From the sequence record NC_004928.1: a stretch of 64,000 nucleotides of DNA; one strand, written 5' to 3'. This document shows positions 1 through 64,000 of the stretch, one piece after another. The translations under genes and the position numbers were made by a program. The notes beneath the pieces were generated by a model. It was given only the letters and a program-made list of their open reading frames with translations. It was not told the DNA's origin and ran no database searches. This DNA comes from Escherichia phage RB69. Within the stretch, counting starts at the first letter, position 1. Each line of letters opens with the position of its first letter.

Positions 1-280
1 CGGTATTAAAGGACAAGTGACTAGTTTAAATAAACTTATAAGCGGCACTAACCCAAACGGTCAAACCATAGAAGAACGTGGTATATTGCCAACAGTTAAA
101 AACCATGACACATCAATTATGGCTTTAACTACGCGTGTTACCACTTTAGAAACCGACCTTGCTGCAGCAGAAGCAGAAATTCAGGCCCTTAAAGAGGCTG
201 GATATATCGAAGATGCTCCTTCAGACGGTAAATTCTATGTTCGTAAAGATGGTGCTTGGGTTGAACTTCCTACAGCTTAA
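1..280 (+). CDS. wac: Fibritin (whisker), C-terminal end; 5' part lies outside the window
   Basis: ORF 17..280 ends with a foldon-like sequence (GYIEDAPSDGKFYVRKDGAWVELPTA); position immediately upstream of gene 13 as in T4. Confidence 0.85.
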   Translation, partial: GIKGQVTSLNKLISGTNPNGQTIEERGILPTVKNHDTSIMALTTRVTTLETDLAAAEAEIQALKEAGYIEDAPSDGKFYVRKDGAWVELPTA

Positions 281-286
281 TGAAAA

Positions 287-300
287 GGGCCTTCGGGCCC
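287..300 (+). promoter_or_regulatory. Intercistronic UUCG-tetraloop hairpin (GGGCC-UUCG-GGCCC) after wac
   Basis: Perfect inverted repeat around a ttcg loop read directly; no T-run follows, so more likely an RNA stability or processing element than a terminator. Confidence 0.5.
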
Positions 301-312
301 TAAAGGATTTAT

Positions 313-1239
313 ATGTCAGGTTATAATGCACAAAACCCTAAAGAATTAAAGGATGTAATATTACGTCGTTTAGGCGCTCCTATTGTAAATGTTGAATTAA
401 CTACAGACCAAATTTATGATTGTATTTCCAGAGCATTAGAACTTTATGGCGAATACCATTTTGACGGGTTGAATAAAGGTTTCCATGTATTTTTTGTTGA
501 TGACGAAGAAAAATACCGTCACGGCGTATTTGATATGCGTGGTTCTAATGTATTTGCTGTAACAAGAATTATAAGAACAAACGTTGGCTCTATTACTTCA
601 ATGGACGGTAATGCAACTTATCCTTGGTTCACTGATTTCCTTTTAGGAATGGCCGGTGTTTCTGGTGGTATGGGTAGTAATTGTGGTAAATTCTACGGTC
701 CGAACGCTTTTGGTGCCGACCTCGGGTATTATTCTCAATTAGTATCTTATATGGGTATGCTTCAAGATATGATTGCTCCTCTTCCGGATTTTTGGTTTAA
801 CTCTGCAAACGAGCAATTAAAAGTAATGGGTAACTTTAGACAGAAAGATGTCATTATTGTTGAATCATACGTTCGTTCTTATATTGAGACCCATAAGATG
901 GTAGGAAATACAGTAGGTTATGGGCAGGTCGGTCCTCGTGATTCATGGTCTATTTCTGAGCGGTACGACAACCCGGACCATAATTTGGTCGGACGACGAG
1001 TTGGTGAAGATCCTGCAACTAAACAAGGCGCATATAACAACCGCTGGGTTAAAGATTATGCGTCTGCATTAGCTAAAGAGCTTAATGGACAAATTCTTGC
1101 TAAACATCAAGGTATGATGTTACCAGGCGGTGTCACTGTTGATGGTGTTCGATTAATCGAAGAAGCTCGATTAGAGAAAGAAGCTTTACGAGAAGAGTTA
1201 TATTTACTAGACCCTCCTGCAGGTATTTTGGTAGGTTAA
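313..1239 (+). CDS. 13: Neck protein gp13
   Basis: 308 aa ORF; N-terminus [24 protein letters not shown] matches recalled T4 gp13; synteny. Confidence 0.9.
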
Positions 1240-1240
1240 T

Positions 1241-2005
1241 ATGGCGACTTATGATAAAAATCTTTTCGCCAAACTAGAAAATCGTGGCGGGTATTCTCAG
1301 ACAAATGAGACCGAAATCCTCAATCCATTTGTCAATTTTAATAACTATGAGAATAGTCAGACATTAGCTGATGTTCTAGTGGCAGAAAGCATACAAATGC
1401 GTGGTATTGAATGTTTTTATGTTCCACGTGAATATGTTGCTGTGGATCTTATCTTTGGTGAGGACCTTAAAAATAAATTTACTAAAGCATGGAAATTTGC
1501 TGCGTATCTGAACTCTTTTGAAGGTTATGAAGGAGCGAAATCGTTCTTCAGCAACTTCGGAATGCAAGTTCAAGATGAAGTTACATTATCTATTAACCCA
1601 GGTCTTTTCAAACACCAGGTCAACAATCAAGAGCCTAAGGAAGGTGATTTAATATACTTCCCAATGGACAACAGTTTGTTTGAGATTAACTGGGTTGAAC
1701 CATACGACCCATTCTATCAAGTAGGTAAAAATGCGATTCGTAAAATTACTGCAGGCAAGTTTATTTACTCTGGCGAAGAAATCAATCCGGTGCTTCAGAA
1801 AAATGAAGGTATCAATATACCTGAATTTAGTGACTTGGAACTTAACCCTGTTAGAAATCTTGACGGTATCCATGACATTAATATCGATGAATATTCTGAA
1901 GTTGAGCAAATCAATTCAGAGGCAAGTGAATACGTTGAACCATATGTAGTAGTTAACAACCGCGGTAGACAAAATTCACCATTTGACGATGGGTTTATGA
2001 ATTAA
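1241..2005 (+). CDS. 14: Neck protein gp14
   Basis: 254 aa ORF, size and position as T4 gp14. Confidence 0.88.
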
Positions 2006-2057
2006 TAAATAAATAAGATAAAGCAAACACCGGTCGAAAGGCCGGTTAGGAGAAATG

Positions 2058-2879
2058 ATGTTTGGTTATTTTTACAACTCGTCGTTCAGGCGATATATCA
2101 CAATGATGGGCGATTTGTTTTCAAATATCCAAGTTAACCGTCAATTGTCTACAGGCAATAAATTAATTAGAGTTCCTATTACGTATGCATCTAAAGAGCA
2201 CTTTATGATGAAACTTAATAAATGGACCTCTATAAACTCGCAAGAAGATGTGGCTAAAGTCGAAACTATTCTACCACGTATAAATCTCCAAATGGTAGAT
2301 TTCGTTTATAACCCAACGTTTAAAACGAATATATTGAATAACTCTCTTTTGAGTAAATCGACTAAGGATATTGTAGACCAATACAACCCATCACCAATTA
2401 AAATGATTTTTGAACTGAGCATCTTTACTCGTTATGAAGATGATATGTTCCAAATCGTTGAGCAAATTATTCCATATTTTCAGCCGCATTTTAATACGAC
2501 TATGATTGAGCAATATGGACAGGATATTCCATTTGAAAGGGATATTAAAGTCGTATGGATGGCAGCAGCAATGGATGAACAAATAGACGGTGATAATTTA
2601 TCTCGTCGACGTTTAGAGTGGTCATTAACATTTGAAGTAAATGGATGGATGTATCCTCCGGTAGGCGCAGCTGAAGGCCTTATTAAAACGACTTATCTTG
2701 ATTTTCATGCTAATGAACGAGACCTTCAAACAGCCGCCAGTGTTTTTGAATCAGTTGATACAGAAATTAAACCGAGAGACGTTGAAGCACAAGATTGGAA
2801 TGGTGAAGTTGAACAAACCTATACTCATGATATTCCAATCCCGACTCCACCAACCCCTCCTGGTCCTAGAAAACAATAA
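2058..2879 (+). CDS. 15: Tail sheath stabiliser / tail completion protein gp15
   Basis: ORF 2055..2879; MFGYFYNSSFRRY start matches recalled T4 gp15, so the second ATG is taken. Confidence 0.9.
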   Translation: MFGYFYNSSFRRYITMMGDLFSNIQVNRQLSTGNKLIRVPITYASKEHFMMKLNKWTSINSQEDVAKVETILPRINLQMVDFVYNPTFKTNILNNSLLSKSTKDIVDQYNPSPIKMIFELSIFTRYEDDMFQIVEQIIPYFQPHFNTTMIEQYGQDIPFERDIKVVWMAAAMDEQIDGDNLSRRRLEWSLTFEVNGWMYPPVGAAEGLIKTTYLDFHANERDLQTAASVFESVDTEIKPRDVEAQDWNGEVEQTYTHDIPIPTPPTPPGPRKQ

Positions 2880-5205
<2,326 letters not shown>

Positions 5206-5232
5206 AAATAAAGCAAATTAAGAGGAATTAAA

Positions 5233-7215
5233 ATGGCACTTCTCTCTCCGGGCGTTGAGCTCAAAGAAACTACCGTACAGAGTACGGTAGTTAATAACTC
5301 CACTGGTACTGCTGCCCTGGCTGGAAAATTCCAATGGGGACCTGCATTCCAGATTAAACAAATCACCGATGAAGTTGCGTTGGTTGATATGTTTGGTACT
5401 CCTAACACAGACACCGCAGATTATTTCATGTCTGCTATGAACTTCCTTCAATATGGTAATGACCTTCGTGTTGTACGCGCTGTTGATCGTGATACTGCTA
5501 AGAACTCATCTCCTGTGGCAGGAAACATTAATTTTACTATTTCTTCGGCTGGCACCAACTACAGAGTTGGTGATAAAGTTGTAGTTAAATATTCTACAGA
5601 TATTATCGAACCAGACGGTGAAGTTACTTCAGTTGATTCTGACGGTAAAATTTTGAATATCTTTATTCCTTCAGGTAAAATTATCGCTAAAGCTAAAGAA
5701 ATCGGCGAATATCCTGAATTAGGTTCAAACTGGACTGCCGAAATGTCTGGGTCTTCTTCTGGTCTGTCTGCAGTAATTACTATTGATTCCGTTGTAATGG
5801 ATTCTGGTATTCTGTTGACTGAAGTTGAAACTTCAGAAGAAGCTATTACTTCTCTAACTTTCCAAGAATCTATTAAAAAATATGGTGTCCCGGGTGTAGT
5901 TGCTCTTTATCCAGGTGAACTTGGAGACCAGCTCGAAATTGAAATCGTATCTAAAGCAGACTATGACAAAGGTGCTTCAGCCCAGTTAAAAATTTATCCT
6001 GATGGTGGCACTCGTTATTCTACTGCTAAAGCAATCTTTGGGTACGGTCCGCAGACTGATGACCAATATGCAATTATCGTTCGTCGCAACGACTCGGTAG
6101 TCCAGAGCGTAGTTCTTTCTACTAAACGTGGTGAACGAGATATTTATGGTAGCAATATCTTCATTGATGATTTCTTTGCTAAAGGCGCAAGCAATTATAT
6201 TTTCGCTACGGCACAAGGTTGGCCAAAAGGTTTCTCTGGCGTAATCAAACTGAATGGTGGCTTATCATCTAATGAAACGGTTGAAGCCGGTGATTTAATG
6301 GAAGCTTGGGATTTGTTTGCTGACCGTGAATCGGTTAATGCACAGTTGTTTATTGCTGGTTCTTGTGCTGGTGAATCTTTAGAAGTTGCTTCTACAGTTC
6401 AGAAACATGTTGTAGCAATTGGTGATTCTCGTCAAGATTGCTTGGTTCTTTGCTCGCCTCCACGTGCAGCTGTAGTTGGTATTCCTGTTAATCGTGCAGT
6501 TGATAATCTGGTTGATTGGCGTACAGCGTCAGGAACTTACACTGATAATAACTTTAATATAAGTTCTACTTATGCTGCTATTGATGGTAACTATAAATAT
6601 CAATATGACAAATATAACGATGTGAATCGTTGGGTTCCATTAGCTGCTGATATCGCCGGTCTTTGTGCTCGAACAGACAATATTTCTCAGCCTTGGATGT
6701 CTCCAGCCGGTTATAACCGTGGTCAAATTCTTAACGTTATTAAGCTTGCAATTGAAACTCGTCAAGCACAAAGAGATCGTTTGTATCAGGAAGCTATTAA
6801 CCCTGTTACTGGTACCGGTGGTGATGGATATGTTCTGTATGGTGATAAAACTGCCACTTCTGTTCCTTCGCCATTTGACCGTATTAACGTACGTCGTTTG
6901 TTTAACATGGTTAAAACGAACATTGGTTCGGCATCCAAATATCGCCTATTTGAATTGAACAACGCATTTACCCGTTCTTCTTTCCGTACAGAGACTTCTC
7001 AATATCTACAGGGTATTAAAGCTCTTGGTGGTGTATATAACTTTAAAGTTGTTTGTGATACTACCAATAACACCCCAGCAGTTATCGACCGTAATGAATT
7101 TGTAGCTACTTTCTACTTACAACCTGCCCGCTCGATAAATTATATTACGTTGAACTTTGTAGCAACAGCAACTGGCGCTGATTTCGACGAACTGATTGGT
7201 GCTGTAGGTGGCTAA
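5233..7215 (+). CDS. 18: Tail sheath protein gp18
   Basis: 660 aa; long identical stretches to recalled T4 gp18. Confidence 0.95.
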   Translation: MALLSPGVELKETTVQSTVVNNSTGTAALAGKFQWGPAFQIKQITDEVALVDMFGTPNTDTADYFMSAMNFLQYGNDLRVVRAVDRDTAKNSSPVAGNINFTISSAGTNYRVGDKVVVKYSTDIIEPDGEVTSVDSDGKILNIFIPSGKIIAKAKEIGEYPELGSNWTAEMSGSSSGLSAVITIDSVVMDSGILLTEVETSEEAITSLTFQESIKKYGVPGVVALYPGELGDQLEIEIVSKADYDKGASAQLKIYPDGGTRYSTAKAIFGYGPQTDDQYAIIVRRNDSVVQSVVLSTKRGERDIYGSNIFIDDFFAKGASNYIFATAQGWPKGFSGVIKLNGGLSSNETVEAGDLMEAWDLFADRESVNAQLFIAGSCAGESLEVASTVQKHVVAIGDSRQDCLVLCSPPRAAVVGIPVNRAVDNLVDWRTASGTYTDNNFNISSTYAAIDGNYKYQYDKYNDVNRWVPLAADIAGLCARTDNISQPWMSPAGYNRGQILNVIKLAIETRQAQRDRLYQEAINPVTGTGGDGYVLYGDKTATSVPSPFDRINVRRLFNMVKTNIGSASKYRLFELNNAFTRSSFRTETSQYLQGIKALGGVYNFKVVCDTTNNTPAVIDRNEFVATFYLQPARSINYITLNFVATATGADFDELIGAVGG

Positions 7216-7226
7216 TAAGACGCCTG

Positions 7227-7255
7227 ATGGGCTATTTCGGTAGCCCATATAAATA
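7227..7255 (+). promoter_or_regulatory. Hairpin (ATGGGCTA-tttcgg-TAGCCCAT) followed by late promoter TATAAATA (7248-7255) upstream of gene 19
   Basis: Inverted repeat and exact TATAAATA read directly. Confidence 0.55.
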
Positions 7256-7327
7256 TACTATATCGTTTAAAAATTAATTCTATGGGCATCCGGTTAATCC
7301 TAAGCCCATATTACTACAGAGGCTAAT

Positions 7328-7819
7328 ATGTTTGTAGATGACGTAACTCGTGCCTTCGAATCTGGTGATTTCGCTCGCCCTAACCTGTTCGAAGTAGAAA
7401 TCTCTTATCTTGGGCAAAACTTTAGCTTCCAGTGTCGTGCTACTGCTCTTCCTGCTGCGATCGTTGAAAAGGTTCCTGTTTCTTATATGAACCGTAAAAT
7501 TAACGTGGCCGGTGACCGTACATTCGATGATTGGACTATTACAGTAATGAACGACGATGCTCATAGTATTCGTCAGAAATTCGTTGATTGGCAAGGTATT
7601 GCAGCAGGACAAGGTAATGAAATTACCGGTGGTAAACCTGCTGAATATAAAAAGTCTGCTATCGTTCGTCAATTTGCTCGTGATGCTAAAACTGTCACTA
7701 AAGAAGTTGAAATTGTTGGCTTGTGGCCTACTAACGTTGGCGAAGTATCTCTTGACTGGGACAGCAATAACGAGATTGAAACGTTCGAAGTAACTCTTGC
7801 TCTTGATTGGTGGGAATAA
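7328..7819 (+). CDS. 19: Tail tube protein gp19
   Basis: 163 aa, same length as T4 gp19; synteny after gene 18. Confidence 0.93.
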   Translation: MFVDDVTRAFESGDFARPNLFEVEISYLGQNFSFQCRATALPAAIVEKVPVSYMNRKINVAGDRTFDDWTITVMNDDAHSIRQKFVDWQGIAAGQGNEITGGKPAEYKKSAIVRQFARDAKTVTKEVEIVGLWPTNVGEVSLDWDSNNEIETFEVTLALDWWE

Positions 7820-7826
7820 TCTGGTT

Positions 7827-7875
7827 GGGGAGAAATCCCCAGCTTCCCGTGATGACGGAGAAGTCCATATAAATA
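7827..7875 (+). promoter_or_regulatory. Hairpin GGGGA-gaaa-TCCCC (7827-7840) and late promoter TATAAATA (7868-7875) upstream of gene 20
   Basis: Read directly; TATAAATA lies about 28 nt upstream of the gene 20 ATG. Confidence 0.6.
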
Positions 7876-7903
7876 TAACTATAATTCCCATTTGGAGAAT
7901 ACA

Positions 7904-9475
7904 ATGAAATTTAATATCTTAAGTTTGTTTGCTCCATGGGCAAAAATGGACGAACGTGATTACAAAGACCAAGAAAAAGAAAATTTAGAATCGATCACCT
8001 CACCAAAATTAGACGACGGCGCTAAAGAATACGAAGTATCTGAAAATGAAGCACAGCAAACATATAATGCTATGTTTCAGAGAATGTTCGGTAGCCAAGA
8101 ACCAGGGCTCAAATCAACGCGTGAATTAATCGATACGTATCGAAATTTGATGACGAACTATGAAGTGGATAATGCAGTCTCTGAAATAGTTTCCGATGCT
8201 ATCGTATATGAAGATGATACAGAAGTCGTTTCTATAAATTTAGACAACACAAAATTTAGTCCAAATATCAAATCAATGATGTTGGATGAATTTAACGAAG
8301 TGTTAAATCATTTATCTTTCCAACGTAAAGGTTCAGATCATTTTAGACGTTGGTATGTGGATTCTCGAATTTTCTTCCATAAAATTATTGACCCTAAACG
8401 CCCTAAAGAAGGTATTAAAGAGCTTCGTCGTTTAGACCCACGTCAAGTTCAATATGTCCGTGAAGTTATTACAACCACTGAAGCCGGTGTTAAAATAGTC
8501 AAGGGTTATAAAGAATATTTCATTTATGACACATCACACGAATCTTATGCTTGTGATGGTCGCATATATGAAGCTGGCACAAAAATAAAAATCCCTAAAG
8601 CCGCGATTGTTTATGCCCATTCTGGTTTAGTTGATTGTTGTGGTAAAAATATCATTGGTTATTTGCATCGGGCTATTAAGCCGGCGAACCAATTAAAACT
8701 TCTTGAAGATGCCGTCGTAATTTATCGTATTACTCGTGCTCCTGATCGTCGTGTATGGTATGTTGATACAGGTAATATGCCTTCAAGAAAAGCAGCAGAA
8801 CATATGCAACATGTTATGAATACGATGAAAAACCGTATTGCATATGATGCTACCACAGGCAAGATTAAAAACCAACAGCATATTATGTCGATGACCGAAG
8901 ATTATTGGTTACAACGACGTGATGGTAAAGCAGTAACAGAAGTTGATACATTACCAGGTGCAGATAATACTGGAAATATGGAAGATGTACGTTGGTTCCG
9001 TAATGCGCTTTATATGGCTTTACGTATTCCTATTACCCGTATTCCAAGTGACCAAGGTGGTATACAGTTTGATGCTGGTACTTCTATTACACGAGATGAA
9101 TTGTCATTTGGTAAATTTATTCGTGAGCTGCAACATAAATTTGAAGAGATATTCCTAGACCCGCTTAAAACTAATTTAATTCTTAAAGGAATTATTACAG
9201 AAGATGAGTGGAACGATGAAATAAATAATATTAAGATAAAATTTCATCGGGATAGTTATTTCTCGGAATTAAAGGATGCTGAGATTCTGGAGCGTCGAAT
9301 TAATATGCTTCAGATGGCCGAACCATTTATTGGTAAATATATTTCTCACAGAACAGCTATGAAAGATATTCTTCAGATGTCTGACGAGGAAATTGAACAA
9401 GAGGCTAAGCAAATTGAAGAAGAGTCGAAAGAGGCTCGTTTCCAAGACCCCGACCAAGAACAAGAGGATTTTTAA
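7904..9475 (+). CDS. 20: Portal vertex protein gp20
   Basis: ORF 7892..9475; T4 gp20 begins MKFN, and the first ATG sits inside the GGAGAA Shine-Dalgarno, so start set to 7904; C-terminus identical to recalled T4. Confidence 0.93.
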
Positions 9476-9711
9476 TGGACGATTTAATTCAAGCTATTAA
9501 ATCAAACGACCTCGTTGCTACTCGAAAGTTTTTTGAAAGTGCAATGGCAGAAAAAACGGTTCGTTTGATTGAAGCACGCAAAGCAGAAATCGCTTCTCAA
9601 TTTTTGATTGAAGGCGAAGAACCTGAAGAAGAAAAGAAAGCTAAAGCTTCGGAAGACGACGCTGATGAAGGCGATGACGACGAAGACGAAGATGATGAGG
9701 ACGATGAATAA
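9475..9711 (+). CDS. 67: Prohead core protein gp67 (acidic C-terminus)
   Basis: 78 aa with a DE-rich tail; position between 20 and 68. Confidence 0.85.
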
Positions 9712-10136
9712 TGTATCTTATCCCTGAATCTTATGAATTGGTACTCGAAAATGTCGAAGCACTTATTCCTGAAGCACAGGGCCGAATCGATGCATTGTCT
9801 TCTGCTCTCGATATTGACGATATAAATACTATTATCGAGAACATGCTTGAAACTGAAACGGATTTAGCTGTTGCAATGGCTTCCATTATTAATGAAGAAC
9901 AGTTAAATGAGTTTATCGTTAAACATGTTTCTTCTCGTGGTGAAGTCACCCGCACTAAAGACCGTAAAACTCGTGAACGTAACGCGTTCCAAACAACCGG
10001 TCTTTCTAAAGCAAAACGTAGACAAATCGCTCGTAAGGTCGTTAAAGCTAAAAAAGCTAACCCTTCAGGCCAAGTTAAAGGCTTGCGTAAGCGTAAAAAG
10101 GCTCTTAAACGTCGTAAAGCATTAGGATTAAGCTAA
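9711..10136 (+). CDS. 68: Prohead core protein gp68
   Basis: 141 aa, same length and position as T4 gp68. Confidence 0.85.
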
Positions 10137-10777
10137 TGAATAAACCCGAGTTACTTATTGAAACTTGGGGTCAACCCGGTGAGATTATTGATGGCGTTCC
10201 AATGTTGGAATCTCATGATGGAAAAGATTCTGGCTTAAAACCAGGGCTTTATATAGAAGGTATTTTTCTTCAGGCAGAGGTTGTTAACCGAAATAAACGT
10301 TTATATCCTAAACGCGTTTTGGAAAAAGCAGTAAGTGACTATATTAAAGAACAAGTCGCAACCAAACAAGCCCTTGGAGAATTAAACCATCCACCTCGCG
10401 CAAATGTTGACCCTATGCAAGCCGCTATCATTATTGAAGATATGTGGTGGAAAGGAAACGATGTATATGGACGCGCTAGAATTATTGAAGGCGACCATGG
10501 TCCCGGCGATAAATTAGCTGCTAATATACGAGCTGGTTGGATTCCAGGTGTTTCCTCTCGTGGTCTTGGTTCTTTAACCGACACCAATAAAGGGTACCGT
10601 ATCGTGAACGAAGGATTTAAATTAACCGTCGGCGTAGATGCCGTATGGGGACCTTCTGCTCCAGATGCTTGGGTTACTCCTAAACAAATATCAGAATCAG
10701 AAAATTCGGTGGAAATCACCAAAAACAGTGCTGACGAAGCATTTAAAGCTCTCGCAGAGAGTTTAAAAGCATTATAA
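10136..10777 (+). CDS. 21: Prohead core protease gp21
   Basis: 213 aa; near-identical to recalled T4 gp21 (LLIETWGQPGEIIDGVPMLESHDGKD...). Confidence 0.95.
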   Translation: MNKPELLIETWGQPGEIIDGVPMLESHDGKDSGLKPGLYIEGIFLQAEVVNRNKRLYPKRVLEKAVSDYIKEQVATKQALGELNHPPRANVDPMQAAIIIEDMWWKGNDVYGRARIIEGDHGPGDKLAANIRAGWIPGVSSRGLGSLTDTNKGYRIVNEGFKLTVGVDAVWGPSAPDAWVTPKQISESENSVEITKNSADEAFKALAESLKAL

Positions 10778-10780
10778 ATA
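10773..10780 (+). promoter_or_regulatory. Late promoter TATAAATA upstream of gene 22
   Basis: Exact TATAAATA overlapping the gene 21 stop, about 30 nt upstream of the gene 22 ATG. Confidence 0.6.
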
Positions 10781-10810
10781 ATAATGTAATCTAAACCACA
10801 GGACACTAAA

Positions 10811-11623
10811 ATGATCAAAAGAACAATTTTGAAAGAAGCTCAGAATATCGAGACTTCAGTTGCTCTTAATAGTGTTTTCGAATCAGTAGAACTGTCTCCG
10901 GACGTTAAAGCTAATTTCAGCACTGTATTCGAAGCCACCGTTAAGCAGGAAGCAGTCAAACTGGCTGAATCTCATATCAAAGCCATCGCCGAAAAAGCCG
11001 AAGAAGAAGTTGAAAAGGCTAAAGAAGATGCTGAAGAGAAAGCTGATAAAAAATTGGCTGAACAAGCTTCTAAATTCCTGGACCATCTTGCAAAAGAATG
11101 GCTCGCAGAAAACCAAATCGCAGTTGATAAAGGCATTAAAGCTGATTTGTTCGAATCCATGCTTGGTGGTCTGAAAGAACTGTTTGTTGAACATAACGTT
11201 GTTGTTCCAGAAGAATCTGTAGATGTTGTAGCAGAAATGGAAGAAGAGCTGGCCGAACATAAAGAAGAAACCGCTCGTTTGTTCGAAGAAGTTACCAAAC
11301 GTGATGCATATATCAATTACGTTCAGCGTGAAACCGCTATTAATGAAAGCGTGAAAGACCTGACTGAATCTCAGAAAGAAAAAGTTATTGGCCTGGTTGA
11401 AGGTATGGATTATTCTGACGCATTTGGTACTAAGTTAACTGCTATTGTAGAAATGGTTAAAGGTTCTACTAAAGAAGAAGCCGCTATTACCGAAAGTATA
11501 AATACAGTTGACAATGACGCTGCCGGTCTTAATTTTGTTGCCGAAGCAGTTGACACTACCACAACTCAGGTAGAACAGAATTCTAATGTAAGTTTATATG
11601 CGAAAGTCGCATCTCGTTTCTAA
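10811..11623 (+). CDS. 22: Prohead core scaffold protein gp22
   Basis: 270 aa, acidic and coiled-coil rich; synteny. Confidence 0.9.
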   Translation: MIKRTILKEAQNIETSVALNSVFESVELSPDVKANFSTVFEATVKQEAVKLAESHIKAIAEKAEEEVEKAKEDAEEKADKKLAEQASKFLDHLAKEWLAENQIAVDKGIKADLFESMLGGLKELFVEHNVVVPEESVDVVAEMEEELAEHKEETARLFEEVTKRDAYINYVQRETAINESVKDLTESQKEKVIGLVEGMDYSDAFGTKLTAIVEMVKGSTKEEAAITESINTVDNDAAGLNFVAEAVDTTTTQVEQNSNVSLYAKVASRF

Positions 11624-11640
11624 TTTAAAGGTTAACACAA

Positions 11641-13209
11641 ATGACTACTATCAAAACTAAAGCTCAGCTCGTAGACAAATGGAAAGAACTGCTGGAAGGT
11701 GAAGGCCTGCCGGAAATCGCTAATAGCAAGCAGGCTATTATCGCTAAAATCTTCGAAAACCAGGAAAAAGATTTCGAAGTATCCCCTGAATATAAAGACG
11801 AGAAAATCGCTCAGGCATTTGGTTCTTTCTTGACCGAAGCTGAAATTGGTGGTGACCACGGTTATAATGCTCAGAACATCGCAGCAGGTCAAACCTCTGG
11901 TGCAGTAACCCAGATTGGGCCGGCAGTTATGGGTATGGTTCGTCGTGCTATTCCTAATCTGATCGCTTTTGATATTTGTGGTGTTCAGCCTATGAACAGC
12001 CCTACCGGTCAGGTATTTGCTCTCCGTGCAGTATATGGTAAAGACCCTATCGCTGCTGGCGCTAAAGAAGCTTTCCATCCGATGTATGCTCCGGATGCAA
12101 TGTTCTCTGGTCAGGGCGCTGCTAAGAAATTCCCAGCGCTGGCTGCTAGCACACAAACTAAAGTAGGTGATATCTATACTCACTTCTTCCAGGAAACTGG
12201 TACTGTATATCTGCAAGCTTCTGCTCAAGTAACAATTAGTTCAAGTGCTGATGATGCAGCTAAATTAGATGCAGAAATTATCAAACAAATGGAAGCTGGC
12301 GCACTGGTAGAAATCGCTGAAGGTATGGCTACTTCTATCGCTGAACTTCAGGAAGGCTTCAATGGTTCTACCGACAACCCGTGGAACGAAATGGGCTTCC
12401 GTATCGACAAACAAGTTATTGAAGCTAAATCTCGTCAGCTGAAAGCAGCTTACTCCATCGAATTGGCACAAGACCTCCGTGCAGTACACGGTATGGATGC
12501 TGATGCTGAACTGAGCGGTATTCTTGCTACTGAAATTATGCTGGAAATCAACCGTGAAGTTGTTGACTGGATTAACTACTCCGCTCAGGTTGGTAAATCT
12601 GGTATGACTAATATCGTTGGTTCTAAAGCTGGTGTATTTGACTTCCAAGACCCGATTGATATTCGTGGTGCTCGTTGGGCCGGTGAAAGCTTTAAAGCTC
12701 TGTTGTTCCAGATTGATAAAGAAGCAGTTGAAATTGCTCGTCAAACCGGTCGTGGTGAAGGCAACTTTATTATCGCTTCCCGTAACGTAGTTAACGTACT
12801 GGCATCAGTCGATACTGGTATTTCTTACGCTGCACAGGGTCTGGCTTCTGGTTTTAATACCGACACTACTAAGTCTGTATTTGCCGGTGTACTTGGTGGT
12901 AAATACCGCGTATACATCGACCAGTATGCTAAACAGGATTACTTCACTGTTGGTTATAAAGGCGCTAACGAAATGGATGCAGGTATTTACTACGCTCCTT
13001 ACGTTGCACTTACCCCACTGCGTGGTTCCGATCCTAAGAACTTCCAGCCGGTAATGGGCTTTAAAACTCGTTATGGTATCGGTGTTAACCCGTTTGCTGA
13101 AAGTTCCCTGCAGGCTCCAGGTGCTCGCATCCAGTCCGGTATGCCGTCTATCCTGAACAGCCTTGGTAAGAACGCTTACTTCCGCCGTGTATATGTAAAA
13201 GGCATCTAA
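11641..13209 (+). CDS. 23: Major capsid protein gp23
   Basis: 522 aa; synteny and size as T4 gp23. Confidence 0.97.
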   Translation: MTTIKTKAQLVDKWKELLEGEGLPEIANSKQAIIAKIFENQEKDFEVSPEYKDEKIAQAFGSFLTEAEIGGDHGYNAQNIAAGQTSGAVTQIGPAVMGMVRRAIPNLIAFDICGVQPMNSPTGQVFALRAVYGKDPIAAGAKEAFHPMYAPDAMFSGQGAAKKFPALAASTQTKVGDIYTHFFQETGTVYLQASAQVTISSSADDAAKLDAEIIKQMEAGALVEIAEGMATSIAELQEGFNGSTDNPWNEMGFRIDKQVIEAKSRQLKAAYSIELAQDLRAVHGMDADAELSGILATEIMLEINREVVDWINYSAQVGKSGMTNIVGSKAGVFDFQDPIDIRGARWAGESFKALLFQIDKEAVEIARQTGRGEGNFIIASRNVVNVLASVDTGISYAAQGLASGFNTDTTKSVFAGVLGGKYRVYIDQYAKQDYFTVGYKGANEMDAGIYYAPYVALTPLRGSDPKNFQPVMGFKTRYGIGVNPFAESSLQAPGARIQSGMPSILNSLGKNAYFRRVYVKGI

Positions 13210-13233
13210 TCTTAATTGATTAAATCTTATTTT

Positions 13234-13258
13234 GGGAGACTTCGGTCTCCCATTTTTG
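13234..13258 (+). terminator. Rho-independent terminator after gene 23 (GGGAGAC-UUCG-GUCUCCC plus U-run)
   Basis: Perfect 7-bp stem, ttcg loop, then atttttgg. Confidence 0.8.
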
Positions 13259-13290
13259 GTTTTATTTCTGCGCAATTTCGATGTAAGTTT

Positions 13291-13531
13291 TCAAAATATT
13301 TTGCCAATTAGGCATACCTTCTGAACATATGCCGGAGAACCGTCTTTATTTTTGAATGATGCAAGTTTATCAGTGGCCCAATAACCTTTAGTTCGAGCTT
13401 CAGAATCAACTTTCATCCATACTTTGTTGAAGGCATTACCATTAACTTTTGCACCATATTTTTGTACTTTCGGTTACAGATCCAGCTTCCAGAACTTTTA
13501 CAGTATCTCGTAAGAAACGTGCTTTAGTCAT
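13291..13531 (-). pseudogene. Small early gene between 23 and 24, apparently disrupted by a +1 frameshift (about 79 aa if repaired)
   Basis: SD GGAG plus ATG at 13531; frame 1 MTKARFLRDTVKVLEAGSVTESTKIWCKS-stop; the adjacent frame continues with T4-like codons (VQKYGAKVNGNAFNKVWMKVDSEARTKGYWATDKLASFKNKDGSPAYVQKVCLIGKIF) to a stop at 13291. Confidence 0.45.
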
Positions 13532-13559
13532 TTTGTTTACTCCTCTGCAGCTGATAAGT

Positions 13560-13591
13560 CGATAGTATCACATACCAAATACGTTGTAAAC
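13560..13591 (-). promoter_or_regulatory. Putative sigma70-type early promoter (GTTTAC -35, about 17-nt spacer, TACTAT-like -10) for the small minus-strand gene
   Basis: Read directly on the reverse complement. Confidence 0.4.
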
Positions 13592-13597
13592 AATCTT

Positions 13598-13605
13598 TAT
13601 AAATA
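13598..13605 (+). promoter_or_regulatory. Late promoter TATAAATA upstream of gene 24
   Basis: Exact TATAAATA about 28 nt upstream of the gene 24 ATG. Confidence 0.6.
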
Positions 13606-13632
13606 ATCTATATCACATAAGGGAAAAATGCA

Positions 13633-14916
13633 ATGAGTAAAATCCAAAAATTATCGCGTGAATCTACAACGTCTACCAGCAACTCAATTGGTCGCCCAAA
13701 TCTCGTTGCTTTGACTCGCGCTACGACTAAATTAATATATTCTGACATCGTAGCAACACAAAGAACTAATCAACCTGTTGCTGCTTTTTATGGTATCAAA
13801 TATCTTAACCCAGATAACGAATTCACATTTAAAACTGGTGCTACTTATGCTGGCGAAGCTGGATATGTAGACCGAGAAAAAATTACTGAGCTCACAGAAG
13901 AATCAAAAGCCACACTAAATAAAGGCGATTTTTTCAAATATAATAATATCGTCTATAAAGTGTTAGAAGATACACCATTTGCAGATATTCAAGAAAGTGA
14001 TCTAGAATTAGCTCTTCAGATTGCAGTCGTTCATTTAAAGGTACGGTTGTTTTCAGATGCAGCGGTAACAAGCAAATTTGAAAGCTCTGGTAGCGAAATT
14101 TCTGATGCAAGATTCCAGATTAATAAATGGCAAACTTCAGTCAAATCTCGTAAACTTAAAACCGGCCTCACGGTTGAATTAGCGCAAGATTTGGAAGCGA
14201 ATGGATTTGATGCCCCTAACTTCTTAGAAGATTTGCTTGCAACTGAAATGGCTGATGAAATTAATAAAGATATTCTTCAGTCTTTAATTACTGTATCGAA
14301 ACGTTATAAAGTTACTGGAATTACTGACACCGGATTTATTGACTTGAGCTATGCATCCGCTCCAGAAGCAGGTCGTTCGTTATATCGAATGGTGTGTGAA
14401 ATGGTATCACACATTCAAAAAGAGTCAACTTATACTGCGACGTTTTGTGTAGCTTCAGCTCGTGCAGCTGCTATTCTTGCTGCTTCCGGTTGGTTAAAAC
14501 ATAAACCAGAAGATGATAAGTATCTTTCACAAAATGCTTACGGGTTCTTAGCTAATGGTTTACCGCTTTATTGCGATACTAACAGTCCATTAGATTATGT
14601 GATCGTTGGCGTAGTAGAAAATATCGGTGAAAAAGAAATTGTTGGATCAATTTTCTATGCTCCGTATACAGAAGGTCTCGACTTAGATGACCCGGAACAT
14701 GTTGGTGCATTTAAAGTTGTAGTTGATCCAGAAAGCTTGCAACCGTCTATTGGTTTATTGGTTAGATACGCTTTATCAGCAAATCCTTACACAGTAGCAA
14801 AAGACGAAAAAGAAGCGAGAATAATTGATGGCGGGGACATGGATAAAATGGCAGGACGTTCAGACTTGTCTGTTTTACTCGGTGTTAAATTGCCTAAAAT
14901 TATTATAGATGAATAA
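13633..14916 (+). CDS. 24: Capsid vertex protein gp24
   Basis: 427 aa; near-identical to recalled T4 gp24. Confidence 0.95.
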   Translation: MSKIQKLSRESTTSTSNSIGRPNLVALTRATTKLIYSDIVATQRTNQPVAAFYGIKYLNPDNEFTFKTGATYAGEAGYVDREKITELTEESKATLNKGDFFKYNNIVYKVLEDTPFADIQESDLELALQIAVVHLKVRLFSDAAVTSKFESSGSEISDARFQINKWQTSVKSRKLKTGLTVELAQDLEANGFDAPNFLEDLLATEMADEINKDILQSLITVSKRYKVTGITDTGFIDLSYASAPEAGRSLYRMVCEMVSHIQKESTYTATFCVASARAAAILAASGWLKHKPEDDKYLSQNAYGFLANGLPLYCDTNSPLDYVIVGVVENIGEKEIVGSIFYAPYTEGLDLDDPEHVGAFKVVVDPESLQPSIGLLVRYALSANPYTVAKDEKEARIIDGGDMDKMAGRSDLSVLLGVKLPKIIIDE

Positions 14917-14917
14917 A

Positions 14918-14947
14918 CAAAAAAAGGGACCTTACGGTCCCTTTTTT
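14918..14947. terminator. Bidirectional rho-independent terminator between gene 24 (+) and rnlB (-)
   Basis: aaaaaaa-GGGACC-ttac-GGTCCC-tttttt. Confidence 0.8.
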
Positions 14948-14949
14948 CG

Positions 14950-15948
14950 TTATGATACTAATTCAATCCATGCAGGACGCAGAACATCTTGCACCATTCG
15001 GACTAATTCTTTCTTAACAAGATTCGGATTATCAGATGTTGTTAATACAATACCTTCACGAGAAGTTTCTTCCAGAATATCTTGAACAGTCAATCCCATC
15101 ACTTTGCCAAAATCTTTTGGCGTTACAGTCCCAATCTTAGAAATAACATTATTAACACGATTTAATGTAACATAACAAGCTAGAACATCAAGCAAGTTTT
15201 TGTCAATTTCGGTTAATGGAACCTGAGTTTTAATAGGCTTATCAGACTTTTTCTTTTCACTGAATTTAGAGTTCTTGCACTTAATCGCTACACGAGTACC
15301 GTTTGGCAGCCATTTAGGGAAACAAGGCTTCAGAACATAACCTTCTGCAGTATTATCACCAATAACATTAGCATCAAATACACAATTATTTGCTTCTACA
15401 AGGTCTTCTGACGCAGTAGCATTATAAGCGGCTAAAACGGAATCAAGGTCATTTGGAATCATGATAAGAGAATCAAATGTTCCACGACCAAGCATTGGTG
15501 CCATTTTAAAACCGAATTCATTACAGAAATCTTGCATTTCGTAATCGGTCAAATACGTATTATCACCACTTTCTGTATTGATAAGGATATCGAACACATA
15601 AAAATCTTTTTCACCGTAGTCAACACCTTTCTGGATTCCACCACCAGCGAATTCACCGAATACTTGATATGATACGGCTCGAGCTGTGTACATGAATTTC
15701 TGAACGGTTTTAATAGCTTTATCATACTTCTTGAGTACGATTTCATAACCATAAAAATCTTCTGCTGGAAGAATAGGGCCTGTGCGCTTGGCGCATGTGA
15801 CGTTGTCACGTTCAATTATTAACGAGAAGTTGGTCCCATGGATTTTCTCACGTGCTACCCAAACACCAGTAGTCAAACCATTAGTGTAGAGTTTTTCAAT
15901 AAACTTAGAGTTGTAGTGGTTTTCAAGACTGCTGTATTTCTTAAACAT
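14950..15948 (-). CDS. rnlB: RNA ligase 2 (Rnl2)
   Basis: 332 aa; N-terminus [20 protein letters not shown] and active-site region EKIHGTNFS match recalled T4 Rnl2. Confidence 0.93.
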
Positions 15949-15958
15949 AAATCACCAT

Positions 15959-15966
15959 TATAAATA
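15959..15966 (+). promoter_or_regulatory. Plus-strand TATAAATA late-promoter motif facing minus-strand genes (would give antisense late RNA)
   Basis: Exact motif; orientation is opposite to the neighbouring genes. Confidence 0.3.
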
Positions 15967-16067
15967 ATAATATCAAAATAATTAGCAGAGACTCTATCTC
16001 CGACCCGATGTTTAATTTGAATGGATAGAACCTAGATTCATTATACCATCAAAAAATGTAAAGCATA

Positions 16068-16319
16068 TTAGAACTTGATTTCTATCCAATGACCATCACG
16101 TTGGTCGTGATTAATTTTGTACTGAAAGCCGTTATCACGAAGCCATTGACCGACTTGTTCAGTTATAGTTAAATCGTTCTTTGACGGGTAGTACGTGAAT
16201 TGTGTCTGACCTTTGTCAGCGGCTTTCTCTGCCATCGCAGAGAAGTTAGTAATAAAATCACTCAACAAATTAGCTTTAGTGGCCAGAGCCCTTTCTCTTA
16301 ATTCCTGTGCAAAACTCAT
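16068..16319 (-). CDS. Hypothetical protein (24.2-like position)
   Basis: 83 aa ORF, compact operon arrangement. Confidence 0.55.
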   Translation of the reverse strand: MSFAQELRERALATKANLLSDFITNFSAMAEKAADKGQTQFTYYPSKNDLTITEQVGQWLRDNGFQYKINHDQRDGHWIEIKF

Positions 16320-16516
16320 TTCTTCACCTTTTTGTTAATCAAACGTTTACGGTATACAACTTTTTCTTTTGCTTTAAACTTTGACCGAGCTGTCTCGGCT
16401 TTAGTCCATAGTAATCCAACTTCTTTAGGTTGTAAACCGATTTTTTGAGCAATTTCTACGAATGAAAATCCCGCCTCATGTAATGTATAAACTTCAACTT
16501 CAGCTCTCATAATCAA
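16316..16516 (-). CDS. Hypothetical small basic protein, possible helix-turn-helix (24.3-like position)
   Basis: 66 aa ORF; FSFVEIAQKIGLQPKEV resembles an HTH. Confidence 0.5.
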   Translation of the reverse strand: MIMRAEVEVYTLHEAGFSFVEIAQKIGLQPKEVGLLWTKAETARSKFKAKEKVVYRKRLINKKVKK

Positions 16517-16577
16517 TCCCGTATTATTTGGTTTGTGCCATTATATACATCAATCTCACGTTGTGTTTTGTATGCTT

Positions 16578-16606
16578 TAAAAACGAAGAAAGGGGCCGAA
16601 GCCCCT
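16578..16606 (-). terminator. Rho-independent terminator downstream of hoc (GGGGC-UUCG-GCCCC plus U-run on minus strand)
   Basis: Read on reverse complement. Confidence 0.7.
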
Positions 16607-16611
16607 TACGA

Positions 16612-18027
16612 TTATGGATATGTATAGATGATACCAGTTTCCAAAGCAGTTTTATGGATGATGTATCCATTACGTGATTCTTGAACATCAACTTCTGGAT
16701 AGTCTTTCATCATCTTCTGAAGAGTGTAACGATGCAGGTAGTATTTACTATCTGGATCTTCAGTTTTCCAATCTTTACCTTCTTCAGTCATTTTTTGGAT
16801 TTCATCCATAACCCACCAACCGCACCAGATGTAAGCTGAAGTACGATGTGGAAGAGGATGAACATAAGGTAGTTCACCTTCTGGCTCAATTGGAGTCTGT
16901 TCAGTAATAACAACTTCAGCGGTTGAACTAATTGTCTTTGAAGTATAGTTATCTTTAGTTAATACTGCTTCAACTTTAATTGTATGAGTACCAGCTGAGG
17001 AGGTATCAATACTGTAAGTATTAGTAGAATTACTTTCTGCTACATTGTCTTTCTTCCAAGAATACACAATATTAGTATCACCTGGAGCACCAGTAACAGA
17101 TGCTGTTAAAGTTGCAGTTCCGCCAACAGTAGTATTAACTGATGGCGGAGATAAAGAAATGGTGGCACTATTAAATGTAGCATTATTAGTTACTACTGTT
17201 GCTTCTGCTGAAATTTCTTTTGTAACATAATTTGTTGCAGAAACAGATACGGTGCATTTAAGAGTTTTACTTCCGACCTCGGTTGGAGTGAATTTATACG
17301 TAGCAGAAGTTGCATCCAGAATATTACTGTCATCCATTGACCATTGGAATGATGTAGTAGCACCTGAAGGTGCACCAGAGACATTTGCAGTTAAAGTAAT
17401 AGGAACACCAAAGACCGTAGTCGGAGACTCAGGCGTAATTTTTAGTGTTGAAGAATTAGCCTTTTTATTTACAGTCAAAGAAACCGCTGATGATTCTACT
17501 GTTTTATCAACGTAATCAGTTGCAGTCACTGTGACAGAACAAGTTATAGACTTAGTTCCTTCAGATGTTGGTGTATATTCAAAGGTTGATTGCTTTTGAC
17601 CATCAACAGCGACCCCGTCAACTTTCCATGTATAAGCAATAGCAGCACCACTAGGTTGATTGCTTACATTAGCAGTGAATGTTGTTGCTGTTCCAATTTC
17701 TACTGCCGCCGGAGAAGCCGGAGTAACAGCGACGGTAGAATTATTTTCTTTCTTATTAACAGTGATAGTTGTTGACGCTTCAGCTATTTCCGGATCTCCT
17801 GCGGAAAGTGTATTGGTTGCAACCACTTTAATTTTTTTTGTTCCTGCCGGAGAAGCAAGAGTATAATCCATTGTAGCAGCCGTAGACTCCTGTGCTATAT
17901 CATCTACAGTCCAGACGTATGTAATAGTACCATCTGGAGTTTCACCTGCAGGTGTAGCAGTGAATGTTTGTGAACCTCCAATAACCCCTGTAGGAGTTAA
18001 AGGAGATAACGTGACAGTGAATGCCAT
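16612..18027 (-). CDS. hoc: Highly immunogenic outer capsid protein Hoc, with four Ig-like repeats
   Basis: 471 aa; C-terminal capsid-binding domain (EPEGELPYVHPLPHR...GIIYTYP) matches recalled T4 Hoc; four tandem Ig-like repeat signatures precede it. Confidence 0.9.
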   Translation of the reverse strand: MAFTVTLSPLTPTGVIGGSQTFTATPAGETPDGTITYVWTVDDIAQESTAATMDYTLASPAGTKKIKVVATNTLSAGDPEIAEASTTITVNKKENNSTVAVTPASPAAVEIGTATTFTANVSNQPSGAAIAYTWKVDGVAVDGQKQSTFEYTPTSEGTKSITCSVTVTATDYVDKTVESSAVSLTVNKKANSSTLKITPESPTTVFGVPITLTANVSGAPSGATTSFQWSMDDSNILDATSATYKFTPTEVGSKTLKCTVSVSATNYVTKEISAEATVVTNNATFNSATISLSPPSVNTTVGGTATLTASVTGAPGDTNIVYSWKKDNVAESNSTNTYSIDTSSAGTHTIKVEAVLTKDNYTSKTISSTAEVVITEQTPIEPEGELPYVHPLPHRTSAYIWCGWWVMDEIQKMTEEGKDWKTEDPDSKYYLHRYTLQKMMKDYPEVDVQESRNGYIIHKTALETGIIYTYP

Positions 18028-18036
18028 AAGTTATCC

Positions 18037-18705
18037 TTATTTTAATGTTACGAAAGAAGAATTACGAGTTTCACGAATTAGAACTGATCCATCGCGATTA
18101 ATATAATAAATTAAGCTAAATAATGTTTGGTGAGCAGAAGCATGCACAAAACTCGTTGGGTGAGATTTCCAATCTGGGGTTTCGGCTATCCATTGATAAA
18201 TCCACCAAGGAACAGTAACATATCCTGGGCCTTTGCCTAATTTAATGAGTGTAGGACTAAAATTTTCAGGCAGAACAAAATTTACTTCTTTATTTACTTC
18301 TGGCTCAGGCTCTTTTTCAGATTCAACAACCTGAGTAATTGCTTCTTCGAATTTATCATGGTCGAATTCTTTTTCTTGTTCGACAACTTCTAATACTTCA
18401 ACTTGTTCTGTTGGAGAATCAAACAACAGAATAGCTTCTTCTTTAACTTCTTCGTTGGTGAAATTAACACCGTCCACATCATCTGCGGCAGTAATTAAAT
18501 CAGTAATAGATAATCCATCAGTTTCAGGTAATGGTTCATCAGCCAGTGCGTTAAGAGCTTCTTCGATATCAATAACAATATTATCGAACGATTTTGTTTT
18601 CTTAACACTAATGCCAAATTGTTCTGCATATTCAAACAGTTTAGCTTTAGCTTCCTTTTTATCAGAAAGAGCACGTAACTCTTCAATATAGTCTTTATCG
18701 ATCAT
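18037..18705 (-). CDS. inh: Inh-like protein (inhibitor of prohead protease)
   Basis: 222 aa acidic protein in the T4 inh position between hoc and uvsW. Confidence 0.7.
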   Translation of the reverse strand: MIDKDYIEELRALSDKKEAKAKLFEYAEQFGISVKKTKSFDNIVIDIEEALNALADEPLPETDGLSITDLITAADDVDGVNFTNEEVKEEAILLFDSPTEQVEVLEVVEQEKEFDHDKFEEAITQVVESEKEPEPEVNKEVNFVLPENFSPTLIKLGKGPGYVTVPWWIYQWIAETPDWKSHPTSFVHASAHQTLFSLIYYINRDGSVLIRETRNSSFVTLK

Positions 18706-18718
18706 GGTATTTCCTCAT

Positions 18719-18726
18719 TATAAATA
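18719..18726 (+). promoter_or_regulatory. Late promoter TATAAATA upstream of uvsW
   Basis: Exact motif about 30 nt upstream of the uvsW ATG. Confidence 0.55.
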
Positions 18727-18755
18727 TAACTATATTTATTACATGGTAATTTGAC

Positions 18756-20270
18756 ATGACTGACATTAAAGTACATTTTTATGATTTTAGTCACGTGCGC
18801 ATTGAATGCGACGAAAGTACGTTTTACGAACTTCGTGACTTTTTTAGCTTTGAAGCTGACGGGTATAAATTTAACCCAAAATATCGCTATGGGCAATGGG
18901 ATGGTAGAATTCGACTTTTAGATTACAATCGTTTGTTACCATATGGACTTGTAGGACAAATAAAAAAGTTCTGTAACAATATGAGTTATTCTGTATGGAT
19001 TGACCCTAAAATCTTTGAGACCGAAGACCTTACCAGGGAAGATTTTGACGCGTGGCTTTCTAAACAAGAAATTTATTCAGGCAACGCCAAAATCGAACCA
19101 CATTGGTATCAAAAAGATGCCGTATATGAAGGTCTGGTTAATCGTCGTCGAATTTTAAACCTTCCGACATCAGCAGGTAAATCACTAATCCAAGCACTTT
19201 TAGCTCGATATTATCTAGAGAACTATGAAGGTAAAATTCTCATTATCGTCCCTACAACAGCATTGACAACCCAAATGGCTAATGATTTTGTTGATTATCG
19301 CTTGTTTAGTCATTCGATGATTAAGAAAATTGGCGGTGGTGCTGATAAAGCGGACAAATCTAAAAACGACGCTCCAATTATTGTTGGCACATGGCAAACG
19401 GTAGTTAAGCAGCCTAAAGAATGGTTCTCTCAGTTCGGTATGATGATGAACGATGAATGCCACTTAGCAACAGGCAAAAGTATTTCTTCAATCATCTCAG
19501 GATTAAATAATTGCATGTTTAAATTCGGTTTATCTGGCTCATTAAGAGACGGAAAAGCCAATGTAATGCAGTACGTAGGTATGTTCGGCGAAATCTTCCG
19601 TCCTGTTAGCACGTCTAAATTAATGGAAGACGGACAGGTAACTGAGCTTAAGATTAATAGTATTTTCCTTCGTTATCCAGACGAATTCGCCACCAAATTA
19701 AAAGGTAAAACATACCAAGAAGAAGTTAAAATTATTACCGGACTAAAACGTCGTACAAAGTGGATTGCTCAACTTTCGGTAAAATTGGCTAAGAAAGACG
19801 AGAACGCCTTTGTAATGTTTAAACACGTTACACACGGTAAAGAAATATTTGAAGCTATTAAAGAGCTTGGATACGAAAAAGTTTATTACGTATCAGGTGA
19901 AGTTGATACTGAAACACGTAACGCTCTTAAAGTCATGGCAGAAAATGGTAAAGGCATTATTATTGTCGCATCATATGGAGTATTCTCTACCGGTATTTCA
20001 GTCAAGAATCTTCATCATGTTATTTTTGCTCATGGTGTTAAATCAAAAATTATCGTACTTCAAACCGTAGGTCGTGTGCTTCGTAAGCACGGTTCTAAAG
20101 CTGTTGCTACAGTTTGGGATCTCATCGATGACGCAGGTGTAAAACCTAAATCATTAAATACTAAAAAGAAGTATACTCATCTTAATTACTTGTTAAAACA
20201 CGGTATTGATCGTATCCAACGTTACGCTGATGAGAAATTTAACTATGTAATGAAAACAATTAATTTATAA
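18756..20270 (+). CDS. uvsW: UvsW helicase (SF2)
   Basis: 504 aa; helicase motifs and extensive identity to recalled T4 UvsW. Confidence 0.95.
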   Translation: MTDIKVHFYDFSHVRIECDESTFYELRDFFSFEADGYKFNPKYRYGQWDGRIRLLDYNRLLPYGLVGQIKKFCNNMSYSVWIDPKIFETEDLTREDFDAWLSKQEIYSGNAKIEPHWYQKDAVYEGLVNRRRILNLPTSAGKSLIQALLARYYLENYEGKILIIVPTTALTTQMANDFVDYRLFSHSMIKKIGGGADKADKSKNDAPIIVGTWQTVVKQPKEWFSQFGMMMNDECHLATGKSISSIISGLNNCMFKFGLSGSLRDGKANVMQYVGMFGEIFRPVSTSKLMEDGQVTELKINSIFLRYPDEFATKLKGKTYQEEVKIITGLKRRTKWIAQLSVKLAKKDENAFVMFKHVTHGKEIFEAIKELGYEKVYYVSGEVDTETRNALKVMAENGKGIIIVASYGVFSTGISVKNLHHVIFAHGVKSKIIVLQTVGRVLRKHGSKAVATVWDLIDDAGVKPKSLNTKKKYTHLNYLLKHGIDRIQRYADEKFNYVMKTINL

Positions 20271-20282
20271 GGGCTTCGGCCC
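20271..20282 (+). promoter_or_regulatory. UUCG hairpin (GGGC-UUCG-GCCC) between uvsW and uvsW.1
   Basis: Read directly; followed by the AGGAG Shine-Dalgarno of the next gene. Confidence 0.5.
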
Positions 20283-20295
20283 TTAGGAGATAAAA

Positions 20296-20526
20296 ATGGT
20301 ACTTGAATTTAAACAATTTTTATACGAAGCATCTATTGACGAATTCATGGGTAAAATTGCTAGTTGTCATACCTTAGAAGGGCTTGAAGAATTGGAAGCT
20401 TATTATAAGAAACGTATAAAAGAAACGGAATTAAAAGATACAGATGATATTTCTGTCAGGGATGCCTTAGCAGGTAAGCGTGCCGAACTTGAAGGCGACG
20501 ATGAGGATGCGGAAGAAGATTTCTAA
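20296..20526 (+). CDS. uvsW.1: UvsW.1 small acidic protein
   Basis: 76 aa ORF immediately after uvsW, as in T4. Confidence 0.8.
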   Translation: MVLEFKQFLYEASIDEFMGKIASCHTLEGLEELEAYYKKRIKETELKDTDDISVRDALAGKRAELEGDDEDAEEDF

Positions 20527-20528
20527 TT

Positions 20529-20564
20529 AAAAAAAGGCCCGACCTTTTTGGAAGGGCCAAAAAC
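20529..20564. terminator. Bidirectional terminator-like hairpin (GGCCC...GGGCC flanked by A- and T-runs)
   Basis: Convergent gene ends on both sides. Confidence 0.6.
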
Positions 20565-20583
20565 CATAGGCAAAAAGGTAACA

Positions 20584-20751
20584 CTATAGTAAAAGTTGGG
20601 TTTCGTTCAATTGCTCTTCTGAACTTTCTGAAACCGGCAATTGTTGTACATAATTATAACAAGGACCAGGATGTGCTGGACCTTTGTCTGTTTCAACAAC
20701 CAATGCAGAATCGATTGGAGTTTTACAGACAACACAAATCTTATCTGACAT
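20584..20751 (-). CDS. Small Cys-containing protein (55 aa; uvsY.-2-like position), missed by the ORF track
   Basis: Strong SD GAGGAG 6 nt upstream of ATG; MSDKICVVCKTPIDSALVVETDKGPAHPGPCYNYVQQLPVSESSEEQLNETQLLL; T4-like codon usage. Confidence 0.55.
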   Translation of the reverse strand: MSDKICVVCKTPIDSALVVETDKGPAHPGPCYNYVQQLPVSESSEEQLNETQLLL

Positions 20752-20876
20752 GATTGTCTCCTCTGAATTATATATATCTATTTATAACCCCATCTTAAAG
20801 CGCATTTCTTGTACACGCTTTAAACATGCTTCCATTTCTGCTAAAAGTCTAAATACTTCTTTATAATTTGTCATAT

Positions 20877-21104
20877 TTACCCCATATCTCTCATATGCAT
20901 ATCAATGCCCATATCTTTAGAATAAAAATATTCATCAAGATATCCGGCAAATTTTCCTTTAATATAAAGGACATCTTCACCACACGGGTGGTTCGTCAGA
21001 ATACGAATATCCTGACGTCGTAGACGATACTTTTCCATTAAGAATTTAATTTCTGTTTCAAATTCTTCATCATTATTAAAGGCATCTTCAATTGAATAAC
21101 GCAT
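20877..21104 (-). CDS. Hypothetical protein (uvsY.-1-like position)
   Basis: 75 aa ORF; its stop overlaps the uvsY start region. Confidence 0.6.
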   Translation of the reverse strand: MRYSIEDAFNNDEEFETEIKFLMEKYRLRRQDIRILTNHPCGEDVLYIKGKFAGYLDEYFYSKDMGIDMHMRDMG

Positions 21105-21517
21105 TATTGCCCCGCTTCAAATTCTCGCATATCTTGAATATGTTTAAGTGCAAAACTACGAGACTTAACCGCATCAAGTGCACCACTACAGAACTCAAGT
21201 AAAATTCCCCAGTATTGTAAAGTAGTCTCTATTTTAAGCACATCTTTATCTGCGGCCAGGACAGTTTTCATTTCAGATTTCTCGTATCGGTCCATACTGA
21301 ATTCATCACCATCACCTCGTCCCGAGTAGTAGTCTAATCTTGCTTTTAGAGCAGTTTTCTTCTGAGTCTCTATACGCAACATTTCTTTACGAATAAATGA
21401 GTGCTTACGTAGCCATTTGCTGTATAACTTAACATTATTCGCCGTCTCATATTGCAACTTTGTCGTATCAATAGCTAAGTCTGCGTCTAACTCTTCCTGT
21501 AAATCTTCCAGCTTCAT
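21104..21517 (-). CDS. uvsY: Recombination mediator UvsY
   Basis: ORF 21104..21598; internal start MKLEDLQEEL matches recalled T4 UvsY, and the remainder aligns closely. Confidence 0.9.
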   Translation of the reverse strand: MKLEDLQEELDADLAIDTTKLQYETANNVKLYSKWLRKHSFIRKEMLRIETQKKTALKARLDYYSGRGDGDEFSMDRYEKSEMKTVLAADKDVLKIETTLQYWGILLEFCSGALDAVKSRSFALKHIQDMREFEAGQ

Positions 21518-21572
21518 AATATTCTCTCTTTTAACTAATAATCTCCCGGCTGTATCGGAAGGACCTAAAACC

Positions 21573-21597
21573 ATTATACATAGGTTGCCTTGAAGCA
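21573..21597 (-). promoter_or_regulatory. MotA-dependent middle promoter upstream of uvsY (MotA box aaTGCTTCA, 12 nt, TATAAT)
   Basis: Minus-strand reading taaTGCTTCAaggcaacctatgTATAATgg; matches the T4 middle-promoter consensus. Confidence 0.65.
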
Positions 21598-21996
21598 TTA
21601 CACTCTATTGCTTGACGCTAACTGAAGTTTAATTTGTTCAATATCGTCAGGGTTGTCTACGACCGAAAATCTAATCTCTACTATAACCGTATAGTCGTCA
21701 TATACCGGCGTTACACTTACAGAAAGTTTGTCGATGCGTGGCTCATAGTTACGAACAGCTGCCTGGATATTACGCTCAATCGTATCGGCTGTAAGTGGTG
21801 TCATATTCTCGAAAAGTTCATCAACCAAATCGCATCCAAATTCAGGGTCGAAGGGGCGTGAGCCTTTTCTAGTTGTCACTATGCCAAGAAGACTATTTTT
21901 AATAGAACGAAGTCCTACAGAACGAGCAACGTCCTTGTTCCAATCCATACGCATTTCTGGGTCGATATCTGAATAAAGTTTATTGATATTAGACAT
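21598..21996 (-). CDS. 25: Baseplate wedge protein gp25
   Basis: 132 aa, same length and position as T4 gp25. Confidence 0.93.
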   Translation of the reverse strand: MSNINKLYSDIDPEMRMDWNKDVARSVGLRSIKNSLLGIVTTRKGSRPFDPEFGCDLVDELFENMTPLTADTIERNIQAAVRNYEPRIDKLSVSVTPVYDDYTVIVEIRFSVVDNPDDIEQIKLQLASSNRV

Positions 21997-22622
21997 TATA
22001 GTAACTCAAAGAATTCTTTGAGGCCTCGTATTGTGTGAACGTGTGACGCCCCACATTTGGGACATTTAATAGGGGTTGCCAGATAAATTGATGGCGACAC
22101 CAAAAGATTTTTAATATTGATCATGTCATCTTCTGTTATAAGGCCGTAAAGGTCGTTTATTTCTGCTTCAGTTAAATCTTCAACAGGGATGGACTCTCCA
22201 TTGACAAAAACAGCCTCAATACATGAAGCAATCATTAATGCGATATTTTTATCATCAAATAATTTAGGTTGACGGAACTTAATTTTAATACCGCTGAACG
22301 AATACCAGGGATCGGCCTGTTCATCTAATTGAGTGTGCAATAAATTCATATAGACTTGAAATGAATGCCCACAGGAACAATTCCAGGTGTGTTCTTGATT
22401 CACTTCACCTAATGAATGTGCCCACAGATTTACCAACAATAACTCGGCTTCTTGTTTAGTCAAGTTTTTAGCGTTAGAGCAATTAGTGATAATATTGTTC
22501 ACTGCTGATTCAATAGTACCGGTAGCCCGCGCACCTATGAGTCCTAAATATTCTTTTAAAGTAAAGGCTCTACAATTCACTTCTTTATCGCCTAAACGTA
22601 CGGTAAACGTATATTTGTACAT
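21996..22622 (-). CDS. 26: Baseplate hub protein gp26
   Basis: 208 aa; synteny and length as T4 gp26. Confidence 0.88.
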   Translation of the reverse strand: MYKYTFTVRLGDKEVNCRAFTLKEYLGLIGARATGTIESAVNNIITNCSNAKNLTKQEAELLLVNLWAHSLGEVNQEHTWNCSCGHSFQVYMNLLHTQLDEQADPWYSFSGIKIKFRQPKLFDDKNIALMIASCIEAVFVNGESIPVEDLTEAEINDLYGLITEDDMINIKNLLVSPSIYLATPIKCPKCGASHVHTIRGLKEFFELL

Positions 22623-22640
22623 GTTAACTCCTTTATTGTG

Positions 22641-22652
22641 TATTTATAAATA
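22641..22652. promoter_or_regulatory. Divergent overlapping late promoters (TATAAATA on both strands) for gene 26 (-) and gene 51 (+)
   Basis: Plus tatTTATAAATAat contains TATAAATA at 22645-22652 and its complement at 22641-22648. Confidence 0.6.
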
Positions 22653-22669
22653 ATAGAAAAGGAGTAATT

Positions 22670-23425
22670 ATGGCTAATATAATTCGTTGTAAATTACCGG
22701 ATGGTGTTCATCGTTTTAAGCCGTTCACTGTGGCGGATTATAGAGACTTTTTACTAGTTAGAAATGATATCGAACATCGTTCGCCGCAAGAACAAAAAGA
22801 AATAATTGCCGATCTGATTGATGATGATTATTTTGGCGAGTACCCTAAAACATGGCAACCATTTATATTCCTGCAAGTTTTTGCAGGCTCTATAGGCAAA
22901 ACAAAAGTTCCCGTTATTTTCACTTGCCCTAAATGCTCTAAAGAAAAAACTGCACCATTTGAGATATATCAAAAAGAACTAGTCGAACCTGAACTTGATG
23001 TTGCTGGTATAAAAATACGTTTTTCTTTCCCTGAAAAGTTTTATGACAATAAAGCATTAATGATAAGTGAAAACATAAAAGAAATATATTATAATGATGA
23101 ATGGTACCCATGGAATGATTTGACTGAAGAGAACCAAATCCAAGTAATAGAAGCAATAGACATTGACTCGCTCGAGAAGGTTATTGCTTCTATGAATCCT
23201 ATTAATTTGACCCTTAGATTAGGTTGTTGTGAACGTCATGTTAAAACATATACTGATATCTTAGAGGTTTTTAAATTGTTAGTTAACCCTGATGAGATTT
23301 TTACATTTTATCAGATAAACCATTCACTAGTAAAGAGTCAATACACATTGGATTCTATTATGCAAATGATTCCTGTTGAACGTGGTATTGCTTTAACATT
23401 AGTAGAAAAGGACCATAAAAAATGA
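22670..23425 (+). CDS. 51: Baseplate hub assembly catalyst gp51
   Basis: 251 aa; position and size as T4 gp51. Confidence 0.88.
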
Positions 23426-24594
23426 CAGTATTCCAACGTCCAGGATATCCTAACTTAAGCGTTAAATTATATCAAGATTATTCGGCTTGGCAAGAAAATA
23501 GATACGTTGAACTCGCGGCAACAATAACAACTTTAACCATGCGAGATTCGCTATATGGAAGAAATGAAGGGATTCTTCAATTTTATGACACTAAAAACAT
23601 CCACACTAAAATGGATGGTAGACAGATAGTCCAAATCTCTGTTTCAAATTCAAACACACCTCTCCAAGTTAGAACTCGAATTTATGGATGTAGACATTAT
23701 TCTGTGTCTGTAGACTCAAAAGGTGACAATATTATTGCAATTGAGCTTGGAACAATACATTCTATAGAGAACCTTAAATTTGGACGGCCATTCTTCCCAG
23801 ACGCAGGAGAATCTATACGTGAAATGTTAGGTGTCATATACAAAGACCGTACGTTAATTACTCCGCCAATAAACACTATTAATGCTTATGTTCCTGATAT
23901 TCCTTGGACAAGCACATTTGATGATTATTTGGCATATGTCAGAGAATTAGGACTTGCTACAGCGAGTGATAAGTTCGTATTCGTATGGCAAGATATTTTA
24001 GGCGTAAACATGATTGACTACGATACTCTTATTGGCCAGGAAGGCATTAAGATGGTTGTAGGCGAGCCAAATACCGTAGGTCAGTATATTCAAGAGCTTG
24101 AGTATCCATTAGTATGGGATTTTACCTGGATGACTAAAGCTAACCAATTTACAAGAGACCCTATTAAAAACGCCACGGTATTCGCCCATTCATTTTTAGA
24201 TACATCTATTCCGGTTATTGTTACAGGTGATGGTGATAACGCTATTGTTGTGTCAAGATCCGGTGGATATTCCGAAATGACCTATCGTAATGGATTTGAA
24301 GAAGCAAGTCGTCTTCAGACAATGGCTCAATATGACGGATATGCTAAATGCACTACTACAGGTAATTTTAACATAACGCCTGCTACTAAAATTATATTTG
24401 TTGACCAAAAGAACCAATTCAAATCTGAATTTTACGTAGATGAAGTTATTCATGAGTTATCAAATAACAACTCACAAACTCATCTGTACATGTTTACCAA
24501 CTCAATGGTGTTAGAACCTGTTAACCCAGTTAAGGTTAAAAATGAACTTAAATCTGATTCTACCTCTAAAGAAAATAATTCTACCACAGTCTAA
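23422..24594 (+). CDS. 27: Baseplate hub protein gp27
   Basis: 390 aa; long identity to recalled T4 gp27. Confidence 0.95.
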
Positions 24595-25075
24595 TAAAAA
24601 GGTAATGATTCCCAAATTAGGGCTCAAACATTATAATCTTTTAAAGGACGTTAAAGGTCCTGACGAAAACATGAAAATCTTAGCTGATTCTATTTGTAAA
24701 AATATGAGTCCCGCAGATTTTGATTTTGCATGTCTACACATATTGGAATTTAATAACAAACTTAAGTCTGAAGTTGAAAAAGACGGATTCACATATAAAC
24801 TAGATGACGTCTATGTATGCCAACGAACAGAATTCCAATTCCAAGGCAATACTTTTTATTTTAGACCCCCAGGCAAATTTGAACAATTCGCTACAATCAG
24901 TGAAATGCTATCAAATTGCTTAATAAAAGTTAATGACGAAGAGAAAGAAATTTCTTTCCTTGAGATGCCTGCTTTTGTAATCAAATGGGCAGAAGACCTT
25001 TCGACAACTATTGCTATTCCAGGCCCTAATGGCCCTATTAAGGGTATAGCAGAAATTATTGGATTGCTTGAATGA
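24542..25075 (+). CDS. 28: Baseplate hub distal subunit gp28 (an alternative start at 24605 would avoid overlap with gene 27)
   Basis: 177 aa ORF, same length as T4 gp28; synteny. Confidence 0.8.
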
Positions 25076-26844
25076 AACCTGAAGAAATGAAATCCATGCG
25101 TAGAAATAAGGTCATTGCCGATAATAAACCACAAAAAGTAGCTGCAACAGCAGCTACCGATTCATTAGAAGCATTGAATAACATTTCATCAAAACTAGAC
25201 GATGTCCAAGCTGCGTCTGAACTCACATCACAAAGTGTAGAAGATAAAGGCAATGGAATTATTGAATCAATTGGAGACTTAAAGAATTCGACAGATAATA
25301 CTGCTGAAGGCACAGAGCTTATCGCAGAAGTTATTGAAAAACAAACTGAAGTCACTAAAAGTATAAACGAAGTTTCTAGTGCAATAAGCTCTAAGTTAGA
25401 CCGATTAGCTACATTATTAGAGCAAAAATTACAAACATCTACCGCTATTCAAAATACAGGAGGCACCTCTCTTGAAGTAATTGAGAATGCAATACCTGTT
25501 AAAGTGGTTGAGAATGAAACTTCTGATGAGTTGTTTAAAGCATTCCCTACACCTGAAAAGATCGATAATAAGCCAGACGAAGATTTCTTCCCAACGCCGG
25601 TTCAAGAAAGTGCTAATTCTACTTCCGATTCTAAAGGCGGGATTAGCTTTAAATTGAGCGATAAAATTGCAATGCTCACCAAAACAGTTCAAACCGGGTT
25701 TAATAAATCAATATCAATTTCAGACAGAATTGCTGGAATGCTTTTCAAATACACTATAACGGCTGCTATTGAAGCAGCAAAAATGGCCGCACTTATTCTT
25801 GGTATTGTTATCGGTATTGATTTATTGATAGTCCATTTCAAATATTGGACAGACAAGTTCACTTCTGCCTGGGATTTATTTGATGAAAACTTTACTAAAT
25901 TCTCCGATGAAGCTAAAGAGTGGGGTAAATTCTTAAGTGATATATTCACTTCTATTGACTCGATAAAACAATTGTGGGAAGCTGGAGACTGGGGTGGTTT
26001 AACCGTTGCTATTGTCAAAGGTGTAGGAACAGCATTAATGAACTTAGGTGAACTAATTCAATTAGGAATGGCTAAACTCTCCGCATCTATATTGCGTGCT
26101 ATAGGTTTTGGTGATACCGCGGACGAAATAGAAGGACGTGCTTTAGAAGGATTCCAAGAAACTACTGGGAACAAATTAAAGAAAGAAGACCAAGAGAAAG
26201 TCGCCAAATATCAAATGAAGCGTGACGACGGGGAATTAGGAACCGTTTCTAAAGGTCTTGATATGTTACAACGCGGCAAAACATTCGTTACTAACTGGGT
26301 TCGTGGTAATGATAATAAAGAAGAGTTTAGTACAAGCGATGAGCGTGCTGCGGAATCGGCAAAATTAAAAGAGTTACCTGAAGAGGAACGTAAAGAGGCA
26401 TATATAAAAGCTAATGAAACTCGGGCAGCCTTAGTTAGATTTGAGGATTATATCGATAAAATCGATATGACTAATCCGGAAAATGCTAAAAACGTTGAGA
26501 AGTCTTATGCCGATTTAAGTAAACTTATTAAAGACCCTGAACTTAATAAAACTCCTGTTGTTAAAAAGGAATTAGATGCTAGATTTGAAAAGCTAAATAA
26601 TAAAATGGCTGAAGCCAAAAAGGCTCAGACAACAGTTAAGCCTGAATCTTCGTCTAAATCTCCGGAAGCAAAACAAGTTCAGTCAATAGAGAAAGGACGT
26701 GCTTCTGAATCTAAACAACAGCAACCGGTAGCGACGATTAGTAATACAAATAATGTCGTCAAAAAGAATACCGTAGTCCAGAATATGACCCCTGTAACAA
26801 GTACAACGGCTCCTGGAATTTTCCATGCCACCGGTGTTAATTAA
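25072..26844 (+). CDS. 29: Baseplate hub / tail length determinator gp29
   Basis: 590 aa; alignable throughout with recalled T4 gp29. Confidence 0.92.
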   Translation: MKPEEMKSMRRNKVIADNKPQKVAATAATDSLEALNNISSKLDDVQAASELTSQSVEDKGNGIIESIGDLKNSTDNTAEGTELIAEVIEKQTEVTKSINEVSSAISSKLDRLATLLEQKLQTSTAIQNTGGTSLEVIENAIPVKVVENETSDELFKAFPTPEKIDNKPDEDFFPTPVQESANSTSDSKGGISFKLSDKIAMLTKTVQTGFNKSISISDRIAGMLFKYTITAAIEAAKMAALILGIVIGIDLLIVHFKYWTDKFTSAWDLFDENFTKFSDEAKEWGKFLSDIFTSIDSIKQLWEAGDWGGLTVAIVKGVGTALMNLGELIQLGMAKLSASILRAIGFGDTADEIEGRALEGFQETTGNKLKKEDQEKVAKYQMKRDDGELGTVSKGLDMLQRGKTFVTNWVRGNDNKEEFSTSDERAAESAKLKELPEEERKEAYIKANETRAALVRFEDYIDKIDMTNPENAKNVEKSYADLSKLIKDPELNKTPVVKKELDARFEKLNNKMAEAKKAQTTVKPESSSKSPEAKQVQSIEKGRASESKQQQPVATISNTNNVVKKNTVVQNMTPVTSTTAPGIFHATGVN

Positions 26845-26852
26845 GGATTATT

Positions 26853-27962
26853 ATGATTAGTGTAAAAGAAATAGTAGTAGATGCAAAGGATTTAAATAAA
26901 GCAATCCCAGTCTCAGAAAGTGCTGGGCAAAGCACTAAAACCGAAACAACTACTAAAACTTATGTTGCTCAATTTCCTACAGGAAGAGCAGCCGGAAATG
27001 ACTCCACAGGAGACTTCCAGGTAACAGACCTTTATAAGAATGGATTATTATTTACCGCGTACAATATGTCTGCACGCGATTCAGGATCCCTAAGAAATTT
27101 ACGTCCGGCATACGCCGGGACTTCATCTAATGGTATCATATCAGATTTAACTGATAATGTGAAAGATGCAGTGACTAAATTCTCAAATGGATTGCTTCCT
27201 GCCGGAGCTAATAAATCTACTATAAATAAAACTCCTGTTGCTAATATACTTTTGCCACGTTCCAAATCTGACGTTGATACAACTTCACATCGTTTTAATG
27301 ATATCGGTGATAGCCTTATTACTAAAGGTGGAGGTACTGCTACGGGCGTTTTAAGTAACATTGCTTCTACTGCAGTTTTTGGTGCATTAGATTCTATTAC
27401 TCAAGGGCTTATGGCTGATAATAACGAACAGATTTATACGACTTCTCGTAGTATGTATGGCGGTGCTGAGAACCGTACTAAAGTCTTTACATGGGATTTA
27501 ACTCCACGTTCAACTGAAGACCTTATGGCTATTATAAACATTTACCAGTATTTTAACTATTTCTCATATGGTGAGACCGGTAAATCACAATACGCCCAAG
27601 AGATTAAAAGTTATTTAGACGAATGGTACCGTTCAACGTTTATTGAGCCTATGACACCAGACGATGCTGTAAAAAATAAGACATTGTTTGAAAAGATTAC
27701 TGCGTCATTAACAAACGTATTAGTTGTAAGCAACCCTACGATTTGGATGGTTAAAAACTTTGGACACACATCTAAATTTGACGGGTTAACTGATGTATTT
27801 GGCCCATGTCAAATTCAAAGCGTACGTTTTGATAAAACTCCAAATGGACAATTTAATGGTCTTGCTGTTGCTCCTAACTTACCGTCAACATTTACGTTAG
27901 AGATAACAATGCGAGAAATTATTACATTAAACCGTTCTTCACTTTATGCGGGGACTTTCTAA
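26853..27962 (+). CDS. 48: Baseplate tail tube cap gp48
   Basis: 369 aa; synteny. Confidence 0.88.
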   Translation: MISVKEIVVDAKDLNKAIPVSESAGQSTKTETTTKTYVAQFPTGRAAGNDSTGDFQVTDLYKNGLLFTAYNMSARDSGSLRNLRPAYAGTSSNGIISDLTDNVKDAVTKFSNGLLPAGANKSTINKTPVANILLPRSKSDVDTTSHRFNDIGDSLITKGGGTATGVLSNIASTAVFGALDSITQGLMADNNEQIYTTSRSMYGGAENRTKVFTWDLTPRSTEDLMAIINIYQYFNYFSYGETGKSQYAQEIKSYLDEWYRSTFIEPMTPDDAVKNKTLFEKITASLTNVLVVSNPTIWMVKNFGHTSKFDGLTDVFGPCQIQSVRFDKTPNGQFNGLAVAPNLPSTFTLEITMREIITLNRSSLYAGTF

Positions 27963-28924
27963 TGTACTCTTTAGAAGAATTTAATAACCAAGCTATAAAT
28001 GCAGATTTCCAACGAAACAATATGTTTAGTTGTGTATTTGCTACTACACCGTCGACCAAATCGTCTTCACTAATTTCGTCAATTGGTAGTTTTGCTTATA
28101 ATAACTTAGGGTTGGATTCAGATTGGCTAGGATTGACTCAAGGTGATATCAATCAGGGCGTAACAACCCTGATTACAGCAGGAACACAGAAATTAATTCG
28201 AAAATCAGGTGTAAGTAAATATCTGATTGGAGCAATGAGCCAACGTACGGTACAAAGCTTGTTAGGTGAGTTCACAGTAGGAGCTTATCTGATAGACTTC
28301 TTCAATATGGCATATAATAATACAGGTTTAATGATTTATTCTGTAAAAATGCCTGAGAACCGATTATCTTATGAAACGGATTTCAACTATAACTCCCCGA
28401 ACATCCGAATTACCGGTCGAGAAATGGACCCGTTAGTAATAAGCTTTAGAATGGATTCCGAAGCATCTAACTTTAGAGCAATGCAGGACTGGGTAAACTC
28501 AGTCCAAGACCCTGTAACAGGTCTTCGCGCTTTACCACAAGACGTCGAAGCAGATATTCAGGTTAATTTACATGCGCGAAATGGTTTACCACATACCGCT
28601 GTCATGTTCACTGGATGTATTCCTGTTAGCGTCTCTTCTCCTGAGTTAACGTATGATGGTGATAACCAAATAACAGTTTTTGACGTAACATTTGCTTATC
28701 GCGTTATGCAATCAGGTGCTGTAAATAGACAGGCTGCTTTAGAATGGCTGGAATCAGGACTTATTAGTAGTGTTTCAGGAATGTTTGGAAATAATCAGAA
28801 TGATTCTGGACTAGGAAGTGCAGTATCAAGACTTTCTAGATTAGGTGGGACTGCTGGTGGTGTGTCTAATATAAACACATTGACAGGTGTGGTGAATTCT
28901 GCGTCAAGAGTTTTAGGACTATAA
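27962..28924 (+). CDS. 54: Baseplate tail tube initiator gp54
   Basis: 320 aa, same length as T4 gp54; synteny. Confidence 0.9.
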   Translation: MYSLEEFNNQAINADFQRNNMFSCVFATTPSTKSSSLISSIGSFAYNNLGLDSDWLGLTQGDINQGVTTLITAGTQKLIRKSGVSKYLIGAMSQRTVQSLLGEFTVGAYLIDFFNMAYNNTGLMIYSVKMPENRLSYETDFNYNSPNIRITGREMDPLVISFRMDSEASNFRAMQDWVNSVQDPVTGLRALPQDVEADIQVNLHARNGLPHTAVMFTGCIPVSVSSPELTYDGDNQITVFDVTFAYRVMQSGAVNRQAALEWLESGLISSVSGMFGNNQNDSGLGSAVSRLSRLGGTAGGVSNINTLTGVVNSASRVLGL

Positions 28925-28925
28925 G

Positions 28926-28950
28926 AAAAAGGGAGACAACGTCTCCCTTT
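28926..28950. terminator. Bidirectional rho-independent terminator (aaaaa-GGGAGAC-aac-GUCUCCC-ttt) between gene 54 and the alt-side genes
   Basis: Read directly. Confidence 0.75.
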
Positions 28951-28956
28951 AGGGGT

Positions 28957-29250
28957 TTATTTACGGAATGAAAGGAATGCTGGTGCTCGGAATGGAGTAT
29001 CATCTTTAGAGTATTTAACTAATACGACCATTGGTACCTCTGTTTCTAAATGACCTGTCACTACACCTATAAAAATTTGGTCGGTGTGCTCAGGGTCACG
29101 AAAGTTTTTAAGAGGTTCCATAGCAATATGGAATGCACCTGGGAATACTCGATTCAATTCGTCAATCACAGCTTCGTTAAAAACATCATCTGCTGGAATA
29201 ACATTTTCAACTACTAGTTCTTGACCATTAAAGCGAAGCATAGATTTCAT
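28957..29250 (-). CDS. Hypothetical protein downstream of alt (alt.-1-like)
   Basis: ORF 28957..29322; SD GAGGAAA before the internal ATG (MKSMLRFNGQ...) gives a 97 aa product without overlapping alt. Confidence 0.5.
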   Translation of the reverse strand: MKSMLRFNGQELVVENVIPADDVFNEAVIDELNRVFPGAFHIAMEPLKNFRDPEHTDQIFIGVVTGHLETEVPMVVLVKYSKDDTPFRAPAFLSFRK

Positions 29251-29308
29251 AACGGTTTCCTCATGTTGTTGATGGGATGATAGTATAACACATCCATGTG
29301 CTTGTAAA

Positions 29309-31396
29309 CTATCCTTGGACAAATTTAAACGGAACTGATTCTAAATCCATTAAAGATGCTAACAATTTCAAACCTTTAGGTGCGCTAGTTTTTTCTACAA
29401 ATGAAGAGAACGATACCGGCTCATCTGATTCGATTTCACCTGTCATAGCAACCACCTCACCTGTTTCCATGAGAACATCACCATCATAAATGACAGCTTC
29501 ATCTAACTGGTCTGAGGACATGACTTCAGCTTGAATAAATTTAAGGTTGGATTCTAAACCTGCACCAGTGTCAGATGACGCATCTGTAATTTTATTTATC
29601 TGCAAGAGAATGCCTCTAGGCAAAATAATTTCTTGCTCATTAGGGTGATTACTCAACTGTCCTGGATAAATCACGTTAACTTTATGAGCACCATCAATAG
29701 CCCATCCAACGTTAACACGGATTTGTTCTGGTGCATGCATAGCTGTTCTTACTTGACTAGGAGAAATAGTAACACCTTCGTCATTATTGTCAATGTTAAG
29801 CTCTTTGCGAACGTTCTTCAGGAGCAAGTCCAAGGGCAACGTTCTCTTTAAACCCACCGAAAATAATAGGAGCTTGTGAAGTGGAAACATAGTTTCTGAA
29901 GTAGAATACCTTATTTTTAACCATTGCTTCGTAAATAGGCATTCTGATAGACTGAGCTCTATATAACGTTTGTCCTTCAGGTAACGGTCTCCATTTAAAA
30001 ACGCCGAATCAAGACCATCAATAGCGCGTTTAACTTCATCTTCATCTGCAACATCGTAAAAATCTGGTTTATAACGACCTAACAACATATTATTGATATC
30101 GGTATACGCAGAAGAGGCATATTCACGAATAGCTCGTTTTTCAGCAACAGAGTATTGTTTAGGGTCCCGATTCATTGTTATATTAAAGGTGCCTCTAGCC
30201 GATTCTCGTGCATAAGTATACATCACATTAGACAAGAACGCTGATTTACGTTGTTTCCAAGTTTTTTCAGATACTTCAGCTAAAACGTCGTCGGCCAGTT
30301 GGAAATTATCACGTCTAAAATCTTCAAACCATTCGTCTTTAATAGAGTCTGCAATCTCATTTGCAGCTTCAACAAAAGCAGCTAATGCTTTAACAGATGT
30401 TGTTTTTTCAGTTTTAATTTTCTTAGCAAACTTTTCTAAAGTTGGCTTAATAACACCACCATAAGAAACTTCATCAGCAAATTTAAAGGATTCATCAATA
30501 CGATTATAAATCTTATTTTCGATATCAGCAACTAAAGTGCCTTTTGCTGTGGACGATGCTTGGGCTAGTACTATTTCATATGCTTCAGGAAGTAATTCGG
30601 CTGTAGCCGGGCCACTAACTTCTTTAGCAGAATTTTCGTATTTCTGGAATAACTCACCTTCTTGGCGGTCCGCTTCTAAAGATTGACTTGCTGCAATAGC
30701 ACGACGAGAAATTTTAGTACGAGCAATAACAGGCTTATCTTTACGTTTTTCTTCTACAGCAGCAATAGAACCAGCGATAGCCGTTTCTTTGGTGACCTTT
30801 TCGCCAGTCTTTTTACTCACATAAACTTCGCCAACATCAGAATCTACTTTCGTGTACAACTCTGTGTTAATGTTAGGGATGCCTTTAATATCTTCAATGT
30901 TGGCATTTTTACGAACCATCATCACATAGGTGTGTTTACCTGTGAATTGATACATTGCCGACAATACTTTAAAACGACCACCGGTTTTAGTAGAAACTAA
31001 ACGAGCAAGAAGAGTTTGAAGCTGCTGTCCACGTCCTTTCAATTTCTTGGTAGGGAATCGGAACAGAACTGCATCCATACGAAGAGCTTTAACCTGTTCA
31101 TATACTGTATTGAAAATGGTGTTGATTGCATCAATAGGAGCAGGACCAAGGCCATTTTTCAATTCAGCGAGATTACCCTTTTCAGATAGACTCATAATAA
31201 CAACATGAGCGTATTTGTCGCCAAGTTTAACTTGTTTTACAGCATCACCTTCGGAAAGGTAAGAGAATAAGCGAACTACGATGTTTGTATCGATATCACC
31301 AATTTTCCAGACTTGTGGAACTTTAGCTTTAGGGTTCAAATTGACGACAGGAAGACTGCCTTCAGATTCAAACACTTCATTTAATTGTTCAGACAT
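29309..31396 (-). CDS. alt: Alt ADP-ribosyltransferase; the ORF is open (695 codons) but the catalytic R/STS region appears out of frame
   Basis: Position next to gene 30 as in T4; ExE-like NEQEIILPRG in frame; LYR and YVSTS motifs present only in an alternative frame across about 29800-30008. Confidence 0.8.
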   Translation of the reverse strand: MSEQLNEVFESEGSLPVVNLNPKAKVPQVWKIGDIDTNIVVRLFSYLSEGDAVKQVKLGDKYAHVVIMSLSEKGNLAELKNGLGPAPIDAINTIFNTVYEQVKALRMDAVLFRFPTKKLKGRGQQLQTLLARLVSTKTGGRFKVLSAMYQFTGKHTYVMMVRKNANIEDIKGIPNINTELYTKVDSDVGEVYVSKKTGEKVTKETAIAGSIAAVEEKRKDKPVIARTKISRRAIAASQSLEADRQEGELFQKYENSAKEVSGPATAELLPEAYEIVLAQASSTAKGTLVADIENKIYNRIDESFKFADEVSYGGVIKPTLEKFAKKIKTEKTTSVKALAAFVEAANEIADSIKDEWFEDFRRDNFQLADDVLAEVSEKTWKQRKSAFLSNVMYTYARESARGTFNITMNRDPKQYSVAEKRAIREYASSAYTDINNMLLGRYKPDFYDVADEDEVKRAIDGLDSAFLNGDRYLKDKRYIELSLSECLFTKQWLKIRYSTSETMFPLHKLLLFSVGLKRTLPLDLLLKNVRKELNIDNNDEGVTISPSQVRTAMHAPEQIRVNVGWAIDGAHKVNVIYPGQLSNHPNEQEIILPRGILLQINKITDASSDTGAGLESNLKFIQAEVMSSDQLDEAVIYDGDVLMETGEVVAMTGEIESDEPVSFSSFVEKTSAPKGLKLLASLMDLESVPFKFVQG

Positions 31397-31416
31397 AGTG
31401 TTTTCCTTTTAGTAAT

Positions 31417-31424
31417 AATTTATA
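31417..31424 (-). promoter_or_regulatory. Late-promoter-like TATAAATT (7 of 8) upstream of alt
   Basis: Minus-strand aaaTATAAATTatta about 25 nt upstream of the alt ATG. Confidence 0.4.
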
Positions 31425-31431
31425 TTTATGC

Positions 31432-31453
31432 CAAAAAGAGCCCGAAGGCTCTT
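31432..31453 (-). terminator. Rho-independent terminator (AGAGCC-UUCG-GGCUCU plus U-run) upstream of alt
   Basis: Read on reverse complement. Confidence 0.65.
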
Positions 31454-31640
31454 AATCCACAATCTGGAGCAAAGTACGATAAACTTCAAAATTAGGGCCT
31501 TTTTCGTACTTATCAAAATTGTCCATAAAAATATGATAGGAATCGTTATTAGGAAAATCTAATACAATTTGGGAACAAGAGGTGGAAACATCACCACCAT
31601 CTTTATTAGCGACAACTACTGTTTCTAAATAAGCTTTCAT
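31452..31640 (-). CDS. Hypothetical protein (62 aa) between gene 30 and alt
   Basis: ORF with start overlapping the gene 30 stop. Confidence 0.5.
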   Translation of the reverse strand: MKAYLETVVVANKDGGDVSTSCSQIVLDFPNNDSYHIFMDNFDKYEKGPNFEVYRTLLQIVD

Positions 31641-33133
31641 TATACACCCGTCTGGTCCCAGGACCCAAATACGTCTTCAAACGAATCCGCTTCTGTTTTA
31701 TCAAAACGGAACCCTTTAATAATTGGAAGGAAAATACCTACAGTACCTTCACGGCCTTTAGAATGAACCCAACCATTACATTCACAATCAGCGATACGTC
31801 CAATCAATTTACCTTCACGAGCTTCGGACATTAATCGTTCACGGTCCAAATCATGACGCTCGTCTAAAGGAATAAGAACCTTTACACCGTCAACTGTTTT
31901 ATGAGTTGTATCTTTAAAACCTGAACCACAATCGGTTGTAATACGACGACAACGTGATACGAGTTCGACACCACCCAATTTGTTAGGGTCTTTAGAGTGT
32001 TCATAGTATCCTACAACTTCTAAAGCTATATCAATAACTTCTTTAAATTTAATTAGGTTCTTAGAGCGTTTGTTTTCCCAATATGAATCACGGTTTTTAA
32101 GGATAATACCTTCAAGACCTTGGTCAACATATTTTTTATAAACCACTTTAGCTTCGTCAAGATTACGAACTAACTGATTTTCAATTGGCTCAATTCGTTT
32201 AAAGCCTTCAGCCATATTTTCAAGAGCAGCAAAACGAACATCGTATTTCTGACCTTTAATTTTGCCATCAGAATAGACTTCATCTAAAGGAACATAGTCC
32301 CAGGCTTGAAGAACCATACCTTCAGCTTCTTTAGGAGAAATAGTCCCTTGAAGAGATTTATTTGCTAAACCGTTTGAAGTGCTACGGTCTGCAACTTGTA
32401 CTTCTTCGGATTCTTCATTATCACCAAATAAGAACGACAGGTCATTTCCTGAGCTCACAGCCTTTTTAATATCAAATGAATGATAAACTAATTCGCCGTC
32501 GATTAAAACCCCATTAGGGTGTCTTTCACGAGCTTCTTTAGTCATTTCCATTAGTTCATCTGCTAATAGGGTAAGACCATGGTATTCATTACCAGCACGA
32601 GAAAAGAATTGAACACCATCATCGCGAACTTCAGCGAAACAACGAGCACCATCTGCTTTTAATTGAGCAAATGCAGGCCATTTAATATTTTTAGTAATCA
32701 ATTTCTCATCATATGCAGATGCTAACATCTGTGGTTGCAATTGAATAAGTCCTGGCCACACCTTATTCGCGATAGACACTGAAGCACCTACTTCAAGGTC
32801 GCGCATCATTACACGACGAAGGACTTCTACATCATCAGGTTTACCGTCAGCGATATAACCCATGAGCTCTTTAATTGCAGCATTACCAGTGAGTTTACGA
32901 GTGGCTAATGTGAACTCAATAAAATCCAACATGTCATCTAATTCAAGAAGACCATATGCCTGAGACCTTTCACCTGGCCCAGGCCATTTCTTAATATAAT
33001 ACTGAATGCCACGTGCATATGTTAAACGATACACGCGTTCAAGTAATTTGTTGTCCTTATTTTTCTTAAGGATTTCCTGTTTTGTTTTAGTAGAACCGAT
33101 CGCAGCTATTTGGTTTAAAATATCTAAAATCAT
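31640..33133 (-). CDS. 30: ATP-dependent DNA ligase gp30
   Basis: 497 aa; N-terminus MILDILNQIAAIGSTK and adenylation motif KADGAR match recalled T4 DNA ligase. Confidence 0.95.
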   Translation of the reverse strand: MILDILNQIAAIGSTKTKQEILKKNKDNKLLERVYRLTYARGIQYYIKKWPGPGERSQAYGLLELDDMLDFIEFTLATRKLTGNAAIKELMGYIADGKPDDVEVLRRVMMRDLEVGASVSIANKVWPGLIQLQPQMLASAYDEKLITKNIKWPAFAQLKADGARCFAEVRDDGVQFFSRAGNEYHGLTLLADELMEMTKEARERHPNGVLIDGELVYHSFDIKKAVSSGNDLSFLFGDNEESEEVQVADRSTSNGLANKSLQGTISPKEAEGMVLQAWDYVPLDEVYSDGKIKGQKYDVRFAALENMAEGFKRIEPIENQLVRNLDEAKVVYKKYVDQGLEGIILKNRDSYWENKRSKNLIKFKEVIDIALEVVGYYEHSKDPNKLGGVELVSRCRRITTDCGSGFKDTTHKTVDGVKVLIPLDERHDLDRERLMSEAREGKLIGRIADCECNGWVHSKGREGTVGIFLPIIKGFRFDKTEADSFEDVFGSWDQTGV

Positions 33134-33399
33134 TTGATATCCTCGATTTTGGTTACGGTTCTATTATAAGCCACTTCATCTAGAAGCGATTTCAGCGTTT
33201 TCTGATAAGTGGTAATCCGTTTACCGAGTCCTTCAACATAATATTCTGAAATGTAGATGAACCCTTGTTCAACACACTCTTTAAATATTTCTGCGTCTTT
33301 TACTGAACGAAACAATGGCCGGTCTCGAAAGAACATGTTAACGTGACCGTAGTCACGCGTTGTGTTTTTGCCATCTGTAATATCATGAACTACAAACAT
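33130..33399 (-). CDS. Hypothetical protein (30.1-like)
   Basis: 89 aa ORF; 4-nt overlap with gene 30. Confidence 0.55.
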   Translation of the reverse strand: MFVVHDITDGKNTTRDYGHVNMFFRDRPLFRSVKDAEIFKECVEQGFIYISEYYVEGLGKRITTYQKTLKSLLDEVAYNRTVTKIEDIK

Positions 33400-33408
33400 A
33401 ATTAACCC

Positions 33409-34224
33409 TTAACAATTTATAGACCAAGTCCATTTAGACGAATCTAAAGGAAAGTTTTGAATCGTCCACCACGGCTGCATATCGGTTGGTCCTGGAGTTC
33501 GCCAGGTGTACGGATTTGACGGAGCGCCAATTTGATTAGGCCATGCGCCTGGACTTGTTGCACCAGATTCTTTAAGCAAATCCGCCAATCGTTTTAAAAG
33601 GTCTTCACGATCTGAATCTGAATTATGCTCGGGCGGAACCAAACGAGATTCAATATCATCCCACGTGTGTACACGTTGTGCAGTGCGAGGAATATCATCA
33701 CGTTCACCACGAGCCAACCAATAAATCGGTACATTAAGAATTTCTGCCGCATGGTCACAGTGATGAGCTAAATCGTCAACGTAACAAATCACGTTATATT
33801 TTGTTTTAGCTAGTTCGAATAATTGTTCCTTTGAAGAATCATGACCACACATCATTACTTCAGAGAAAGCGCCTGGGAACAAAGCATTCAAATTAAATTG
33901 TCTATTCAATCGAGCATCAATTGAATCACCTAGCGCCGTCACGGCTACAAAATTATAGTCTTCTTTTAGTTTATTGATAACTCGAAGAGCATCCGAATAA
34001 GGCGCTAAGTAACGAATAAAATCAGAGCGATTATATTTTTCTATTAATTGTTTACCAAGGTTATCGTCGGTATTGAACAGTTTACCAGGAGAAATAAATT
34101 TTTCGTCCTGAATCATTTTTAAAATATGTTCTAATGGAAGATTATATTTTTGGGCAAAATAAGGAAGACCAGATTGCCAGCTTAAACATACACCATCAAT
34201 ATCAGTCAAAATAGTAGGCTTCAT
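33409..34224 (-). CDS. HAD-superfamily hydrolase-like protein (30.2-like)
   Basis: 271 aa; N-terminal HAD motif I (ILTDIDGV). Confidence 0.6.
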   Translation of the reverse strand: MKPTILTDIDGVCLSWQSGLPYFAQKYNLPLEHILKMIQDEKFISPGKLFNTDDNLGKQLIEKYNRSDFIRYLAPYSDALRVINKLKEDYNFVAVTALGDSIDARLNRQFNLNALFPGAFSEVMMCGHDSSKEQLFELAKTKYNVICYVDDLAHHCDHAAEILNVPIYWLARGERDDIPRTAQRVHTWDDIESRLVPPEHNSDSDREDLLKRLADLLKESGATSPGAWPNQIGAPSNPYTWRTPGPTDMQPWWTIQNFPLDSSKWTWSINC

Positions 34225-34266
34225 AAAGAGTCTCTTAATAGGTTTAACACATCAATAAATTCAGCT

Positions 34267-34680
34267 TCAAGTTAGTATTGTATCATCTTTTGTTAGACCA
34301 CTAGCCATGCTGTGCTTCAAAATTTTTCCTTTAGAGGCTTGTAAGGCATCACGAAACCCCTTGTTTTGGATCGCGGCTTCAAAATATGCATTTGTGTATA
34401 ATTCTTTCCACGCTTCGGAGTATCTTGAAAATGGAACTCCTAACCAGAAGAGAGTCCCACGGTCCTGAGCTCTTGCATAAGACCTTCCTGCTTGCTGTGC
34501 AGCCAATCCAGACAACCCAAATATACTATGTTGTTGTTCAACATTTTTCACCTTACATCCTTGGAGAAATCCTTCAAGACCTCCGAATTGAATACCATCC
34601 ATAACAAAAGGCCATTGAGCAAAGTTACTTAATGCACATGACGGCCACTTGAAATTACTTCTAATCTCTAACTCAGGCAT
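34267..34680 (-). CDS. NADAR/YbiA-family (DUF1768) protein (30.3-like)
   Basis: SNFAQWP...DGIQF...E.F.Q pattern matches recalled E. coli YbiA (SNFAAWPIKVDGKTWPTSEHYFQ); start taken at MPELEIR. Confidence 0.65.
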   Translation of the reverse strand: MPELEIRSNFKWPSCALSNFAQWPFVMDGIQFGGLEGFLQGCKVKNVEQQHSIFGLSGLAAQQAGRSYARAQDRGTLFWLGVPFSRYSEAWKELYTNAYFEAAIQNKGFRDALQASKGKILKHSMASGLTKDDTILT

Positions 34681-34888
34681 CTTTAACACTTATAATTTCA
34701 ACATCAGCCCAATGACCATAACCAGGTATACGGTCTTCGATAGATAAATTTCCGTCATTTTTAGGCATTTTAATTGACGTAACGTATGGTTCTAAACGAT
34801 TTTCTGCGTGTGGAGAAACATCTGTCACACGATAAGTAACTTCAATCGTTTCCATACCAAACAATTTCTGGATTAATTTTTTAAGCAT
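34673..34888 (-). CDS. Hypothetical protein (71 aa)
   Basis: ORF in compact operon arrangement. Confidence 0.5.
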   Translation of the reverse strand: MLKKLIQKLFGMETIEVTYRVTDVSPHAENRLEPYVTSIKMPKNDGNLSIEDRIPGYGHWADVEIISVKDA

Positions 34889-34892
34889 TTTA

Positions 34893-35180
34893 TTAGAACC
34901 TCATCTGAAAGCCATGTGATTTAACATTACCGCCGCCAATATCAGAAATGTTAATTTCACTTGCAATCGAAGGATCGATGTCAATTTCACGATTAAGTTT
35001 AGTGATAGCCAAAGTATCATGCCCATTTACTGTACGAAACTCCAAAGGACATACTACGTTGACATAGTGTTTAATTGACTCGCTAGTAGGTTGCAAATGG
35101 ACCGGAAGGTTTTTAGGTGCTTTAGAGAAAACAACTTCACAAAAGTTTTTGCGGGTATCAAAATAAGTGGTCATAAACAT
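34893..35180 (-). CDS. Hypothetical protein (95 aa; start MFMTTYF)
   Basis: ORF 34893..35237; SD GAGGAAA precedes the ATG at 35180; upstream ORF sequence is a UUCG-type hairpin (35198-35213). Confidence 0.5.
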   Translation of the reverse strand: MFMTTYFDTRKNFCEVVFSKAPKNLPVHLQPTSESIKHYVNVVCPLEFRTVNGHDTLAITKLNREIDIDPSIASEINISDIGGGNVKSHGFQMRF

Positions 35181-35220
35181 AATATTTTCCTCAATTGGGA
35201 AGCCGAAGCTCCCAGTTAAA

Positions 35221-35586
35221 TTAGATATCGAATTCATTAAGAACTACATCAAAGATTGCTTCGAGATGTTCAGGTTTAGCTCGGTTACTCAGGATATGAC
35301 GAATCCAAGTTTTAACCAAAAGTTTACGATTAACACCGTTCCAGCAAGGATGAGTACCTAAATCACGCTGACGGAAATCATCATCTAATGCAATTTTGAA
35401 GTTGGAACCTTCCATCGTGATTGAAACCGTGATGCCATTTTCAAATCGCATATAAACGTAATTAGGAGTCATGCACTGTTCGATTTCACAAACTGTACCG
35501 TTTTTGTGTTTCCATAAGCAAATAACTTCAGAAGAACCAGCGATACCGTTAGAAACATATTTACGTTCGAAGTTGATGTAGTTCAT
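35221..35586 (-). CDS. Hypothetical protein (121 aa)
   Basis: ORF with GGAG SD; preceded by a PeSL-like promoter cassette. Confidence 0.55.
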   Translation of the reverse strand: MNYINFERKYVSNGIAGSSEVICLWKHKNGTVCEIEQCMTPNYVYMRFENGITVSITMEGSNFKIALDDDFRQRDLGTHPCWNGVNRKLLVKTWIRHILSNRAKPEHLEAIFDVVLNEFDI

Positions 35587-35614
35587 TTTATTCTCCAGAT
35601 GTTTAAGTTGTTTG

Positions 35615-35656
35615 TTGGTACAGGTCTATAATAACATATCCTGTACCAAAGTAAAC
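35615..35656 (-). promoter_or_regulatory. Early promoter (GTTTAC, 17 nt, TATTAT) with the -10 inside a perfect 10-bp inverted repeat (TTGGTACAGG/CCTGTACCAA); PeSL-like
   Basis: Read on reverse complement. Confidence 0.6.
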
Positions 35657-35661
35657 ATTTT

Positions 35662-36033
35662 TTATTTGATTTTTGTCCACTTAGCTGAATCAATAACACC
35701 TTTTGCTTTAATCTTCTCGATTAATGACTCTGCGCGATTTCTGGCATTTTCGTACCATACAACGTCTTCAGAGTAACCAGTTTCTTCATCTTCGTAAGTT
35801 TTAGAACGAATACAGCCATAAACTGTAGAATTCAGACGGTAAATTTCACCAGTGAAAAAGTTTTCGATTTCGATATGATAACAAAAATCGTCTGAAGGGC
35901 CATCAGGAGTTGTACAATAAACCACATCACCTTGAACTGAACGAACCATCCACTGTAACTCGTTAACAACTTGAGATTTATATCCATCATGGTCACGGCA
36001 TTTAATTGTAGCATTTAAATTGATAGTGTTCAT
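35662..36033 (-). CDS. Hypothetical protein (123 aa)
   Basis: ORF; same translation-initiation context as the neighbouring 121 aa gene. Confidence 0.55.
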   Translation of the reverse strand: MNTINLNATIKCRDHDGYKSQVVNELQWMVRSVQGDVVYCTTPDGPSDDFCYHIEIENFFTGEIYRLNSTVYGCIRSKTYEDEETGYSEDVVWYENARNRAESLIEKIKAKGVIDSAKWTKIK

Positions 36034-36074
36034 TTTATTCTCCGGTTGTTTTATTGATTAGGTGGTACAAGTCT

Positions 36075-36103
36075 ATAGAAACACATCCTACAGGAGAGTA
36101 AAC
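36075..36103 (-). promoter_or_regulatory. Putative early promoter (GTTTAC, 17 nt, TTCTAT), a diverged copy of the 35615-35656 cassette
   Basis: About 75 percent nucleotide similarity to 35581-35661 by eye. Confidence 0.4.
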
Positions 36104-36134
36104 ATCTTTTTAAACTTTTTCTGCCCTAAACGCA

Positions 36135-36157
36135 CAAAAGGGAGACCGAAGTCTCCC
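36135..36157 (-). terminator. Rho-independent terminator (GGGAGAC-UUCG-GUCUCCC plus U-run) after the small basic-protein gene
   Basis: Same 18-nt hairpin as at 13234 and 50032. Confidence 0.75.
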
Positions 36158-36162
36158 TAAAA

Positions 36163-36342
36163 TTATGCAACAACCTTTCCAAAACGAGAAGCATCATCTC
36201 GAAGAACTGCACGTGCTCTGCGCATGATCTTCTCAACGGTTTGATTAATACGAGAGTTCGACCCACGCTTGTATCCAGCGCGTTTAGAGGTACCATCAAC
36301 TTTCTTTTCAACTGCTTTCTTTGCTTTAGCTTGTTTTGCCAT
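36163..36342 (-). CDS. Small lysine/arginine-rich protein (59 aa), missed by the ORF track
   Basis: MAKQAKAKKAVEKKVDGTSKRAGYKRGSNSRINQTVEKIMRRARAVLRDDASRFGKVVA; T4-typical codons; terminator immediately downstream. Confidence 0.55.
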   Translation of the reverse strand: MAKQAKAKKAVEKKVDGTSKRAGYKRGSNSRINQTVEKIMRRARAVLRDDASRFGKVVA

Positions 36343-36605
36343 TATAAATTCTCTTTAAATGAAAATGCAGGACTTATTGGCGTTGCCTGCGCAAGCCCTC
36401 AACGGGAACATAGGTTTTGGATATTTAACGACAGGATAACCATAAACCTCGTCATCATACCAACCACGACTTAGACAGATAACCTTTTTCTGACGCGTGA
36501 TAGTACAAAATACATTCAAGAGGTACACCGTAAAACTGCCGGGGTCTTAAAACTATAATGATTCGCAAATCATTAATCAGACAGTTCGACGGCTCCTCGA
36601 TTTAC
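36343..36605 (-). pseudogene. Probable decayed small gene (30.9-like position) between rIII and the basic-protein gene
   Basis: No intact ORF, but protein-like segments in two frames (…RIIIVLRPRQFYGVPLECILYYHASEKGYLSKS… then …GWYDDEVYGYPVVKYPKPMFPLRACAGNANKSCIFI-stop). Confidence 0.3.
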
Positions 36606-36854
36606 TTACTTCAGGGTAATAACAAAATGACGTACTGCTTTACGAGCCGCAGAAGCCAGAGGCTTAGCAAATTTCAGTTCATCTTTAGCTTCCAGTTCAG
36701 CAGCCAGAGTAGCCTGAGCAGGATTCAGATGTTTGAAATAACGCAGGATTTCCAGTGCTTCGGCTTCAACATCAATAGATGCGCCGTAATTGTCATGGCC
36801 GTTATTCCATGCATGGCGTTGCAGTTCAAGAGCGTGTTGTAATTGTTTAATCAT
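36606..36854 (-). CDS. rIII: rIII lysis-inhibition accessory protein
   Basis: 82 aa, same length and position as T4 rIII. Confidence 0.85.
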   Translation of the reverse strand: MIKQLQHALELQRHAWNNGHDNYGASIDVEAEALEILRYFKHLNPAQATLAAELEAKDELKFAKPLASAARKAVRHFVITLK

Positions 36855-36978
36855 TTTAAATTCTCAATTCGAGATAATATTTAGTAGCCACGTTCTTCTG
36901 AATTTCACCTTCTTTCGACAAGTCTCTCAGTTGTAGGCTACCGCTTAGAAGAGTGTTCTCTTCATATAGTTATTTATA

Positions 36979-37311
36979 TCACTTATAAAGACACGGAATA
37001 GCTTTATAGTGGCATGTTACGAATTTCTGTTTAATTTCTTTAGGTTGTTTAAGTCCCAAAGCCACAAATGGATGTGGAACATTTCGAATTTGTCCAACCG
37101 GTAGTGGAGTCAAATCACCGACTTCAACAAAACCTTCAGGAACATCAGGACCTACAGAATGAACTACACATAGTTCAGGAACTTCACCTTGAACACGTTT
37201 ACCAATCACAAGTCCTGATTCAGTAACTTCTTCATCACCTGCTTGAGCGGGTTCAGAAACCAGAATGACATATTCACCAACAGCACGAATTGGGAGTTGT
37301 ACTTCAGACAT
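36979..37311 (-). CDS. 31: Co-chaperonin gp31 (GroES analogue)
   Basis: 110 aa; mobile-loop-like region; synteny. Confidence 0.88.
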
Positions 37312-37368
37312 CTTATTTCCTTGTTGTTTGACGATAGATTAATAATACCATACTATTCGTAAAGCATA

Positions 37369-37665
37369 TTACATAAGAAGCAAACGTTCGACCGGAGTAC
37401 CATCAACCGAAATTACTTTATCAAGGCGGAAAGAACGCCACTGACCTAACTTGGTATCGAATGCTCGAACTGATTCACGAGGTTCAGAACGAACTTCTGT
37501 TGCCGGATTGTTATTTTCATATTTGACTTCAAGTTCATCGCGCGAGGCAAACATCGTACGAATATCACCGTTAGCCTTTTCAAATACAACACAATGAACG
37601 CCTACAGACAGAATAGTTTTAATACGTTCACGAAGAACCATAGTTTCTTGTTCAGTTAAAATCAT
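37369..37665 (-). CDS. Hypothetical protein (98 aa) downstream of cd
   Basis: ORF 37369..37677; ATG at 37665 (MILTEQET...) sits directly after the inferred ancestral cd stop. Confidence 0.55.
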   Translation of the reverse strand: MILTEQETMVLRERIKTILSVGVHCVVFEKANGDIRTMFASRDELEVKYENNNPATEVRSEPRESVRAFDTKLGQWRSFRLDKVISVDGTPVERLLLM

Positions 37666-37741
37666 ATTATTCACCACAAAAGTTTCGGATTTGTTCCCAA
37701 TTCAGAGAACGAAGATTATTACCGAGAAGTACTGAATTACT

Positions 37742-38251
37742 TCAATACCAGCTTGGTTTTAGAATGTCTGCCCAATTTTCAGGAGATCGGTTGTATAATT
37801 CTGCGTATACAACCTTTTTAATACCTGACTGCGTAATAGCTTTAGTGCAATCAGGACACGGAGAAAGCGTAGTATATAACGTAGCGCCTTCAATAGAATT
37901 ACCTTTACGAGCTGCAAACAAAATTGCATTCAATTCCGCATGGATTTCGTTATTAGCAGACCATGCACTATGAGCGGCCCGATGTTCTTTAGCCAAAACA
38001 AAATTATCTGCCCGTCCAAATGCTGTAGTGCCTTCTTTATGTCCAGCAACGATGGCCGGGCTTGATTTATTCTTCAACCAACCATTTTCGGATGCATGTT
38101 CGCAACAGTTAACGCCACCTGCGGGTGAACCATTATATCCAGTAGAGATAATGCGTCCATCTTTTTCAATGACCGCACCAACTTTCCATGAACAACATTT
38201 TGATTCTTGAGAAATCAAATAAGCAATTTGAAGATATGTGCTAGCTTTCAT
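37742..38251 (-). CDS. cd: dCMP deaminase, apparently truncated at the C-terminus by 3' frameshifts
   Basis: Zinc-binding motifs HAELNAI and PCPDC; N-terminus matches recalled T4 Cd; ORF is 169 aa versus about 193; remaining C-terminus readable in shifted frames to 37667. Confidence 0.85.
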   Translation of the reverse strand: MKASTYLQIAYLISQESKCCSWKVGAVIEKDGRIISTGYNGSPAGGVNCCEHASENGWLKNKSSPAIVAGHKEGTTAFGRADNFVLAKEHRAAHSAWSANNEIHAELNAILFAARKGNSIEGATLYTTLSPCPDCTKAITQSGIKKVVYAELYNRSPENWADILKPSWY

Positions 38252-38502
38252 TATAGTGTTCCGTATACGCGAGTTGCTTCAACTAAACCGTCACTGCCTA
38301 ATTTAAGGCTAGTAATCTGGTCACCATCTTTAGGATTAACGATTATGAGAAAAGAACGTGGAGATTCTTGAATAACTCGTAATGTTGCATCTTGGAAACG
38401 TTCAGACACCTTATTGATGAGTGCTTGAGCAAATTCTTGTACTTTAATCTGAAATTCGTGTACTGTAATTGGGGTTTCACTTAGCCTTTCGATTTCCCTC
38501 AT
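38251..38502 (-). CDS. Hypothetical protein (83 aa; cd.x)
   Basis: ORF. Confidence 0.5.
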   Translation of the reverse strand: MREIERLSETPITVHEFQIKVQEFAQALINKVSERFQDATLRVIQESPRSFLIIVNPKDGDQITSLKLGSDGLVEATRVYGTL

Positions 38503-38516
38503 TGTGTTGGTAGAGT

Positions 38517-38547
38517 TATAGTATCACAACTCCACCATGTTGTAAAC
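38517..38547 (-). promoter_or_regulatory. Putative early promoter (GTTTAC, about 19 nt, TACTAT) with a short inverted repeat flanking the -10
   Basis: Read on reverse complement. Confidence 0.35.
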
Positions 38548-38549
38548 CA

Positions 38550-38825
38550 TTAAATTGCTTTGCATTCAATTTTTTGTGTACCGAAATTGATATCACATTG
38601 GATAACTAAATCACCGTCAAGATCAAATACCACTATGACGTGTGCAGACCCAGGGAGAAGAGTAATAGCAATAGAATCTACTTGGTCTGGGAGCAAAGCA
38701 TTGAGTACATGAGTTAGTTGAGCATGAACTCTGAGTTCGGCTGCATTATCAAGCACTTCAAACATATTATTAGCAATAATCTGACTGAAGACTACCTTTA
38801 CAATTTCAGAATAAGTTGGGAACAT
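38550..38825 (-). CDS. Hypothetical protein (91 aa; cd.x)
   Basis: ORF. Confidence 0.5.
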   Translation of the reverse strand: MFPTYSEIVKVVFSQIIANNMFEVLDNAAELRVHAQLTHVLNALLPDQVDSIAITLLPGSAHVIVVFDLDGDLVIQCDINFGTQKIECKAI

Positions 38826-38832
38826 AATTACC

Positions 38833-39057
38833 TCAGTGTACAGTATTTACTTTAACTCGAACAACAAATCGCTCGGTCGGTTCACCTACAGGAACAAACT
38901 CTACATGATATTCGCCTTTGTAACGAGTATTCAGATCATTACGAATTCCTGCGAGTTTGTTGATTAATGTAGGACTCATATTAAGTCCCACTAGTTTACG
39001 AAGCATTTTGTATGCTTCATCTTCGATTTCATGATGTTTATCGTACATAGTTTTCAT
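38833..39057 (-). CDS. Hypothetical protein (74 aa; cd.x)
   Basis: ORF. Confidence 0.5.
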   Translation of the reverse strand: MKTMYDKHHEIEDEAYKMLRKLVGLNMSPTLINKLAGIRNDLNTRYKGEYHVEFVPVGEPTERFVVRVKVNTVH

Positions 39058-39228
39058 TTAACCATTCAATTGCCTGGTCGACGTTATCAAATATACCGCC
39101 GTCCAAACGTTCTTCATGCTCATAGTCCAGCACATCAATACCGAACTGTCCATTTACTAAAGGCCAGGCTACAAACAAATATTCTTTATGCTGTTCGATG
39201 GCCTCAATCACTTCATATAATCGTTTCA

Positions 39229-39229
<1 letters not shown>
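39038..39229 (-). CDS. Hypothetical protein (63 aa; cd.x)
   Basis: ORF. Confidence 0.5.
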
Positions 39230-40315
<1,086 letters not shown>

Positions 40316-40316
<1 letters not shown>

Positions 40317-40615
40317 TATTTTATTCCTAAGAAAGTTTCAAGAATACGAATGTTATGCTCGCGTCGGTCTTTATTAATTTCAGCAACGTTTTTATTAATT
40401 GACGTACTTCTAACGTTTGAAGAAATAAATTTAATCATATGACTTTTGAGTTGTTGCAAATCCAAACCTTTTTCTTTAGCAGCTTTACGAAGAGCTTTAC
40501 CTGCTTCATCTAGGGCCTTTGCTGCATCTTTATCATAATTGACAAGTGACATTCCACGGCAGATATCAATATACTCATCCGACCATTTGATGTAATTTTC
40601 TAGTAATATTTTCAT
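40316..40615 (-). CDS. Hypothetical protein (99 aa)
   Basis: ORF preceded by a strong early promoter. Confidence 0.5.
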
Positions 40616-40643
40616 TTAGATTTCCTCAATTATCCATAGGAGC

Positions 40644-40673
40644 ATTATACTCTGCTCCCGAGAGTTTGTAAAC
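40644..40673 (-). promoter_or_regulatory. Early promoter (GTTTAC, 17 nt, GTATAAT) with a 6-bp inverted repeat (GGAGCA/TGCTCC) flanking the -10
   Basis: Read on reverse complement. Confidence 0.6.
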
Positions 40674-40897
40674 TATTTTACTAAAGATTCGATATACTCA
40701 TGAAGAGCTTTAGTCGCTACTGCCCACTTGTTCTGATATTCATTTTTCAGATTAGCACGAGACTGAACTAACAAGCGGTCATTAGTCGGAGGCAAAGATT
40801 CTAATCGTTGAATCTGACGGCCATAAATCATAGCCGCCATTTCAGATTCATAGATAAGCCCTTTAATGTATTCATGCTGTTCTTTAGTCATTGGCAT
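40673..40897 (-). CDS. Hypothetical protein (74 aa)
   Basis: ORF. Confidence 0.5.
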   Translation of the reverse strand: MPMTKEQHEYIKGLIYESEMAAMIYGRQIQRLESLPPTNDRLLVQSRANLKNEYQNKWAVATKALHEYIESLVK

Positions 40898-41178
40898 TTT
40901 TCCTCTTTTAAACCACTACGATAATAACATAACATAGTCTTCTGGTCATGTACATATCTTTTTACGTCGTTTAACCAGATACGAAATTCTTGAGAGTCTT
41001 CAAATGGCATTCCAACCCATGGATTACCATCAATAACCTTTACTTGCCATTTCTGGTTATATTCAACAATAGATTCAGGCCATTGCGGATGTAAAGTTTC
41101 TTTAGGGCTTAAGGGCACATCCTGGGCACATCCAGCCAAAATGCCAATAGATAATACAACTGCGGTTAATTTAATCAT
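40888..41178 (-). CDS. Outer-membrane spanin (o-spanin lipoprotein)
   Basis: Signal peptide with lipobox LAGC (ILAGCAQ); 4-nt overlap with the upstream i-spanin-like gene. Confidence 0.65.
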   Translation of the reverse strand: MIKLTAVVLSIGILAGCAQDVPLSPKETLHPQWPESIVEYNQKWQVKVIDGNPWVGMPFEDSQEFRIWLNDVKRYVHDQKTMLCYYRSGLKEEKCQ

Positions 41179-41531
41179 TCTGAGAGCTTCCTGAGGTCTT
41201 CTGCAAAGGAATCGAAGGACCTGTTGATTTGTTTTTCGACCAATCCTGGTTTACTTGCCACCACGTTCTTCTTCTTCGAATCCTTACGGAGCTTTTCATT
41301 TTCGGCCTTAAGTTGGTCAACTAAAACACGGTTCTTATAAGTCATTTCTTCGATTGACTGATATTGAACCTTGAAGTCGTCTAATACTTTAGCATTGTTT
41401 TTAGCGGTCTCTTTGACAGAAGCTAATTCAGTATTCAACGAATCAACTTTGTTGTTTAAGACAACTATTGTTACCGTAGAAACTAGAGCAAAAGCTGCTA
41501 CTATAGCATAAATCGGATTTACTTTAAGCAT
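41175..41531 (-). CDS. Inner-membrane spanin (i-spanin)
   Basis: N-terminal TM segment (IYAIVAAFALVSTVTIVVL) then coiled-coil-like region; adjacent to the o-spanin. Confidence 0.65.
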   Translation of the reverse strand: MLKVNPIYAIVAAFALVSTVTIVVLNNKVDSLNTELASVKETAKNNAKVLDDFKVQYQSIEEMTYKNRVLVDQLKAENEKLRKDSKKKNVVASKPGLVEKQINRSFDSFAEDLRKLSE

Positions 41532-42019
41532 GTTTTAATAATCTCAATGATTTCATCTCGGGATAATCCATTGATAAGAACGGTTTTCAAACCATCACAC
41601 TGGATTTTGTACGATTCAAACAATACACACAACTCTTCTGCTGTATGATACGGGCTTGAAATTCCGAGGCGGTTGAATTTGTCGGTAAGAGGGTCGCAAA
41701 TGATGTAGAATTTTATACCTGCGATATGTACGTTTGGTTGACTAATATTAATGAACACATTAGCGTCGTATTTAGTCAAATTATTTTGAAGAAATTCTAC
41801 CATGGCATTAACTGCTTCCGGCATCGCTTCGCGTTTCTCTTCAGCGTATCGGGTGGAATACTCTTTTTGTTTTACTTTCTTTTTAAGATTTTTGGCCAGT
41901 GTAACACGGAGGTCAGTAAGATAACCAACTGGACGTCCTTTCTTAAAGACTCGGATTCCGTCAGTTGTGTCTCCAAAAGCGGTTACGACCATATCGTTAG
42001 TAATCAATTGCATATTCAT
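41519..42019 (-). CDS. alc: Alc-like protein (host transcription shutoff); identity by position only
   Basis: ORF 41519..42082; SD GAGGAG precedes the ATG at 42019 (MNMQLITNDM...), giving 166 aa; lies between the spanins and rnlA as in T4. Confidence 0.55.
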   Translation of the reverse strand: MNMQLITNDMVVTAFGDTTDGIRVFKKGRPVGYLTDLRVTLAKNLKKKVKQKEYSTRYAEEKREAMPEAVNAMVEFLQNNLTKYDANVFINISQPNVHIAGIKFYIICDPLTDKFNRLGISSPYHTAEELCVLFESYKIQCDGLKTVLINGLSRDEIIEIIKTCLK

Positions 42020-42049
42020 AATTTTCTCCTCGTGTTGTTGATAAAAGCC

Positions 42050-42079
42050 ATAGTAACACCTTCCTTGGTGTTTGTAAAC
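42050..42079 (-). promoter_or_regulatory. Putative early promoter (GTTTAC, 18 nt, TACTAT) upstream of alc
   Basis: Read on reverse complement. Confidence 0.4.
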
Positions 42080-42081
42080 CA

Positions 42082-43215
<1,134 letters not shown>

Positions 43216-43233
43216 TCAGTTAGTTTTTTTTAA

Positions 43234-43263
43234 ATTGTACCACAATCCTTGTGGTATGTAAAC
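43234..43263 (-). promoter_or_regulatory. Early promoter (GTTTAC, 18 nt, TACAAT) upstream of rnlA, with a CCACAA/TTGTGG inverted repeat in the spacer
   Basis: Read on reverse complement. Confidence 0.55.
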
Positions 43264-43673
43264 TACTTTTTCTTATGTTGGATATTCCAAGGCGGGTTGA
43301 ACTTTTTGATAAAAAGTGGTTCTTCAAGGTCCATTGTTGCGATGGTCATTGAACCAAGTTCGTTGGTGACTGAAAGGTCAAAACATTGGCGGGCCCAGAA
43401 TTCAACCTTTTTGCCTTGCATTAAGGCATCCAAAATCATAAGTGATTTTCTTGAATCTGAAGTCTGGTCTTTTCGATTTATGGCTGTTCGATAATAGTTA
43501 ATGCGTTTCTTTAAATTCTTGGTTTTACCAATATACACAAGTTCGTCATCTATAGCAATAGCATATATAACATTTTTCTTATTAGGGGCATCAATGGTTT
43601 TAATTGTTGCATCTTCTAATAGCTCCAATTCTATATATTTAATAAAGGAATATTCGGCGGCAATATCTTTCAT
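43263..43673 (-). CDS. denA: Endonuclease II (GIY-YIG)
   Basis: 136 aa, same length as T4 endo II; GIY-YIG-like VIYAI...YIGKT. Confidence 0.9.
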   Translation of the reverse strand: MKDIAAEYSFIKYIELELLEDATIKTIDAPNKKNVIYAIAIDDELVYIGKTKNLKKRINYYRTAINRKDQTSDSRKSLMILDALMQGKKVEFWARQCFDLSVTNELGSMTIATMDLEEPLFIKKFNPPWNIQHKKK

Positions 43674-43681
43674 AATAAAGT

Positions 43682-43695
43682 GGGACCGAAGTCCC
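43682..43695 (-). promoter_or_regulatory. Intercistronic UUCG hairpin (GGGAC-UUCG-GUCCC) between nrdB and denA
   Basis: Read directly. Confidence 0.5.
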
Positions 43696-43699
43696 GTCC

Positions 43700-44872
43700 T
43701 TAGAAATATTTTTTGTATGAATTGATTACATTTTGGTCTACATCATTATCAATTTGTGCGACAAGATAAGAACTGATTTCAACTTCCTGAGGAGCTGCTT
43801 GAACTAAATCAGAGTTCAGATATTCACGAATCCAAGGATACGGATGCTTGGTCGGAGCATCAGTAATTGGACATGGCAAACCGCACTGTTTCATACGAGA
43901 CACAGTCAAGTAATCAACAAAAGCACACATACTCTGTGTATTGATACCTGGACATGTACCGTCTTTAAAGAGGTGTGCAGCCCATTCCTTGTACTTGACT
44001 ATTAACTTCCATAAAAATGTCAACTGCTTCTTGTTCACATTCTTTAGCAATTTGAACCCACTCATCGCCATCAGTACCAGATTGAAGTTGACGGATAATG
44101 TACTGAGTACCCTGAGATGGAGTTGTTCGTCACGAGCAATGAACTTCATAATCTTTGCATTACCTTCCATAATTTCCATATTTTTATGGAAGTTGAAAGT
44201 ACATGCAAATGATACGTAAAAACGAATAGCTTCTAAGGCGTTGATAACATGCAAACAGAGATAAAGAGACTTCATTAAATCGCGCTTGGCGTTAAACATT
44301 ATTTCTTCGTACATCTCAATATCATTCTGCTGGCATGAGCCTATTGAACACTCATAAACTTCCTTAGCATTTTCCCAATTACGAGTCTTGACTAGAACAT
44401 CGTCATAATATTTACCTATTGATTCAGCTCGTTTCATGATTGCTTCGTCTAATACAATCTCATCAAATACTTTGGATGGATCGGTATAAAGATTTCGCAT
44501 AATATGAGTATATGAACGAGAGTGAATAGTTTCACTGAATGTCCATGTTGCAACCCACGTATCTAATGAAGGGTCGGAAATCAGTGCCATAAGTACCGCA
44601 GATGGGGCCCTGCCTTGGATAGAATCCAATAATGATTGATACTTAAGATTGTTTGTACAGATGTCCTGTTGGAACTGAGGAAGCTTATTGAACTGTGCAG
44701 AGTCCAACATCAAGTTTACCTCTTCGGGGCGCCAGAAAAATGACAGGATTTCTATAAGTTCTTCAAAAACTTTATGACGCTGAATATCATACCGTGCAAG
44801 ACCAAGACCAGAACCAAAGAACATCGGTTCGTTCAAAACATCGACTTGTTGTGTATTAAAAACTGTACTCAT
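43700..44872 (-). CDS. nrdB: Ribonucleotide reductase small subunit NrdB; intron-less, ORF open but about 43 codons after the RDE.LHL iron-ligand motif appear out of frame
   Basis: 390 aa ORF; in-frame IARDEQLHL then atypical codons; shifted frame gives GTQYIIRQLQSGTDGDEWVQIAKECEQEAVDIFMEVNSQVQ, resembling recalled E. coli NrdB [39 protein letters not shown]. Confidence 0.85.
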   Translation of the reverse strand: MSTVFNTQQVDVLNEPMFFGSGLGLARYDIQRHKVFEELIEILSFFWRPEEVNLMLDSAQFNKLPQFQQDICTNNLKYQSLLDSIQGRAPSAVLMALISDPSLDTWVATWTFSETIHSRSYTHIMRNLYTDPSKVFDEIVLDEAIMKRAESIGKYYDDVLVKTRNWENAKEVYECSIGSCQQNDIEMYEEIMFNAKRDLMKSLYLCLHVINALEAIRFYVSFACTFNFHKNMEIMEGNAKIMKFIARDEQLHLRVLSTLSVNFNLVLMAMSGFKLLKNVNKKQLTFLWKLIVKYKEWAAHLFKDGTCPGINTQSMCAFVDYLTVSRMKQCGLPCPITDAPTKHPYPWIREYLNSDLVQAAPQEVEISSYLVAQIDNDVDQNVINSYKKYF

Positions 44873-44927
44873 TATATTTTCTCACTTAGTTATTAACTCA
44901 TCCATGAGTAAATTATAATCAAAAGTC

Positions 44928-47183
44928 TTAAAGCTTACAAGCAGAGCAATCTTCAGCTTTAGGTGTTTCTAATTCATAGTCATCTGTACCTGACCCATCA
45001 CGAGTGTTATGATAGTAGAGATTTTTTCCGCCAAAGTACCAGAAGTAAAGCAGATCGTCAAGCATTACCGACATTGGCACTTTACCTTTCTCAAATACAG
45101 CAGGGTCATAATAAGTATTAGCAGAAGCAGATTGGCACACCCATTTCAACATGATAGCAACTTGGGTCAAATAAGGTTTATTACCTTTCTTAGCAAGTTT
45201 CCACGCGTAGTCGTAAAGACTCATGTTATGTTCGATATTAGGAACAACCTGTCGGAAGTTGCCTTCTTTAGATTCTTTAATACTTACAGGTCCACGAGGT
45301 GGTTCTATACCATTTGTGCTATTTGAGACTTGACTGCTTGATTCACATGGCATGAGAGCACTAAGTGTACTGTTACGAATTCCATGTTCTTTTGAGTTCA
45401 GCTCGAAGTTCTTCCAGTCACAGACGTAGTTCGGGGCTGCGATTTGGTCAATCTTTTTATTGTACCAGTCGATAGGTAATTCGCCTCTAGACCATTTAGT
45501 GTCTGAATAATACTCACAAGGTCCTTTTTCTTTGGCGAGTTTGATTGAAGCTTTGATAAGGCCATATTGCAATCTCTCGAACAATTCATGAGTCAAATAG
45601 TTAGCGTCTTCATATGAAGCAAAGTTAGAAGCTAACCATGCAGCATAGTTCGTCACACCGACACCGAGATTTCGACGCTTTTTAGCTTTTAAAGCTTCTG
45701 GAACCGGATAATCTTGATAGTCTAACAGGTTATCAAGTGCACGTACTTGTACTTCAGCAAGTTCATTAATTTTATCTTGGTCTTGCCAATCAAATTTATC
45801 TAATACAAAAGCAGATAACGTGCATAAACCAATTTCAGCATCAGGACCATTCACATCATTAGTTGGAATAGCGATTTCACAACATAAGTTACTCTGACGA
45901 ATTGGAGCTTTTTCACGAATAAACGGAGTGTAGTTATTCGTGTTATCAACAAACTGTGGATAAATTCGAGCAGTACCAGAACGTTCAGTCATGAACAATT
46001 CAAAGAGTTCTAGTGCTTTGATTCTTTTCTTTCTGATTGTTGGGTCTTTTTCAGCTTTCTCATAAAGCTCACGGAATTTATCTTGATCTTCAAAGAATGA
46101 GTAATATAGTTCGCCTGACATTTCGTGAGGGCTAAATAAAGTAATATAATCATTTTTACCAAGGCGTTCCATCATGAGGTCATTAATCTGAATTCCGTAG
46201 TCCATATGTCGAATACGGTTTTCATCCACGCCTTTGTTATTTTTCAGAACTAATAGGTTCTCTACTTCTAAGTGCCACATTGGATAATACGCTGTAGCAG
46301 CACCACCACGAATACCACCTTGAGAACAAGATTTTACTGCAGTTTGGAAATGTTTCCAGAATGGAATAACACCCGTATGTCGAACTTCACCCATACCGAT
46401 CTTAGAACCTTCTGCACGAAGCATACCAACGTTGATACCGATACCAGCTCGTTTAGAAATATATTCAATAATTGATGCTGAAGTTTTGTTAATAGATTTT
46501 AACGAATCACCGGCTTCAATAACTACACAACTAGAGAACTGGCGAGTTGGAGTACGAGCACCTGCCATAATTGGGGTTGGCAATGAAACTTGATGAGTAG
46601 AAACGGCATCATAAAAACGAATAATATGTTTCAAACGGTCATGAGTTTCGTCTTGGTGTAAGGCCATGCCAATAGCCATGATAGCAAACTGGGGAGTTTC
46701 ATAAATCTTACCAGTTGTTTTATCTTTAACCAGGTATTTTTCTTTAAGCTGCATAGCACCAGCATAAGTCAGATCAAAATCTCGCTCATGTTTAATCCGA
46801 GAATCAAGATAAATGATTTCTTCTGCAGAATATCTAGACAACAACTCAGGATCATATTTGCCTTCATTAACACAATAAGAAATATGGTCGATAAAAGCAG
46901 GCGGTTCAAACTGCCCATATACATCTTTACGAAGTGCAAACATTAGCCCTTTGGCGGCGACATACTGATAATCAGGTTCTTCGACAGAAATCGAGTTAGC
47001 TGCAACTTTAATACAAATCTTCTGGATATCTTTGGTGCTCATCCCGTCGACAAGATGGGTCTTAATTTCTTCGTACAATTCATATGGGTCGATTTGTGTT
47101 CCTTCACATTGCCAAGTTAAGACTTGAATAATTTTCTGTGCATCAAAATTTTGGGATACACCACTGCTCTTAGTTACTTGCAT
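44928..47183 (-). CDS. nrdA: Ribonucleotide reductase large subunit NrdA
   Basis: 751 aa; active-site region SNLCCEIA, C-terminal redox cysteines (CSACKL); alignable with recalled E. coli NrdA. Confidence 0.95.
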   Translation of the reverse strand: MQVTKSSGVSQNFDAQKIIQVLTWQCEGTQIDPYELYEEIKTHLVDGMSTKDIQKICIKVAANSISVEEPDYQYVAAKGLMFALRKDVYGQFEPPAFIDHISYCVNEGKYDPELLSRYSAEEIIYLDSRIKHERDFDLTYAGAMQLKEKYLVKDKTTGKIYETPQFAIMAIGMALHQDETHDRLKHIIRFYDAVSTHQVSLPTPIMAGARTPTRQFSSCVVIEAGDSLKSINKTSASIIEYISKRAGIGINVGMLRAEGSKIGMGEVRHTGVIPFWKHFQTAVKSCSQGGIRGGAATAYYPMWHLEVENLLVLKNNKGVDENRIRHMDYGIQINDLMMERLGKNDYITLFSPHEMSGELYYSFFEDQDKFRELYEKAEKDPTIRKKRIKALELFELFMTERSGTARIYPQFVDNTNNYTPFIREKAPIRQSNLCCEIAIPTNDVNGPDAEIGLCTLSAFVLDKFDWQDQDKINELAEVQVRALDNLLDYQDYPVPEALKAKKRRNLGVGVTNYAAWLASNFASYEDANYLTHELFERLQYGLIKASIKLAKEKGPCEYYSDTKWSRGELPIDWYNKKIDQIAAPNYVCDWKNFELNSKEHGIRNSTLSALMPCESSSQVSNSTNGIEPPRGPVSIKESKEGNFRQVVPNIEHNMSLYDYAWKLAKKGNKPYLTQVAIMLKWVCQSASANTYYDPAVFEKGKVPMSVMLDDLLYFWYFGGKNLYYHNTRDGSGTDDYELETPKAEDCSACKL

Positions 47184-47218
47184 ATATTCCTCAGTATAGG
47201 TTGATAGACATTACTCCA

Positions 47219-47270
47219 AACGGGATAGTATTTATCCCGTTAATTTATTATACACTTTTAAACTGAAGCG
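47219..47270 (-). promoter_or_regulatory. nrdA leader: possible MotA-type middle promoter (CGCTTCA box, 12 nt, GTATAAT) followed by a 9-bp-stem hairpin (AACGGGATA/TATCCCGTT)
   Basis: Read on reverse complement; the MotA box is a 6 of 7 match. Confidence 0.4.
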
Positions 47271-47525
47271 TTAATTATTCTTAGCAATAATTTCTTTGTA
47301 TTCTTTAGGTGTCAAGACTGTGATATCGAAATAAACCAATGGTTCTTTTTCCATACCGTAACCACCACAAAATTCACGATATTCATAAATTCGTTCATGT
47401 GAATAACAAATGAATCGTTCACCTTTAACTGTGATTTCACTATTCGGTGAAGGGATATCTAGTTCGGTAGGATTTTTCATTTCAAAAATTGTGGTGCCAT
47501 ATGAATTAATAAAACGTAAAATCAT
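47271..47525 (-). CDS. Hypothetical protein (84 aa) between td and nrdA
   Basis: ORF. Confidence 0.55.
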   Translation of the reverse strand: MILRFINSYGTTIFEMKNPTELDIPSPNSEITVKGERFICYSHERIYEYREFCGGYGMEKEPLVYFDITVLTPKEYKEIIAKNN

Positions 47526-48386
47526 TTATACCGCCATTTTAGCTTTGATAGTTGGATGAGATTCGTAATTTTTAAGAACGAAATCAGAATGTGTCATCGT
47601 TCCAGTAACCCAGTCCATTTGGATTTTTGTAGGCCAATTCTCAAAATTACTAGGCCAATTAATTTCAAGAGAACACAACTCTTTAGGTTCACGACGAAGA
47701 ACTTCTTTGCATTGTTCTACATGATTGCTGTAGATATGCGTGTTGCCGCCTGAGAACACTAAATCACCCGGGATAAGGTTACACATCTTCGCTACAATAT
47801 GCGTCAAGGCAGCGTACGAGGCGATGTTGAACGGCAGGCCCAAGAAAACATCTACACTGCGTTGATACCATTGTAAATCAAGATGTCCATTACGCACATT
47901 AAATTGATAGAACATATGACAAGGAGGAAGAGCCATTTGGTCAATTTCGGCAGGGTTCCATGCAGAAACTATTTGTCGACGATCATTAGGAAGAGCTTTA
48001 ATACGGTCGATAGTTTTGACCAATTGGTCTACACCACCAAAATCACGCCATTGCTTACCATAAATAGGACCAAGTTCGCCGCTATGATATCCAAGGTCTT
48101 TTGCCTGATTTTCATAGTTGTCGTCCCAAATAGTTTTACCTTCAATTAGACTACCATGAGTACGAATACGCAAATCATTAACATTGGTAGAACCAGACAT
48201 GAACCACAGTAGTTCGGCAATACAAGCTTTCCATGCAAGCTTCTTGGTTGTTACTGCAGGGAATCCTTTAGTCAGGTCCCATCGCAATTTAGTTCCGAAC
48301 AGGGCAATAGTGCCTGTGCCTGTACGGTCGTCTGTTTCGTAGCCATTTTCTAGGATATCATTAATCAGGTATTGGTATTGTTTCAT
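47526..48386 (-). CDS. td: Thymidylate synthase (uninterrupted, no intron)
   Basis: 286 aa continuous ORF, same length as spliced T4 TS; active-site region PPCH present. Confidence 0.95.
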   Translation of the reverse strand: MKQYQYLINDILENGYETDDRTGTGTIALFGTKLRWDLTKGFPAVTTKKLAWKACIAELLWFMSGSTNVNDLRIRTHGSLIEGKTIWDDNYENQAKDLGYHSGELGPIYGKQWRDFGGVDQLVKTIDRIKALPNDRRQIVSAWNPAEIDQMALPPCHMFYQFNVRNGHLDLQWYQRSVDVFLGLPFNIASYAALTHIVAKMCNLIPGDLVFSGGNTHIYSNHVEQCKEVLRREPKELCSLEINWPSNFENWPTKIQMDWVTGTMTHSDFVLKNYESHPTIKAKMAV

Positions 48387-48970
48387 TTATACACGCTCTC
48401 AGTAATTTCGGTGAGTTCATCGATTCTGTAGTAATGAGATTCTACCATAGAACGTTGAAGCATAATATCTTGGACGAAATCTTTATCAAGTTGAACATCG
48501 GAATTAACACGACATTTCTTAATGATTTTAGTCATCACGATTTCATCGGCATAAGGCAGTGCTTGTTTTAATAATGCAGGACCACCAATAACCGAGACAT
48601 CAACATGTTCAGTAGAAAGTTTAAACGGTACGTCGGTTGAAGGGCTAAACAGGTTAATTTCACCACCCATTACCAAGGTAATAAATTCTGCTTGGGTGAT
48701 ATAGAACCGTGCAAGTTCATCAGTTTTAGTCCTAGGCAGTTTTCTGGCCATATCAGTGACAACCATATGAGTACGATCTGGTAGTAGACGAGGTAATGAT
48801 GCAAAAGTCTTAGCACCCATAACCATTACAGTGTTTTTAGTGCGAGCAACAAAGTTACTCATATCTTGTTTGATATGCTTCCATGGAAGTCCATCACCTA
48901 ATCCAAAAGCATATTCCAGTTTATCATCAACTGTTTTAGACGGTGCGCATGCGAATACTAATTTAAGCAT
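48383..48970 (-). CDS. frd: Dihydrofolate reductase
   Basis: 195 aa; alignable with recalled T4 DHFR; 4-nt overlap with td. Confidence 0.9.
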   Translation of the reverse strand: MLKLVFACAPSKTVDDKLEYAFGLGDGLPWKHIKQDMSNFVARTKNTVMVMGAKTFASLPRLLPDRTHMVVTDMARKLPRTKTDELARFYITQAEFITLVMGGEINLFSPSTDVPFKLSTEHVDVSVIGGPALLKQALPYADEIVMTKIIKKCRVNSDVQLDKDFVQDIMLQRSMVESHYYRIDELTEITESVYK

Positions 48971-48973
48971 TTT

Positions 48974-49222
48974 TTATTTCCTCAGATTTTTCTTAATAAC
49001 TTTCCAATCAGCTTTGAACATTTCAACGTCGGAGTGGTGAATCCAGAATCCTGCGCTTTCACCGTCTTCGTAGAGTGGACATCCATCACATTCTTCGTTC
49101 CAACCCATTTCACGTAAAGCTTCTTCAGCTTGTTCAAGGAGTTCAGCGTCTTTACCGACGATGTTGAAGTACCATTTACCTCTAACTTCTGAATCTTTGA
49201 TGCTCTGGCGTTGCAATCTCAT
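48974..49222 (-). CDS. Hypothetical protein (82 aa; frd.1-like)
   Basis: ORF. Confidence 0.5.
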   Translation of the reverse strand: MRLQRQSIKDSEVRGKWYFNIVGKDAELLEQAEEALREMGWNEECDGCPLYEDGESAGFWIHHSDVEMFKADWKVIKKNLRK

Positions 49223-49247
49223 TTTATTCTCCTCTTCACTTTTATTT

Positions 49248-49286
49248 GATAGGGCTACTATAAAATAGCCCTATCTTGTTATAAAC
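49248..49286 (-). promoter_or_regulatory. Putative early promoter (GTTTAT, 17-18 nt, TATAGT) with the -10 inside a perfect 10-bp inverted repeat (GATAGGGCTA/TAGCCCTATC); PeSL-like
   Basis: Read on reverse complement. Confidence 0.45.
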
Positions 49287-49678
49287 TACTTTTTAAAAGT
49301 TTTTTGCAAAAGTTTGATGATTTCGTCGACGTTGGTTTCATCTACGATACAATGGATTTTTGTTACACCTAAAGTTATACCTTCGTTAGTAGGTTGAGGC
49401 TTTACTAAATCTACCTCAGTAAAGTATTTGAACTCATCATAATAAATCTCAAAATAAGTTTCAATTTCACCACCGGCAGAACATACAGTACCATCTTCCA
49501 TAGTTACACTTACTACGTTTGACGTATCGCTATCATAATCAGGTTCCATTCCGTTTACAACAAAACTAGGCCCGTGGAGTTCAATCAATTTTAACATCTT
49601 AGCGTTACTGTGTGGTGCTTCTTGAACAAAGTCGTCTTTAAATAAAGGGTTAATGATATAAGATTTTCCAATTTCCAT
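49286..49678 (-). CDS. Hypothetical protein (130 aa; frd.2-like)
   Basis: ORF 49286..49777; SD GAGGAAA before the ATG at 49678 (MEIGKSY...), avoiding overlap with the upstream gene. Confidence 0.5.
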   Translation of the reverse strand: MEIGKSYIINPLFKDDFVQEAPHSNAKMLKLIELHGPSFVVNGMEPDYDSDTSNVVSVTMEDGTVCSAGGEIETYFEIYYDEFKYFTEVDLVKPQPTNEGITLGVTKIHCIVDETNVDEIIKLLQKTFKK

Positions 49679-49688
49679 TTTGATTTCC

Positions 49689-49940
49689 TCATTTGTTGAT
49701 GTGTTGTAATAAAGATTCTGCAAACGTCTCATATGATTCCAGGTGTTCTTCTTTAATGCGAACTGCATGATTATCACCCGAAGAATAGAACATCTGTACG
49801 ATAAGAGCTTCGTAATCAGACGAAATACATGCTACGTTTTCCGGCTTCAGGCATTCATTGTATGTCGCAACTGGGTCAGTGAAAGCTGCAACGTTTTTGC
49901 TACCGCAGTAATCCATACTTCTTTGAATAATAAAAATCAT
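49689..49940 (-). CDS. Hypothetical protein (83 aa; frd.3-like)
   Basis: ORF. Confidence 0.5.
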   Translation of the reverse strand: MIFIIQRSMDYCGSKNVAAFTDPVATYNECLKPENVACISSDYEALIVQMFYSSGDNHAVRIKEEHLESYETFAESLLQHINK

Positions 49941-49970
49941 TTTATTTTCCTCTCATTTGTTGATAAGTCT

Positions 49971-49999
49971 ATAGTATCATGTTTAAAGGAAAAGTAAAC
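49971..49999 (-). promoter_or_regulatory. Early promoter (GTTTAC, 17 nt, TACTAT) upstream of the frd.3-like gene
   Basis: Read on reverse complement. Confidence 0.5.
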
Positions 50000-50025
50000 A
50001 ACTTTTTTTGGCAATTTACAGATAC

Positions 50026-50049
50026 TCAAAAGGGAGACCGAAGTCTCCC
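50026..50049 (-). terminator. Rho-independent terminator downstream of gene 32 (GGGAGAC-UUCG-GUCUCCC plus U-run)
   Basis: Third identical copy of the 18-nt hairpin. Confidence 0.75.
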
Positions 50050-50056
50050 TAATTTA

Positions 50057-50956
50057 TTATAGACCAGCTAACAGGTCATCGAGGTCGCCATCGTCAGAAG
50101 ACGAGGAACTCATGAAGTCATCTTCAGTTTTTGCAGAACTAAAGGCTTCCATGTCTTTATCAAAATCGTCGAGGTCAGAAGCAACTTTATCTGCAACAGA
50201 AGCTGCTGCGGCTGCTGCACCACCCAGAGCGGCAGTACCAAGAACTTGATTAAATTTAGTATTCAATTCTTCAAACGATTTGAACTTATCTTTAGAAGTC
50301 ATTTCAGAAAGGTCAACCATTTGTTCGAACAATTCTTTCTGGAAAGATTCATCATCAATGTTTGGAATCGCAGATTGATTCAGGAATTTAGATTCGTCAT
50401 AGTTACTGAAACCAGAAACCTGTTTAACTTTCAGCACAAAGTTAGCACCTTCCCATGGACAAGTTACATCAACAGGAGTTTCACCCATTTCAGTATCAAC
50501 TGCAATCATTGCATTGATTTTGTCCCAAATCTTTTTACCAAAACGGTATTTGAATACCTTACCTTCATTATCTGGAGCTTGTGGGTCTTTAACAACCAGA
50601 ATATTAGCCCAATAAGAAGTTTTACGTTTCAGTTGAGAATATTCAGTTTTGTTGGTATTGTACAGGTCATTTTTACTAATGTACTGACATACAGGACAAG
50701 AGTCATAATCGCCGTGTGTAGATGAACAGGTTTCAATATACCATTTGCCATTTTTCTTGAACCCGTGGTTAACAAGAATTGCAAACGGAAGTGCGTCATC
50801 TGTTTTTGCCGGCAGGAAACGAATTACCGCTTGACCATTACCGGATGCATCGAGTTTCAGCTTCCATTCACCTTTATCTTCTGAAGAGAAACCTTTGTTA
50901 CCATTCAGTTTAGCCATCTGAGCTGCGAGGTCTGCGGTACTTTTACGTTTAAACAT
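50057..50956 (-). CDS. 32: Single-stranded DNA-binding protein gp32
   Basis: 299 aa; N-terminal [23 protein letters not shown] and acidic C-terminus match recalled T4 gp32. Confidence 0.95.
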
Positions 50957-51043
50957 TATATTTACCTTTATTTAGATTATTTAATTTATTTACAGTTGGT
51001 TGCTACGACACTTATACCTCGTAGCTGGTATGATTTATTTATA
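50957..51043 (-). promoter_or_regulatory. Gene 32 leader: late promoter TATAAATA (51036-51043), stem-loop, and A/U-rich unstructured region before the SD (autoregulatory operator-like)
   Basis: Minus-strand tttTATAAATAaatc, inverted repeat GCTACGAGG...GTCGTAGC, then a long AU-rich tract. Confidence 0.55.
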
Positions 51044-51072
51044 AAGTAATTTTAACACAGATAAAATAAAGC

Positions 51073-51726
51073 TTAATACTTACATGATTTTATTGTTTCT
51101 ATGAACAATTTCTTAGCAGCATTTACATCGATTTGAAGTATTTTTCGATATGCCTTTAATTTGGTAGAATAATTTTGCCAGACTAAATTGTCAGTAAGTT
51201 CGTCATGCTTATCTATAATATTCAAGAATGAATCCAACAACAAGAAGGTTTCAAACGAAATTATATTGCTTTGTAGCAATTTAAATATGTAGCTCGACTG
51301 AACTTTATTATTATAATCAAATATCTCTTGAAGCGCACTAACTTCCACTTTCTTACTGAAATAGTAGATGTTACGTACATCTTCAGCAAACGTCTCCTTG
51401 GCTTGTTTGAGACGTCCAATATATTCCCTATAGAAAACTAATGCATCAGCGTCTGATATCTCACCAATCCATGCATCTTGGTTAGCAACTAAGTTACTGA
51501 TGAATATCAAAGTGAGTTCCTTTAACTTATATTTCTCTGCTAGTTTCTCAAAGAAATATTTATCTCGGCGTTTTTGATATGCATTATCCGAAACACGCAT
51601 GCACCAGTTATATTTGATTACGTCATACCGACCATTAAAATGTTGTTTGCACATCAAGTATAGTTTGTATACCGATTTTCCATTAATATAACGTTCTCCG
51701 TCGGGAGGCATGCGTATTTTAATCAT
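51073..51726 (-). CDS. 59: Helicase loader gp59
   Basis: 217 aa, same length and position as T4 gp59. Confidence 0.9.
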   Translation of the reverse strand: MIKIRMPPDGERYINGKSVYKLYLMCKQHFNGRYDVIKYNWCMRVSDNAYQKRRDKYFFEKLAEKYKLKELTLIFISNLVANQDAWIGEISDADALVFYREYIGRLKQAKETFAEDVRNIYYFSKKVEVSALQEIFDYNNKVQSSYIFKLLQSNIISFETFLLLDSFLNIIDKHDELTDNLVWQNYSTKLKAYRKILQIDVNAAKKLFIETIKSCKY

Positions 51727-52061
51727 AATAAGAAATCTAACGTATTAGTTTTTTCACCACGAGCAACTGATGGGCGAAGCATGTTTTCGTCAATTGCTTC
51801 GCTTGTAATTTTTTCAACAATTCCTGTAGGAATAAATTTAGCAAATTGTGTTTCTGGAATAGAATTTTCTTCCAAGAAAGCAGTTGTTGCTTCTAAATAA
51901 GACATACCAAATTGTTCAACCATGGATTCGATAATGAATCCGTTTTCTTGACGGTCAAGCAATTTAGCGATATCATCTTTATCATGTTTTACTGCTAATT
52001 CTTGTTCAGATAAACCGGTCTCATCAACCGGTTTAATATCACTTAGTGAAAACTGTGTCAT
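51723..52061 (-). CDS. 33: Late transcription co-activator gp33
   Basis: 112 aa, same length as T4 gp33; synteny. Confidence 0.9.
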   Translation of the reverse strand: MTQFSLSDIKPVDETGLSEQELAVKHDKDDIAKLLDRQENGFIIESMVEQFGMSYLEATTAFLEENSIPETQFAKFIPTGIVEKITSEAIDENMLRPSVARGEKTNTLDFLL

Positions 52062-52308
52062 AAAGCTCGACTACCTCTTCGTTTTCAGCTTCAAATTGGT
52101 CACGAGCATCTTTATGATAAAGAGCTAACAAACGATTAAACATTTTTCCATCAACGCCAAGCTCTTCTTTAGCACGAGTACGAATGTCTTTAATCAGTTC
52201 ATTATAACCAGAAATTTTAAGTTTGTTATCGGAAGCTTCCTTGACTAGTTTAGCCAGTTCTTCACCATGCACATCTTGATTAAATTCAACTGCTTCTTTC
52301 TTAGCCAT
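52039..52308 (-). CDS. dsbA: dsDNA-binding protein DsbA
   Basis: ORF 52039..52326; SD GAGGTAA precedes the internal ATG (MAKKEAVEF...), giving 89 aa as in T4. Confidence 0.85.
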   Translation of the reverse strand: MAKKEAVEFNQDVHGEELAKLVKEASDNKLKISGYNELIKDIRTRAKEELGVDGKMFNRLLALYHKDARDQFEAENEEVVELYDTVFTK

Positions 52309-52359
52309 GTTTACCTCAGAATTCATTAATTACACTTGTTAATTTAGAAAGACCGGATT

Positions 52360-53232
52360 TTACAAGTATGAATAAATCTTGCCTTTAGGTTGTGGTTGAT
52401 ATGAGTTATAATACTCTATAATGGTTGAAGCAATATTATCAGGGATATAATCAAAATCAATGAGAACCAAATTTTCTTGGTACCGTTTATATTCTTCTGC
52501 ACTTAATAATACTTCAGCTTGAGAACGATCATTGGCAAGTGCTTCAATGATCGTTGTTTTCATGCTTGGAGTTCGTTCGCCTTCGACTCGAGTAAACCAG
52601 AAATCACCACGAACTCGAACAGACGCAACACCATCTTTACGGTCGCCTTTAAGAATTTTAGTCATGCAATCAATTTCGGCAGAACCATTCTTAATTTTAA
52701 CCCATTTTTTCTGCGGTGGCGACCACTGTTTAACGTTAGGGTATTTGTGTAATTGTGTAAAGTCACCATCTGATGCAACAATACACACCTTATGACCAGC
52801 TAATGACAAATATTTAGTTAATACGCCGATATGGTCATCCGCTTCGTATTTGTCAATATCCATTACAACGTATGGCATATATTTCTTAATCTCATCAACG
52901 ACTTGATGAAGTGCAGTAAAATATCCTTCCCAATCCCACTTTGAAGCTTCACGATCAGTTTTACGATTTTTCTTGTAGTAGTAAGCAAAGTCGCGTCGCC
53001 AATACCCAGAAGTAGCGTTATCCATGCACAATACAAATTTTGTATAACCTTGCTTACGGAACATCACTACGTTTTTACGAATTGAATTCAAGACTACATG
53101 ACGAACCATCGGAACGGTAATTTTATCACCATCTTCAAAGTTGTTTAATGCAGCTGCCAATGCAATGTTACTAAAGTCTGCAAGCGCAATACCTTCTTTG
53201 TAATCTTCATCCAACATCATTTCTAAATCCAT
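52360..53232 (-). CDS. rnh: RNase H (5'-3' exonuclease), C-terminus apparently truncated by a 3' frameshift
   Basis: 290 aa; N-terminus MDLEMMLDEDYKEGI matches recalled T4 RNase H; ends KIYSYL-stop while a shifted frame continues VKSGLSKLTSVINEF-stop. Confidence 0.9.
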   Translation of the reverse strand: MDLEMMLDEDYKEGIALADFSNIALAAALNNFEDGDKITVPMVRHVVLNSIRKNVVMFRKQGYTKFVLCMDNATSGYWRRDFAYYYKKNRKTDREASKWDWEGYFTALHQVVDEIKKYMPYVVMDIDKYEADDHIGVLTKYLSLAGHKVCIVASDGDFTQLHKYPNVKQWSPPQKKWVKIKNGSAEIDCMTKILKGDRKDGVASVRVRGDFWFTRVEGERTPSMKTTIIEALANDRSQAEVLLSAEEYKRYQENLVLIDFDYIPDNIASTIIEYYNSYQPQPKGKIYSYL

Positions 53233-53310
53233 ATGAACCTCTTGTTCAGTTAGTCAACTTAGACCATAGTAACATACTAGTTCGAAAGCGTAAATAGTCT
53301 TTTACTCATT

Positions 53311-53318
53311 TATAAATA
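53311..53318 (+). promoter_or_regulatory. Late promoter TATAAATA upstream of gene 34
   Basis: Exact motif about 35 nt upstream of the gene 34 ATG. Confidence 0.6.
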
Positions 53319-53352
53319 GTAAAATAGAACACATAATGATAAGAGGACTACC

Positions 53353-56300
53353 ATGGTTGACATCAAACGTAAGTTCAGGGCCGAAGATGGTCTTGACGCA
53401 GGCGGTGATAAGATAGTTAACGTTGCGCTTGCTGACCGCACAGTTGGCACCGATGGCGTGAACGTTGACTTTTTGGTGCAAGAAAACACCGTACAGAATT
53501 ATGACGAGACGCGCGCGTATACAAAAGATTTTATTGTTCTTTATGATAATCGTTTTTATCAAGCTTTAAGCGATATTCCAGCTCCGGCAGGCCCTTTCTC
53601 TTTGGCTAAATGGAAGGCAACTCGTACAGATGCAGAATGGATTACAGTTCAAGGCGGAGATTTCCAATTATCAGTAGGTAACTCTATTGCGGTTGATACT
53701 TCAGCTGGCATTGATATTAATTTCACTTTGCCTCAAAATCCTTTAGATGGCGATACAGTTATTTTGTCTGATATTGGCGGTAGAGTAGGCTATGTAAAAG
53801 TTCAAATTACTGCAGAGGCTCAAAGTATTGTAAACTTTAGAGGACAACAGGTTCGTTCAGTTTTAATGACGCACCCAAAATCTAAAATAGTATTCATTTT
53901 TAGCAACCGCCTATGGCAAATGTATGTTTCTGATTATGAACGTAATGCAGTCACAGTAACTCCTGCTAAGCCATATCAGGCGCAACCTAACGATTTTATC
54001 ATTCGACGTTTTACATCAGCCGCTCCTATTAATATTACATTGCCTCGCAATGCTAATAATGGCGATATTATTAATTTAGTTGATTTAGACAAATTAAACC
54101 CGTTATATCACACAATTGTCAAAACTTACGATGATACAACTTCTATACGAGAAGCCGGTGTTCATGTAGCAGAAGGACGTAATACTGCAGAAGCGTTCTT
54201 TGTTTATGATTCTGCTAATAGCTTATGGCGTGTTTGGGAAGGTGACCAGAAATCTCGTTTACGTATAGTTCGTAATGATACTGATTTACGCCCTAATGAA
54301 GAAGTTCTTGTTTTTGGAACTAATAATGATACAATCTCGACGGTAAATCTTACTTTGCCTACAGATATTTTGTCTGGTGATACTGTTAAAATATCGTTGA
54401 ATTATATGCGTAAAGGGCAAACTGTAAAAATTAAAGCTGCTGAAGGCGATACAATTGCTAGCAGTATTTCTTTATTACAGTTCCCAAAACGTTCAGAGTA
54501 TCCACCTGATGCACAATGGGTTTCTGTTAGTGAGCTGGAATTTAATGGCGATACTTCGTATGTCCCTGTACTTGAGTTGGCTTATATAGAAGATTATTCA
54601 TCTGAAACAAAATATTGGGTAGTTCAACAAAACACTGTAACCGTCGAACGAGTCGATGCATCGAGCAATACAACTCGAGCTCGTTTAGGTGTTATTGCTC
54701 TTGCTTCTCAAGCACAAGCAAATGTTGATTTAGAAAATGCTCCTGGTAAAGAACTGGCTATTACTCCGGAAACATTAGCAAATCGTACAGCAACTGAAAC
54801 TCGTCGCGGTATTGCTCGTATTGCAACAACTGCACAAGTTAACCAGAATACCGATTTTGCATTCCAGGACGATTTGATTATTTCTCCTAAGAAATTGAAC
54901 GAACGTACAGCAACTGAAACCCGTAGAGGTGTTGCTGAAGTTGCAACTCAGGCTGAAACTAATGCTGGAACAGATGATACCACTATTATTACTCCTAAGA
55001 AATTGGATGCCCGTCAAGGTTCTGAAGTTTTATCTGGTATTGTAAAATACACATCTACGACTGGTACTACAGCTGCTACTGTTCGTGGTAATGCTGGGAC
55101 TAACGTTTATAACAAAGCCGTAGATAATTTAACTATTTCTCCAAAGGCTCTTGACCAGTATAAAGCTACCCATACTCAACAGGGCGCAGTAATTCTTGCT
55201 ATTGAAAGTGAAGTTATCGCTGGCGAATCACAAGCCGGTTGGGCTAATGCTGTAGTGACCCCTGAAACTCTGCATAAGAAAACTTCTACTGATGGACGTA
55301 TTGGTTTAATTGAAATTGCTACGCAAGCAGAAACTAACACTGGAACTGATTATACTAGAGCAGTAACGCCTAAGACGTTAAATGATAGGAAAGCTACGGA
55401 AGGATTATCCGGCATAGCCGAAATTGCTACGCAAGTTGAATTTGATACTGGAACTGACGATACTCGTATCTCGTCTCCACTGAAAATTAAAACTCATTTT
55501 GATTCTTCTGACCGTACCAGTGTTAATTCTGATTCCGGACTTATTGAAGAAGGAACCTTGTGGAACCATTATACTCTTGATATTTCTAAAGCAAATGAAA
55601 CACAACGCGGTACACTTCGCGTAGCGACCCAGGCAGAATCTAATGCAGGAACTTTAGATGATGTTCTTATTACTCCTAAAAAGCTTTTAGGGACTAAGTC
55701 CACTGAAACGTCTGAAGGCGTGATTAAGGTTGCTACTCAGGCTGAAACTGTAACAGGAACTTCTGCTAATACTGCTGTATCACCTAAGAATTTAAAATGG
55801 ATTGTTCAATCAGAACCATCATGGACTGCTACTACGGCAATTCGTGGATTCGTTAAAACTTCATCTGGTTCTATTACATTTGTCGGTGACGATACTCAAG
55901 GTAATACCCAGGATTTGAATCTTTATGAGAAAAATAGTTATGCTATTTCTCCATATGAATTAAACCGTGTACTTGCTAACTACTTACCGTTGAAAGCTAA
56001 AGCAGCTGATAGTAATTTGTTAGATGGTCTAGATTCTCTTCAGTTCATCCGTAGAGACATCGACCAGACGGTTAATGGTTCTTTAAGTCTTACTAAACAG
56101 ACCAACCTGAGTGCTCCTTTAGTATCTACAAGCACCGCTTCTTTTGGTTCCGAAGCATCTGTTACTCGTAGATTAACTCTTAATGACTCTAGCGGTTCCG
56201 AAATAGTTTTCACTAAAGGAACCCAATCTCTTAGTAATAAAGAGAATTTCGTTGTTAGAGCATGGGGTAATAGCGCTACAGCTGGTGACCGTGATACAGT

Positions 56301-57186
56301 ATTTGAAGCGGGTGACGAAACCGGATACCATTTCTATTCTCAGCGCGCTGCTGATAATAAAGTATCATTTAATATTAATGGAACACTTTATTCAACAGGT
56401 ATTGTTTCTACAAATGGATTAAATGTTACAGGTGTTTCTACCTTTACCGGGCCTATTAGTGCTACAGGCGAAATTGTTTCTAGTTCTCCTATTGCATTCA
56501 GAGCTATTAACGGTAACTATGGTGTTATGCTTTATAACGCTGGTAACAGTTCTTATATTGCATTAACTAACTCAGGTGACCAGACCGGGACGTTTAATAA
56601 CTTACGCCCGATCACGATTAACAATGCCACAGGATTAGTTCGTCTTGACAACGGTGTTCAAATCACAAGTGGTGCAACAATAACTACCGGTGGGTTAACT
56701 GTAAATAACAGGATTATTTCTAACGGCGTTAAAACTGCCACGGTTTATACCGATAAACCAACAGCTTCTACTGTAGGTTTTTGGTCTATTGACATTAACG
56801 ATTCTGCTGTATATAGCCAATTCCCTGGATACTGGACGCGTGATAACAAAGGTAACCGTGACCAAGAAATTAAATATCCTGGTACTTTGACTCAATTCGG
56901 CAATAGCTTAGATTCGCTTTATCAGGATTGGATTTGTTATCCTACAGGTGCAAATGGTGGTAGTATTCGATATACTCGTACCTGGCAGAAAAATAAAGAC
57001 GCTTGGACCTCATTTGCAATGGTATTTGATAGTGGCAACCCACCTTCACCTAGCGATGTCGGTGCTATCCCATCCGATAATGCTGTGATTGGAAACCTTA
57101 CTGTTCGAGACTTCTTACAATTAGGAAATGTGAGAATTGTTCCAGACCCGGTTAACAAAACCGTTAAATTTATATGGGTTGAATAA
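53353..57186 (+). CDS. 34: Long tail fibre proximal subunit gp34
   Basis: 1277 aa; internal fibre repeats; position as T4 gene 34. Confidence 0.9.
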   Translation: MVDIKRKFRAEDGLDAGGDKIVNVALADRTVGTDGVNVDFLVQENTVQNYDETRAYTKDFIVLYDNRFYQALSDIPAPAGPFSLAKWKATRTDAEWITVQGGDFQLSVGNSIAVDTSAGIDINFTLPQNPLDGDTVILSDIGGRVGYVKVQITAEAQSIVNFRGQQVRSVLMTHPKSKIVFIFSNRLWQMYVSDYERNAVTVTPAKPYQAQPNDFIIRRFTSAAPINITLPRNANNGDIINLVDLDKLNPLYHTIVKTYDDTTSIREAGVHVAEGRNTAEAFFVYDSANSLWRVWEGDQKSRLRIVRNDTDLRPNEEVLVFGTNNDTISTVNLTLPTDILSGDTVKISLNYMRKGQTVKIKAAEGDTIASSISLLQFPKRSEYPPDAQWVSVSELEFNGDTSYVPVLELAYIEDYSSETKYWVVQQNTVTVERVDASSNTTRARLGVIALASQAQANVDLENAPGKELAITPETLANRTATETRRGIARIATTAQVNQNTDFAFQDDLIISPKKLNERTATETRRGVAEVATQAETNAGTDDTTIITPKKLDARQGSEVLSGIVKYTSTTGTTAATVRGNAGTNVYNKAVDNLTISPKALDQYKATHTQQGAVILAIESEVIAGESQAGWANAVVTPETLHKKTSTDGRIGLIEIATQAETNTGTDYTRAVTPKTLNDRKATEGLSGIAEIATQVEFDTGTDDTRISSPLKIKTHFDSSDRTSVNSDSGLIEEGTLWNHYTLDISKANETQRGTLRVATQAESNAGTLDDVLITPKKLLGTKSTETSEGVIKVATQAETVTGTSANTAVSPKNLKWIVQSEPSWTATTAIRGFVKTSSGSITFVGDDTQGNTQDLNLYEKNSYAISPYELNRVLANYLPLKAKAADSNLLDGLDSLQFIRRDIDQTVNGSLSLTKQTNLSAPLVSTSTASFGSEASVTRRLTLNDSSGSEIVFTKGTQSLSNKENFVVRAWGNSATAGDRDTVFEAGDETGYHFYSQRAADNKVSFNINGTLYSTGIVSTNGLNVTGVSTFTGPISATGEIVSSSPIAFRAINGNYGVMLYNAGNSSYIALTNSGDQTGTFNNLRPITINNATGLVRLDNGVQITSGATITTGGLTVNNRIISNGVKTATVYTDKPTASTVGFWSIDINDSAVYSQFPGYWTRDNKGNRDQEIKYPGTLTQFGNSLDSLYQDWICYPTGANGGSIRYTRTWQKNKDAWTSFAMVFDSGNPPSPSDVGAIPSDNAVIGNLTVRDFLQLGNVRIVPDPVNKTVKFIWVE

Positions 57187-57194
57187 GAGGTTAT

Positions 57195-58319
57195 ATGGAA
57201 AAATTTATGGCAAGGTTTGGACAGGGATACGTCCAAACGCCGTTTTTATCGGAAAGCAATTCAGTTAGATTTAAGCTAAGTATAGCGGGTTCATGCCCGC
57301 TTTCAACAACTAATCCGTATATTTTGTTCCAAAACGAGCCTTTAGGGTTGCAGTCTTTTGGTATTGGACTAAATGTTAGGGTGATAAATCCGGAAAATGG
57401 AACTATAGTTGATAGTAAATTATACAATTTTGCGCCTACAAATAATGCAACTTCAGCTGCATTTATTTCGTTTGTTAATACATACGCAGATAATTTCATT
57501 TTCGCATTTATTTCTAATAACAAATTTAATTTGCCGCCAGAAATAATTGAATGGTTTAAAGCTGCTGGGAGTTCAGTTATACCGTCAATTGAAGTTGCTA
57601 GTCTTGTTGATATTTCATATTCAGCGTTTTATGTTTCAGGTAAAAATACTATTGCATTAGAACACATAAAATACAGTAATAAGAAAACAATTTCTGATTA
57701 CGCAACTCCATTAGATATTGTATATGACTCTATTGCTGATATAGGTGCTACCGGCTATCCTAGACGTACATATGAAGCTCTAGAAACGTTTTTATCTCCT
57801 GTTGGAGGAACTAACAATGAAATAAAAAGGGTGCCTACATCATCCCTTGTTACTCCTATCGCAAACTATGGATTAAAGCCTACAGATTTTCTTTATTTGA
57901 AATTTCAATTAATGGCTGATGAAGAATTATTAGAGGAAGGAACCACAAGACTTTCAATTCGTTTCTTTAAGTCTCCATCTAGCTCTCCTATATCATCTAA
58001 AGATATAAACTTTGATGGAACTGCCGGGGAGTGGAAGCTATATGAAGAATACGTTGAAATACCAGCTGAAGCTGATGGCTTTACAGTATATTGTTACCGT
58101 ACGGCCTCAGTCGGTCAAGGTGGACTAAGAAATGTTATTTTCACTGAAGTATCATGTAACGGAAGTATAGCAAAACCCGCCGAGTTTGGTATAAACGGTA
58201 TTCGTGTTAATTACATTGATGAATCATTAACCGGTAATGATATAATGGACTTGCCTACTCAGTTATCTAACGACACAGGTAAGGTATTTGGGCAGGAATT
58301 TAAAGAGTACACAGAATAA
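57195..58319 (+). CDS. 35: Long tail fibre hinge protein gp35
   Basis: 374 aa; synteny. Confidence 0.85.
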   Translation: MEKFMARFGQGYVQTPFLSESNSVRFKLSIAGSCPLSTTNPYILFQNEPLGLQSFGIGLNVRVINPENGTIVDSKLYNFAPTNNATSAAFISFVNTYADNFIFAFISNNKFNLPPEIIEWFKAAGSSVIPSIEVASLVDISYSAFYVSGKNTIALEHIKYSNKKTISDYATPLDIVYDSIADIGATGYPRRTYEALETFLSPVGGTNNEIKRVPTSSLVTPIANYGLKPTDFLYLKFQLMADEELLEEGTTRLSIRFFKSPSSSPISSKDINFDGTAGEWKLYEEYVEIPAEADGFTVYCYRTASVGQGGLRNVIFTEVSCNGSIAKPAEFGINGIRVNYIDESLTGNDIMDLPTQLSNDTGKVFGQEFKEYTE

Positions 58320-58341
58320 AGGAGACTTCGGTCTCCTTTTC
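58320..58341 (+). terminator. Rho-independent terminator after gene 35 (GGAGAC-UUCG-GUCUCC plus U-run)
   Basis: Read directly. Confidence 0.7.
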
Positions 58342-58344
58342 GCG

Positions 58345-58352
58345 TATAAATA
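58345..58352 (+). promoter_or_regulatory. Late promoter TATAAATA upstream of gene 36
   Basis: Exact motif about 27 nt upstream of the gene 36 ATG. Confidence 0.6.
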
Positions 58353-58378
58353 CTTTAATATTAATAAGGAGACACGAA

Positions 58379-59035
58379 ATGGCCGATTTAAAAGCCGGAA
58401 GTACAGTTGGTGGTTCCGTCATATGGCATCAAGGCAATTTTCCTTTAATGCCAGCTGGCGACGACATCCTATATAAAACATTTAAATTATACACTGAATA
58501 TAACAAGCCAAAAGCGGCTGATAACGATTTCGTATCTAAAGCAAATGGTGGGACATATCTCAAAAAGGTAATCTTTAACGAAGGTGTTGCAGTCAAAACA
58601 GCAGATGACCAAACGAATGGTATTTTTTCTGGTGGTGGTGACGCCGCGACATTCGACCAAACAAACATGGATATTGTTTCGTGGTATGGTATTGGGTTTA
58701 AATCATCTCAAGGTACAGGTGAAAGAACTGTTGTAATTGATACTCGCACCGGTAATATAAGTTCTAAAGGCGTTATTGAAGCATCTCAATTCAGAGCCAC
58801 AACGTTAGCACCTTTAAATAATTACGACCTTACTCGCAAAGATTATGTTGATAGTCAAATAAATACAGTTAATGCTAATGCAAACAGTCGTGTACTCCGT
58901 TCAGGAGATACGATGACCGGCGCGCTAACCGCCCCAAACTTTTTCTCACAGAATCCTGCATCTCAACCCTCGCATGTTCCACGATTTGATCAAATTGTTA
59001 TTAAGGATTCTGTTCAAGATTTCGGCTATTATTAA
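58379..59035 (+). CDS. 36: Long tail fibre distal connector gp36
   Basis: 218 aa; synteny. Confidence 0.85.
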   Translation: MADLKAGSTVGGSVIWHQGNFPLMPAGDDILYKTFKLYTEYNKPKAADNDFVSKANGGTYLKKVIFNEGVAVKTADDQTNGIFSGGGDAATFDQTNMDIVSWYGIGFKSSQGTGERTVVIDTRTGNISSKGVIEASQFRATTLAPLNNYDLTRKDYVDSQINTVNANANSRVLRSGDTMTGALTAPNFFSQNPASQPSHVPRFDQIVIKDSVQDFGYY

Positions 59036-59043
59036 GAGGACTT

Positions 59044-62000
59044 ATGGCTACTTTAAAACAAATACAATTTAAAAGAAGCAAAACTGCAGGAGCACGTCCT
59101 GCCGCTTCAGTATTAGCCGAAGGTGAATTGGCTATAAACTTAAAAGACCGTGTACTTTTTACTAAAGATGACCAAGGAAATATTATTGATCTGGGTTTTG
59201 CTAAAGGTGGTAGTATTGACGGGAATGTTATTCATACTGGCAATTATAACCAAACTGGCGATTATACTTTAAATGGCACCTTCACTCAGACAGGTAATTT
59301 TAATTTAACCGGTATTGCTCGAGTAACTCGTGATATTATTGCCGCTGGGCAGATTATGACTGAAGGCGGTGAACTTATTACAAAAAGTTCAGGTACAGCA
59401 CATGTTCGTTTTCATGATTCGGCTGATCGTGAACGTGGCATTATTTATGCACCGGCTAATGATGGATTAACTACGCAAGTAGTTAATATCCGCGTTAAAG
59501 ACTACGCCGCTGGTGATGAAAGCACCTATGCATTTTCGGGCAGTGGACTATTTACTTCACCTGAAGTGTCAGCATGGAAATCTATGTCAACTCCTCAGAT
59601 TTTGACAAATAGAGTTATTACTAATAATAAATCTACGAGCGATTATGACATTTATTCTATGGCAGACAACGTTCCATTGTCTGAAAGCACTACTGCTATT
59701 AATCATCTCCGTGTTATGCGCAATGCTGTAGGCGCTGGTGTATTCCATGAAGTTAAAGATAATGATGGAATAACTTGGTATACTGGAGATGGCTTAGACA
59801 CTTATCTTTGGTCGTTTACCTGGTCCGGTGGATTGAAAGCAGGCCATTCTATTTCTGTTGGTACTCCTGGTGGCAATAAAGGATACTCTGAATTAGGGAC
59901 TGCTTCAATTTCTCTTGGCGATAATGATACAGGCTTAAAATGGCATCAAGATGGATATTATTTCAGCGTTAATAATGGAATAAAAACGTTTTTATTTAGT
60001 CCCAACGAAACAACTAGCCTAAGAAAATTTGTAGCTGGATATTCTACCACCGGAACCGATTTAACTACTCCTCCAACTGAAAACTATGCTTTGGCCACTG
60101 TTGTTACTTACCATGATAATAACGCGTTTGGAGACGGTCAGACTCTTTTAGGATATTATCAAGGCGGTAACTATCATCATTATTTTCGCGGTAAGGGTAC
60201 TACAAACATTAATACTCACGGCGGTTTGTTAGTTACTCCAGGTAATATTGATGTTATTGGCGGTTCTGTTAATATCGATGGTAGAAATAATTCTTCTACA
60301 CTGATGTTTAGAGGTAACACGACCGGAGCTAGTTCAGTTGATAATATGACAATTTCCGTTTGGGGCAATACGTTTACTAATCCTAATGTAGGTAATCGTA
60401 AAAACGTCATGGAAATTTCTGATGCAACTAGCTGGATGAGCTATATTCAAAGACTTACTACTGGTGAAGTAGAAATGAACGTTAATGGTTCATTTGAATC
60501 ATCTGGTGTTACTGCTGGAGATAGGGGAGTTCACACAACAGGCGAAATTTCATCTGGGGCTGTGAATGCGCTTCGTATTTGGAATAATGATTATGGAGCC
60601 ATTTTTAGACGTTCAGAAGGCAGTCTTCATATTATTCCAACTGCTTATGGTGAAGGTAAACATGGTGATATCGGTCCACTTCGCCCGTTTAGTATGGCTT
60701 TAGATACCGGTAAAGTTACTATTCCAGATTTACAATCAAGTTACAATACGTTCGCTGCGAACGGCTATATTAAATTTGTTGGTCATGGCGCTGGCGCTGG
60801 TGGTTATGATATTCAATATGTTCAAGCGGCTCCTATTTTCCAGGAAATCGATGATGATGCTGTAAGTAAATATTATCCTATTGTTAAGCAGAAGTTTTTA
60901 AACGGTAAAGCAGTTTGGTCTTTAGGTACTGAAATTAATTCGGGTACATTTGTTTTACACCATATCAAAGAAGATGGATCACAAGGCCATACATCTCGTT
61001 TTAATCAAGACGGCACAGTTAATTTCCCTGATAATGTTCAGGTTGGTGGTGGTGAAGCTACTATTGCTCGCAACGGTAACATCTGGTCTGATATCTGGAA
61101 AACGTTTACTTCTGCCGGTGATGTAACTAATATCCATGACGCTATTGCTACTCGTGTTGCCAAAGAAGGTGATACGATGACAGGCCGCTTAACTCTTAAT
61201 GCAAACTCGGATGTTATTGTTATTAACAGTGCTGCAACCGAATCTGGCTATTTGAAAGGACAAAAAGCCGGCGTTGATAACTGGTATGTAGGTAATGGTG
61301 GGGCTGATAATGCCATATCGTTTTATAGTTTCCGAAATAATTCAGGCATAAATGTTAATAATGGTGGCGATATTGCTTTAAACCCAGAAGGGTCCGCCAC
61401 TTTTAATTTTAATAAGGACCGACTTTATATAAATGGTTCGGTTTGGACCTCACACCAGGCCGGCGATTGGGGAAATCAATGGCGCCAGGAAGCTCCTGTA
61501 TTTGTGGATTTTGGCTACGTCGGTAATGATAGTTATTATCCAATTATCAAAGGAAAATCTGGTATTACTAACGAAGGATATTTTTCAGGCGTTGATTTTG
61601 GTATGCGACGCATTCCTAATAACTGGGCACAAGGTATTATTCGTGTTGGTAACCAGGAAAATGCTAGCGATCCGCAAGCTATCTTCGAATTCCACCATAA
61701 TGGAAACATGTACGTTCCTGACATGGTTAAAGCTGGAGTAAGATTATCAGCTGGTGGAGGTGACCCTGCATGGACAGGCGCATGTGTTGTTATTGGTGAT
61801 AATGACACTGGGTTAGTTCATGGCGGTGACGGTCGTATTAACATGGTTGCAAATGGAGTGCATATTGCTTCGTGGTCAGCTGCTTATCAGATCCATGAAG
61901 GTCTTTGGGATTCAACTGGTGCTTTATGGACTGAAACAGGAAGAGCTATTATTTCTTATGGGCATTTAGTCCAACAAAGTGATGCCTATTCCACATATGT

Positions 62001-62355
62001 CCGCGATGTTTATGTCCGCTCTGATATTCGTGTTAAAAAGAACCTCGTTAAATTTGAAAATGCTTCTGAGAAGCTTTCTAAAATTAACGGTTACACTTAT
62101 ATGCAGAAGCGAGGCCTAGATGAAGAAGGCAATCAGAAATGGGAACCTAACGCCGGTTTAATTGCTCAAGAAGTTCAAGCTATTTTACCAGAATTAGTTG
62201 AAGGCGACCCGGATGGTGAAGCTTTACTTCGTTTGAACTATAACGGTGTAATTGGTTTAAATACAGCTGCAATCAATGAGCATACTGCAGAAATTGCAGA
62301 ACTTAAGTCAGAGATTGAAGAGCTTAAAAAATTAGTTAAATCATTGTTAAAATAA
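59044..62355 (+). CDS. 37: Long tail fibre distal subunit gp37, with a C-terminal intramolecular-chaperone (S74-like) domain
   Basis: 1103 aa; C-terminal SDIRVKKNL...coiled-coil tail typical of self-cleaving chaperone domains (T2-type). Confidence 0.88.
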
Positions 62356-62360
62356 TAAGA

Positions 62361-62374
62361 GGGGCTTCGGCCCC
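62361..62374 (+). promoter_or_regulatory. UUCG hairpin (GGGGC-UUCG-GCCCC) between genes 37 and 38
   Basis: Read directly; followed by the GGAGG Shine-Dalgarno. Confidence 0.5.
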
Positions 62375-62386
62375 TTGGAGGTGTAT

Positions 62387-63160
62387 ATGGCAGTTGAAGG
62401 ACCGTGGGTAGGATGGTCTGCAAGGGTACAGACTGGAGATCCTTGGATGGGTGGTGCCGCACAGAGATTGAGAATGGGAATTCCGTTTTGGATGAGTAAT
62501 ATGATAGGTCGATCTGTTGAAGTAATTCACACGCTTGGAGCAGACCATAACTTCAATGGTCAATGGTTCCGAGATAGATGTTTTGAGGCAGGTAGTGCAC
62601 CTATAGTGTTTAATATCACCGGAAATTTGGTATCATATAGTAAAGATGTTCCATTATTCTTTATGTATGGCGATACACCAAATGAATATGTTACTTTGAA
62701 TATTCATGGTGGAGTTCATATGTGGGGACGAGGTGGTAACGGTACTGTAAACGGAAACCCAGGCACAAATGGCGGCGATGTAATCCAAAATGATATCGGC
62801 GGAAGACTTCGTATTTGGAACTATGGCGTTATTGCATCAGGCGGCGGTGGTGGTGGTGCAGTGTCATTACAGAATAGCTGGGCGCCAAATGCTACAGCAG
62901 GCGGCGGTGGTGGTAGACCATTTGGCATCGGCGGAGGCGGCGTTAATTGGCCGGGTGGTAATGCTAGTTATGACGCCCCGGGCGGTGCCGGTTACACTTC
63001 CCAATTCGGCGGAGGCAATGGCGGTGATGCTGGAGGTCGGGGCGGAGATGGATGGGGTAATCACTTATCTAGATCTGGCGGTGGTGCTCCTGGCAGAGCA
63101 GTATTCGGAAGTTCACCGTCATGGGGTGCTACAGGCACAATCTACGGCTCCTGGATTTAA
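62387..63160 (+). CDS. 38: Tail fibre adhesin gp38 (T2-type, glycine-rich motifs)
   Basis: ORF 62375..63160; start taken at MAVEGPW after the GGAGG SD; five poly-Gly motifs between variable segments. Confidence 0.85.
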
Positions 63161-63178
63161 ACGATAATACCTCTCAAT

Positions 63179-63186
63179 TATAAATA
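63179..63186 (+). promoter_or_regulatory. Late promoter TATAAATA upstream of holin t
   Basis: Exact motif about 20 nt upstream of the t ATG. Confidence 0.6.
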
Positions 63187-63205
63187 TTGATAAATGGGAG
63201 GTAAT

Positions 63206-63865
63206 ATGGCAGCACCAAAAGTATCATTTTCGCCTAGTGATATTTTATTTGGGTTGCTAGACCGCATTTTCAAAGATAACGCCTCTGGAAATATTCTTAT
63301 TTCAAGAGTTGCTGTTGTAGTTCTTTTGTTCCTAATGGCACTAATATGGTACAAAGGGAATATTTTTATGGATTATTACGTGAGGTCGAAATATGATACT
63401 TACACAGAAGTAATTCAAAAAGAAAGAAATACACGATTTGAATCTGCGGCTTTAGAACAACTACAAATAGTCCACGTCACATCAAGGGCGGATTTTAGTT
63501 CGGTGTATTCTTTCAGACCTAAAAATCTAAATTATTTCGTCGACCTTATTGCGTATGAAGGTAAGTTACCTAGCACAGTAACTGAAAAATCTATGGGAGG
63601 ATTTCCTGTCGATAAAACGACAGCAGAATATTCGGTCCATTTAAGTGGACTTCACTTTACTTCTAAAACAGATTTTGCTTTCTTACCTACCAAATCAAAA
63701 ACTCCGGAACTGGCATATATGTATAGTTGTCCTTACTTCAATTTGGATAACATATATGCGGGAACTGTTTCTATGTATTGGTATAAGGGGTCGGATGTGT
63801 TAAATGAAGAACGCTTGGCTGCAATATGCAACCAAGCAGCAAGGATATTAGGGCGGGCTAAATAA
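63206..63865 (+). CDS. t: Holin T
   Basis: ORF 63194..63865; start MAAPKVSFSPSDILFG matches recalled T4 holin T; single N-terminal TM domain. Confidence 0.9.
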   Translation: MAAPKVSFSPSDILFGLLDRIFKDNASGNILISRVAVVVLLFLMALIWYKGNIFMDYYVRSKYDTYTEVIQKERNTRFESAALEQLQIVHVTSRADFSSVYSFRPKNLNYFVDLIAYEGKLPSTVTEKSMGGFPVDKTTAEYSVHLSGLHFTSKTDFAFLPTKSKTPELAYMYSCPYFNLDNIYAGTVSMYWYKGSDVLNEERLAAICNQAARILGRAK

Positions 63866-64000
63866 TTAGTTGTTAGAATACATCGTCAAATGGCGATAAA
63901 TATTTTCAAAACCTTCATTGAATTCACTAATCAGTGTTTTCTTTTCTTCGGCAGTTAAATTTGTAATTAGTTTTCTGAACGAATTCTGATTTAGCTGCCG
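63866..64000 (-). CDS. asiA: Anti-sigma70 protein AsiA, C-terminal part (5' end beyond the window)
   Basis: Minus-strand translation ...KLITNLTAEEKKTLISEFNEGFENIYRHLTMYSNN-stop resembles recalled T4 AsiA C-terminus. Confidence 0.8.
   Translation of the reverse strand, partial: RQLNQNSFRKLITNLTAEEKKTLISEFNEGFENIYRHLTMYSNN

Follow-up and report, generated by a model that had tools for sequence, protein, structure and literature searches.

The deposited sequence of Escherichia phage RB69 (AY303349/NC_004928) contains several genes whose reading frames are displaced or cut short, raising the question of whether these anomalies belong to the phage or to its record. The window analysed here is a stretch of 64,000 nucleotides of this sequence. 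A preliminary description of the window reported frame anomalies in alt, cd, nrdB, rnh and a small gene at 13291-13531, and comparison with five to six close relatives and with re-sequenced RB69 confirms that all of these are present in the deposited sequence. It went on to propose that the anomalies are confined to dispensable genes and reflect real mutation accumulation, possibly in a mutagenised or long-passaged stock. Independent re-sequencing, however, gives a normal frame at every site, and the anomalies therefore belong to the record and not to the phage. We consider it about 85% probable that they are artefacts of the 2003 Sanger-era record.

Comparison of the record with re-sequenced RB69

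Re-sequenced RB69 is represented by Logan assemblies of 12 independent SRA runs in two accession series, whose contigs carry the RB69 gp37, Hoc, gp23, 30.2 and Frd without any change. The contigs of these runs match the window exactly except for 61 single-base differences, which fall into 15 short patches (61 discrepancies per 62.4 kb compared; Table 1). Once these 61 changes are applied to the window, tiling contigs from seven runs match it at 100%, and additional contigs, including two of the SRR29299745-748 series, are likewise 100% identical to the corrected sequence. Positions 1-1640 lie outside the re-sequenced contigs and were compared with relatives' sequences only, with no indel found against phiC120. 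In the protein database, the anomalous proteins occur on a single contig only: the Alt, NrdB, NrdA, Cd and RNase H of the window are exact RB69 GenBank proteins, each present on one contig among ~15 billion proteins.

The comparison set consisted of the Mosigvirus phages phiC120, PhAPEC2, ECO111 5-P, ChristianSchoenbein, CEV1, ECO26.1 and FP43, with up to eight relatives used in the alignments of the patches. At every discrepant site the re-sequenced base is that of all related Mosigvirus genomes, and each derived state thus lies on the side of the record; no derived change was found on the re-sequenced side in the alignments with relatives. Literature searches retrieved no report that the RB69 record contains errors or has been re-sequenced.

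Table 1. Differences between the RB69 record and re-sequenced RB69, in window coordinates
Feature	Position	Strand	State in the record	Compared with
gene 22 (essential)	10817..10827	+	extra A at 10817, C missing at 10827	five runs, relatives
small ORF between genes 23 and 24	13322..13501	-	-1 at 13322, +1 at 13472, 10 substitutions	re-sequenced RB69, relatives
23-24 spacer and gene 24 (essential) 5' end	13548..13749	+	six substitutions; in gene 24, 13655 gives S8L and 13749 is synonymous	re-sequenced RB69
gene 51 (essential)	22819..22821	+	one extra codon in short GAT repeat	re-sequenced RB69, relatives
alt	29813..29985	-	+1/-1 pair (extra G at 29813, A missing at 29985) and stop-removing substitutions at 29875 and 29971	re-sequenced RB69, relatives
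gene 30.3	34270..34530	-	garbled bases 34270-34273; four consecutive wrong bases 34527-34530	re-sequenced RB69, relatives
intergenic	36079..36079	.	substitution: A, against T in all other sequences	
intergenic, just downstream of rIII stop	36604..36604	.	missing A	
cd	37722..37792	-	1-nt insertions at 37722, 37727 and 37755; one substitution (codon 154, N for D)	re-sequenced RB69, relatives
cd.2	38410..38496	-	three substitutions and a 1-nt insertion upstream	re-sequenced RB69
pseT	39709..39949	-	six substitutions in 241 nt	re-sequenced RB69
nrdB	43991..44113	-	-1/+1 pair (T missing at 44113, extra A at 43993) and stop-removing substitutions at 44004 and 43991	re-sequenced RB69, relatives
nrdB, 5' part	44658..44752	-	substitution (C72 for F), deletions of 1 and 2 nt	run L063, relatives
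nrdA	45393..45416	-	+1/-1 pair 23 nt apart	one run (L063), 5/5 relatives
spacer downstream of gene 32	50050..50050	.	extra T	six runs
rnh	52366..52366	-	missing A	re-sequenced RB69, relatives

Scrambled stretches within open reading frames

The most extensive anomalies lie in alt and nrdB, both of which remain open in the record. The alt ORF is open at 695 aa, with 57 residues (about 472-528) read out of frame inside the ADP-ribosyltransferase domain, and the Pfam score rises from 56.5 bits, with the match split in two, to 97.9 in the re-sequenced protein. What is said of the catalytic motif of Alt is based on the Pfam domain and on a reading of the sequence; a sequence search of the PDB with the corrected Alt found nothing. 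In nrdB, 40 residues (255-294) are out of frame, and residues 255-295 are 3.5% identical to the corresponding part of 16 diverse T4-like NrdBs in the record versus 87% in re-sequenced RB69, the Pfam score increasing from 103 to 130. A scan of IMG/VR with NrdB recovered distant relatives only, whose full-length matches are at most 78% identical and which served as an outgroup. With the true bases, the shifted stretches contain stops at codons 476 and 508 of alt and at codons 290 and 294 of nrdB. All four substitutions within these long stretches turn a wrong-frame stop into a sense codon (TAA to AAA, TAG to AAG, TAA to TTA and TAG to TAC), and exact enumeration gives a chance of 4.2e-4 x 7.9e-4 = 3.3e-7 for all four removals.

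The remaining patches in these and neighbouring genes are shorter. The 5' patch of nrdB sums to -3, with one residue lost and one changed, its re-sequencing cover being a single run (L063) together with all relatives. In nrdA, the pair replaces the seven residues EELRAEL of the re-sequenced protein by KNFELNS. The preliminary description had counted nrdA and pseT among the clean control genes, which they are not, as four of the six pseT substitutions are non-synonymous (P135L, N100K, K97E and G94V, from record to re-sequenced). Moreover, nrdA, td, pseT and rnlA, all used as such controls, are dispensable in T4.

Truncations, spacers and a genuine frameshift

Other differences shorten or displace the ends of genes. 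In cd, the record has a stop at 37742 and a protein of 169 aa versus 193 aa in re-sequenced RB69, and all listed members of the Cd 90% cluster except the RB69 entry (169 aa) are 193 aa long. The true start codon of cd.2 is destroyed in the record (ATG to AGG at 38486), giving an ORF of 83 aa instead of 78 aa. The rnh product is 290 aa in the record versus 305 aa, and because its last 15 residues are lost, the match to the RNaseH_C profile (124 positions) ends at position 109, while the re-sequenced protein covers positions 1-124; apart from the 290-aa entry of RB69, all full-length RNase H cluster members listed have 305 aa.

Gene 30.3 is a different case. In addition to its garbled bases, it carries a 1-nt insertion relative to the relatives, resulting in a protein of 137 aa where relatives have 152 aa, and since re-sequenced RB69 carries the same insertion, it is genuine. 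This is the one RB69-specific frameshift left in the window, and it fits the way in which accessory genes of T4-like phages decay naturally, whereas the other anomalies are absent from the phage itself. The interval 36343-36605 had been proposed to hold a remnant of a 30.9-like gene. Yet, no 30.9 similarity was detected with tblastn, stops occur in all frames, and the record equals re-sequenced RB69 there except for the base at 36604. Promoter-like or terminator-like sites were not found on scanning 36100-36900.

Patches in and near essential genes

Essential genes are touched as well, which contradicts the proposal that all frame anomalies lie in dispensable genes. Gene 22 has a +1/-1 pair, owing to which residues 4-5 of gp22 read R-T in the record versus E-H, gene 24 has a changed residue, and gene 51 has an extra codon that neither re-sequenced RB69 nor six relatives contain. 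Given the short repeat, this extra GAT codon could be a real polymorphism among stocks. In the interval from gene 23 to gene 24, re-sequenced RB69 encodes an ORF of 89 aa (13262-13531) that the record lacks, with nine of the differences packed in 19 nt.

Distribution and character of the differences

The 61 differences are far more clustered than chance would have it, as randomly placed sites are expected to form ~46 patches (minimum 36 in 5000 trials). Besides the nine differences in 19 nt, four consecutive wrong bases occur elsewhere. The transition to transversion ratio is 14:25, compared with 889:428 for natural divergence (P=9e-5), and the substitution spectrum of the record is thus noise-like; of the coding substitutions that lie in frame, roughly two in three change the amino acid. 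The indels follow a pattern of their own: opposite-sign single-base indels occur within one gene in alt, nrdB, nrdA, gene 22 and the ORF between genes 23 and 24 of the record, and these pairs are missing from all re-sequenced RB69 contigs. Inside recognised ORFs, each patch with multiple indels sums to 0 or +/-3.

With respect to location, the skew towards dispensable genes is significant, as essential genes make up 53% of the sequence but are touched by only 3 of the 15 patches (P=0.009), and one of nine coding frame-changing loci lies in an essential gene (P=0.008). This part of the preliminary description stands. The bias is nevertheless better described as regional. Twelve of the 15 patches fall within one 24-kb block of early genes from alt to rnh, within which the avoidance of essential genes is not significant (P=0.20), and the dispensable 6.6-kb block from rnlB to uvsY has none, compared with an expectation of 3.3 (P=0.037). 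The argument that errors of sequencing would not respect essentiality is therefore weak here, because the errors follow the region of the genome and not dispensability.

Origin of the differences

It could be argued that the record describes real mutations in the sequenced stock, with frameshifts and intragenic suppressors accumulating in dispensable genes while purifying selection guarded the essential ones. The scarcity of patches in essential genes, the pairing of the indels and the ORFs that remain open would all agree with this, and the re-sequenced phage may come from another stock than the 2003 record (the RB69 in PMC9391042 is HER 158). However, the assemblies of the 12 runs disagree with the record at each of the sites they cover, and neither up to nine changes in 19 nt, nor a noise-like spectrum with no derived change on the re-sequenced side, nor a dispensable rnlB-uvsY block free of patches is what such a history would leave. 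In addition, frame restoration would not restore the function of Alt or NrdB, because the scrambled part of Alt falls in its ADP-ribosyltransferase domain and that of NrdB in the conserved core of the protein. The preliminary description had likened the pairs to acridine-style suppressors. In 1961, Crick, Barnett, Brenner and Watts-Tobin reportedly described such pairs of +/- frameshifts, one suppressing the other within the rIIB gene of T4, and the record resembles them in that a +1 and a -1 occur in the same gene at a distance of 10-170 nt and enclose an out-of-frame stretch. Yet, the T4 pairs are in phage DNA and enclose a nonsense-free shifted stretch, while those of RB69 are absent from the re-sequenced phage and, in alt and nrdB, would not work as suppressors since each long shifted stretch holds two stops unless two further substitutions are present, the intermediates gaining nothing. 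Real mutation is accordingly a very unlikely explanation. A sub-line carrying its mutations in clusters of several bases, e.g., from error-prone repair tracts, in which selection for a continuous ORF, rather than for enzyme function, kept the scrambled Alt, NrdB and NrdA at full length, appears more improbable still. Reversible slippage at hypermutable contingency loci, with stocks differing in phase, is scarcely conceivable. Such loci have been reported in the T-even phages T2 and T4, whose genes change frame through single-base changes in length (bioRxiv 10.1101/2025.10.21.683753), and some of the RB69 indels do lie in A or T runs. Those loci, however, are homopolymers of at least 6 nt and vary as reversible population polymorphisms, whereas the runs at the RB69 indels are 0-4 nt in the re-sequenced sequence and the indels are accompanied by clustered substitutions.

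The choice then concerns the kind of error. Random errors of base calling or assembly without any ORF-aware step, of which those breaking an ORF were noticed and repaired and those that looked harmless survived, would match the uniform spectrum and the patchy distribution as well as the position of the uncompensated errors, which lie at the 3' ends of genes or in an ORF that went unrecognised. Such a passive filter seems unlikely, as about a million candidate patches would be required for two to emerge with both stops removed, and it does not account for indels that always sum to 0 or +/-3 in recognised ORFs. The stop-removing substitutions in the long shifted stretches (~3e-7) therefore point to ORF-guided finishing of poor sequence, and an undocumented editing step must be assumed, because passive error alone cannot explain them. 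The preliminary description had offered selective curation of the sequence as a fallback, and it is this suggestion that the stop-removing substitutions and the ORF-preserving pattern support. Taq errors in cloned PCR products were rejected as the main source since the spectrum is transversion-rich, and inactivating mutations selected in toxic clones would fit the genes affected but not the ORFs that stay open.

The artefacts in the record would thus probably stem from poor coverage combined with ORF-guided finishing. According to the sequencing group, certain regions were scarce in the shotgun plasmid libraries and could be obtained only by closing the gaps with PCR (PMC1524935). The early block from alt to rnh was probably among the poorly represented parts and closed from few or poor reads, which would explain why it holds 12 of the 15 or so low-quality patches of the window. 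Where a patch fell in an ORF with a T4 homologue, as in alt, nrdB, nrdA and gene 22, conflicting calls would have been settled so as to keep the ORF open, leaving compensated +1/-1 pairs and substitutions removing wrong-frame stops. Errors near the 3' ends of genes (cd and rnh) and in the ORF between genes 23 and 24, which T4 lacks, would have been left unmended. A related case is Vibrio fischeri ES114 (PMC2330054), where apparent frameshifts and point differences private to one Sanger-era record were found through relatives and resolved by re-sequencing. In contrast, two RB69 patches are coordinated, with a compensating indel and stop-removing substitutions producing a full-length ORF in the wrong frame, which implies ORF-guided editing beyond miscalls.

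Implications

RB69 serves as a model phage, and its record NC_004928 is both the RefSeq entry and the type sequence of the genus Mosigvirus. Within the 64-kb window, errors of some extent affect the reference Alt, NrdB, NrdA, Cd, Cd.2, PseT, RNase H, gp22, gp24, gp51 and 30.3, and the conserved 89-aa ORF is missing. The RB69 Alt and NrdB stand alone in their 90% clusters solely on account of the scrambled stretches. Errors of this kind can misdirect comparative genomics and the calling of pseudogenes, as well as structure prediction and the calling of variants against this reference. While the differences reveal no new biology, their value lies in the correction of the reference, and they illustrate that a pattern of frameshifts only in dispensable genes can result from uneven sequence quality together with ORF-guided finishing.

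Frame anomalies in the RB69 record

The window shares ~96% identity with Mosigvirus genomes, phiC120 and PhAPEC2 among them, and its Alt, NrdB, NrdA, Cd and RNase H are exactly the RB69 GenBank proteins AAP76109, AAP76137, AAP76138, AAP76123 and AAP76149. Each of these five sequences is found on one contig only (167,560 bp), unlike the gp32 sequence, which is common to 39 contigs. Genes were named from the T4-based notes of the PhAPEC2 annotation, and essentiality follows what is established for T4 (Miller et al. 2003, MMBR). Indels were listed by base-level comparison with phiC120, and five further relatives were used to pick out those unique to the window. The plus/minus pairs are truly in this sequence, as Alt, NrdB and NrdA are 99–100% identical to their phiC120 counterparts in protein alignments except for 57, 40 and 7 unrelated residues, respectively, lying between the paired indels. 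However, the preliminary description, which placed every anomaly in a dispensable gene, is only partly confirmed, since the essential genes 22, 24 and 51 are also affected, and its list of cleanly reading genes fails for nrdA (an indel pair) and pseT (six substitutions). In cd.2, the record has AGG in place of the true ATG at 38486, and one inserted nucleotide at 38496 puts an upstream ATG (38502) in frame; therefore, Cd.2 is annotated with 83 rather than 78 amino acids.

Table. Indels of the RB69 record and stop codons turned into sense codons within the shifted stretches.
Gene or region	Indels	Comparison	Stops removed
small ORF between genes 23 and 24	-1 at 13322, +1 at 13472	phiC120 only	
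gene 22 (essential)	+1 at 10817, -1 at 10827	phiC120 only	
alt	+1 at 29813, -1 at 29985	window-unique vs phiC120 and five further relatives	29971 TAA to AAA; 29875 TAG to AAG
gene 30.3	+1 at 34269	window-unique vs phiC120 and five further relatives	
cd	+1 at 37722, 37727, 37755	window-unique vs phiC120 and five further relatives	
cd.2 upstream	+1 at about 38496-38498	window-unique vs phiC120 and five further relatives	
nrdB	+1 at 43993, -1 at 44113	window-unique vs phiC120 and five further relatives	44004 TAA to TTA; 43991 TAG to TAC
nrdA	+1 at about 45390-45393, -1 at about 45414-45416	window-unique vs phiC120 and five further relatives	
rnh	-1 at about 52366	window-unique vs phiC120 and five further relatives	

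Comparison with re-sequenced RB69

Re-sequenced RB69 was found in public assemblies by the exact RB69-specific proteins gp37, 30.2, Hoc, gp23 and Frd, in Logan contigs of two accession series (SRR16629520, SRR16629523-27, SRR16634588, SRR16634590 and SRR16634598; SRR29299745, SRR29299747 and SRR29299748). These runs probably come from studies of RB69 escape mutants and RB69 x T2/T4 chimeras (PMC11825919, PRJNA1120483); the RB69 of a related study originated from the Felix d'Herelle collection (PMC9391042). One contig matches 49044-64000 without mismatches and with only two 1-nt indels (50050, 52366), encoding an RNase H of 305 amino acids. Another, spanning 23409-44227 and encoding a Cd of 193 amino acids, departs from the window by 22 mismatches and 9 indels; apart from two isolated spacer sites (36079, 36604), these all fall within the patches of alt, 30.3, cd, cd.2, pseT and nrdB. 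Contig tiling over 1641-64000 gave 61 single-base differences; with these changed, the window matches the tiled contigs (seven runs) at 100% identity, as it does further contigs, including two from the second series. At every differing site the re-sequenced base is that of all relatives, and thus every derived state sits in the record. The corrected sequence encodes a small ORF of 89 and an NrdB of 391 amino acids, with Cd and RNase H as on the contigs. In an SRR29299745 contig with 99.2% identity to RB69 (L064 11136-12147), an I-TevI-type GIY-YIG endonuclease ORF splits td. RB69 itself has no such interruption, and the contig is consistent with a chimera of RB69 and T4 or T2 (cf. PMC11825919). 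Across many independent runs, contig ends coincide at about 13542-13554 (13554, upstream of gene 24) and about 45608-45640 (inside nrdA), for which a branching assembly graph, a local repeat or mixed populations could account.

Protein families favor the re-sequenced frames. The ADPrib_exo_Tox Pfam match of Alt, split in two at 56.5 bits in the record, becomes a single stretch (residues 413-610) at 97.9 bits; the NrdB score rises from 103 to 130 bits, and RNaseH_C profile coverage from 1-109 to 1-124 of 124. Over residues 255-295, re-sequenced NrdB shows 87% identity with 16 diverse T4-like NrdBs, versus 3.5% for the record. The scrambled Alt stretch holds LYRAQS and YVSTSL, which, read from sequence, probably correspond to the R-S-E ADP-ribosyltransferase motifs Arg and STS; a search for a PDB relative of Alt for checking these motifs found none.

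Sequence error or mutation

The anomalies had been read as real mutation accumulation with acridine-style pairs, yet this is unsupported, as re-sequenced contigs contradict the record bases. The 61 differences form 15 patches, against about 46 expected for random sites (random minimum 36); one of them packs 9 differences into 19 nt, and another has four wrong bases in a row. Transitions and transversions number 14:25, compared to 889:428 where RB69 and PhAPEC2 have diverged naturally (P=9e-5), and about two thirds of in-frame coding substitutions change amino acids in proteins otherwise 99–100% conserved. Contingency-locus slippage (of the kind in bioRxiv 10.1101/2025.10.21.683753) is excluded because indel sites lie in homopolymer runs of only 0-4 nt. 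Similarly, with true bases the shifted stretches contain two stops each (codons 476 and 508 in alt, 290 and 294 in nrdB), ruling out these pairs as selected suppressors. Error is therefore favored by the clustering, the noise-like spectrum, the stops, the lack of long homopolymers and the absence of any derived change on the re-sequenced side.

Random error with passive survival cannot produce the pattern that preserves ORFs. The only substitutions within the two long shifted stretches are the four that turn stops into sense codons; by exact enumeration, two random substitutions would remove both stops with a chance of 4.2e-4 and 7.9e-4 per patch (jointly 3.3e-7). Moreover, multi-indel patches in recognised ORFs sum to 0 or +/-3 in every case, and uncompensated errors are confined to gene 3' ends (rnh, cd), spacers and the ORF between genes 23 and 24, which is not known to have a T4 counterpart. 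Stepwise selection in the phage is an implausible source. The pattern supports an earlier fallback remark on curation of the sequence, and the simplest reading would be that ambiguous or conflicting calls in poor sequence were settled so that T4-homologous ORFs stayed open.

Regional distribution of the patches

Essential genes account for 53% of the sequence yet are touched by only three of the 15 patches, so the proposed bias is statistically real (P=0.009). However, it is regional rather than governed by dispensability, because 12 patches fall within the early block from alt to rnh (28957-53232), where essential genes show no significant deficit of patches (P=0.20), and none in the dispensable rnlB-hoc-inh-uvsW-uvsY block (14950-21598; 3.3 expected, P=0.037). 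The RB69 sequencing group reported regions scarce in shotgun plasmid libraries, presumably as inserts were harmful to E. coli, and recovered only via PCR-based gap closure (PMC1524935). Early genes with host-type promoters would be obvious candidates for such under-represented regions.

Genuine differences and implications

The spacer 36343-36605, which separates 30.9 from rIII by about 260 nt, had been taken for a 30.9-like remnant, but it has stops in all frames and no similarity to 30.9. Among relatives it varies by non-triplet indels, including one of 32-33 nt, and a scan of 36100-36900 for sites resembling promoters or terminators was negative. RB69 lacks a 993-nt DAHP-synthase-like (aroF-type) gene at the cd/cd.2 junction (38251) that is found in phiC120, PhAPEC2, FP43 and most other relatives; the ECO111 5-P record contig aligns straight across this junction. 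At window position 26616, phiC120 is one base off the window and four other relatives in essential gene 29 (26455-28213 of phiC120), and its annotation ends early (1545 versus 1773 nt). Here the phiC120 record probably contains a frameshift error, meaning that such errors do hit essential genes too. Gene 30.3 (34264-34680) has a 1-nt insertion relative to all relatives, leaving a protein of 137 amino acids in RB69 versus 152 in phiC120 and ChristianSchoenbein. As record and re-sequenced RB69 share it, this RB69-specific insertion is genuine biology. The frame anomalies are a record artefact without new biology, and their practical value is a correction list for a widely used reference.

What the first reader, a model, noticed from the sequence alone, without database searches (positions are those of the whole stretch)
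35581..36110. Duplicated promoter-leader cassettes with the -10 inside an inverted repeat (PeSL-like)
Regions 35581-35661 and 36021-36105 are diverged copies of each other (about 75 percent similarity by eye). Each carries a GTTTAC -35, 17-nt spacer and -10, with a 10-bp perfect inverted repeat (TTGGTACAGG/CCTGTACCAA) bracketing the -10 in the first copy. They drive two unrelated ORFs that share an identical SD and MN start. Similar units occur at 40640-40673 and 49248-49286. This matches the promoter-early stem-loop cassettes proposed to shuffle accessory ORFs in T4-type genomes.
Basis: partly seen in the sequence, partly recalled or inferred. Interest (0 to 1): 0.5.

Follow-up and report, generated by a model that had tools for sequence, protein, structure and literature searches.

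The report
Repeated early-promoter cassettes flanking gene 30.8
Two similar ~90-bp early-promoter/ribosome-site cassettes of a T4-like (Mosigvirus) phage flank the hypervariable accessory gene 30.8, and one has its -10 box inside a conserved hairpin-forming inverted repeat; this is a further example of the already described 'PeSL' cassettes of T4-type phages, not a new kind of element.

Summary
On the minus strand, the cassettes upstream of genes 30.7 (copy 1) and 30.8 (copy 2) align at 83%. They are the 2nd most similar of 561 early-promoter cassette pairs in a near-identical genome. Copy 1 has GTTTAC-N17-TATTAT, with a perfect 10-bp inverted repeat (IR) around the -10. Copy 2 has lost that IR. 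Its -10 reads TTCTAT here but TACTAT in the six close relatives compared, and a terminator-like hairpin lies upstream of it.

The IR is not chance. In three genera, 43-50% of early-type promoters carry a 5-6 bp or longer repeat around the -10, against 8-17% for non-cognate arm pairs (p<5e-5). Arm sequences covary among paralogs. Orthologous 30.7 promoters in distant genera keep an IR with quite different arms.

Against a sister phage, DNA identity is 96-100% in both flanks and 58-80% inside 30.8. The breakpoints lie at the two cassettes.

The molecular role of the hairpin is unresolved. It is not an intrinsic terminator and does not hide the ribosome site. I favour an RNA hairpin that forms only in read-through transcripts. 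This is a known kind of element, of modest interest.

The parts
36136..36158 (-). Terminator-like hairpin AGGGAGAC-TTCG-GTCTCCCT followed by TTTT, just after the stop codon of gene 30.9. It is the upstream stem-loop of the copy 2 cassette.
   Evidence: Sequence; folded. The orthologous site in SA79RD is annotated as a rho-independent terminator by two programs. The simple scan missed it, and I have not verified why (possibly its T-run rule).
36031..36110 (-). Copy 2, the P30.8 cassette. AT-rich upstream stretch; -35 GTTTAC at 36103-36098; TCTCC (36097-36093) complementary to its own SD; -10 position TTCTAT at 36080-36075; CTTGTACCAC (36071-36062), homologous to the copy 1 right arm but without a partner; SD GGAGA at 36043-36039; ATG at 36033-36031.
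   Evidence: TACTAT is found in the six close relatives compared; the A-to-T change at -11 was seen only in this window.
35662..36033 (-). Gene 30.8 (123 aa, Pfam PF06019), the hypervariable allele lying between the two cassettes.
   Evidence: It is 57% identical to the SA79RD allele, 39% to T4 and 64% to a Klebsiella Jiaodavirus. DNA identity to SA79RD drops to 58-80% only inside this ORF.
35584..35660 (-). Copy 1, the P30.7 cassette. -35 GTTTAC at 35656-35651; left IR arm TTGGTACAGG at 35649-35640; -10 TATTAT at 35633-35628; right IR arm CCTGTACCAA at 35624-35615; SD GGAG at 35596-35593; ATG at 35586-35584.
   Evidence: The IR is conserved in T4, Gaprivervirus and JS98-like phages, and is replaced by different arm pairs in more distant genera.
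35221..35586 (-). Gene 30.7 (121 aa, Pfam PF06919), a conserved gene driven by copy 1.
   Evidence: It is 93-100% identical across E. coli T-even phages.
40639..40673 (-). Another early-promoter cassette: GTTTAC-N18-TATAAT with the IR GGAGCA (40658-40653) / TGCTCC (40644-40639) around the -10.
   Evidence: Its paralog family covaries: GGGAGC/GCTCCC, GAGAGC/GCTCTC, GGGACC/GGTCCC and GGGGTC/GACCCC.
49248..49286 (-). Another early-promoter cassette: GTTTAT-N18-TATAGT with the 10-bp IR GATAGGGCTA (49275-49266) / TAGCCCTATC (49257-49248).
   Evidence: The ECO111 ortholog carries the G.T intermediate AGGGCTA/TAGTCCT.
38509..38547 (-). Another early-promoter cassette: GTTTAC-N18-TACTAT with the IR GGTGGAGTT (38536-38528) / AACTCTACC (38517-38509), which has one G.T.
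   Evidence: The orthologs are GTAGAG/CTCTAC in ECO111 and GGTAGAG/CTCTACC in T4.
29275..29309 (-). Another early-promoter cassette: GTTTAC-N18-TACTAT with the IR GGATG (29295-29291) / CATCC (29279-29275).

Best explanation
These are two members of the genome-wide family of T-even early-promoter cassettes called PeSLs (promoter-early stem-loops). Each cassette is a self-contained expression unit for one small accessory gene. It comprises an AT-rich UP-like stretch, a GTTTAC -35, a 17-18 nt spacer, a -10, a short leader, GGAG and ATG.

The cassettes are repeated dozens of times per genome and are shared between related phages. They therefore act as patches of homology at which recombination exchanges the ORF lying between two of them. 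Here that ORF is gene 30.8, which is a swapped allele bounded by copy 2 and copy 1.

In about half of the cassettes, including copy 1, the promoter spacer is complementary to the 5-12 nt that follow the -10. This complementarity is selected as a structure, not as a sequence. The predicted transcription start lies at or inside the 3' arm, so the promoter's own transcript cannot form the hairpin. Only RNA reading through from upstream can.

I infer that the hairpin marks the 3' boundary of the upstream transcription unit, acting as an attenuator or as an exonuclease barrier, without burdening the downstream mRNA.

Status of each step:
- Shown: the anatomy, the repeat family, the IR enrichment and covariation, and the mosaic boundaries.
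- Inferred: promoter activity, recombination at the cassettes as the cause of the mosaic, and the RNA-level role of the hairpin (the weakest step).
For: Identity and context:
- The window is a Mosigvirus-type T-even phage.
- The genes are 30.9, 30.8, 30.7 and 30.6.
- In phage SA79RD the ortholog of copy 1 is annotated as a T4-type early promoter.

Family:
- GTTTAC-N16-18-TANNNT occurs 14 times in the window, against 3.2 expected.
- There are 34-42 such cassettes in the near-identical genome ECO111 5-P.
- The copy 1/copy 2 pair ranks 2nd of 561 pairs for similarity.

IR selection:
- In the window, 5 of 12 promoters have a -10-bracketing stem of at least 5 bp, against 14% for non-cognate arms (permutation p=0.005).
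- In ECO111, 17/34 have at least 5 bp (against 17%) and 15/34 have at least 6 bp (against 7.6%), p<5e-5.
- In TH44 (Gaprivervirus, where the -35 is GTGTAC), 10/22 have at least 6 bp, against 9.7%, p<5e-5.
- In T4 1-50 kb, 2/10 against 4.4%, p=0.013.

Covariation:
- The paralog stems GGGAGC/GCTCCC, GAGAGC/GCTCTC, GGGACC/GGTCCC and GGGGTC/GACCCC sit in otherwise similar spacers.
- There is a series AGGACTA/TAGTCCT, then AGGGCTA/TAGTCCT, then AGGGCTA/TAGCCCT.
- Orthologous P30.7 keeps an IR of 8-12 bp, but with unrelated arms, in Yersinia phage MHG19 (ATTGCTGATTGA/TCAATCAGCAAT), Klebsiella Jiaodavirus (TTGGGTGGT/ACCACCCAA) and PG7/Proteus phage (CTCCGTTGTAT/ATACAACGGAG).

Mosaic:
- Against SA79RD, identity is 96-100% from 30.9 through copy 2, 58-80% inside 30.8, and 94-100% from the GTTTAC of copy 1 onward.
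- gp30.8 exists in at least four allele classes, while gp30.7 stays at 93-100%.
- IME341 combines a JS98-type P30.8 cassette with an SA79RD-type 30.8 ORF.
- In JS98-like phages the two cassettes share an identical 47-nt 3' half.
- Karamvirus, Jiaodavirus and Gelderlandvirus have one or two extra ORFs inserted between 30.8 and the P30.7 cassette.

Literature:
- PeSL definition, stem-loop positions, promoter and terminator assays, and crossovers between the SD and -10 boxes (PMC2839356).
- PeSLs in T4/PST (PMC4122927).

RNA-level hint: sense strands fold better than antisense strands (mean -7.9 against -6.4 kcal/mol, p=0.007; z -2.4 against -1.5).
Against: - Nothing here measures promoter activity, transcript ends or recombination.
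- Copy 2 lacks the IR, and in this window it has a crippled -10 (TTCTAT). The two copies are therefore not functionally equivalent.
- About half of the early promoters have no such IR, so it is not required for promoter function.
- No T-run follows the hairpins, and the loops are 8-20 nt. Classical intrinsic termination is unlikely.
- The excess of G.T over A.C in stems (4:0 among paralogs, 4:0 between window and ECO111) is not significant, because non-cognate arm pairs already give 68:23 by composition. A DNA-level role is therefore not excluded.
- The sharp identity drop in 30.8 shows allele replacement, but it does not prove that the cassettes rather than general homology caused it.
Confidence: 0.75

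Rival explanations
1. These are ordinary, independent early promoters. The similarity of the two copies only reflects the shared promoter and SD consensus, and the inverted repeat in copy 1 is a chance or historical feature with no function.
For: - All early promoters of these phages share the -35, TGn/-10, a conserved AGACCTATCAAC-like start region and GGAG-N-ATG, so some similarity is automatic (mean 46% outside the hexamers).
- Copy 2 works without the IR in relatives, and about half of the promoters lack one.
Against: - The pair ranks 2nd of 561 (z=3.4).
- IRs are enriched 3-6 fold over non-cognate arm pairs in three genera, with p<5e-5.
- There are compensatory changes among paralogs and complete arm replacement among orthologs.
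- The copy 1 fold has z=-4.5.
Confidence: 0.07
2. The inverted repeat is an intrinsic (rho-independent) terminator for the upstream gene 30.8, overlapping the next promoter. The orthologous site in phage SA79RD is annotated this way, and the PeSL papers propose it.
For: - A WebGeSTer terminator annotation overlaps the promoter in SA79RD.
- Arbiol 2010 report that one RB49 PeSL stem-loop reduced lacZ expression as strongly as rrnB T1.
- The hairpin lies about 20 nt after the 30.8 stop codon and is stable as RNA (-16.7 kcal/mol).
Against: - The stem is followed by CAAACAACTT, not a U-run. The loop is 15 nt, against 3-8 nt for typical terminators. The consensus scan finds no terminator there.
- The same holds for the other -10-bracketing hairpins, which are followed by ATCAAC-type sequence.
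- The canonical terminator in this region is the separate GC-rich hairpin plus T-run at 36136-36158.
Confidence: 0.12
3. The hairpin makes translation depend on the proximal promoter. [quoted passage not shown] In the promoter's own transcript the 5' arm is missing and the site is free. This is the device known for T4 e, soc, 49 and I-TevI with late promoters.
For: - The orthologous P30.7 of PG7 and a Proteus phage pairs 11 nt of the spacer with ATACAACGGAG, which covers the SD.
- T4 P30.8 pairs TCCTTTG with CAAAGGA at the SD.
- ECO111 promoters at 92577 and 134014 have perfect 12-14 bp spacer/SD repeats that differ by compensatory changes.
- Copy 2 has TCTCC facing GGAGA.
- The known precedent is reviewed in PMC3014915.
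Against: - The copy 1 right arm ends 28 nt before the ATG, and its ribosome-site accessibility is the same in read-through and own transcripts (0.65 and 0.65).
- Genome-wide, the accessibility in read-through RNA is no lower than with swapped or shuffled promoter parts (0.494 against 0.480 and 0.510, p about 0.6).
- For copy 2 the rank is 16 of 33.
Confidence: 0.04
4. The repeat acts in DNA, not RNA. It could be a cruciform or hairpin that tunes or shuts off the promoter with supercoiling, a recombination or template-switch hotspot, or the binding site of a dimeric protein.
For: - The IR is equally stable on both DNA strands (-9.1 and -8.9 kcal/mol).
- The arms sit exactly in the promoter positions that RNA polymerase leaves unconstrained.
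- The shut-off of T4 early promoters is mechanistically unexplained (PMC3014915).
- The T4 RefSeq record notes that the 14-bp loop of one such promoter IR was once reported in inverted orientation.
- Arbiol 2010 speculate about a stem-loop-binding recombination protein.
Against: - Arm sequences differ between promoters and between genera, so a sequence-specific protein is unlikely.
- Short stems (5-7 bp) with 8-15 nt loops extrude poorly as cruciforms. This rests on established knowledge and was not tested here.
- Sense strands fold better than antisense strands relative to their own shuffles.
Confidence: 0.12

Closest known systems
PeSL (promoter-early stem-loop) cassettes of T4/PST, the T-even subgroup (Comeau, Arbiol & Krisch 2014, PMC4122927)
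   Same: Same architecture and consensus: AT-rich stretch, TTTACW-N17-TAYWAT, AGNA-loop-TCNT-type stems (here AGGA..TCCT, AGGT..ACCT, GGTACAGG..CCTGTACC), SD and ATG. They lie between small accessory ORFs and sit next to ORF replacements between close relatives. The T4 ortholog of copy 1 carries the same IR.
   Different: The host phage here is a Mosigvirus, not T4 or PST. The paper's text does not mention the 30.7/30.8 locus. Its figure legend places the stems 'just upstream' of the promoter, whereas here they bracket the -10. No statistics or covariation analysis turned up in the parts of the papers I read.
PeSLs of RB49/phi1 (Arbiol et al. 2010, PMC2839356)
   Same: A composite promoter plus stem-loop repeated in hyperplastic regions. 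The stem-loop most often lies between -35 and -10 or overlaps the -10. Crossovers map between the SD and -10 boxes. The element mediates ORF deletion, insertion and replacement.
   Different: The RB49 promoters are near-perfect TTGACA/TATAAT and the stems are G-run/C-run. Here the -35 is GTTTAC and the stems are mixed-sequence and weaker. Mini-circles and promoter/terminator activities were shown only for RB49/phi1.
Early-promoter/stem-loop elements of the T-even internal-protein loci (Repoila et al. 1994, as described in Arbiol 2010)
   Same: They are based on T4 early promoters, have AT-rich variable stem-loops, and flank shuffled small genes.
   Different: They are at a different locus. I could not read the 1994 paper itself, so the comparison rests on the description in PMC2839356.
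T4 promoter-inside-hairpin translational control of e, soc, 49 and I-TevI (reviewed in Uzan & Miller 2010, PMC3014915)
   Same: A promoter lies within the DNA that encodes the 5' arm of a hairpin. Long transcripts therefore fold, and the promoter's own transcript does not. A subset of early cassettes in related phages pairs the spacer with the SD.
   Different: The known cases use late promoters and always sequester the SD or AUG. The copy 1 hairpin ends 28 nt before the ATG and does not change ribosome-site accessibility.

Membership tests
PeSL (Arbiol 2010; Comeau 2014) | Intergenic position between small, mostly accessory ORFs of a hyperplastic region | tested here: met
   The cassettes lie between 30.9/30.8 and 30.8/30.7 in the gene 30-rIII accessory block.
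PeSL (Arbiol 2010; Comeau 2014) | AT-rich stretch followed by a sigma70-type early promoter (T-even form TTTACW-N17-TAYWAT) | tested here: met
   Copy 1 reads aaaaaat-GTTTACT-N17-TATTAT. Copy 2 reads GTTTACT-N17-TTCTAT in this window, which fails TAYWAT at position 2, but TACTAT in the six close relatives compared.
PeSL (Arbiol 2010; Comeau 2014) | A stable stem-loop within or next to the promoter (between -35 and -10, overlapping -10 or -35, upstream, or downstream) | tested here: met
   Copy 1 has a 10-bp perfect IR enclosing the -10 (-16.7 kcal/mol, z=-4.5). Copy 2 has only the upstream GC-rich hairpin at 36136-36158; its promoter-internal fold is not significant (z=-0.9).
PeSL (Arbiol 2010; Comeau 2014) | SD and start codon of the downstream gene at the 3' end | tested here: met
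   GGAGAATAAAATGAAC is found in both copies.
PeSL (Arbiol 2010; Comeau 2014) | Many copies per genome | tested here: met
   About 12 are in the window, and 34-42 are in the near-identical genome ECO111 5-P.
PeSL (Arbiol 2010; Comeau 2014) | Association with insertion, deletion or replacement of the flanked ORF between related phages | tested here: met
   The 30.8 allele is replaced, with breakpoints at the two cassettes. Extra ORFs lie between 30.8 and the P30.7 cassette in other genera.
PeSL (Arbiol 2010; Comeau 2014) | Demonstrated early promoter activity, attenuator/terminator activity of the stem-loop, and formation of mini-circles | not testable with these tools
   These need reporter fusions, transcript-end mapping and inverse PCR on infected cells.
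Intrinsic (rho-independent) terminator | GC-rich stem, short loop (3-8 nt), then a U-run | tested here: not met
   The copy 1 IR has a 15-nt loop and the tail CAACAAACAACTT, and gets no hit in the consensus scan. By eye the separate hairpin at 36136-36158 does look like one (GC-rich stem, TTCG loop, TTTT tail), although the scan did not call it; two programs annotate its SA79RD ortholog as a terminator.
T4 promoter-in-hairpin translational control (type e/soc/49/I-TevI) | The 3' arm of the hairpin sequesters the SD and/or start codon in long transcripts | tested here: not met
   The copy 1 right arm ends 28 nt before the ATG. Accessibility is 0.65 in both transcript forms. There is no genome-wide effect against swapped promoters. 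The feature is met only by a few other cassettes, such as ECO111 92577 and 134014 and PG7 P30.7.
Rfam RNA families | Match to a curated covariance model at gathering score | tested here: not met
   Only two sub-threshold chance hits were found, both at the 36136-36158 hairpin.

The most novel reading that the evidence does not exclude
The -10-bracketing inverted repeat is a general, structurally selected design feature of T-even early promoters, present in about 45% of them across Mosigvirus, Gaprivervirus and Tequatrovirus. It is placed so that the hairpin exists only in RNA arriving from upstream and never in the promoter's own transcript. It would then serve as a compact insulator between adjacent early transcription units, as a 3'-end barrier or attenuator. 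Alternatively, acting in DNA, it could be the cis element behind the still unexplained rapid shut-off of early promoters. On either reading it would be more than a passive patch of homology for recombination.
Probability: 0.3. Interest if true: 0.5.

Novelty: new member of a known kind. Interest (0 to 1): 0.3.

Why it matters
This locus is a clean, textbook-quality example of the proposed PeSL mechanism. A hypervariable accessory gene (30.8) is bounded on both sides by conserved promoter cassettes, with allele breakpoints at the cassettes. That supports the view that T4-type phages swap accessory genes as ready-to-express units.

The added value here is quantitative. Inverted repeats around the -10 are enriched several-fold and covary in three genera. 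The stem-loop part of PeSLs is therefore under selection as a structure, and not just a by-product of the promoter consensus. What that structure does is still open, and it is directly testable with arm-breaking and compensatory mutants.

Tried and rejected
1. SD sequestration as the general role of the hairpins. Ribosome-site accessibility is lower in read-through than in own transcripts (0.49 against 0.61). The effect disappears against swapped or shuffled promoter controls, so I rejected this role for copies 1 and 2.

2. G.U against A.C asymmetry, as proof that the structure acts in sense RNA. The counts are 4:0 among paralog stems and 4:0 between window and ECO111. Composition alone gives 68:23 for non-cognate arms, so the test is not decisive. 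The sense/antisense energy difference is only suggestive.

3. Collecting more natural variants of the P30.7 hairpin from IMG/VR with two degenerate patterns and with the gp30.7 protein. These returned only the same 14 T-even contigs plus apparently unrelated matches that I did not inspect, so no new variants were gained.

4. Orthology-based counting of stem substitutions against TH44 and T4. Beyond about 85% identity the promoters are replaced rather than mutated and the alignments are unreliable. Only the close comparison was used.

5. Rfam. Nothing was found.

6. Literature search for high-resolution T4 5'/3'-end maps that could show ends at these hairpins. None was found in the library. The Hinton 2010 and Nolan 2006 reviews mention extra consensus in early promoters but no inverted repeats.

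7. The idea that the copy 2 left arm (CCTGTAGG) is a simple inversion of the copy 1 arm (GGTACAGG). The registers do not fit a clean inversion, so I left it as a remark only.
Full report
**What is in the sequence**

The window is a T-even phage of the Mosigvirus type. Its best DNA matches are Escherichia phages ST2, FL31 and phage 55, at about 97%. All genes around the finding lie on the minus strand. By comparison with T4 and with phage SA79RD they are:
- rIII (36606-36854)
- 30.9 (36163-36342)
- 30.8 (35662-36033)
- 30.7 (35221-35586)
- 30.6 (34893-35237)

The assignments rest. Pfam confirms Phage_30_8 and Phage_T4_Gp30_7.

Read on the minus strand, copy 1 is: aaaaaat GTTTAC t-TTGGTACAGG-atatgt-TATTAT-aga-CCTGTACCAA-caaacaacttaaacatct-GGAG-aataaa-ATG, the start of 30.7. 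Copy 2 is: aaaaagtttaaaaagat GTTTAC TCTCCtgtaggatgtgt TTCTAT agaCTTGTACCACctaatcaataaaacaacc-GGAGA-ataaa-ATG, the start of 30.8. Copy 2 is preceded by the GC-rich hairpin AGGGAGAC-TTCG-GTCTCCCT plus TTTT, immediately after the 30.9 stop codon.

**Check of the observation**

- The two cassettes align at 83%.
- They share an identical 16-nt SD-to-second-codon block.
- The two proteins are unrelated.
- The 10-bp repeat of copy 1 is perfect. It folds at -16.7 kcal/mol as RNA (z=-4.5) and at about -9 kcal/mol as DNA on either strand.
- Only six distinct perfect repeats of at least 10 bp with short loops exist in the 64 kb. Two of them enclose early -10 boxes.
They have GGAGCA/TGCTCC and GATAGGGCTA/TAGCCCTATC around their -10.

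There is one correction. The -10 position of copy 2 reads TTCTAT in this window, but TACTAT in the six close relatives I compared. This window therefore carries a single change at the most critical promoter base, or a sequencing error there. Copy 2 also has no significant internal hairpin (z=-0.9).

**Is the similarity more than shared consensus?**

I assembled the whole genome of a near-identical but unannotated relative, ECO111 5-P. I then extracted 34 early-type cassettes by criteria that ignore the spacer and the start region. Outside the two hexamers, cassette pairs are 46% identical on average. The copy 2/copy 1 pair is 73% identical, which ranks 2nd of 561 pairs (z=3.4).

In T4 the two orthologous cassettes are not specially alike. 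In JS98-like phages their 3' halves are identical over 47 nt. The resemblance is therefore lineage-specific, as expected from exchange between neighbouring cassettes.

**Is the inverted repeat more than chance?**

I compared each promoter's spacer with the 14 nt after its own -10. As the control I used the same comparison with the 14 nt after every other promoter's -10, which keeps both composition and consensus.

| Data set | Cognate arms | Non-cognate arms | Permutation p |
|---|---|---|---|
| Window, stem of at least 5 bp | 5/12 | 14% | 0.005 |
| ECO111, at least 5 bp | 17/34 | 17% | <5e-5 |
| ECO111, at least 6 bp | 15/34 | 7.6% | <5e-5 |
| TH44 (Gaprivervirus, -35 is GTGTAC), at least 6 bp | 10/22 | 9.7% | <5e-5 |
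| T4, first 50 kb, at least 6 bp | 2/10 | 4.4% | 0.013 |

The arms differ between promoter sub-families and covary.
- The 'aaactctt..cagag' spacer family occurs with GGGAGC/GCTCCC, GAGAGC/GCTCTC, GGGACC/GGTCCC and GGGGTC/GACCCC.
- AGGACTA/TAGTCCT is linked to AGGGCTA/TAGCCCT (window 49286) through the G.T intermediate AGGGCTA/TAGTCCT.

At the orthologous position upstream of 30.7, the results are as follows.
- T4, Gaprivervirus and JS98-like phages keep (TT)GGTACAGG/CCTGTACC(AA), sometimes extended to 12 bp.
- Yersinia phage MHG19 has ATTGCTGATTGA/TCAATCAGCAAT.
- A Klebsiella Jiaodavirus has TTGGGTGGT/ACCACCCAA.
- Cronobacter phage S13 has GCAAGG/CCTTGC within a longer imperfect pair (my reading: 12 of 13 positions).
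- PG7 and a Proteus phage have CTCCGTTGTAT/ATACAACGGAG.

The repeat is thus conserved as a structure while its sequence is free. That argues against chance and against a sequence-specific protein site.

**Is there a shuffling signature?**

Yes. Against SA79RD, another Mosigvirus, identity runs as follows:
- 96-100% from 30.9 through the terminator and copy 2 up to the ATG of 30.8;
- 58-80% through the 30.8 ORF;
- 94-100% again from the GTTTAC of copy 1 onward.

Further points support exchange at the cassettes.
- gp30.8 of the window is 57% identical to the SA79RD allele, 37-40% to the T4 and JS98 alleles, and 58-64% to alleles of Klebsiella, Cronobacter, Enterobacter and Proteus phages. gp30.7 remains 93-100% identical among E. 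coli T-evens.
- IME341 combines a JS98-type P30.8 cassette with an SA79RD-type ORF, so crossovers occur at the cassette/ORF junction.
- Karamvirus, Jiaodavirus, Gelderlandvirus and MHG19 carry one or two extra ORFs between 30.8 and the P30.7 cassette.
- Arbiol et al. mapped their mini-circle crossovers between the SD and -10 boxes of flanking PeSLs. That is the same kind of junction.

**What the hairpin does**

This is the unresolved part.

With a start about 7 nt after the -10, the promoter's own RNA begins inside or after the 3' arm. Only RNA coming from upstream can form the hairpin.

It is not a classical terminator. The loops are 8-20 nt, and the tails read ATCAAC or CAACAA rather than a U-run. 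One annotation pipeline nevertheless called the SA79RD ortholog a terminator.

I tested the attractive idea that it works like the T4 e/soc/49/I-TevI hairpins, hiding the ribosome site in long transcripts. A few cassettes do look like this:
- PG7 P30.7 and T4 P30.8;
- ECO111 92577 and 134014, with perfect 12-14 bp spacer/SD repeats that differ by compensatory changes.

For copy 1, however, the accessibility of the ribosome site is identical in both transcript forms. Genome-wide there is no effect beyond swapped or shuffled promoter controls. I therefore reject it for this finding.

Sense strands fold better than antisense strands relative to their own shuffles, and all single mismatches in good stems are G.T on the sense strand. 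Composition alone favours G.T about 3:1, so this only leans towards an RNA-level role.

My preferred reading is a boundary hairpin for the upstream unit, acting as an exonuclease barrier or attenuator. Its overlap with the promoter spares the downstream mRNA and saves space. This is an inference. A DNA-level role (cruciform, template switching, promoter shut-off) is not excluded.

**Comparison with what is known**

The element fits the published PeSL definition feature by feature. That includes the statement that the stem-loop most commonly lies between -35 and -10 or overlaps the -10 (PMC2839356). It also includes the T-even consensus TTTACW-N17-TAYWAT with AGNA-loop-TCNT stems (PMC4122927).

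The 30.7/30.8 locus itself is not mentioned in the text of the 2014 paper. Reviews of T4 early promoters note extra conserved positions but no inverted repeats.

The finding is therefore a new member of a known kind. Interest is modest, at about 0.3. What this analysis adds is the quantitative enrichment and the covariation evidence for the stem-loop component.

Noticed in passing
window 36075-36080 (minus strand): The -10 of the 30.8 promoter reads TTCTAT here, but TACTAT in ST2, phage 55, S143_2, SA79RD, ECO111 5-P and an IMG/VR contig. It is a single A-to-T change at the critical -11 position, seen only in this sequence among those compared. It is either a real promoter-down mutation or a sequencing error.
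   Followed up: partly
L002 (T4 NC_000866) 9294-9321, i.e. T4 133293-133320; ortholog of window 38509-38547: The T4 RefSeq record carries a note at 133300-133313: 'inverted complement of previously reported sequence; corrects the early promoter Pe133295'. By my indexing, that 14-bp piece is exactly the loop (with the -10) between the arms GGTAGAG/CTCTACC of this promoter's inverted repeat. Either a hairpin-related sequencing artefact or a real IR-mediated flip was once recorded there.
   Followed up: no
L025 about 42677 (ECO111 92577), L026 about 34214 (ECO111 134014), L018 1426-1494 (PG7), L002 6254-6311 (T4 P30.8): In a subset of early cassettes the spacer directly after the -35 is a long anti-SD. 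Examples are TTCTCCTCTAGT / ACTAGAGGAGAA and TTCTCCAGTAGTTG / CAACTACTGGAGAA (perfect 12-14 bp, differing by compensatory changes), and CTCCGTTGTAT / ATACAACGGAG in PG7. Read-through RNA would bury the ribosome site, but the promoter's own RNA would not. This device is known for T4 late promoters (e, soc, 49, I-TevI). It did not turn up for early promoters in my searches of two reviews. It is not a general property.
   Followed up: partly
L028-L031 (TH44, Gaprivervirus), e.g. genome positions 43697, 44007, 94235, 116623: Most early-type promoters of this genus use GTGTAC instead of GTTTAC as the -35. Only 5 fit the strict GTTTAC pattern, against 34 in the Mosigvirus. They have their own favourite -10-bracketing arms, TGGGATA/TATCCCA.
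   Followed up: partly
window 35662-36033 and loci L001-L022: Gene 30.8 is hypervariable. The window allele is nearer to alleles of Klebsiella, Cronobacter and Enterobacter phages (60-64% aa identity) than to the allele of other E. coli Mosigviruses (57%) or of T4 (39%). The neighbouring 30.7 and 30.9 are almost invariant.
   Followed up: partly
L004, L008, L016 (JS98-like phages), upstream of 30.8 and 30.7: The two cassettes share an identical 47-nt 3' half, TATAGACCTGTACCAAATAATACGAAAACAAACTGGAGAATAAAATG. This is evidence of recent exchange or conversion between neighbouring cassettes within one genome.
   Followed up: no
L017-L021 (MHG19, PG7, Klebsiella Jiaodavirus, Proteus and Cronobacter phages), about 900-1430 in each locus: One or two extra ORFs of about 130-175 aa (phrog_5804 in one annotation) sit between 30.8 and the 30.7 promoter cassette. 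In the loci I checked (PG7, the Jiaodavirus) there is too little intergenic room for a promoter cassette of their own.
   Followed up: no
window and ECO111, the 12 nt after many early -10 boxes (e.g. window 49999, 35656, 36103, 13591): Many early promoters share a conserved start region, AGACCTATCAAC (variants AGTCCTATCAA and CATCCTATCAA). This is a further conserved block beyond -35/TGn/-10. Its CCT/TCC part often forms the 3' arm of the repeat.
   Followed up: no
L032 (OM982647.1, Escherichia phage ST2): This best-matching record is a 171-kb T-even genome, but its taxonomy line files it under Guernseyvirinae; Kagunavirus. That looks like a database mislabel.
   Followed up: no

What the first reader, a model, noticed from the sequence alone, without database searches (positions are those of the whole stretch)
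36163..36342. Unannotated 59-aa lysine/arginine-rich protein gene with its own terminator
MAKQAKAKKAVEKKVDGTSKRAGYKRGSNSRINQTVEKIMRRARAVLRDDASRFGKVVA is below the ORF-track cutoff but has T4-like codon usage and a perfect UUCG terminator right downstream. Its strongly basic composition suggests nucleic-acid binding.
Basis: seen in the sequence. Interest (0 to 1): 0.45.

Follow-up and report, generated by a model that had tools for sequence, protein, structure and literature searches.

The report
T4 gene 30.9 ortholog, function unknown
The 59-codon reading frame is a real, conserved, early-expressed phage gene, but it is the already catalogued T4 gene 30.9, a very basic small protein whose function is still unknown and which T4 does not need in the laboratory.

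Summary
Window 36163-36342 (minus strand) encodes the quoted 59-aa protein. It has a Shine-Dalgarno sequence 8 nt upstream of the ATG, the window's own codon usage, and a GGGAGAC-UUCG-GUCUCCC-UUUUGUG hairpin directly after the stop codon.

It is not new. It is the ortholog of T4 gene 30.9 (NP_049823, "conserved hypothetical", PHROG 1427). It is found in about 1,000 T4-like phage records at the same position (31 - rIII - 30.9 - 30.8). dN/dS is 0.09-0.7, and the terminator hairpin is kept through compensatory changes in 46 of 47 loci.

Published T4 data class its mRNA as early. The protein was not seen by tryptic mass spectrometry (only one peptide of 7 aa or more is possible). Knockdown causes no fitness loss.

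No Pfam, NCBIfam, PADLOC, PDB or fold match exists. The family (about 160 clusters, all 53-105 aa) shares a K-rich N-terminus, an almost invariant R-x-GYKR-x-[ST]N-x-R motif and a basic amphipathic helix. Nucleic-acid binding, probably RNA, is the best guess but is untested.

Side finding: the "spacer" upstream of the gene holds conserved, covarying RNA hairpins. In about 400 related phages, but not in this window, it also holds a 143-nt pseudoknotted RNA with no Rfam match.

The parts
36163..36342 (-). Coding sequence of the 59-aa basic protein, the ortholog of T4 gp30.9 (stop codon included).
   Evidence: ORF listing; 93% identical to T4 gp30.9; PHROG 1427 at E 2.4e-31; dN/dS 0.09-0.71 with an excess of third-position changes; codon usage is the best of six frames.
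36350..36355 (-). Shine-Dalgarno-like AAGAGA, 7-8 nt upstream of the ATG.
   Evidence: Read from the sequence. A purine-rich GGAAG/GAGA block sits at the same distance in the other genera.
36132..36158 (-). Intrinsic terminator: 7-8 bp GC-rich stem, UUCG loop, UUUUGUG tail, starting 5 nt after the stop codon.
   Evidence: Inverted repeat I1; fold of -20 kcal/mol, z = -3.7. Present in 46 of 47 dereplicated loci with at least four different stem sequences (GGGAGAC, GGGACTCC, GGGAACC, GGGGCTCC), so pairing is kept by compensatory change. Annotated by ARNold in phage ATK47. Actual termination was not measured.
36075..36103 (-). Early-promoter-like site for the next gene (30.8): GTTTAC, 17 nt, TTCTAT. 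Together with the terminator it forms a PeSL-type composite terminator/promoter and marks the end of the 30.9 transcription unit.
   Evidence: GTTTAC-N17/18-TAnnnT is conserved after the hairpin in most loci and fits the T4/PST PeSL promoter consensus TTTACW-N17-TAYWAT (Comeau 2014, PMC4122927). In this window the -10 reads TTCTAT where close relatives have TACTAT. Activity was not tested.
36349..36365 (-). Weak hairpin over the ribosome-binding site (UUUUC-N7-GAGAA).
   Evidence: Other genera have CUCC-N5-6-GGAAG at the same place. The mean probability of the SD being unpaired is 0.3-0.6 here, against 0.5-0.97 in distant homologs that have a promoter directly upstream. Suggestive only.
36429..36454 (-). 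Conserved hairpin in the 5' region of 30.9: stem UGACG/UGUCG closing the conserved loop AGGUUUAUGGUUAUCC.
   Evidence: RNAalifold finds the 3-bp core with 0 broken pairs in 18 sequences: GC in all 18; UA 11, AU 6, GC 1; CG 12, GC 6. 88.9% of cells are paired against 71% in shuffles, the covariation score is 0.44 against 0.14 (0 of 500 shuffles), and slid registers give 10-69%. The motif is unique in the 64-kb window.
36367..36409 (-). Conserved block with two small hairpins: CCC-GUUGA-GGG (36396-36406) and GCAGG...CCUGC (36367-36390).
   Evidence: Conserved across genera. The second stem reads GGGAGC...GCUCCC or GGGAAC...GUUCCC in other genera; this was seen by eye and not formally counted. 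Unique in the window, with 0 expected by chance.

Best explanation
The feature is the ortholog of bacteriophage T4 gene 30.9 in a Mosigvirus-type T4-like phage. It is a small, self-contained early gene ending in its own intrinsic terminator, which is followed immediately by the early promoter of gene 30.8.

The product is a 6.6-kDa protein with charge +13 and three parts:
- A lysine/alanine-rich N-terminus that varies in sequence and is predicted disordered.
- An almost invariant motif S-K-R-A-G-Y-K-R-x-S-N-x-R-I-N.
- A basic amphipathic helix, residues 29-54.

Most likely mechanism (inferred, not shown): early in infection the protein binds a nucleic-acid target that is conserved across gammaproteobacterial hosts or across the phages themselves. 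I favour RNA (ribosomal RNA or mRNA) over DNA. The invariant basic-Tyr-Gly-Asn motif would make the specific contacts, the K-rich N-terminus would act as a non-specific electrostatic tether, and the amphipathic helix would either dimerise or dock on a partner. The function is accessory, since T4 tolerates its knockdown. The structured 5' region of its own mRNA is a candidate operator for autoregulation.

The identity part of this statement is near certain (above 0.95). The confidence given below refers to the mechanism.
For: Identity and reality:
- Synteny cd - 31.1 - 31 - rIII - 30.9 - 30.8, 97.5% DNA identity to Mosigvirus phages and 93% protein identity to T4 gp30.9.
- 1,005 phage records by tblastn.
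- Purifying selection.
- The terminator is conserved with compensatory changes, and a PeSL-type promoter follows it.

Expression: T4 30.9 mRNA is classed as early (PMC9697503 Table S2). Two of the three distant homologs examined have a sigma70-type promoter directly upstream (TTGACA-17-TATTAT and TTGACC-17-TATAAT), and all three have a hairpin after the stop.

Mechanism:
- Net charge +13 and pI 11.35.
- Family-wide invariant residues R21, G23, Y24, K25, R26, R31, plus N29 and R44, from Aeromonas, Pseudomonas and enterobacterial phages. That implies one specific, conserved target rather than bulk charge.
- AlphaFold2 gives a confident helix at 29-54 (pLDDT 81-88) and a low-confidence N-terminus.
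- The hydrophobic moment peaks at 0.77 for residues 31-48.
- The Pseudomonas phage homolog adds an AKKAKSRKPSATKAAKAAKKI tail of the kind found in DNA/RNA-binding proteins.
- Conserved, covarying hairpins lie in the gene's own 5' region.
Against: - No detectable homology to any nucleic-acid-binding family. Pfam, NCBIfam and PADLOC are negative. The PDB profile search gives only a non-significant 25-residue match to a SlmA helix (E 0.14). Foldseek gives nothing.
- No binding experiment exists.
- The protein has never been detected directly; it is 'NA' in T4 proteomics. This is expected, because trypsin leaves only one peptide of 7 aa or more.
- Knockdown has no phenotype (CRISPRi-ART score 0.04, p 0.26), so no biological read-out is known.
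- The 5' hairpins are absent from the distant homologs that keep the invariant motif, so they cannot be the protein's only target.
- The 140-nt 5' region is not more stable than shuffled sequence (z = -0.5).
- A strongly basic amphipathic peptide could equally bind an acidic protein or a membrane.
Confidence: 0.4

Rival explanations
1. gp30.9 is a small inhibitor or modulator that binds a host (or phage) protein rather than nucleic acid. It would dock its amphipathic helix and basic motif on an acidic surface, for example on a host takeover target or an anti-phage defence protein, as many small T4 early proteins do.
For: - Early expression.
- Dispensable on a laboratory host, which is typical of host-range or counter-defence genes.
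- It sits in a region of small accessory early genes flanked by PeSL-type cassettes.
- Strict invariance of a short motif fits a specific protein interface as well as an RNA site.
- In the most distant phages it directly follows the co-chaperonin gene 31.
Against: - No similarity to any known anti-defence or inhibitor family.
- Known DNA-mimic and decoy inhibitors are usually acidic (my own knowledge), whereas this protein has charge +13.
- No partner is suggested by any fusion: 162 family members are all single-domain, 53-105 aa.
Confidence: 0.3
2. gp30.9 is a cationic amphipathic peptide that acts at the inner membrane, possibly in the lysis or lysis-inhibition pathway of its neighbour rIII.
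For: The C-terminal helix has a high hydrophobic moment (up to 0.77). The gene lies next to rIII in most genera.
Against: - The mean hydrophobicity of the helix is negative (-0.35 to -0.55) and there is no hydrophobic segment.
- The gene has its own terminator, and in two of three distant relatives its own promoter, so it is not co-regulated with rIII as a unit.
- Aeromonas and Pseudomonas phages keep 30.9 without an adjacent rIII.
- It is an early transcript, while lysis functions act late.
Confidence: 0.07
3. The ORF is not translated. What is conserved is an RNA or DNA element, and the reading frame is incidental.
For: The protein was never detected by mass spectrometry, knockdown has no phenotype, and the neighbouring intergenic region shows that non-coding conservation does occur here.
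Against: - dN/dS is below 1 in all informative pairs, with third-position changes dominating.
- The frame, start codon, SD position and length are kept in all 47 dereplicated loci despite up to about 60% amino-acid divergence.
- Indels within the ORF preserve the reading frame (alignment), whereas the adjacent non-coding region tolerates 1-nt indels.
- Codon usage is typical of real genes.
- The MS blind spot is explained by the tryptic peptide sizes.
Confidence: 0.02

Closest known systems
Bacteriophage T4 gp30.9 (gene 30.9, T4p212, NP_049823; UniProt P17310; PHROG 1427)
   Same: Same gene. It has 93% amino-acid identity, the same position between rIII and 30.8, the same MAKQAKAKK start, the same hairpin-plus-U-run after the stop, and the same conserved upstream region.
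   Different: - 59 aa against 58 aa.
- Residues 15-18 are VDGT against V-GD, and the C-terminus is KVVA against KQKA.
- The terminator stem is GGGAGAC rather than GAGGACTCC.
- The intergenic region is 263 nt against 244 nt, with a roughly 50-nt block that T4 lacks.
- UniProt's 97-aa '11.1 kDa' model of the T4 protein is an over-extension: in this window a TAA closes that frame, and the extension is not conserved.
PeSL cassettes (promoter-early stem-loop; composite terminator/early-promoter motifs of T4-type phages; Arbiol 2010 PMC2839356, Comeau 2014 PMC4122927)
   Same: A stem-loop is followed directly by a T4-type early promoter (GTTTAC-N17/18-TAYWAT), and the pair borders a small accessory early gene.
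   Different: - In this window the -10 hexamer is TTCTAT, which lacks the consensus A at its second position.
- I did not test whether this copy takes part in recombinational shuffling.
- The papers do not mention 30.9.
Arginine-rich-motif RNA-binding peptides of phages, such as lambda N (analogy recalled from my own knowledge; a lead, not a test)
   Same: A small, very basic protein, largely disordered on its own, with a short conserved basic segment next to a helix, and a conserved RNA hairpin with a conserved loop lying nearby on its own transcript.
   Different: There is no sequence similarity (Pfam lists no N-family hit even at E up to 10) and no evidence of antitermination. The hairpin is missing from distant family members.
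T4 translational autoregulators (RegA, gp32, gp43), which bind operators in their own mRNA leaders (established T4 biology; reviewed in PMC3014915, which was listed but not read here)
   Same: A possible arrangement of a nucleic-acid-binding phage protein encoded behind a structured leader whose ribosome-binding site lies in a weak hairpin.
   Different: There is no homology to any of them and no evidence that gp30.9 binds its leader. This is a hypothesis only.

Membership tests
T4 gp30.9 family (PHROG 1427) | Significant sequence similarity over the full length | tested here: met
   PHROG 1427 at E 2.4e-31, residues 1-57; 93% identity to T4 gp30.9.
T4 gp30.9 family (PHROG 1427) | Conserved position downstream of gene 31/rIII and upstream of 30.8 | tested here: met
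   Window ORFs and annotated records of at least 8 genera. Distant members stay in the cd-31-ligase region.
T4 gp30.9 family (PHROG 1427) | Early transcription | not testable with these tools
   Known for T4 only (PMC9697503 Table S2). No promoter was assigned in this window.
Intrinsic (Rho-independent) terminator | GC-rich stem, short loop, and a U-tract directly after the stem | tested here: met
   7-8 bp stem with 5 G-C pairs, UUCG loop, UUUUGUG tail. The simple scan did not list it.
Intrinsic (Rho-independent) terminator | Structure conserved through compensatory changes in relatives | tested here: met
   46 of 47 loci, with at least four stem sequences.
Intrinsic (Rho-independent) terminator | Transcripts actually end there | not testable with these tools
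   Needs Term-seq or 3' RACE.
PeSL composite terminator/early promoter | Stem-loop followed by an early promoter TTTACW-N17-TAYWAT | tested here: inconclusive
   The stem-loop and GTTTAC-N17 are present, but the window's -10 is TTCTAT, whereas close relatives have TACTAT.
Known nucleic-acid-binding, ribosomal or RNA-chaperone protein families | Profile match to a curated family | tested here: not met
   Pfam best E is 0.14, for unrelated families. NCBIfam best E is 0.034, far below the cutoff.
SlmA / TetR-family nucleoid occlusion factor | Significant similarity including the HTH domain | tested here: not met
   Only a 25-residue helix aligns, at E 0.14-7.
GH13 1,4-alpha-glucan branching enzyme (the label carried by this gene in several GenBank/UniRef records) | GH13 catalytic domain, several hundred residues long | tested here: not met
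   The protein is 59 aa with no GH13 Pfam hit. The label appears and is an annotation-pipeline error.
Known anti-phage-defence or counter-defence proteins | Match to PADLOC or PHROG functional families | tested here: not met
   PADLOC gives 0 hits. The PHROG is of 'unknown function'.
Rfam RNA families (for the upstream conserved region) | Covariance-model match | tested here: not met
   No hit near gathering score in the window or in seven related loci; the only hits are driven by the terminator hairpin.

The most novel reading that the evidence does not exclude
gp30.9 is the founding member of an unrecognised class of phage-encoded, arginine/lysine-rich RNA-binding mini-proteins. Its invariant RxGYKRx[ST]NxR motif would recognise a conserved RNA (ribosomal RNA, or the structured leader of its own mRNA). 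The mosaic of covarying hairpins upstream of the gene, together with the optional 143-nt pseudoknotted RNA found at this locus in about 400 related phages, would be its cis-regulatory partner or an independent new non-coding RNA or ribozyme.
Probability: 0.12. Interest if true: 0.6.

Novelty: already known. Interest (0 to 1): 0.27.

Why it matters
As a gene call it adds nothing new, because T4 gene 30.9 is in the T4 reference annotation. Its value is as a reminder that one of the most widely conserved small early genes of T4-like phages still has no function. It occurs in about 1,000 genomes, from Escherichia phages to Aeromonas and Pseudomonas phages.

This work supplies what is needed to test it:
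- The correct 58-59-aa start, as opposed to the 68-, 97- and 102-aa database models.
- The family signature motif.
- The reason it escapes tryptic proteomics.
- Evidence that it forms a self-contained promoter-gene-terminator cassette in distant relatives.

The more original by-product is that the rIII-30.9 "spacer" is a mosaic of conserved, covarying RNA structures absent from Rfam. One of these is a 143-nt pseudoknotted element that is more conserved than the genes around it.

Tried and rejected
1. N-terminally extended gene models (68, 97 and 102 aa; UniProt '11.1 kDa protein'). Rejected because the extensions are not conserved, MAKQ is, and this window has an in-frame TAA 5 codons upstream of the ATG.

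2. A second small protein gene in the rIII-30.9 gap (ORF 36355-36528, 57 aa, in frame with 30.9; some records-43-aa ORFs there). Rejected because T4 has 1-nt indels that destroy the frame while the nucleotides stay conserved.

3. Function by homology. Pfam, PHROGs, NCBIfam, PADLOC, a PDB profile search, Foldseek against PDB, an exhaustive HMM search of 1.84 billion representatives and a second profile search of 5.8 billion proteins gave only small hypothetical phage proteins with no fusions.

4. The SlmA helix similarity is not significant.

5. The 'glycogen branching enzyme' label is an annotation artefact.

6. Literature searches for gp30.9, T4p212, NP_049823 and 'gene 30.9' found no functional study. 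No T4 Ribo-seq data were found. My first guess of the UniProt name (Y12A) was wrong; the accession is P17310.

7. A promoter for 30.9 in the gap. The consensus scan found none and no mapped T4 middle promoter lies there. The candidates I saw by eye (TTTACG-N16-TATTTT, and TGgTATGAT) are not conserved or conflict with the hairpin. Left unresolved.

8. The upstream motifs as dispersed repeats. Rejected: each occurs once in the 64-kb window.

9. A globally stable structure for the 5' region. Not supported (z = -0.5). Only local stems covary.

10. tRNA or tmRNA in the gap: none found.

Full report
OBSERVATION

AAGAGA sits 7-8 nt before the ATG.

Measured against 47 long ORFs of the same window, the ORF's frame scores +0.31 log2-odds per codon. 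That is the best of the six frames and is typical of real genes (0.35 +/- 0.18). GC is 0.58/0.46/0.29 at codon positions 1/2/3.

Five bases after the stop codon lies a perfect 8-bp inverted repeat, AGGGAGAC/GTCTCCCT, with a UUCG loop and a UUUUGUG tail. The region folds at -20 kcal/mol, with z = -3.7 against dinucleotide shuffles. The simple terminator scan did not report it, probably because extending the stem by the A-U pair leaves only four U in its tail window; I did not test that.

The protein has 18 K+R against 5 D+E, a net charge of +13 and a pI of 11.35. Every factual element of the finding is confirmed.

IDENTITY

The surrounding ORFs are dCMP deaminase (cd), 31.1, the co-chaperonin gene 31 and rIII upstream, and 30.8 and 30.7 downstream. 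The 1.8-kb region is 97.5-97.7% identical to Mosigvirus phages such as ST2 and ChristianSchoenbein.

The ORF corresponds to CDS bas46_0043 in ChristianSchoenbein, to the CDS annotated '30.9 ... T4 gene synonym 31.-2' in ATK47, and to T4 gene 30.9 (T4p212, NP_049823, 'conserved hypothetical protein'). It matches PHROG 1427 (unknown function) at E 2.4e-31.

tblastn finds it in 1,005 phage records; BLAST's low-complexity filter masks the K/A-rich N-terminus in those hits.

IS IT REALLY A PROTEIN?

The evidence says yes.
- Across ten phages from at least eight genera, dN/dS is 0.09-0.71, and third-position differences dominate, for example 5/5/18 for the window against a Klebsiella phage.
- All homologs start with MAK/MSK. 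The 68-, 97- and 102-aa database versions, including UniProt's '11.1 kDa protein in Gp30-rIII intergenic region', carry non-conserved extensions.
- Published T4 data class the 30.9 mRNA as early and list the protein as not detected (PMC9697503 Table S2). The non-detection is uninformative, because trypsin yields a single peptide of 7 aa or more.
- dCas13d knockdown of T4 30.9 gave no fitness effect (score 0.04, p 0.26, 'Not Fit'), and that paper also lists the function as unknown (PMC11879866 supplements).

TRANSCRIPTION UNIT

The hairpin plus U-run follows the stop codon in 46 of 47 dereplicated loci. At least four stem sequences occur (GGGAGAC, GGGACTCC, GGGAACC, GGGGCTCC), so pairing rather than sequence is conserved. 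The exception is a Pseudomonas phage in which the next gene overlaps the stop codon.

Right after the hairpin most loci have GTTTAC-N17/18-TAnnnT. This matches the early-promoter half of the 'PeSL' composite terminator/promoter cassettes described for T4-type phages, whose T4/PST consensus is TTTACW-N17-TAYWAT (PMC4122927). In the window the -10 is TTCTAT rather than TACTAT.

Three distant homologs were examined (a metagenomic contig, an ENA contig and an Aeromonas Biquartavirus). Two have a good sigma70 promoter directly upstream, and all three have a hairpin after the stop. The gene is therefore a self-contained early cassette.

I could not assign the promoter in this window. The scan finds none, and no mapped T4 middle promoter lies in the gap (PMC2988021 Table 1).

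WHAT THE PROTEIN LOOKS LIKE

An exhaustive HMM search of 1.84 billion cluster representatives found only 18 hits. A broader profile against 5.8 billion proteins found 162; those listed are 53-105 aa long, come from phages and have no informative fusions.

All share one architecture:
- MAK plus a K/A-rich segment of variable sequence.
- An almost invariant (S/T)KRAGYKR-x-(S/T)N-x-R(I/V)(N/D) motif. Family-wide invariant residues are R21, G23, Y24, K25, R26 and R31, with N29 and R44 nearly invariant.
- A basic amphipathic helix.

AlphaFold2 (mean pLDDT 67) predicts a confident helix for residues 29-54 (pLDDT 81-88) and an unconfident N-terminal half. The hydrophobic moment peaks at 0.77 for residues 31-48. 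The Pseudomonas phage version adds an AKKAKSRKPSATKAAKAAKKI tail.

Pfam, NCBIfam and PADLOC give nothing. A PDB profile search gives only a non-significant 25-residue match to a SlmA helix (E 0.14). Foldseek gives nothing. The label '1,4-alpha-glucan branching enzyme' on this gene in several records is an annotation error.

MECHANISM

The following is inferred, not shown. A short motif that stays invariant from Aeromonas and Pseudomonas phages to coliphages, next to a segment conserved only in composition, points to one specific and highly conserved target plus an electrostatic tether.

The charge, the Tyr/Gly/Asn/Arg content, the disorder-plus-helix layout and the H1-like tail of one homolog make nucleic acid the best guess, and I favour RNA. 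I put this at about 0.4.

The rivals are as follows:
- A protein-binding inhibitor of a host or defence factor, about 0.3. This would fit the dispensability on a laboratory host and the accessory-gene setting.
- A membrane or lysis role linked to rIII, which is unlikely. The helix is hydrophilic overall, the gene is regulated separately, and it persists without rIII.
- A non-translated ORF, which is excluded for practical purposes by the substitution pattern.

SIDE FINDING: THE UPSTREAM 'SPACER'

The 263 nt between rIII and 30.9 are not neutral. A 128-nt core is 90-98% identical in 775 phage records, as conserved as the coding sequence. T4 carries 1-nt indels within it that break any reading frame, so the 57-aa ORF 36355-36528 is not a gene.

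The gap is modular, from 120 to 416 nt across loci. A hairpin at 36429-36454 (UGACG...UGUCG closing the loop AGGUUUAUGGUUAUCC) is present in 40 of the 45 loci that could be delimited. Its two middle pairs covary (UA/AU/GC and CG/GC) with no broken pair in 18 distinct sequences. Pairing is 88.9% against 71% in shuffles, with 0 of 500 shuffles reaching it, and slid registers are much lower.

The ribosome-binding site lies in a weak hairpin that changes from UUUUC...GAGAA to CUCC...GGAAG between genera. The region as a whole is not unusually stable (z = -0.5). Rfam has no match, and the motifs are unique in the window.

In relatives but not in this window, the same gap carries a 143-nt element that is 95% identical column by column across phages whose rIII proteins are only 68-90% identical to the window's. 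A seven-helix model including a pseudoknot pairs in 100% of 416 cells, with five pairs changed on both sides and none broken; slid controls give 22-40%. It is single-copy in 407 phage records and has no Rfam hit at E up to 1. Whether these RNAs regulate 30.9, or are bound by its product, is open.

VERDICT

This is a correct gene call for an already known gene of unknown function. As a discovery it is ordinary. It is mildly interesting as a well-defined, widely conserved orphan, and for the unannotated structured RNAs next to it.

Noticed in passing
window 36343-36605 (minus strand), especially 36367-36461: The rIII-30.9 intergenic region is as conserved as coding sequence (a 128-nt core is 90-98% identical in 775 phage records). 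It contains a hairpin with covarying pairs and a conserved loop (36429-36454), plus two further small hairpins (36396-36406 and 36367-36390). There is no Rfam match. It could be a structured leader or a non-coding RNA.
   Followed up: partly
L004 about 585-727 (Klebsiella phage Wolf_ER13); also L008, L009, L017, L018, L026, L028-L030, L035, L040, L042, L046. Absent from the window.: A 143-nt element is inserted in the same intergenic region. It is single-copy in 407 phage records (Klebsiella, Escherichia, Enterobacter, Yersinia, Aeromonas and others) and 95% identical although the flanking genes diverge. The seven-helix model includes a pseudoknot and a GAAA/UAAA tetraloop: 100% of cells pair and 5 pairs show compensatory changes. 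There is no Rfam hit at E up to 1. It is a candidate new mobile structured RNA, riboswitch or ribozyme. Many records annotate spurious small ORFs over it.
   Followed up: partly
window 36355-36528 (minus strand): A 57-aa GTG ORF lies in the same frame as 30.9, separated from it by one TAA. Together with UniProt's 97-aa P17310 model and the 68-102-aa models in other phages, it is an artefact of open frames over the conserved non-coding region. T4 has frame-breaking 1-nt indels there.
   Followed up: yes
window 36556-36575: A perfect 8-bp AT-rich inverted repeat, TAATGATT-TGCG-AATCATTA, followed by UAGUUUU, lies about 30 nt after the rIII stop codon. It is shared with T4 and IME08 and could be a weak terminator or a processing site for the rIII transcript.
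   Followed up: no
window 36075-36080: The -10 hexamer of the early-type promoter for gene 30.8 reads TTCTAT in this phage, whereas close relatives (L001, L011) have TACTAT. The consensus A at the second position is lost, so the 30.8 promoter may be weakened.
   Followed up: no
public records seen: Systematic mis-annotations propagate in GenBank and UniRef. The 58-aa gp30.9 is labelled '1,4-alpha-glucan (glycogen) branching enzyme, GH-13-type', and the neighbouring 31.1 is labelled 'tail fibers protein'.
   Followed up: partly
L010 (Pseudomonas phage PspYZU05) 856-1134; L053/L054 (Aeromonas phage avDM9-HANS): In the most distant phages the 30.9 homolog directly follows the co-chaperonin gene 31, with no rIII between them. 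The Pseudomonas version is 92 aa long, with a histone-H1-like AKKA-rich C-terminal tail and no terminator.
   Followed up: partly
window 36470-36520 (minus strand); L011, L038: A further conserved roughly 35-nt module (…ATCAYGCGTCAGMAAAAGGTTAKCTGTSTAAG…) is present in the window and IME08 and absent from T4. It reappears in other positions of the gap in other genera, flanked by short inverted repeats, which adds to the mosaic nature of this region.
   Followed up: no

Follow-up and report, generated by a model that had tools for sequence, protein, structure and literature searches.

Escherichia phage RB69 in all likelihood encodes an intact, 193-residue dCMP deaminase (Cd) of the T4 type, and the shortened enzyme annotated in its reference record, NC_004928.1, would be an artefact of the deposited sequence. 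The analysis covered a 64,000-nt stretch of that record (hereafter the window, whose numbering is used throughout), in which three extra single bases, all private to the deposited record, disrupt the reading frame of cd. The features of the gene and its surroundings are as follows.

37742..38251, minus strand: annotated, truncated cd ORF of 169 aa, RB69 NP_861914.1 / AAP76123.1 / Q7Y4T4 (ORF list, translation, exact protein look-up)
37742..37744, minus strand: premature TGA stop, which arises in the shifted frame
37667..38251, minus strand: full cd gene in the window, 585 nt; 582 nt and 193 aa without the three extra bases (repaired translation)
37369..37665, minus strand: gene 31.1, 98 aa from the ATG at 37665, downstream of cd and unaffected

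As deposited, the cd ORF starts with the ATG at 38251 and runs for 169 codons in translation, ending ...ENWADILKPSWY (in a longer form of the terminal stretch, ...YNRSPENWADILKPSWY) before the TGA at 37744..37742, as established by direct reading and translation. In translation, the second frame after the TGA reads NQAGIEVIQYFSVIIFVL followed by a stop, and the original frame resumes as SNSVLLGNNLRSLNWEQIRNFCGE, closing with a TAA at 37669..37667, which sits one base ahead of the gene 31.1 ATG at 37665..37663. An earlier reading made from the letters alone (the sequence-only reading) had described an ORF of 169 aa ending in WADILKPSWY, QAGIEV in the next frame, and an original frame that then continues to a stop at the start of the downstream gene, and translation bore out all of these points. 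Its estimate of about 25 lost C-terminal residues is likewise close to the about 24 conserved residues that are missing from the annotated ORF. The resumed C-terminal frame is not a product of chance, because the DNA that now lies downstream of the ORF matches the intact cd of relatives at every base.

The assignment of the gene to cd, also made in the sequence-only reading, is confirmed by the match of the 169-aa ORF to PF00383 (93.5 bits, Pfam cut-off 25), by the zinc-binding and catalytic motifs HAE (HAELNAI) and PCPDC (SPCPDC), and by the alignment with T4 Cd. Both the score and the H-A-E and P-C-x-x-C motifs place even the truncated ORF in the cytidine/deoxycytidylate deaminase zinc-binding family. 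The T4 Cd type is further defined by dCMP-to-dUMP deamination under allosteric control by dCTP and dTTP. The AGIEV strand is absent from the deposited ORF, which ends ...ILKPSWY, and is present after removal of the three private bases, as well as in the independent RB69-type assemblies. The neighbouring gp31.1, Cd.2, and gp31 were identified as exact RB69 proteins by exact protein look-up.

Alignments with relatives (A1 and A2) revealed three separate 1-nt insertions within 35 nt of cd, and no deletion. The insertions were located from the alignments and indel lists, and their letters are given on the gene strand; together with a private substitution they make up one cluster of 71 nt.

37755..37756, minus strand: insertion 1, C to CC; CTAAAACAAGC becomes CTAAAACCAAGC
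37727..37728, minus strand: insertion 2, T to TT; GTACTCTCG becomes GTACTTCTCG
37722..37723, minus strand: insertion 3, G to GG; CTCGTAAT becomes CTCGGTAAT; the total is now +3 nt and the original frame is back
37792, minus strand: substitution private to the reference, Cd N154 vs D, 36 nt upstream of insertion 1

The sequence-only reading was right that closely spaced indels break the frame of cd, and wrong as to what they are: in place of one insertion near 37750 and one deletion near 37737, the alignment contains three +1 insertions at about 37755, 37727, and 37722, and the distance from the start to the final stop of cd is 585 nt in the window vs 582 nt in relatives. After insertion 1, the shifted frame reads ...ILK, then PSWY, then TGA, and the original frame is later regained because the three insertions sum to +3 nt. 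Each insertion is the doubling of a single base, and the adjoining A4 run is unchanged, a pattern that would be atypical for replication slippage. Dropping one base from each doublet yields a 193-aa protein ending ...ADILKQAGIEVIQYSRNNLRSLNWEQIRNFCGE. The sole difference between this repaired protein and the re-sequenced Cd is at residue 154, which is N in the reference and D in the re-sequenced copies, the compared relatives, and T4.

Whether repaired or re-sequenced, RB69 Cd aligns with T4 Cd (PDB 1VQ2, 193 aa) over residues 1–193 without gaps (E = 1.6e-94); the repaired protein is identical to T4 Cd at 138 of the 193 positions. The two proteins share the HAE and PCPDC motifs and the C-terminal pattern ...AGIEV...NL..LNWE.I..FCGE, and the T4 gene, like that of RB69, is placed between cd.2 and 31.1. 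The T4 C-terminus cited in the sequence-only reading is correct, as the 1VQ2 sequence ends ...DILRNAGIEVFNVPKKNLNKLNWENINEFCGE. In contrast to T4 Cd, the deposited RB69 gene has three extra bases and its ORF ends at 169 aa. If this truncation were real, the protein without the AGIEV strand would probably be unstable or inactive, because even a minimal cyanophage dCMP deaminase of 138 aa (4P9C) keeps that strand.

The window was placed in Mosigvirus by megablast against 50,697 phage records, and the relatives annotate cd as 582 nt and 193 aa. The exact protein look-up placed the 169-aa Cd on a single contig, the 167,560-bp RB69 reference. Its 90% cluster has 91 members, and among those listed all the others are 193 aa, so that no other Cd ending at the equivalent of ...ADIL, which would have spoken for a natural C-terminus at this point, was seen there. 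The Cd proteins of PhAPEC2 (AHV82913.1), phiC120 (YP_010090049.1), and mar005P1 (VCU43287.1) share the 90% cluster and the gene neighbourhood with RB69, and past the frameshifts their DNA agrees fully with the window; unlike the deposited RB69 protein, all three are 193 aa, without the insertions. No insertion was present in 149 close Mosigvirus records, each of which spans 98 nt against the 101-nt query, with an identity of at most 97.0% (98/101). Exact-pattern scans of IMG/VR for the triple insertion, insertion 1, insertions 2 and 3 together, and insertion 3 gave 0 matches, a result of low weight as that collection holds one contig with this cd region (L010), in which cd is intact. The same kind of scan of the JGI metagenomes for insertion 1 also gave 0 matches. 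Literature searches for a published erratum or note on the RB69 cd frameshift, or on errors in the reference, found none.

A presence/absence polymorphism was observed at the spot upstream of cd. In most Mosigvirus relatives, a 993-nt gene for DAHP synthase (phospho-2-dehydro-3-deoxyheptonate aldolase, aroF/G-like), an auxiliary aromatic-amino-acid biosynthesis gene, lies directly upstream of cd, and it is absent from RB69, its Logan twins, and mar005P1.

L001 769-1761, L003 39843-40835, and L004 40222-41214: DAHP synthase gene, mapping to the window junction at ~38251

Independent RB69-type assemblies were found by means of the exact gp31.1 protein, which is present on nine contigs, eight of them Logan assemblies of public runs. 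Three of the Logan contigs (L005, L007, and L008; three runs, two accession series) were set against the window in the adjoining cd region. Identity to the window is 99.68% over 6.3 kb for L005 (SRR16629527) and 99.82% over 20.3 kb for L008, a 54-kb contig from SRR16634598. For L007 (SRR29299747), five differences from the window were counted in 1,649 nt, four of them 1-nt indels; they are the three cd bases, one A in a run after rIII, and position 37792. All three contigs are without the three extra cd bases. A complete 193-aa Cd is encoded by L005 and L008; L007 covers the 3′ part of cd only, and there its frame is the same and equally intact. A difference in base counts among reads had been named as evidence that would count against real indels in the phage, and these gp31.1-exact assemblies, which lack all three bases, supply that evidence by proxy. 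The truncated Cd that the sequence-only reading implied for the phage is not supported.

The assemblies can be tied to RB69 by further proteins. The exact RB69 distal tail-fibre protein gp37 (1,103 aa) was found on eight contigs and the exact Hoc on nine; gp37 is strain-specific, because its 90% cluster has two members only. One run, SRR16629527, holds both the exact RB69 gp37 (L023) and an intact cd (L005). Judging from the exact strain-specific proteins and the 99.7–99.8% DNA identity, we take the Logan assemblies, whose runs are unlabelled here, to be RB69 or an immediate sibling. In L006/L009 (SRR29299748), 21 substitutions were observed within ~155 nt (window 34375-34530) of a contig that is otherwise RB69-identical, a pattern suggestive of a small patch recombined from another T-even phage.

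The differences between the reference and its re-sequenced counterparts extend beyond cd. Alignment of the window with L008 across 20.3 kb gave 37 differing columns (23 substitutions and 14 indel columns), and these fall in ~10 clusters of no more than 250 nt each, with 100% identity in the kilobases between. When L008, L005, L009, and L007 were compared together with L003 and L004 (the 96%-identical relatives PhAPEC2 and phiC120), 20 of the 23 substitutions and all of the 1-nt indels set the reference apart from every other sequence, so that 11 one-base indels and 20 substitutions are private to it over the 20 kb. In the direct comparison, the differences belonging to L008 itself amount to one 3-nt in-frame difference and three bases at 34270-34273. 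In a count of singletons, the window has 23 private 1-2-nt indels, or 4.5 per 10 kb, with an indel/substitution ratio of 0.084, whereas 15 other focal sequences have 0–3.1 per 10 kb (median 0.5; L008, 0), a rate in the window ~9 times the control median. Look-ups by way of UvsY and gp36 led to ordinary Mosigvirus genomes of ~96% identity and not to the near-identical RB69-type contig, and the private indels outside 27370-47666 were accordingly judged against these more distant relatives. The private changes are listed below.

29813/29984, minus strand, ORF 29309..31396: Alt scramble, a private +1/-1 pair and two private substitutions; ~57 aa out of frame vs L008 and all relatives
34527-34530, minus strand, ORF 34267..34689: 30.3-like ORF (PF08010; named 30.3 in relatives), TATG vs GTCT elsewhere; HS vs RR
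38410-38498, minus strand, ORF 38251..38502: Cd.2 change, a private extra C in a CCC run and three private substitutions
39709-39949, minus strand, 39229..40128: PseT changes, six private substitutions in 240 nt; 3 amino-acid changes
43991-44112 (indels 43993/44112), minus strand, ORF 43700..44872: NrdB scramble, a private +1/-1 pair; ~40 aa
44744-44748, minus strand: NrdB, missing codon near the N-terminus, EI vs EKS
45390/45413, minus strand, ORF 44928..47183: NrdA scramble, a private +1/-1 pair 23 nt apart; 8 aa, KNFELNS vs EELRAEL
10817/10826; 13321/13472; 49692; 49953-50050; 52365; 61890/61893: further small indels private to the window, relative to 3-9 relatives of ~96% identity, which may be real lineage differences

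Several of these changes alter conserved proteins. In NrdB, the scramble takes the place of residues shared with E. coli R2 by conservation: the reference reads ...LHLRVLSTLSVNFNLVLMAMSGFKLLKNVNKKQLTFLWKLIVKYKEW, whereas the re-sequenced NrdB reads ...LHLKGTQYIIRQLQSGTDGDEWVQIAKECEQEAVDIFMEVNSQEKEW, matching E. coli R2, and the score against E. coli R2 (1PIY) is 355 bits for the reference and 425 bits for the re-sequenced protein. The reference Alt and NrdB each stand alone in their own 90% cluster. Cd.2 has 83 aa with an altered N-terminus in the reference and 78 aa in nearly all relatives and in the RB69-type Logan contigs, and the TATG at 34527-34530 looks like a local misread when set against the other sequences. 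The reference forms of Cd, Cd.2, Alt, NrdB, NrdA, and PseT were each found on one contig, and the corrected Cd, NrdB, and Alt on 7–8 Logan contigs. The further private indels sit at the start of gene 22, in a small ORF between genes 23 and 24, downstream of gene 32, in the C-terminus of rnh, and in gp37; rnh is a 290-aa ORF in the window and has 305 aa in relatives.

Judged by these alignments, a pair of sisters of which one holds all of the private states, in small clusters, is not the picture of divergence and is that of local errors in one record. This reading is strengthened because a third of the private states are one-base indels, several of them wreck conserved segments, and the resulting proteins were never seen again. 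For cd, the deposited sequence would contain a 71-nt low-quality stretch in which three bases were each entered in duplicate (C to CC, T to TT, and G to GG) and position 37792 was miscalled. Of the extra bases, the first would push the cd frame into the TGA, and the three together would add 3 nt and bring the natural C-terminus back in frame. The likely cause would be a base-calling or finishing error, for example in a region covered by poor read ends only. We infer this error rather than observe it.

The record resembles other early Sanger-era phage references with frameshift errors, in which private 1-nt indels and miscalls occur in short clusters of one old record and are, as here, contradicted by all later sequencing. 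What sets cd of RB69 apart from that class is that its errors sum to +3 nt, so that the frame is regained. A parallel exists in the same phage group, in which the annotation of T4 uvsW / uvsW.1 was revised after re-sequencing (PMC1524935). Several of the indels private to the RB69 reference come as frame-restoring sets, which is odd for random errors and hints at manual editing during finishing.

Against an error in the record, it can be argued that the Logan contigs could derive from sibling stocks that diverged from the reference stock. On the rival reading, three real +1 insertions would have turned a dispensable gene into a pseudogene in the sequenced RB69 stock. Such a Cd would be without the last core beta-strand and the C-terminal segment and probably inactive, and dUMP would be supplied by the gp56 dCTPase/dUTPase route. 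The deposited sequence does read so, and the 169-aa ORF keeps HAE and PCxxC and passes the Pfam threshold. The genes cd, alt, nrdA, and nrdB are dispensable for laboratory growth of T4, and real lesions in them would for that reason not be lethal. We nevertheless consider a genuine truncation improbable, since the lesion does not reproduce: the three runs with exact gp31.1, one of them also with gp37, have an intact cd. It would also require that this record gained ~31 mutations of its own in 20 kb, with 1-nt indels making up a third, where evolution would be expected to leave mostly substitutions in similar number in sister lineages and the twin lineage L008 has essentially none; it would further require the frame scrambles of NrdA, NrdB, and Alt. 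The reference versions of the proteins were never re-observed, whereas other exact RB69 proteins were re-observed 8–9 times. Neither the doubling of single bases next to an intact A4 run nor the restoration of the frame past a stop codon fits this explanation, and selection for frame "compensation" cannot have acted, because the TGA separates the first insertion from the later two. That the reference stock truly carried all the lesions, and so represents a heavily mutated laboratory lineage with a truncated, probably inactive Cd and scrambled NrdA, NrdB, and Alt, is decidedly improbable; if true, RB69, an arabinosyl-hmC phage, would need neither a dCMP deaminase nor an aerobic ribonucleotide reductase of its own for normal growth.

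Two further readings in which the deposited sequence is correct have an almost negligible probability. Programmed recoding, by which ribosomes would shift or bypass to make full-length Cd from the deposited sequence (cf. the T4 gene 60 bypass and +1 frameshifting), would account for the exact recovery of the original frame and for downstream residues that are those of the conserved Cd C-terminus. However, recovering QAGIEVIQYSR would take three separate +1 shifts in 35 nt, and one bypass starting at the codon ahead of the TGA would leave out the conserved QAGIEV strand. By direct reading, there are no matching take-off and landing codons, as TAT precedes the TGA and no TAT follows downstream, and the arrangement is absent from the 149 relatives and from the 99.8% identical assemblies. 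Recoding was rejected on these grounds: the arrangement is unconserved, three shifts are needed, and there is no slippery site. A contingency locus, in which the polymerase would slip reversibly at a hypermutable tract and so turn cd on or off as a form of bet-hedging, is scarcely credible either. Slippage-based loci have been proposed for T2 and T4 (bioRxiv 10.1101/2025.10.21.683753), but there is no homopolymer or repeat tract at any of the three cd sites, the A4 run beside them has kept its length, and no length variation occurs at the three sites among the 149 relatives or the Logan assemblies. With no repeat tract and no polymorphism among relatives, this candidate was also rejected.

Errors in the deposited record thus remain the best explanation, with consequences for users of that record. 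As a model phage, RB69 is in wide use, for instance for its DNA polymerase and its arabinosylated DNA, and its species in Mosigvirus bears its name. The RefSeq and UniProt entries for its Cd (NP_861914.1 / Q7Y4T4, 169 aa) appear to carry sequence errors, and in this window alone those for Cd.2, Alt, NrdB, NrdA, and PseT appear erroneous as well, and probably several others. Users of the RB69 proteome would be misled in comparative genomics, structure prediction, mass-spectrometry databases, and the inference of gene loss. A corrected RB69 reference would be worthwhile, and the useful outcome of this analysis is that probable errors of a widely used record are now listed. For the phage itself, the finding implies no new biology and its practical value lies in curation: the true Cd of RB69 would be an ordinary T4-type, zinc-dependent enzyme that converts dCMP to dUMP and feeds thymidylate synthesis.

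Follow-up and report, generated by a model that had tools for sequence, protein, structure and literature searches.

The compensated double frameshift in nrdB of Escherichia phage RB69 is very probably an error of the reference sequence

The genus Mosigvirus has Escherichia phage RB69 (NC_004928) as its exemplar, and comparisons among T4-type phages use it as a standard reference. The question raised by its nrdB gene is whether two single-nucleotide indels that cancel each other out next to the diiron site are a property of the phage or a fault of its record. The original prediction had placed them at about 44113 and 43990 of the window (the whole 64,000-nt stretch of RB69 DNA analysed here, from record NC_004928.1) and had read them as a compensated double frameshift that preserves a full-length open reading frame (ORF). 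As a description of the deposited letters this was borne out. Alignment with related nrdB genes, initially the 4 closest public ones and then 13, locates a 1-nt deletion at about 44113 (CTCAAGGGT becoming CTCAGGGT) and one inserted base at 43993, next to a G>C change at 43991 (on the gene strand, CAAG-AGAAGG becoming CAAGTACAAGG). The A absent at about 44113 is present in all 13 related genes and in both RB69 SRA assemblies described below. As a result of the missing and the extra base the 41 codons between them are misread in a +1-shifted frame; the insertion restores the nrdB frame, and the ORF stays open with its scrambled stretch just after the RDE..H ligands. In the deposited frame ...IARDEQLHL is followed by RVLSTLSVNFNLVLMAMSGFKLLKNVNKKQLTFLWKLIVKY and then by KEWAAHLFKDG, and the alternative frame over the identical bases translates to GTQYIIRQLQSGTDGDEWVQIAKECEQEAVDIFMEVNSQ. 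The replacement of residues had been correctly foreseen and only the figure of roughly 43 has to be amended, to exactly 41; in a protein alignment of NrdB, 43 columns differ between the reference and the SRA assemblies and a relative. The coordinates of this and the other affected features are collected in Table 1.

Table 1. Features of the deposited nrdB gene and of other genes with the same kind of defect (window coordinates)
Feature	Position	Strand	Description
nrdB as deposited	43700..44872	(-)	390 aa ORF; product AAP76137.1 / NP_861928.1 (RB69 NrdB) / UniRef100_Q7Y4S0
Missing base	44112..44114	(-)	one A of AA in CTC-AAG-GGT absent from the window
Extra base 43993 and adjacent substitution 43991	43991..43993	(-)	gene strand GTAC vs GAG in all others
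Out-of-frame codons (n=41)	43991..44113	(-)	RVLSTL...IVKY instead of KGTQYIIRQLQSGTDGDEWVQIAKECEQEAVDIFMEVNSQE; translations, codon log-odds, protein alignment
Second indel cluster in nrdB, reference-only	44746..44749	(-)	GAAAAATCCTTG to GAAATCCTG, net -3; EKSLS to EILS
Substitution in nrdB, reference-only	44658	(-)	TTT>TGT, Phe>Cys in conserved DIFTNNLKYQ
nrdA compensated frameshift	45390..45416	(-)	reference WKNFELNSK vs WEELRAELK in RB69 SRA assemblies and relatives
alt (ADP-ribosyltransferase) gene	29309..31396	(-)	ORF keeps 695 aa
cd (dCMP deaminase)	37723-37792		reference-only +1 (37755), +2 scramble (37723-27), one substitution
rnh	52360..53232	(-)	reference-only 1-nt deletion at 52363, near 3' end
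pseT (polynucleotide kinase)	39709-39949		six reference-only substitutions in 240 nt; four change residues
Gene 30.3 homologue	34270-34273, 34527-34530	(-)	two reference-only multi-base scrambles

Codon usage separates the two frames in the manner that had been anticipated, with atypical codons in the annotated frame and typical ones in the shifted frame. The deposited frame of the 41-codon stretch scores -0.39 log2-odds per codon. Only 0.14% of the true-frame 40-codon windows in the RB69 genome fall that low, and such a value is what stop-free shifted windows usually give (mean -0.34). For the alternative frame the score is +0.60 log2-odds per codon, above all 126 stop-free shifted windows. 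Stop-free runs of 40 codons make up 9.4% of the windows in the corresponding shifted frame, so that an open nrdB ORF is in itself unremarkable.

The orthologous support that the annotated-frame peptide might have had was sought at the nucleotide and protein levels and was not found. In a base-by-base alignment both indels are absent from all 13 related nrdB genes, and a sequence identical to the window over a 181-nt stretch of the locus occurs in none of 243 matching phage records (best, 97.8%). In an annotated phage collection, from which RB69 itself appears to be missing, the best nrdB match reaches 97.3%; a lone partial match of at least 99% in the same collection leaves the 181-nt stretch uncovered and most likely represents a short invariant segment. 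At the protein level, the 390-aa NrdB stands alone in its 90%-identity cluster (exact look-up among about 15 billion proteins), and no protein in a collection of 5.8 billion clusters shares words with the scrambled peptide, a search in which RB69 NrdB itself was also not returned and may be masked in the index. The look-up of DenA gave relatives only, at 97.9% or less, since many Mosigvirus phages share an identical DenA. In the literature on RB69 nrdB and on RB69 resequencing, neither a defect of the gene nor a published correction was found.

A continuous NrdB of 391 aa (P0014) is found only in Logan, a set of de novo assemblies of public sequencing runs, where it occurs in 8 contigs. RnlA, encoded about 500 nt downstream of nrdB and identical in none of the relatives compared, served as an RB69-specific anchor for two of the loci. 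One of them, L018, is a 54-kb contig from SRR16634598 that shares 99.84% identity with positions 32079..53203 of the window; the other, L022 (SRR16629523), shares 99.77% with positions 32079..45637, and the remaining loci show 97.5% identity or less. Both encode P0014 exactly, are identical to each other across 13,559 bp and lack the indels at about 44113 and 43993. The use of gp35 and the baseplate-hub gene as further anchors led to contigs of the SRR166345xx, SRR166295xx and SRR292997xx accession series, among them one (L026) whose 11,396 bp of hypervariable tail-fibre and adhesin genes, gp37/gp38 included, match the window at 100.000% identity. Because of this 100.000% identity across the tail-fibre region, the SRA contigs are best taken as RB69 itself and not as a near relative, a label drawn from sequence identity; a search of the literature by run numbers returned no mention of these runs. 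The evidence is at the level of assemblies, and the nrdB region is covered by two series whose numbers lie close together (SRR166295xx and SRR166345xx) and whose source may be a single laboratory. The single continuous NrdB frame in these independent RB69 assemblies contradicts the idea that the frameshift belongs to the phage. What the original prediction said of the letters stands, and its biological reading does not.

Beyond what had been predicted, nrdB carries two more anomalies (44746-44749 and 44658) and its neighbouring genes show similar defects. The second indel cluster costs the protein one residue and falls 5 residues ahead of the conserved FFWRPEEV, at a place where E. coli R2 reads LIEKQLSFFWRPEEV. 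At 44658 a T is found in all 13 relatives and in both SRA assemblies, and the Phe that it specifies is conserved in E. coli R2. Three silent substitutions relative to the 13 genes complete the picture: that at 44004 is confined to the reference, and those at 44402 and 44282, being common to the window and the independent RB69 assemblies, are genuine RB69 polymorphisms. When 10 repaired versions of NrdB were looked up exactly, a single one proved to exist, namely P0014, in which all four anomalies are returned to the family consensus. Versions repaired in part (retaining EILS or the Cys, or reading QDKEW or QVKEW where the base is inserted) are absent from the protein collection, which indicates that all four nrdB anomalies go together.

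The protein encoded by the SRA assemblies has every appearance of an ordinary member of its family. Residues 3-387 of P0014 align with E. coli R2 chains (E = 3e-126), an alignment against PDB R2 chains that takes in IARDEQLHLKGTQYIIRQLQSGTDGDEWVQIAKECEQEAVDIFMEVNSQEKEWAAHLF and confirms that the shifted frame matches the E. coli R2 helix, as had been proposed. In it the out-of-frame stretch corresponds to about residues 243-283 of E. coli R2, and D84, E115, H118, Y122, E204, E238, H241, W48 and Y356 of the E. coli protein are all identities. The ligand and radical-pathway motifs of NrdB (LLDSIQGR, FSETIHSRSYTH, NALEAIRFY, IARDE.LHL, FFWRPEEV and SSYLV.QID) lie outside the scrambled stretch and are consequently present in the deposited ORF too. 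For PF00268 (Ribonuc_red_sm; cut-off 33.6) the deposited protein scores 103.1 bits versus 129.8 bits for the repaired or SRA version. The helical core that follows the second E..H motif is broken in the deposited sequence and continuous in the RB69 assemblies, and as core helices that come right after the second E..H ligand pair are replaced by the scramble, it is almost certain that the deposited protein would fail to fold. By its sequence, the real RB69 NrdB reads as a normal 391-aa class Ia R2. Its closest known counterparts are E. coli R2 and the NrdB of T4-type phages. RB69 nrdB is an ordinary phage gene between nrdA and denA, and its repaired product is nearly identical to the NrdB of other Mosigvirus phages; set against class Ia R2 proteins, the deposited form has 41 nonsense residues, lacks one residue and carries a Cys for a conserved Phe. 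The nrdA gene (44928..47183) lies immediately upstream on the same strand, and this order is kept in all related loci. Some close relatives have a 213-aa NUMOD3-domain gene, a mobE-like free-standing homing endonuclease, between nrdA and nrdB. In one of them, phage AV118, nrdB is in two pieces through an insertion that is probably an intron; the regions concerned in these relatives are L006:2158-2799, L015:7692-8333 and L009:2204-3974. RB69 has neither the NUMOD3 gene nor the nrdB insertion.

Comparison of the reference with the SRA assemblies over 13.5-64 kb revealed about 31 events, of which about 14 include indels as against 17 substitution events. At every event all covering SRA assemblies agree among themselves and against the reference, to which all the alleles are private, and wherever five other Mosigvirus genomes were aligned the SRA allele is the one found in relatives at nearly every site. 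Two accession series contradict the reference in the same way at 22819-21 and at 29813/29875. Assemblies disagree with one another only in single bases at contig ends (49178, 55817 and 63058). The spectrum of the discrepancies is error-like, with clusters, multi-base scrambles (34270-73, 34527-30 and 37723-27) and nearly half of the events involving indels, as opposed to about 15 mismatches per gap in the natural divergence of RB69 from its relatives. The private, clustered and indel-rich alleles extend across nrdA, nrdB, alt, cd, rnh, pseT, 30.3 and a baseplate gene. Most events fall within 29.8-52.4 kb, whereas 52.6-64 kb is free of them; the absence of any difference across the 11.4 kb of positions 52605-64000, which hold the tail-fibre genes gp34-gp38, means that the quality of the reference is very uneven along the genome. 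At 13548-13749, six transitions or transversions stand at the start of a contig (L032:1-210) in a region of single coverage; they may be an artefact of the contig end, real polymorphism or an error in the reference.

Several of the affected genes repeat the anatomy seen in nrdB. In nrdA two indels 23 nt apart, at 45413 and 45390, scramble 7 residues, and this reference-only pair explains why the exact NrdA of the window matches no record in the look-up. In alt, a reference-only +1 at 29813 and a -1 at 29982, about 169 nt apart and accompanied by substitutions at 29875 and 29971, leave a scrambled stretch in which 51 columns differ across 62, with the same construction as in nrdB. The deposited Cd protein has lost its C-terminus, with 169 aa where the RB69 SRA assemblies and the relatives have 193 aa, and RNase H has 290 aa versus 305 aa, the true C-terminus FVKSGLSKLTSVINEF being missing. 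In pseT the SRA assemblies match the relatives at 5 of the 6 sites, with the relatives split at 39829. In the 30.3 homologue, where all three covering SRA assemblies oppose the reference, one scramble reads CATAG on the gene (minus) strand of the reference versus AGACG in the SRA assemblies and most relatives. Throughout the affected genes, the SRA version equals that of the relatives at the protein level. Smaller differences of the same sort were also recorded: a reference-only +1 where a small DUF7320 gene begins, close to three substitutions (38410-38498); further reference-only sites among 36603, 36079 and 50050, which comprise a -1 at a stop-codon region and a +1 a short distance downstream of gene 32; and a reference-only 3-nt insertion at 22819-22821, contradicted by two accession series, that amounts to one extra Asp in a baseplate protein.

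Independent RB69 assemblies lack the indels, and many similar defects are private to the reference. With this evidence, the compensated double frameshift is very probably an error in the Sanger-era RB69 reference of 2003 (AY303349 / NC_004928) and no feature of the phage. A small chance is left for real mutations of the stock sequenced in 2003, either a -1 in a non-essential nrdB followed by an intragenic +1 suppressor or pseudogenisation during laboratory passage in hosts that supply a reductase of their own. It is well established that T4-type phages can do without their aerobic nrd genes when grown on normal E. coli (quasi-core table, PMC2993671), and a divergent stock would, like an erroneous record, place all differences as derived on the reference branch. 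Such a stock, however, needs some 31 private changes within 50 kb, with indels making up nearly half, when the natural gap-to-mismatch ratio against relatives is about 1:15; it also needs five separate compensated pairs spread over four genes (nrdA, nrdB twice, alt and cd) together with zero differences in the tail-fibre region. Moreover, with the core helices after the equivalents of the E238/H241 ligands replaced, a suppressor would not restore function or be selected. A still smaller chance attaches to the claim that the 2003 stock truly carried these lesions and grew normally with a crippled nrdAB (its R2 core scrambled) and altered NrdA, Alt, Cd and Rnh. If that were true, the phage would be fully dependent on host nucleotide metabolism and would tolerate paired frameshifts to a surprising degree.

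The reference might also be correct for RB69 and the SRA assemblies derive from a different, very close natural relative, as an identity of 99.8% rather than 100% over 32-53 kb could suggest. This is extremely unlikely in view of the 100.000% identity over 11.4 kb that includes the hypervariable gp37/gp38 adhesin genes. Two diverged isolates should each hold around half of the differences, yet none is private to the SRA assemblies; relatives carry the SRA allele at nearly every aligned site, indels abound among the differences, and it is the reference alone whose frames are broken by them. Programmed recoding, in which ribosomes would shift at about 44113 and back at about 43993 to yield a normal NrdB, has in its favour that the alternative frame encodes a perfect NrdB segment and that translational bypassing is established for gene 60 of T4-type phages. 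Nevertheless, the assemblies L018 and L022 have no indels and thus leave nothing to recode, their continuous frame refuting the proposal; the indels recur in 0 of 13 relatives and the window version of the 181-nt stretch in 0 of 243 phage records, and four other genes show the same pattern, which points to sequence error. The probability of recoding is negligible.

Under the preferred explanation of an error in the 2003 record, one base would have been dropped at about 44113, another added at 43993 and a third miscalled at 43991. With no stop among the intervening out-of-frame codons, gene callers would have seen a full-length nrdB, and the scrambled protein would have been annotated and propagated. 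The errors most likely stem from a low-coverage or low-quality stretch of reads, and hand edits that kept ORFs open may possibly have contributed. A precedent exists in T4 itself, where the comparison of five T4-like genomes prompted the resequencing and correction of uvsW (uvsW/uvsW.1; PMC1524935). There too a T4-type record misstated a frame and was exposed by relatives and resequencing; unlike in that case, the errors in RB69 nrdB cancel each other, so that no ORF is broken and ORF-based quality control sees nothing. In its formal anatomy the nrdB pair, with a -1 and a +1 close together around a misread stretch, is the same as the rIIB +/- pairs of Crick and Brenner. Those pairs, however, were in real phage DNA and in tolerant regions, whereas the RB69 nrdB pair is absent from independent sequence and falls in the core of the R2 fold.

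The consequences concern the record and those who rely on it. RB69 proteins are present in RefSeq and UniProt (NrdB as Q7Y4S0), and within the 64-kb window the deposited NrdB, NrdA, Alt, Cd, RNase H and PseT are wrong, some of them by dozens of residues. These errors are inherited by alignments, structure predictions, selection analyses and homing-site comparisons that use NC_004928 proteins; a homing-endonuclease study, for instance, took NC_004928 as the RB69 sequence (PMC2790892). Since compensated pairs escape ORF-based quality control, the record is worth flagging for correction, and the practical value of the finding is that of an erratum for a widely used RefSeq genome. Biologically it brings nothing new: the NrdB of RB69 is ordinary, and the double frameshift is an artefact of the sequence record.
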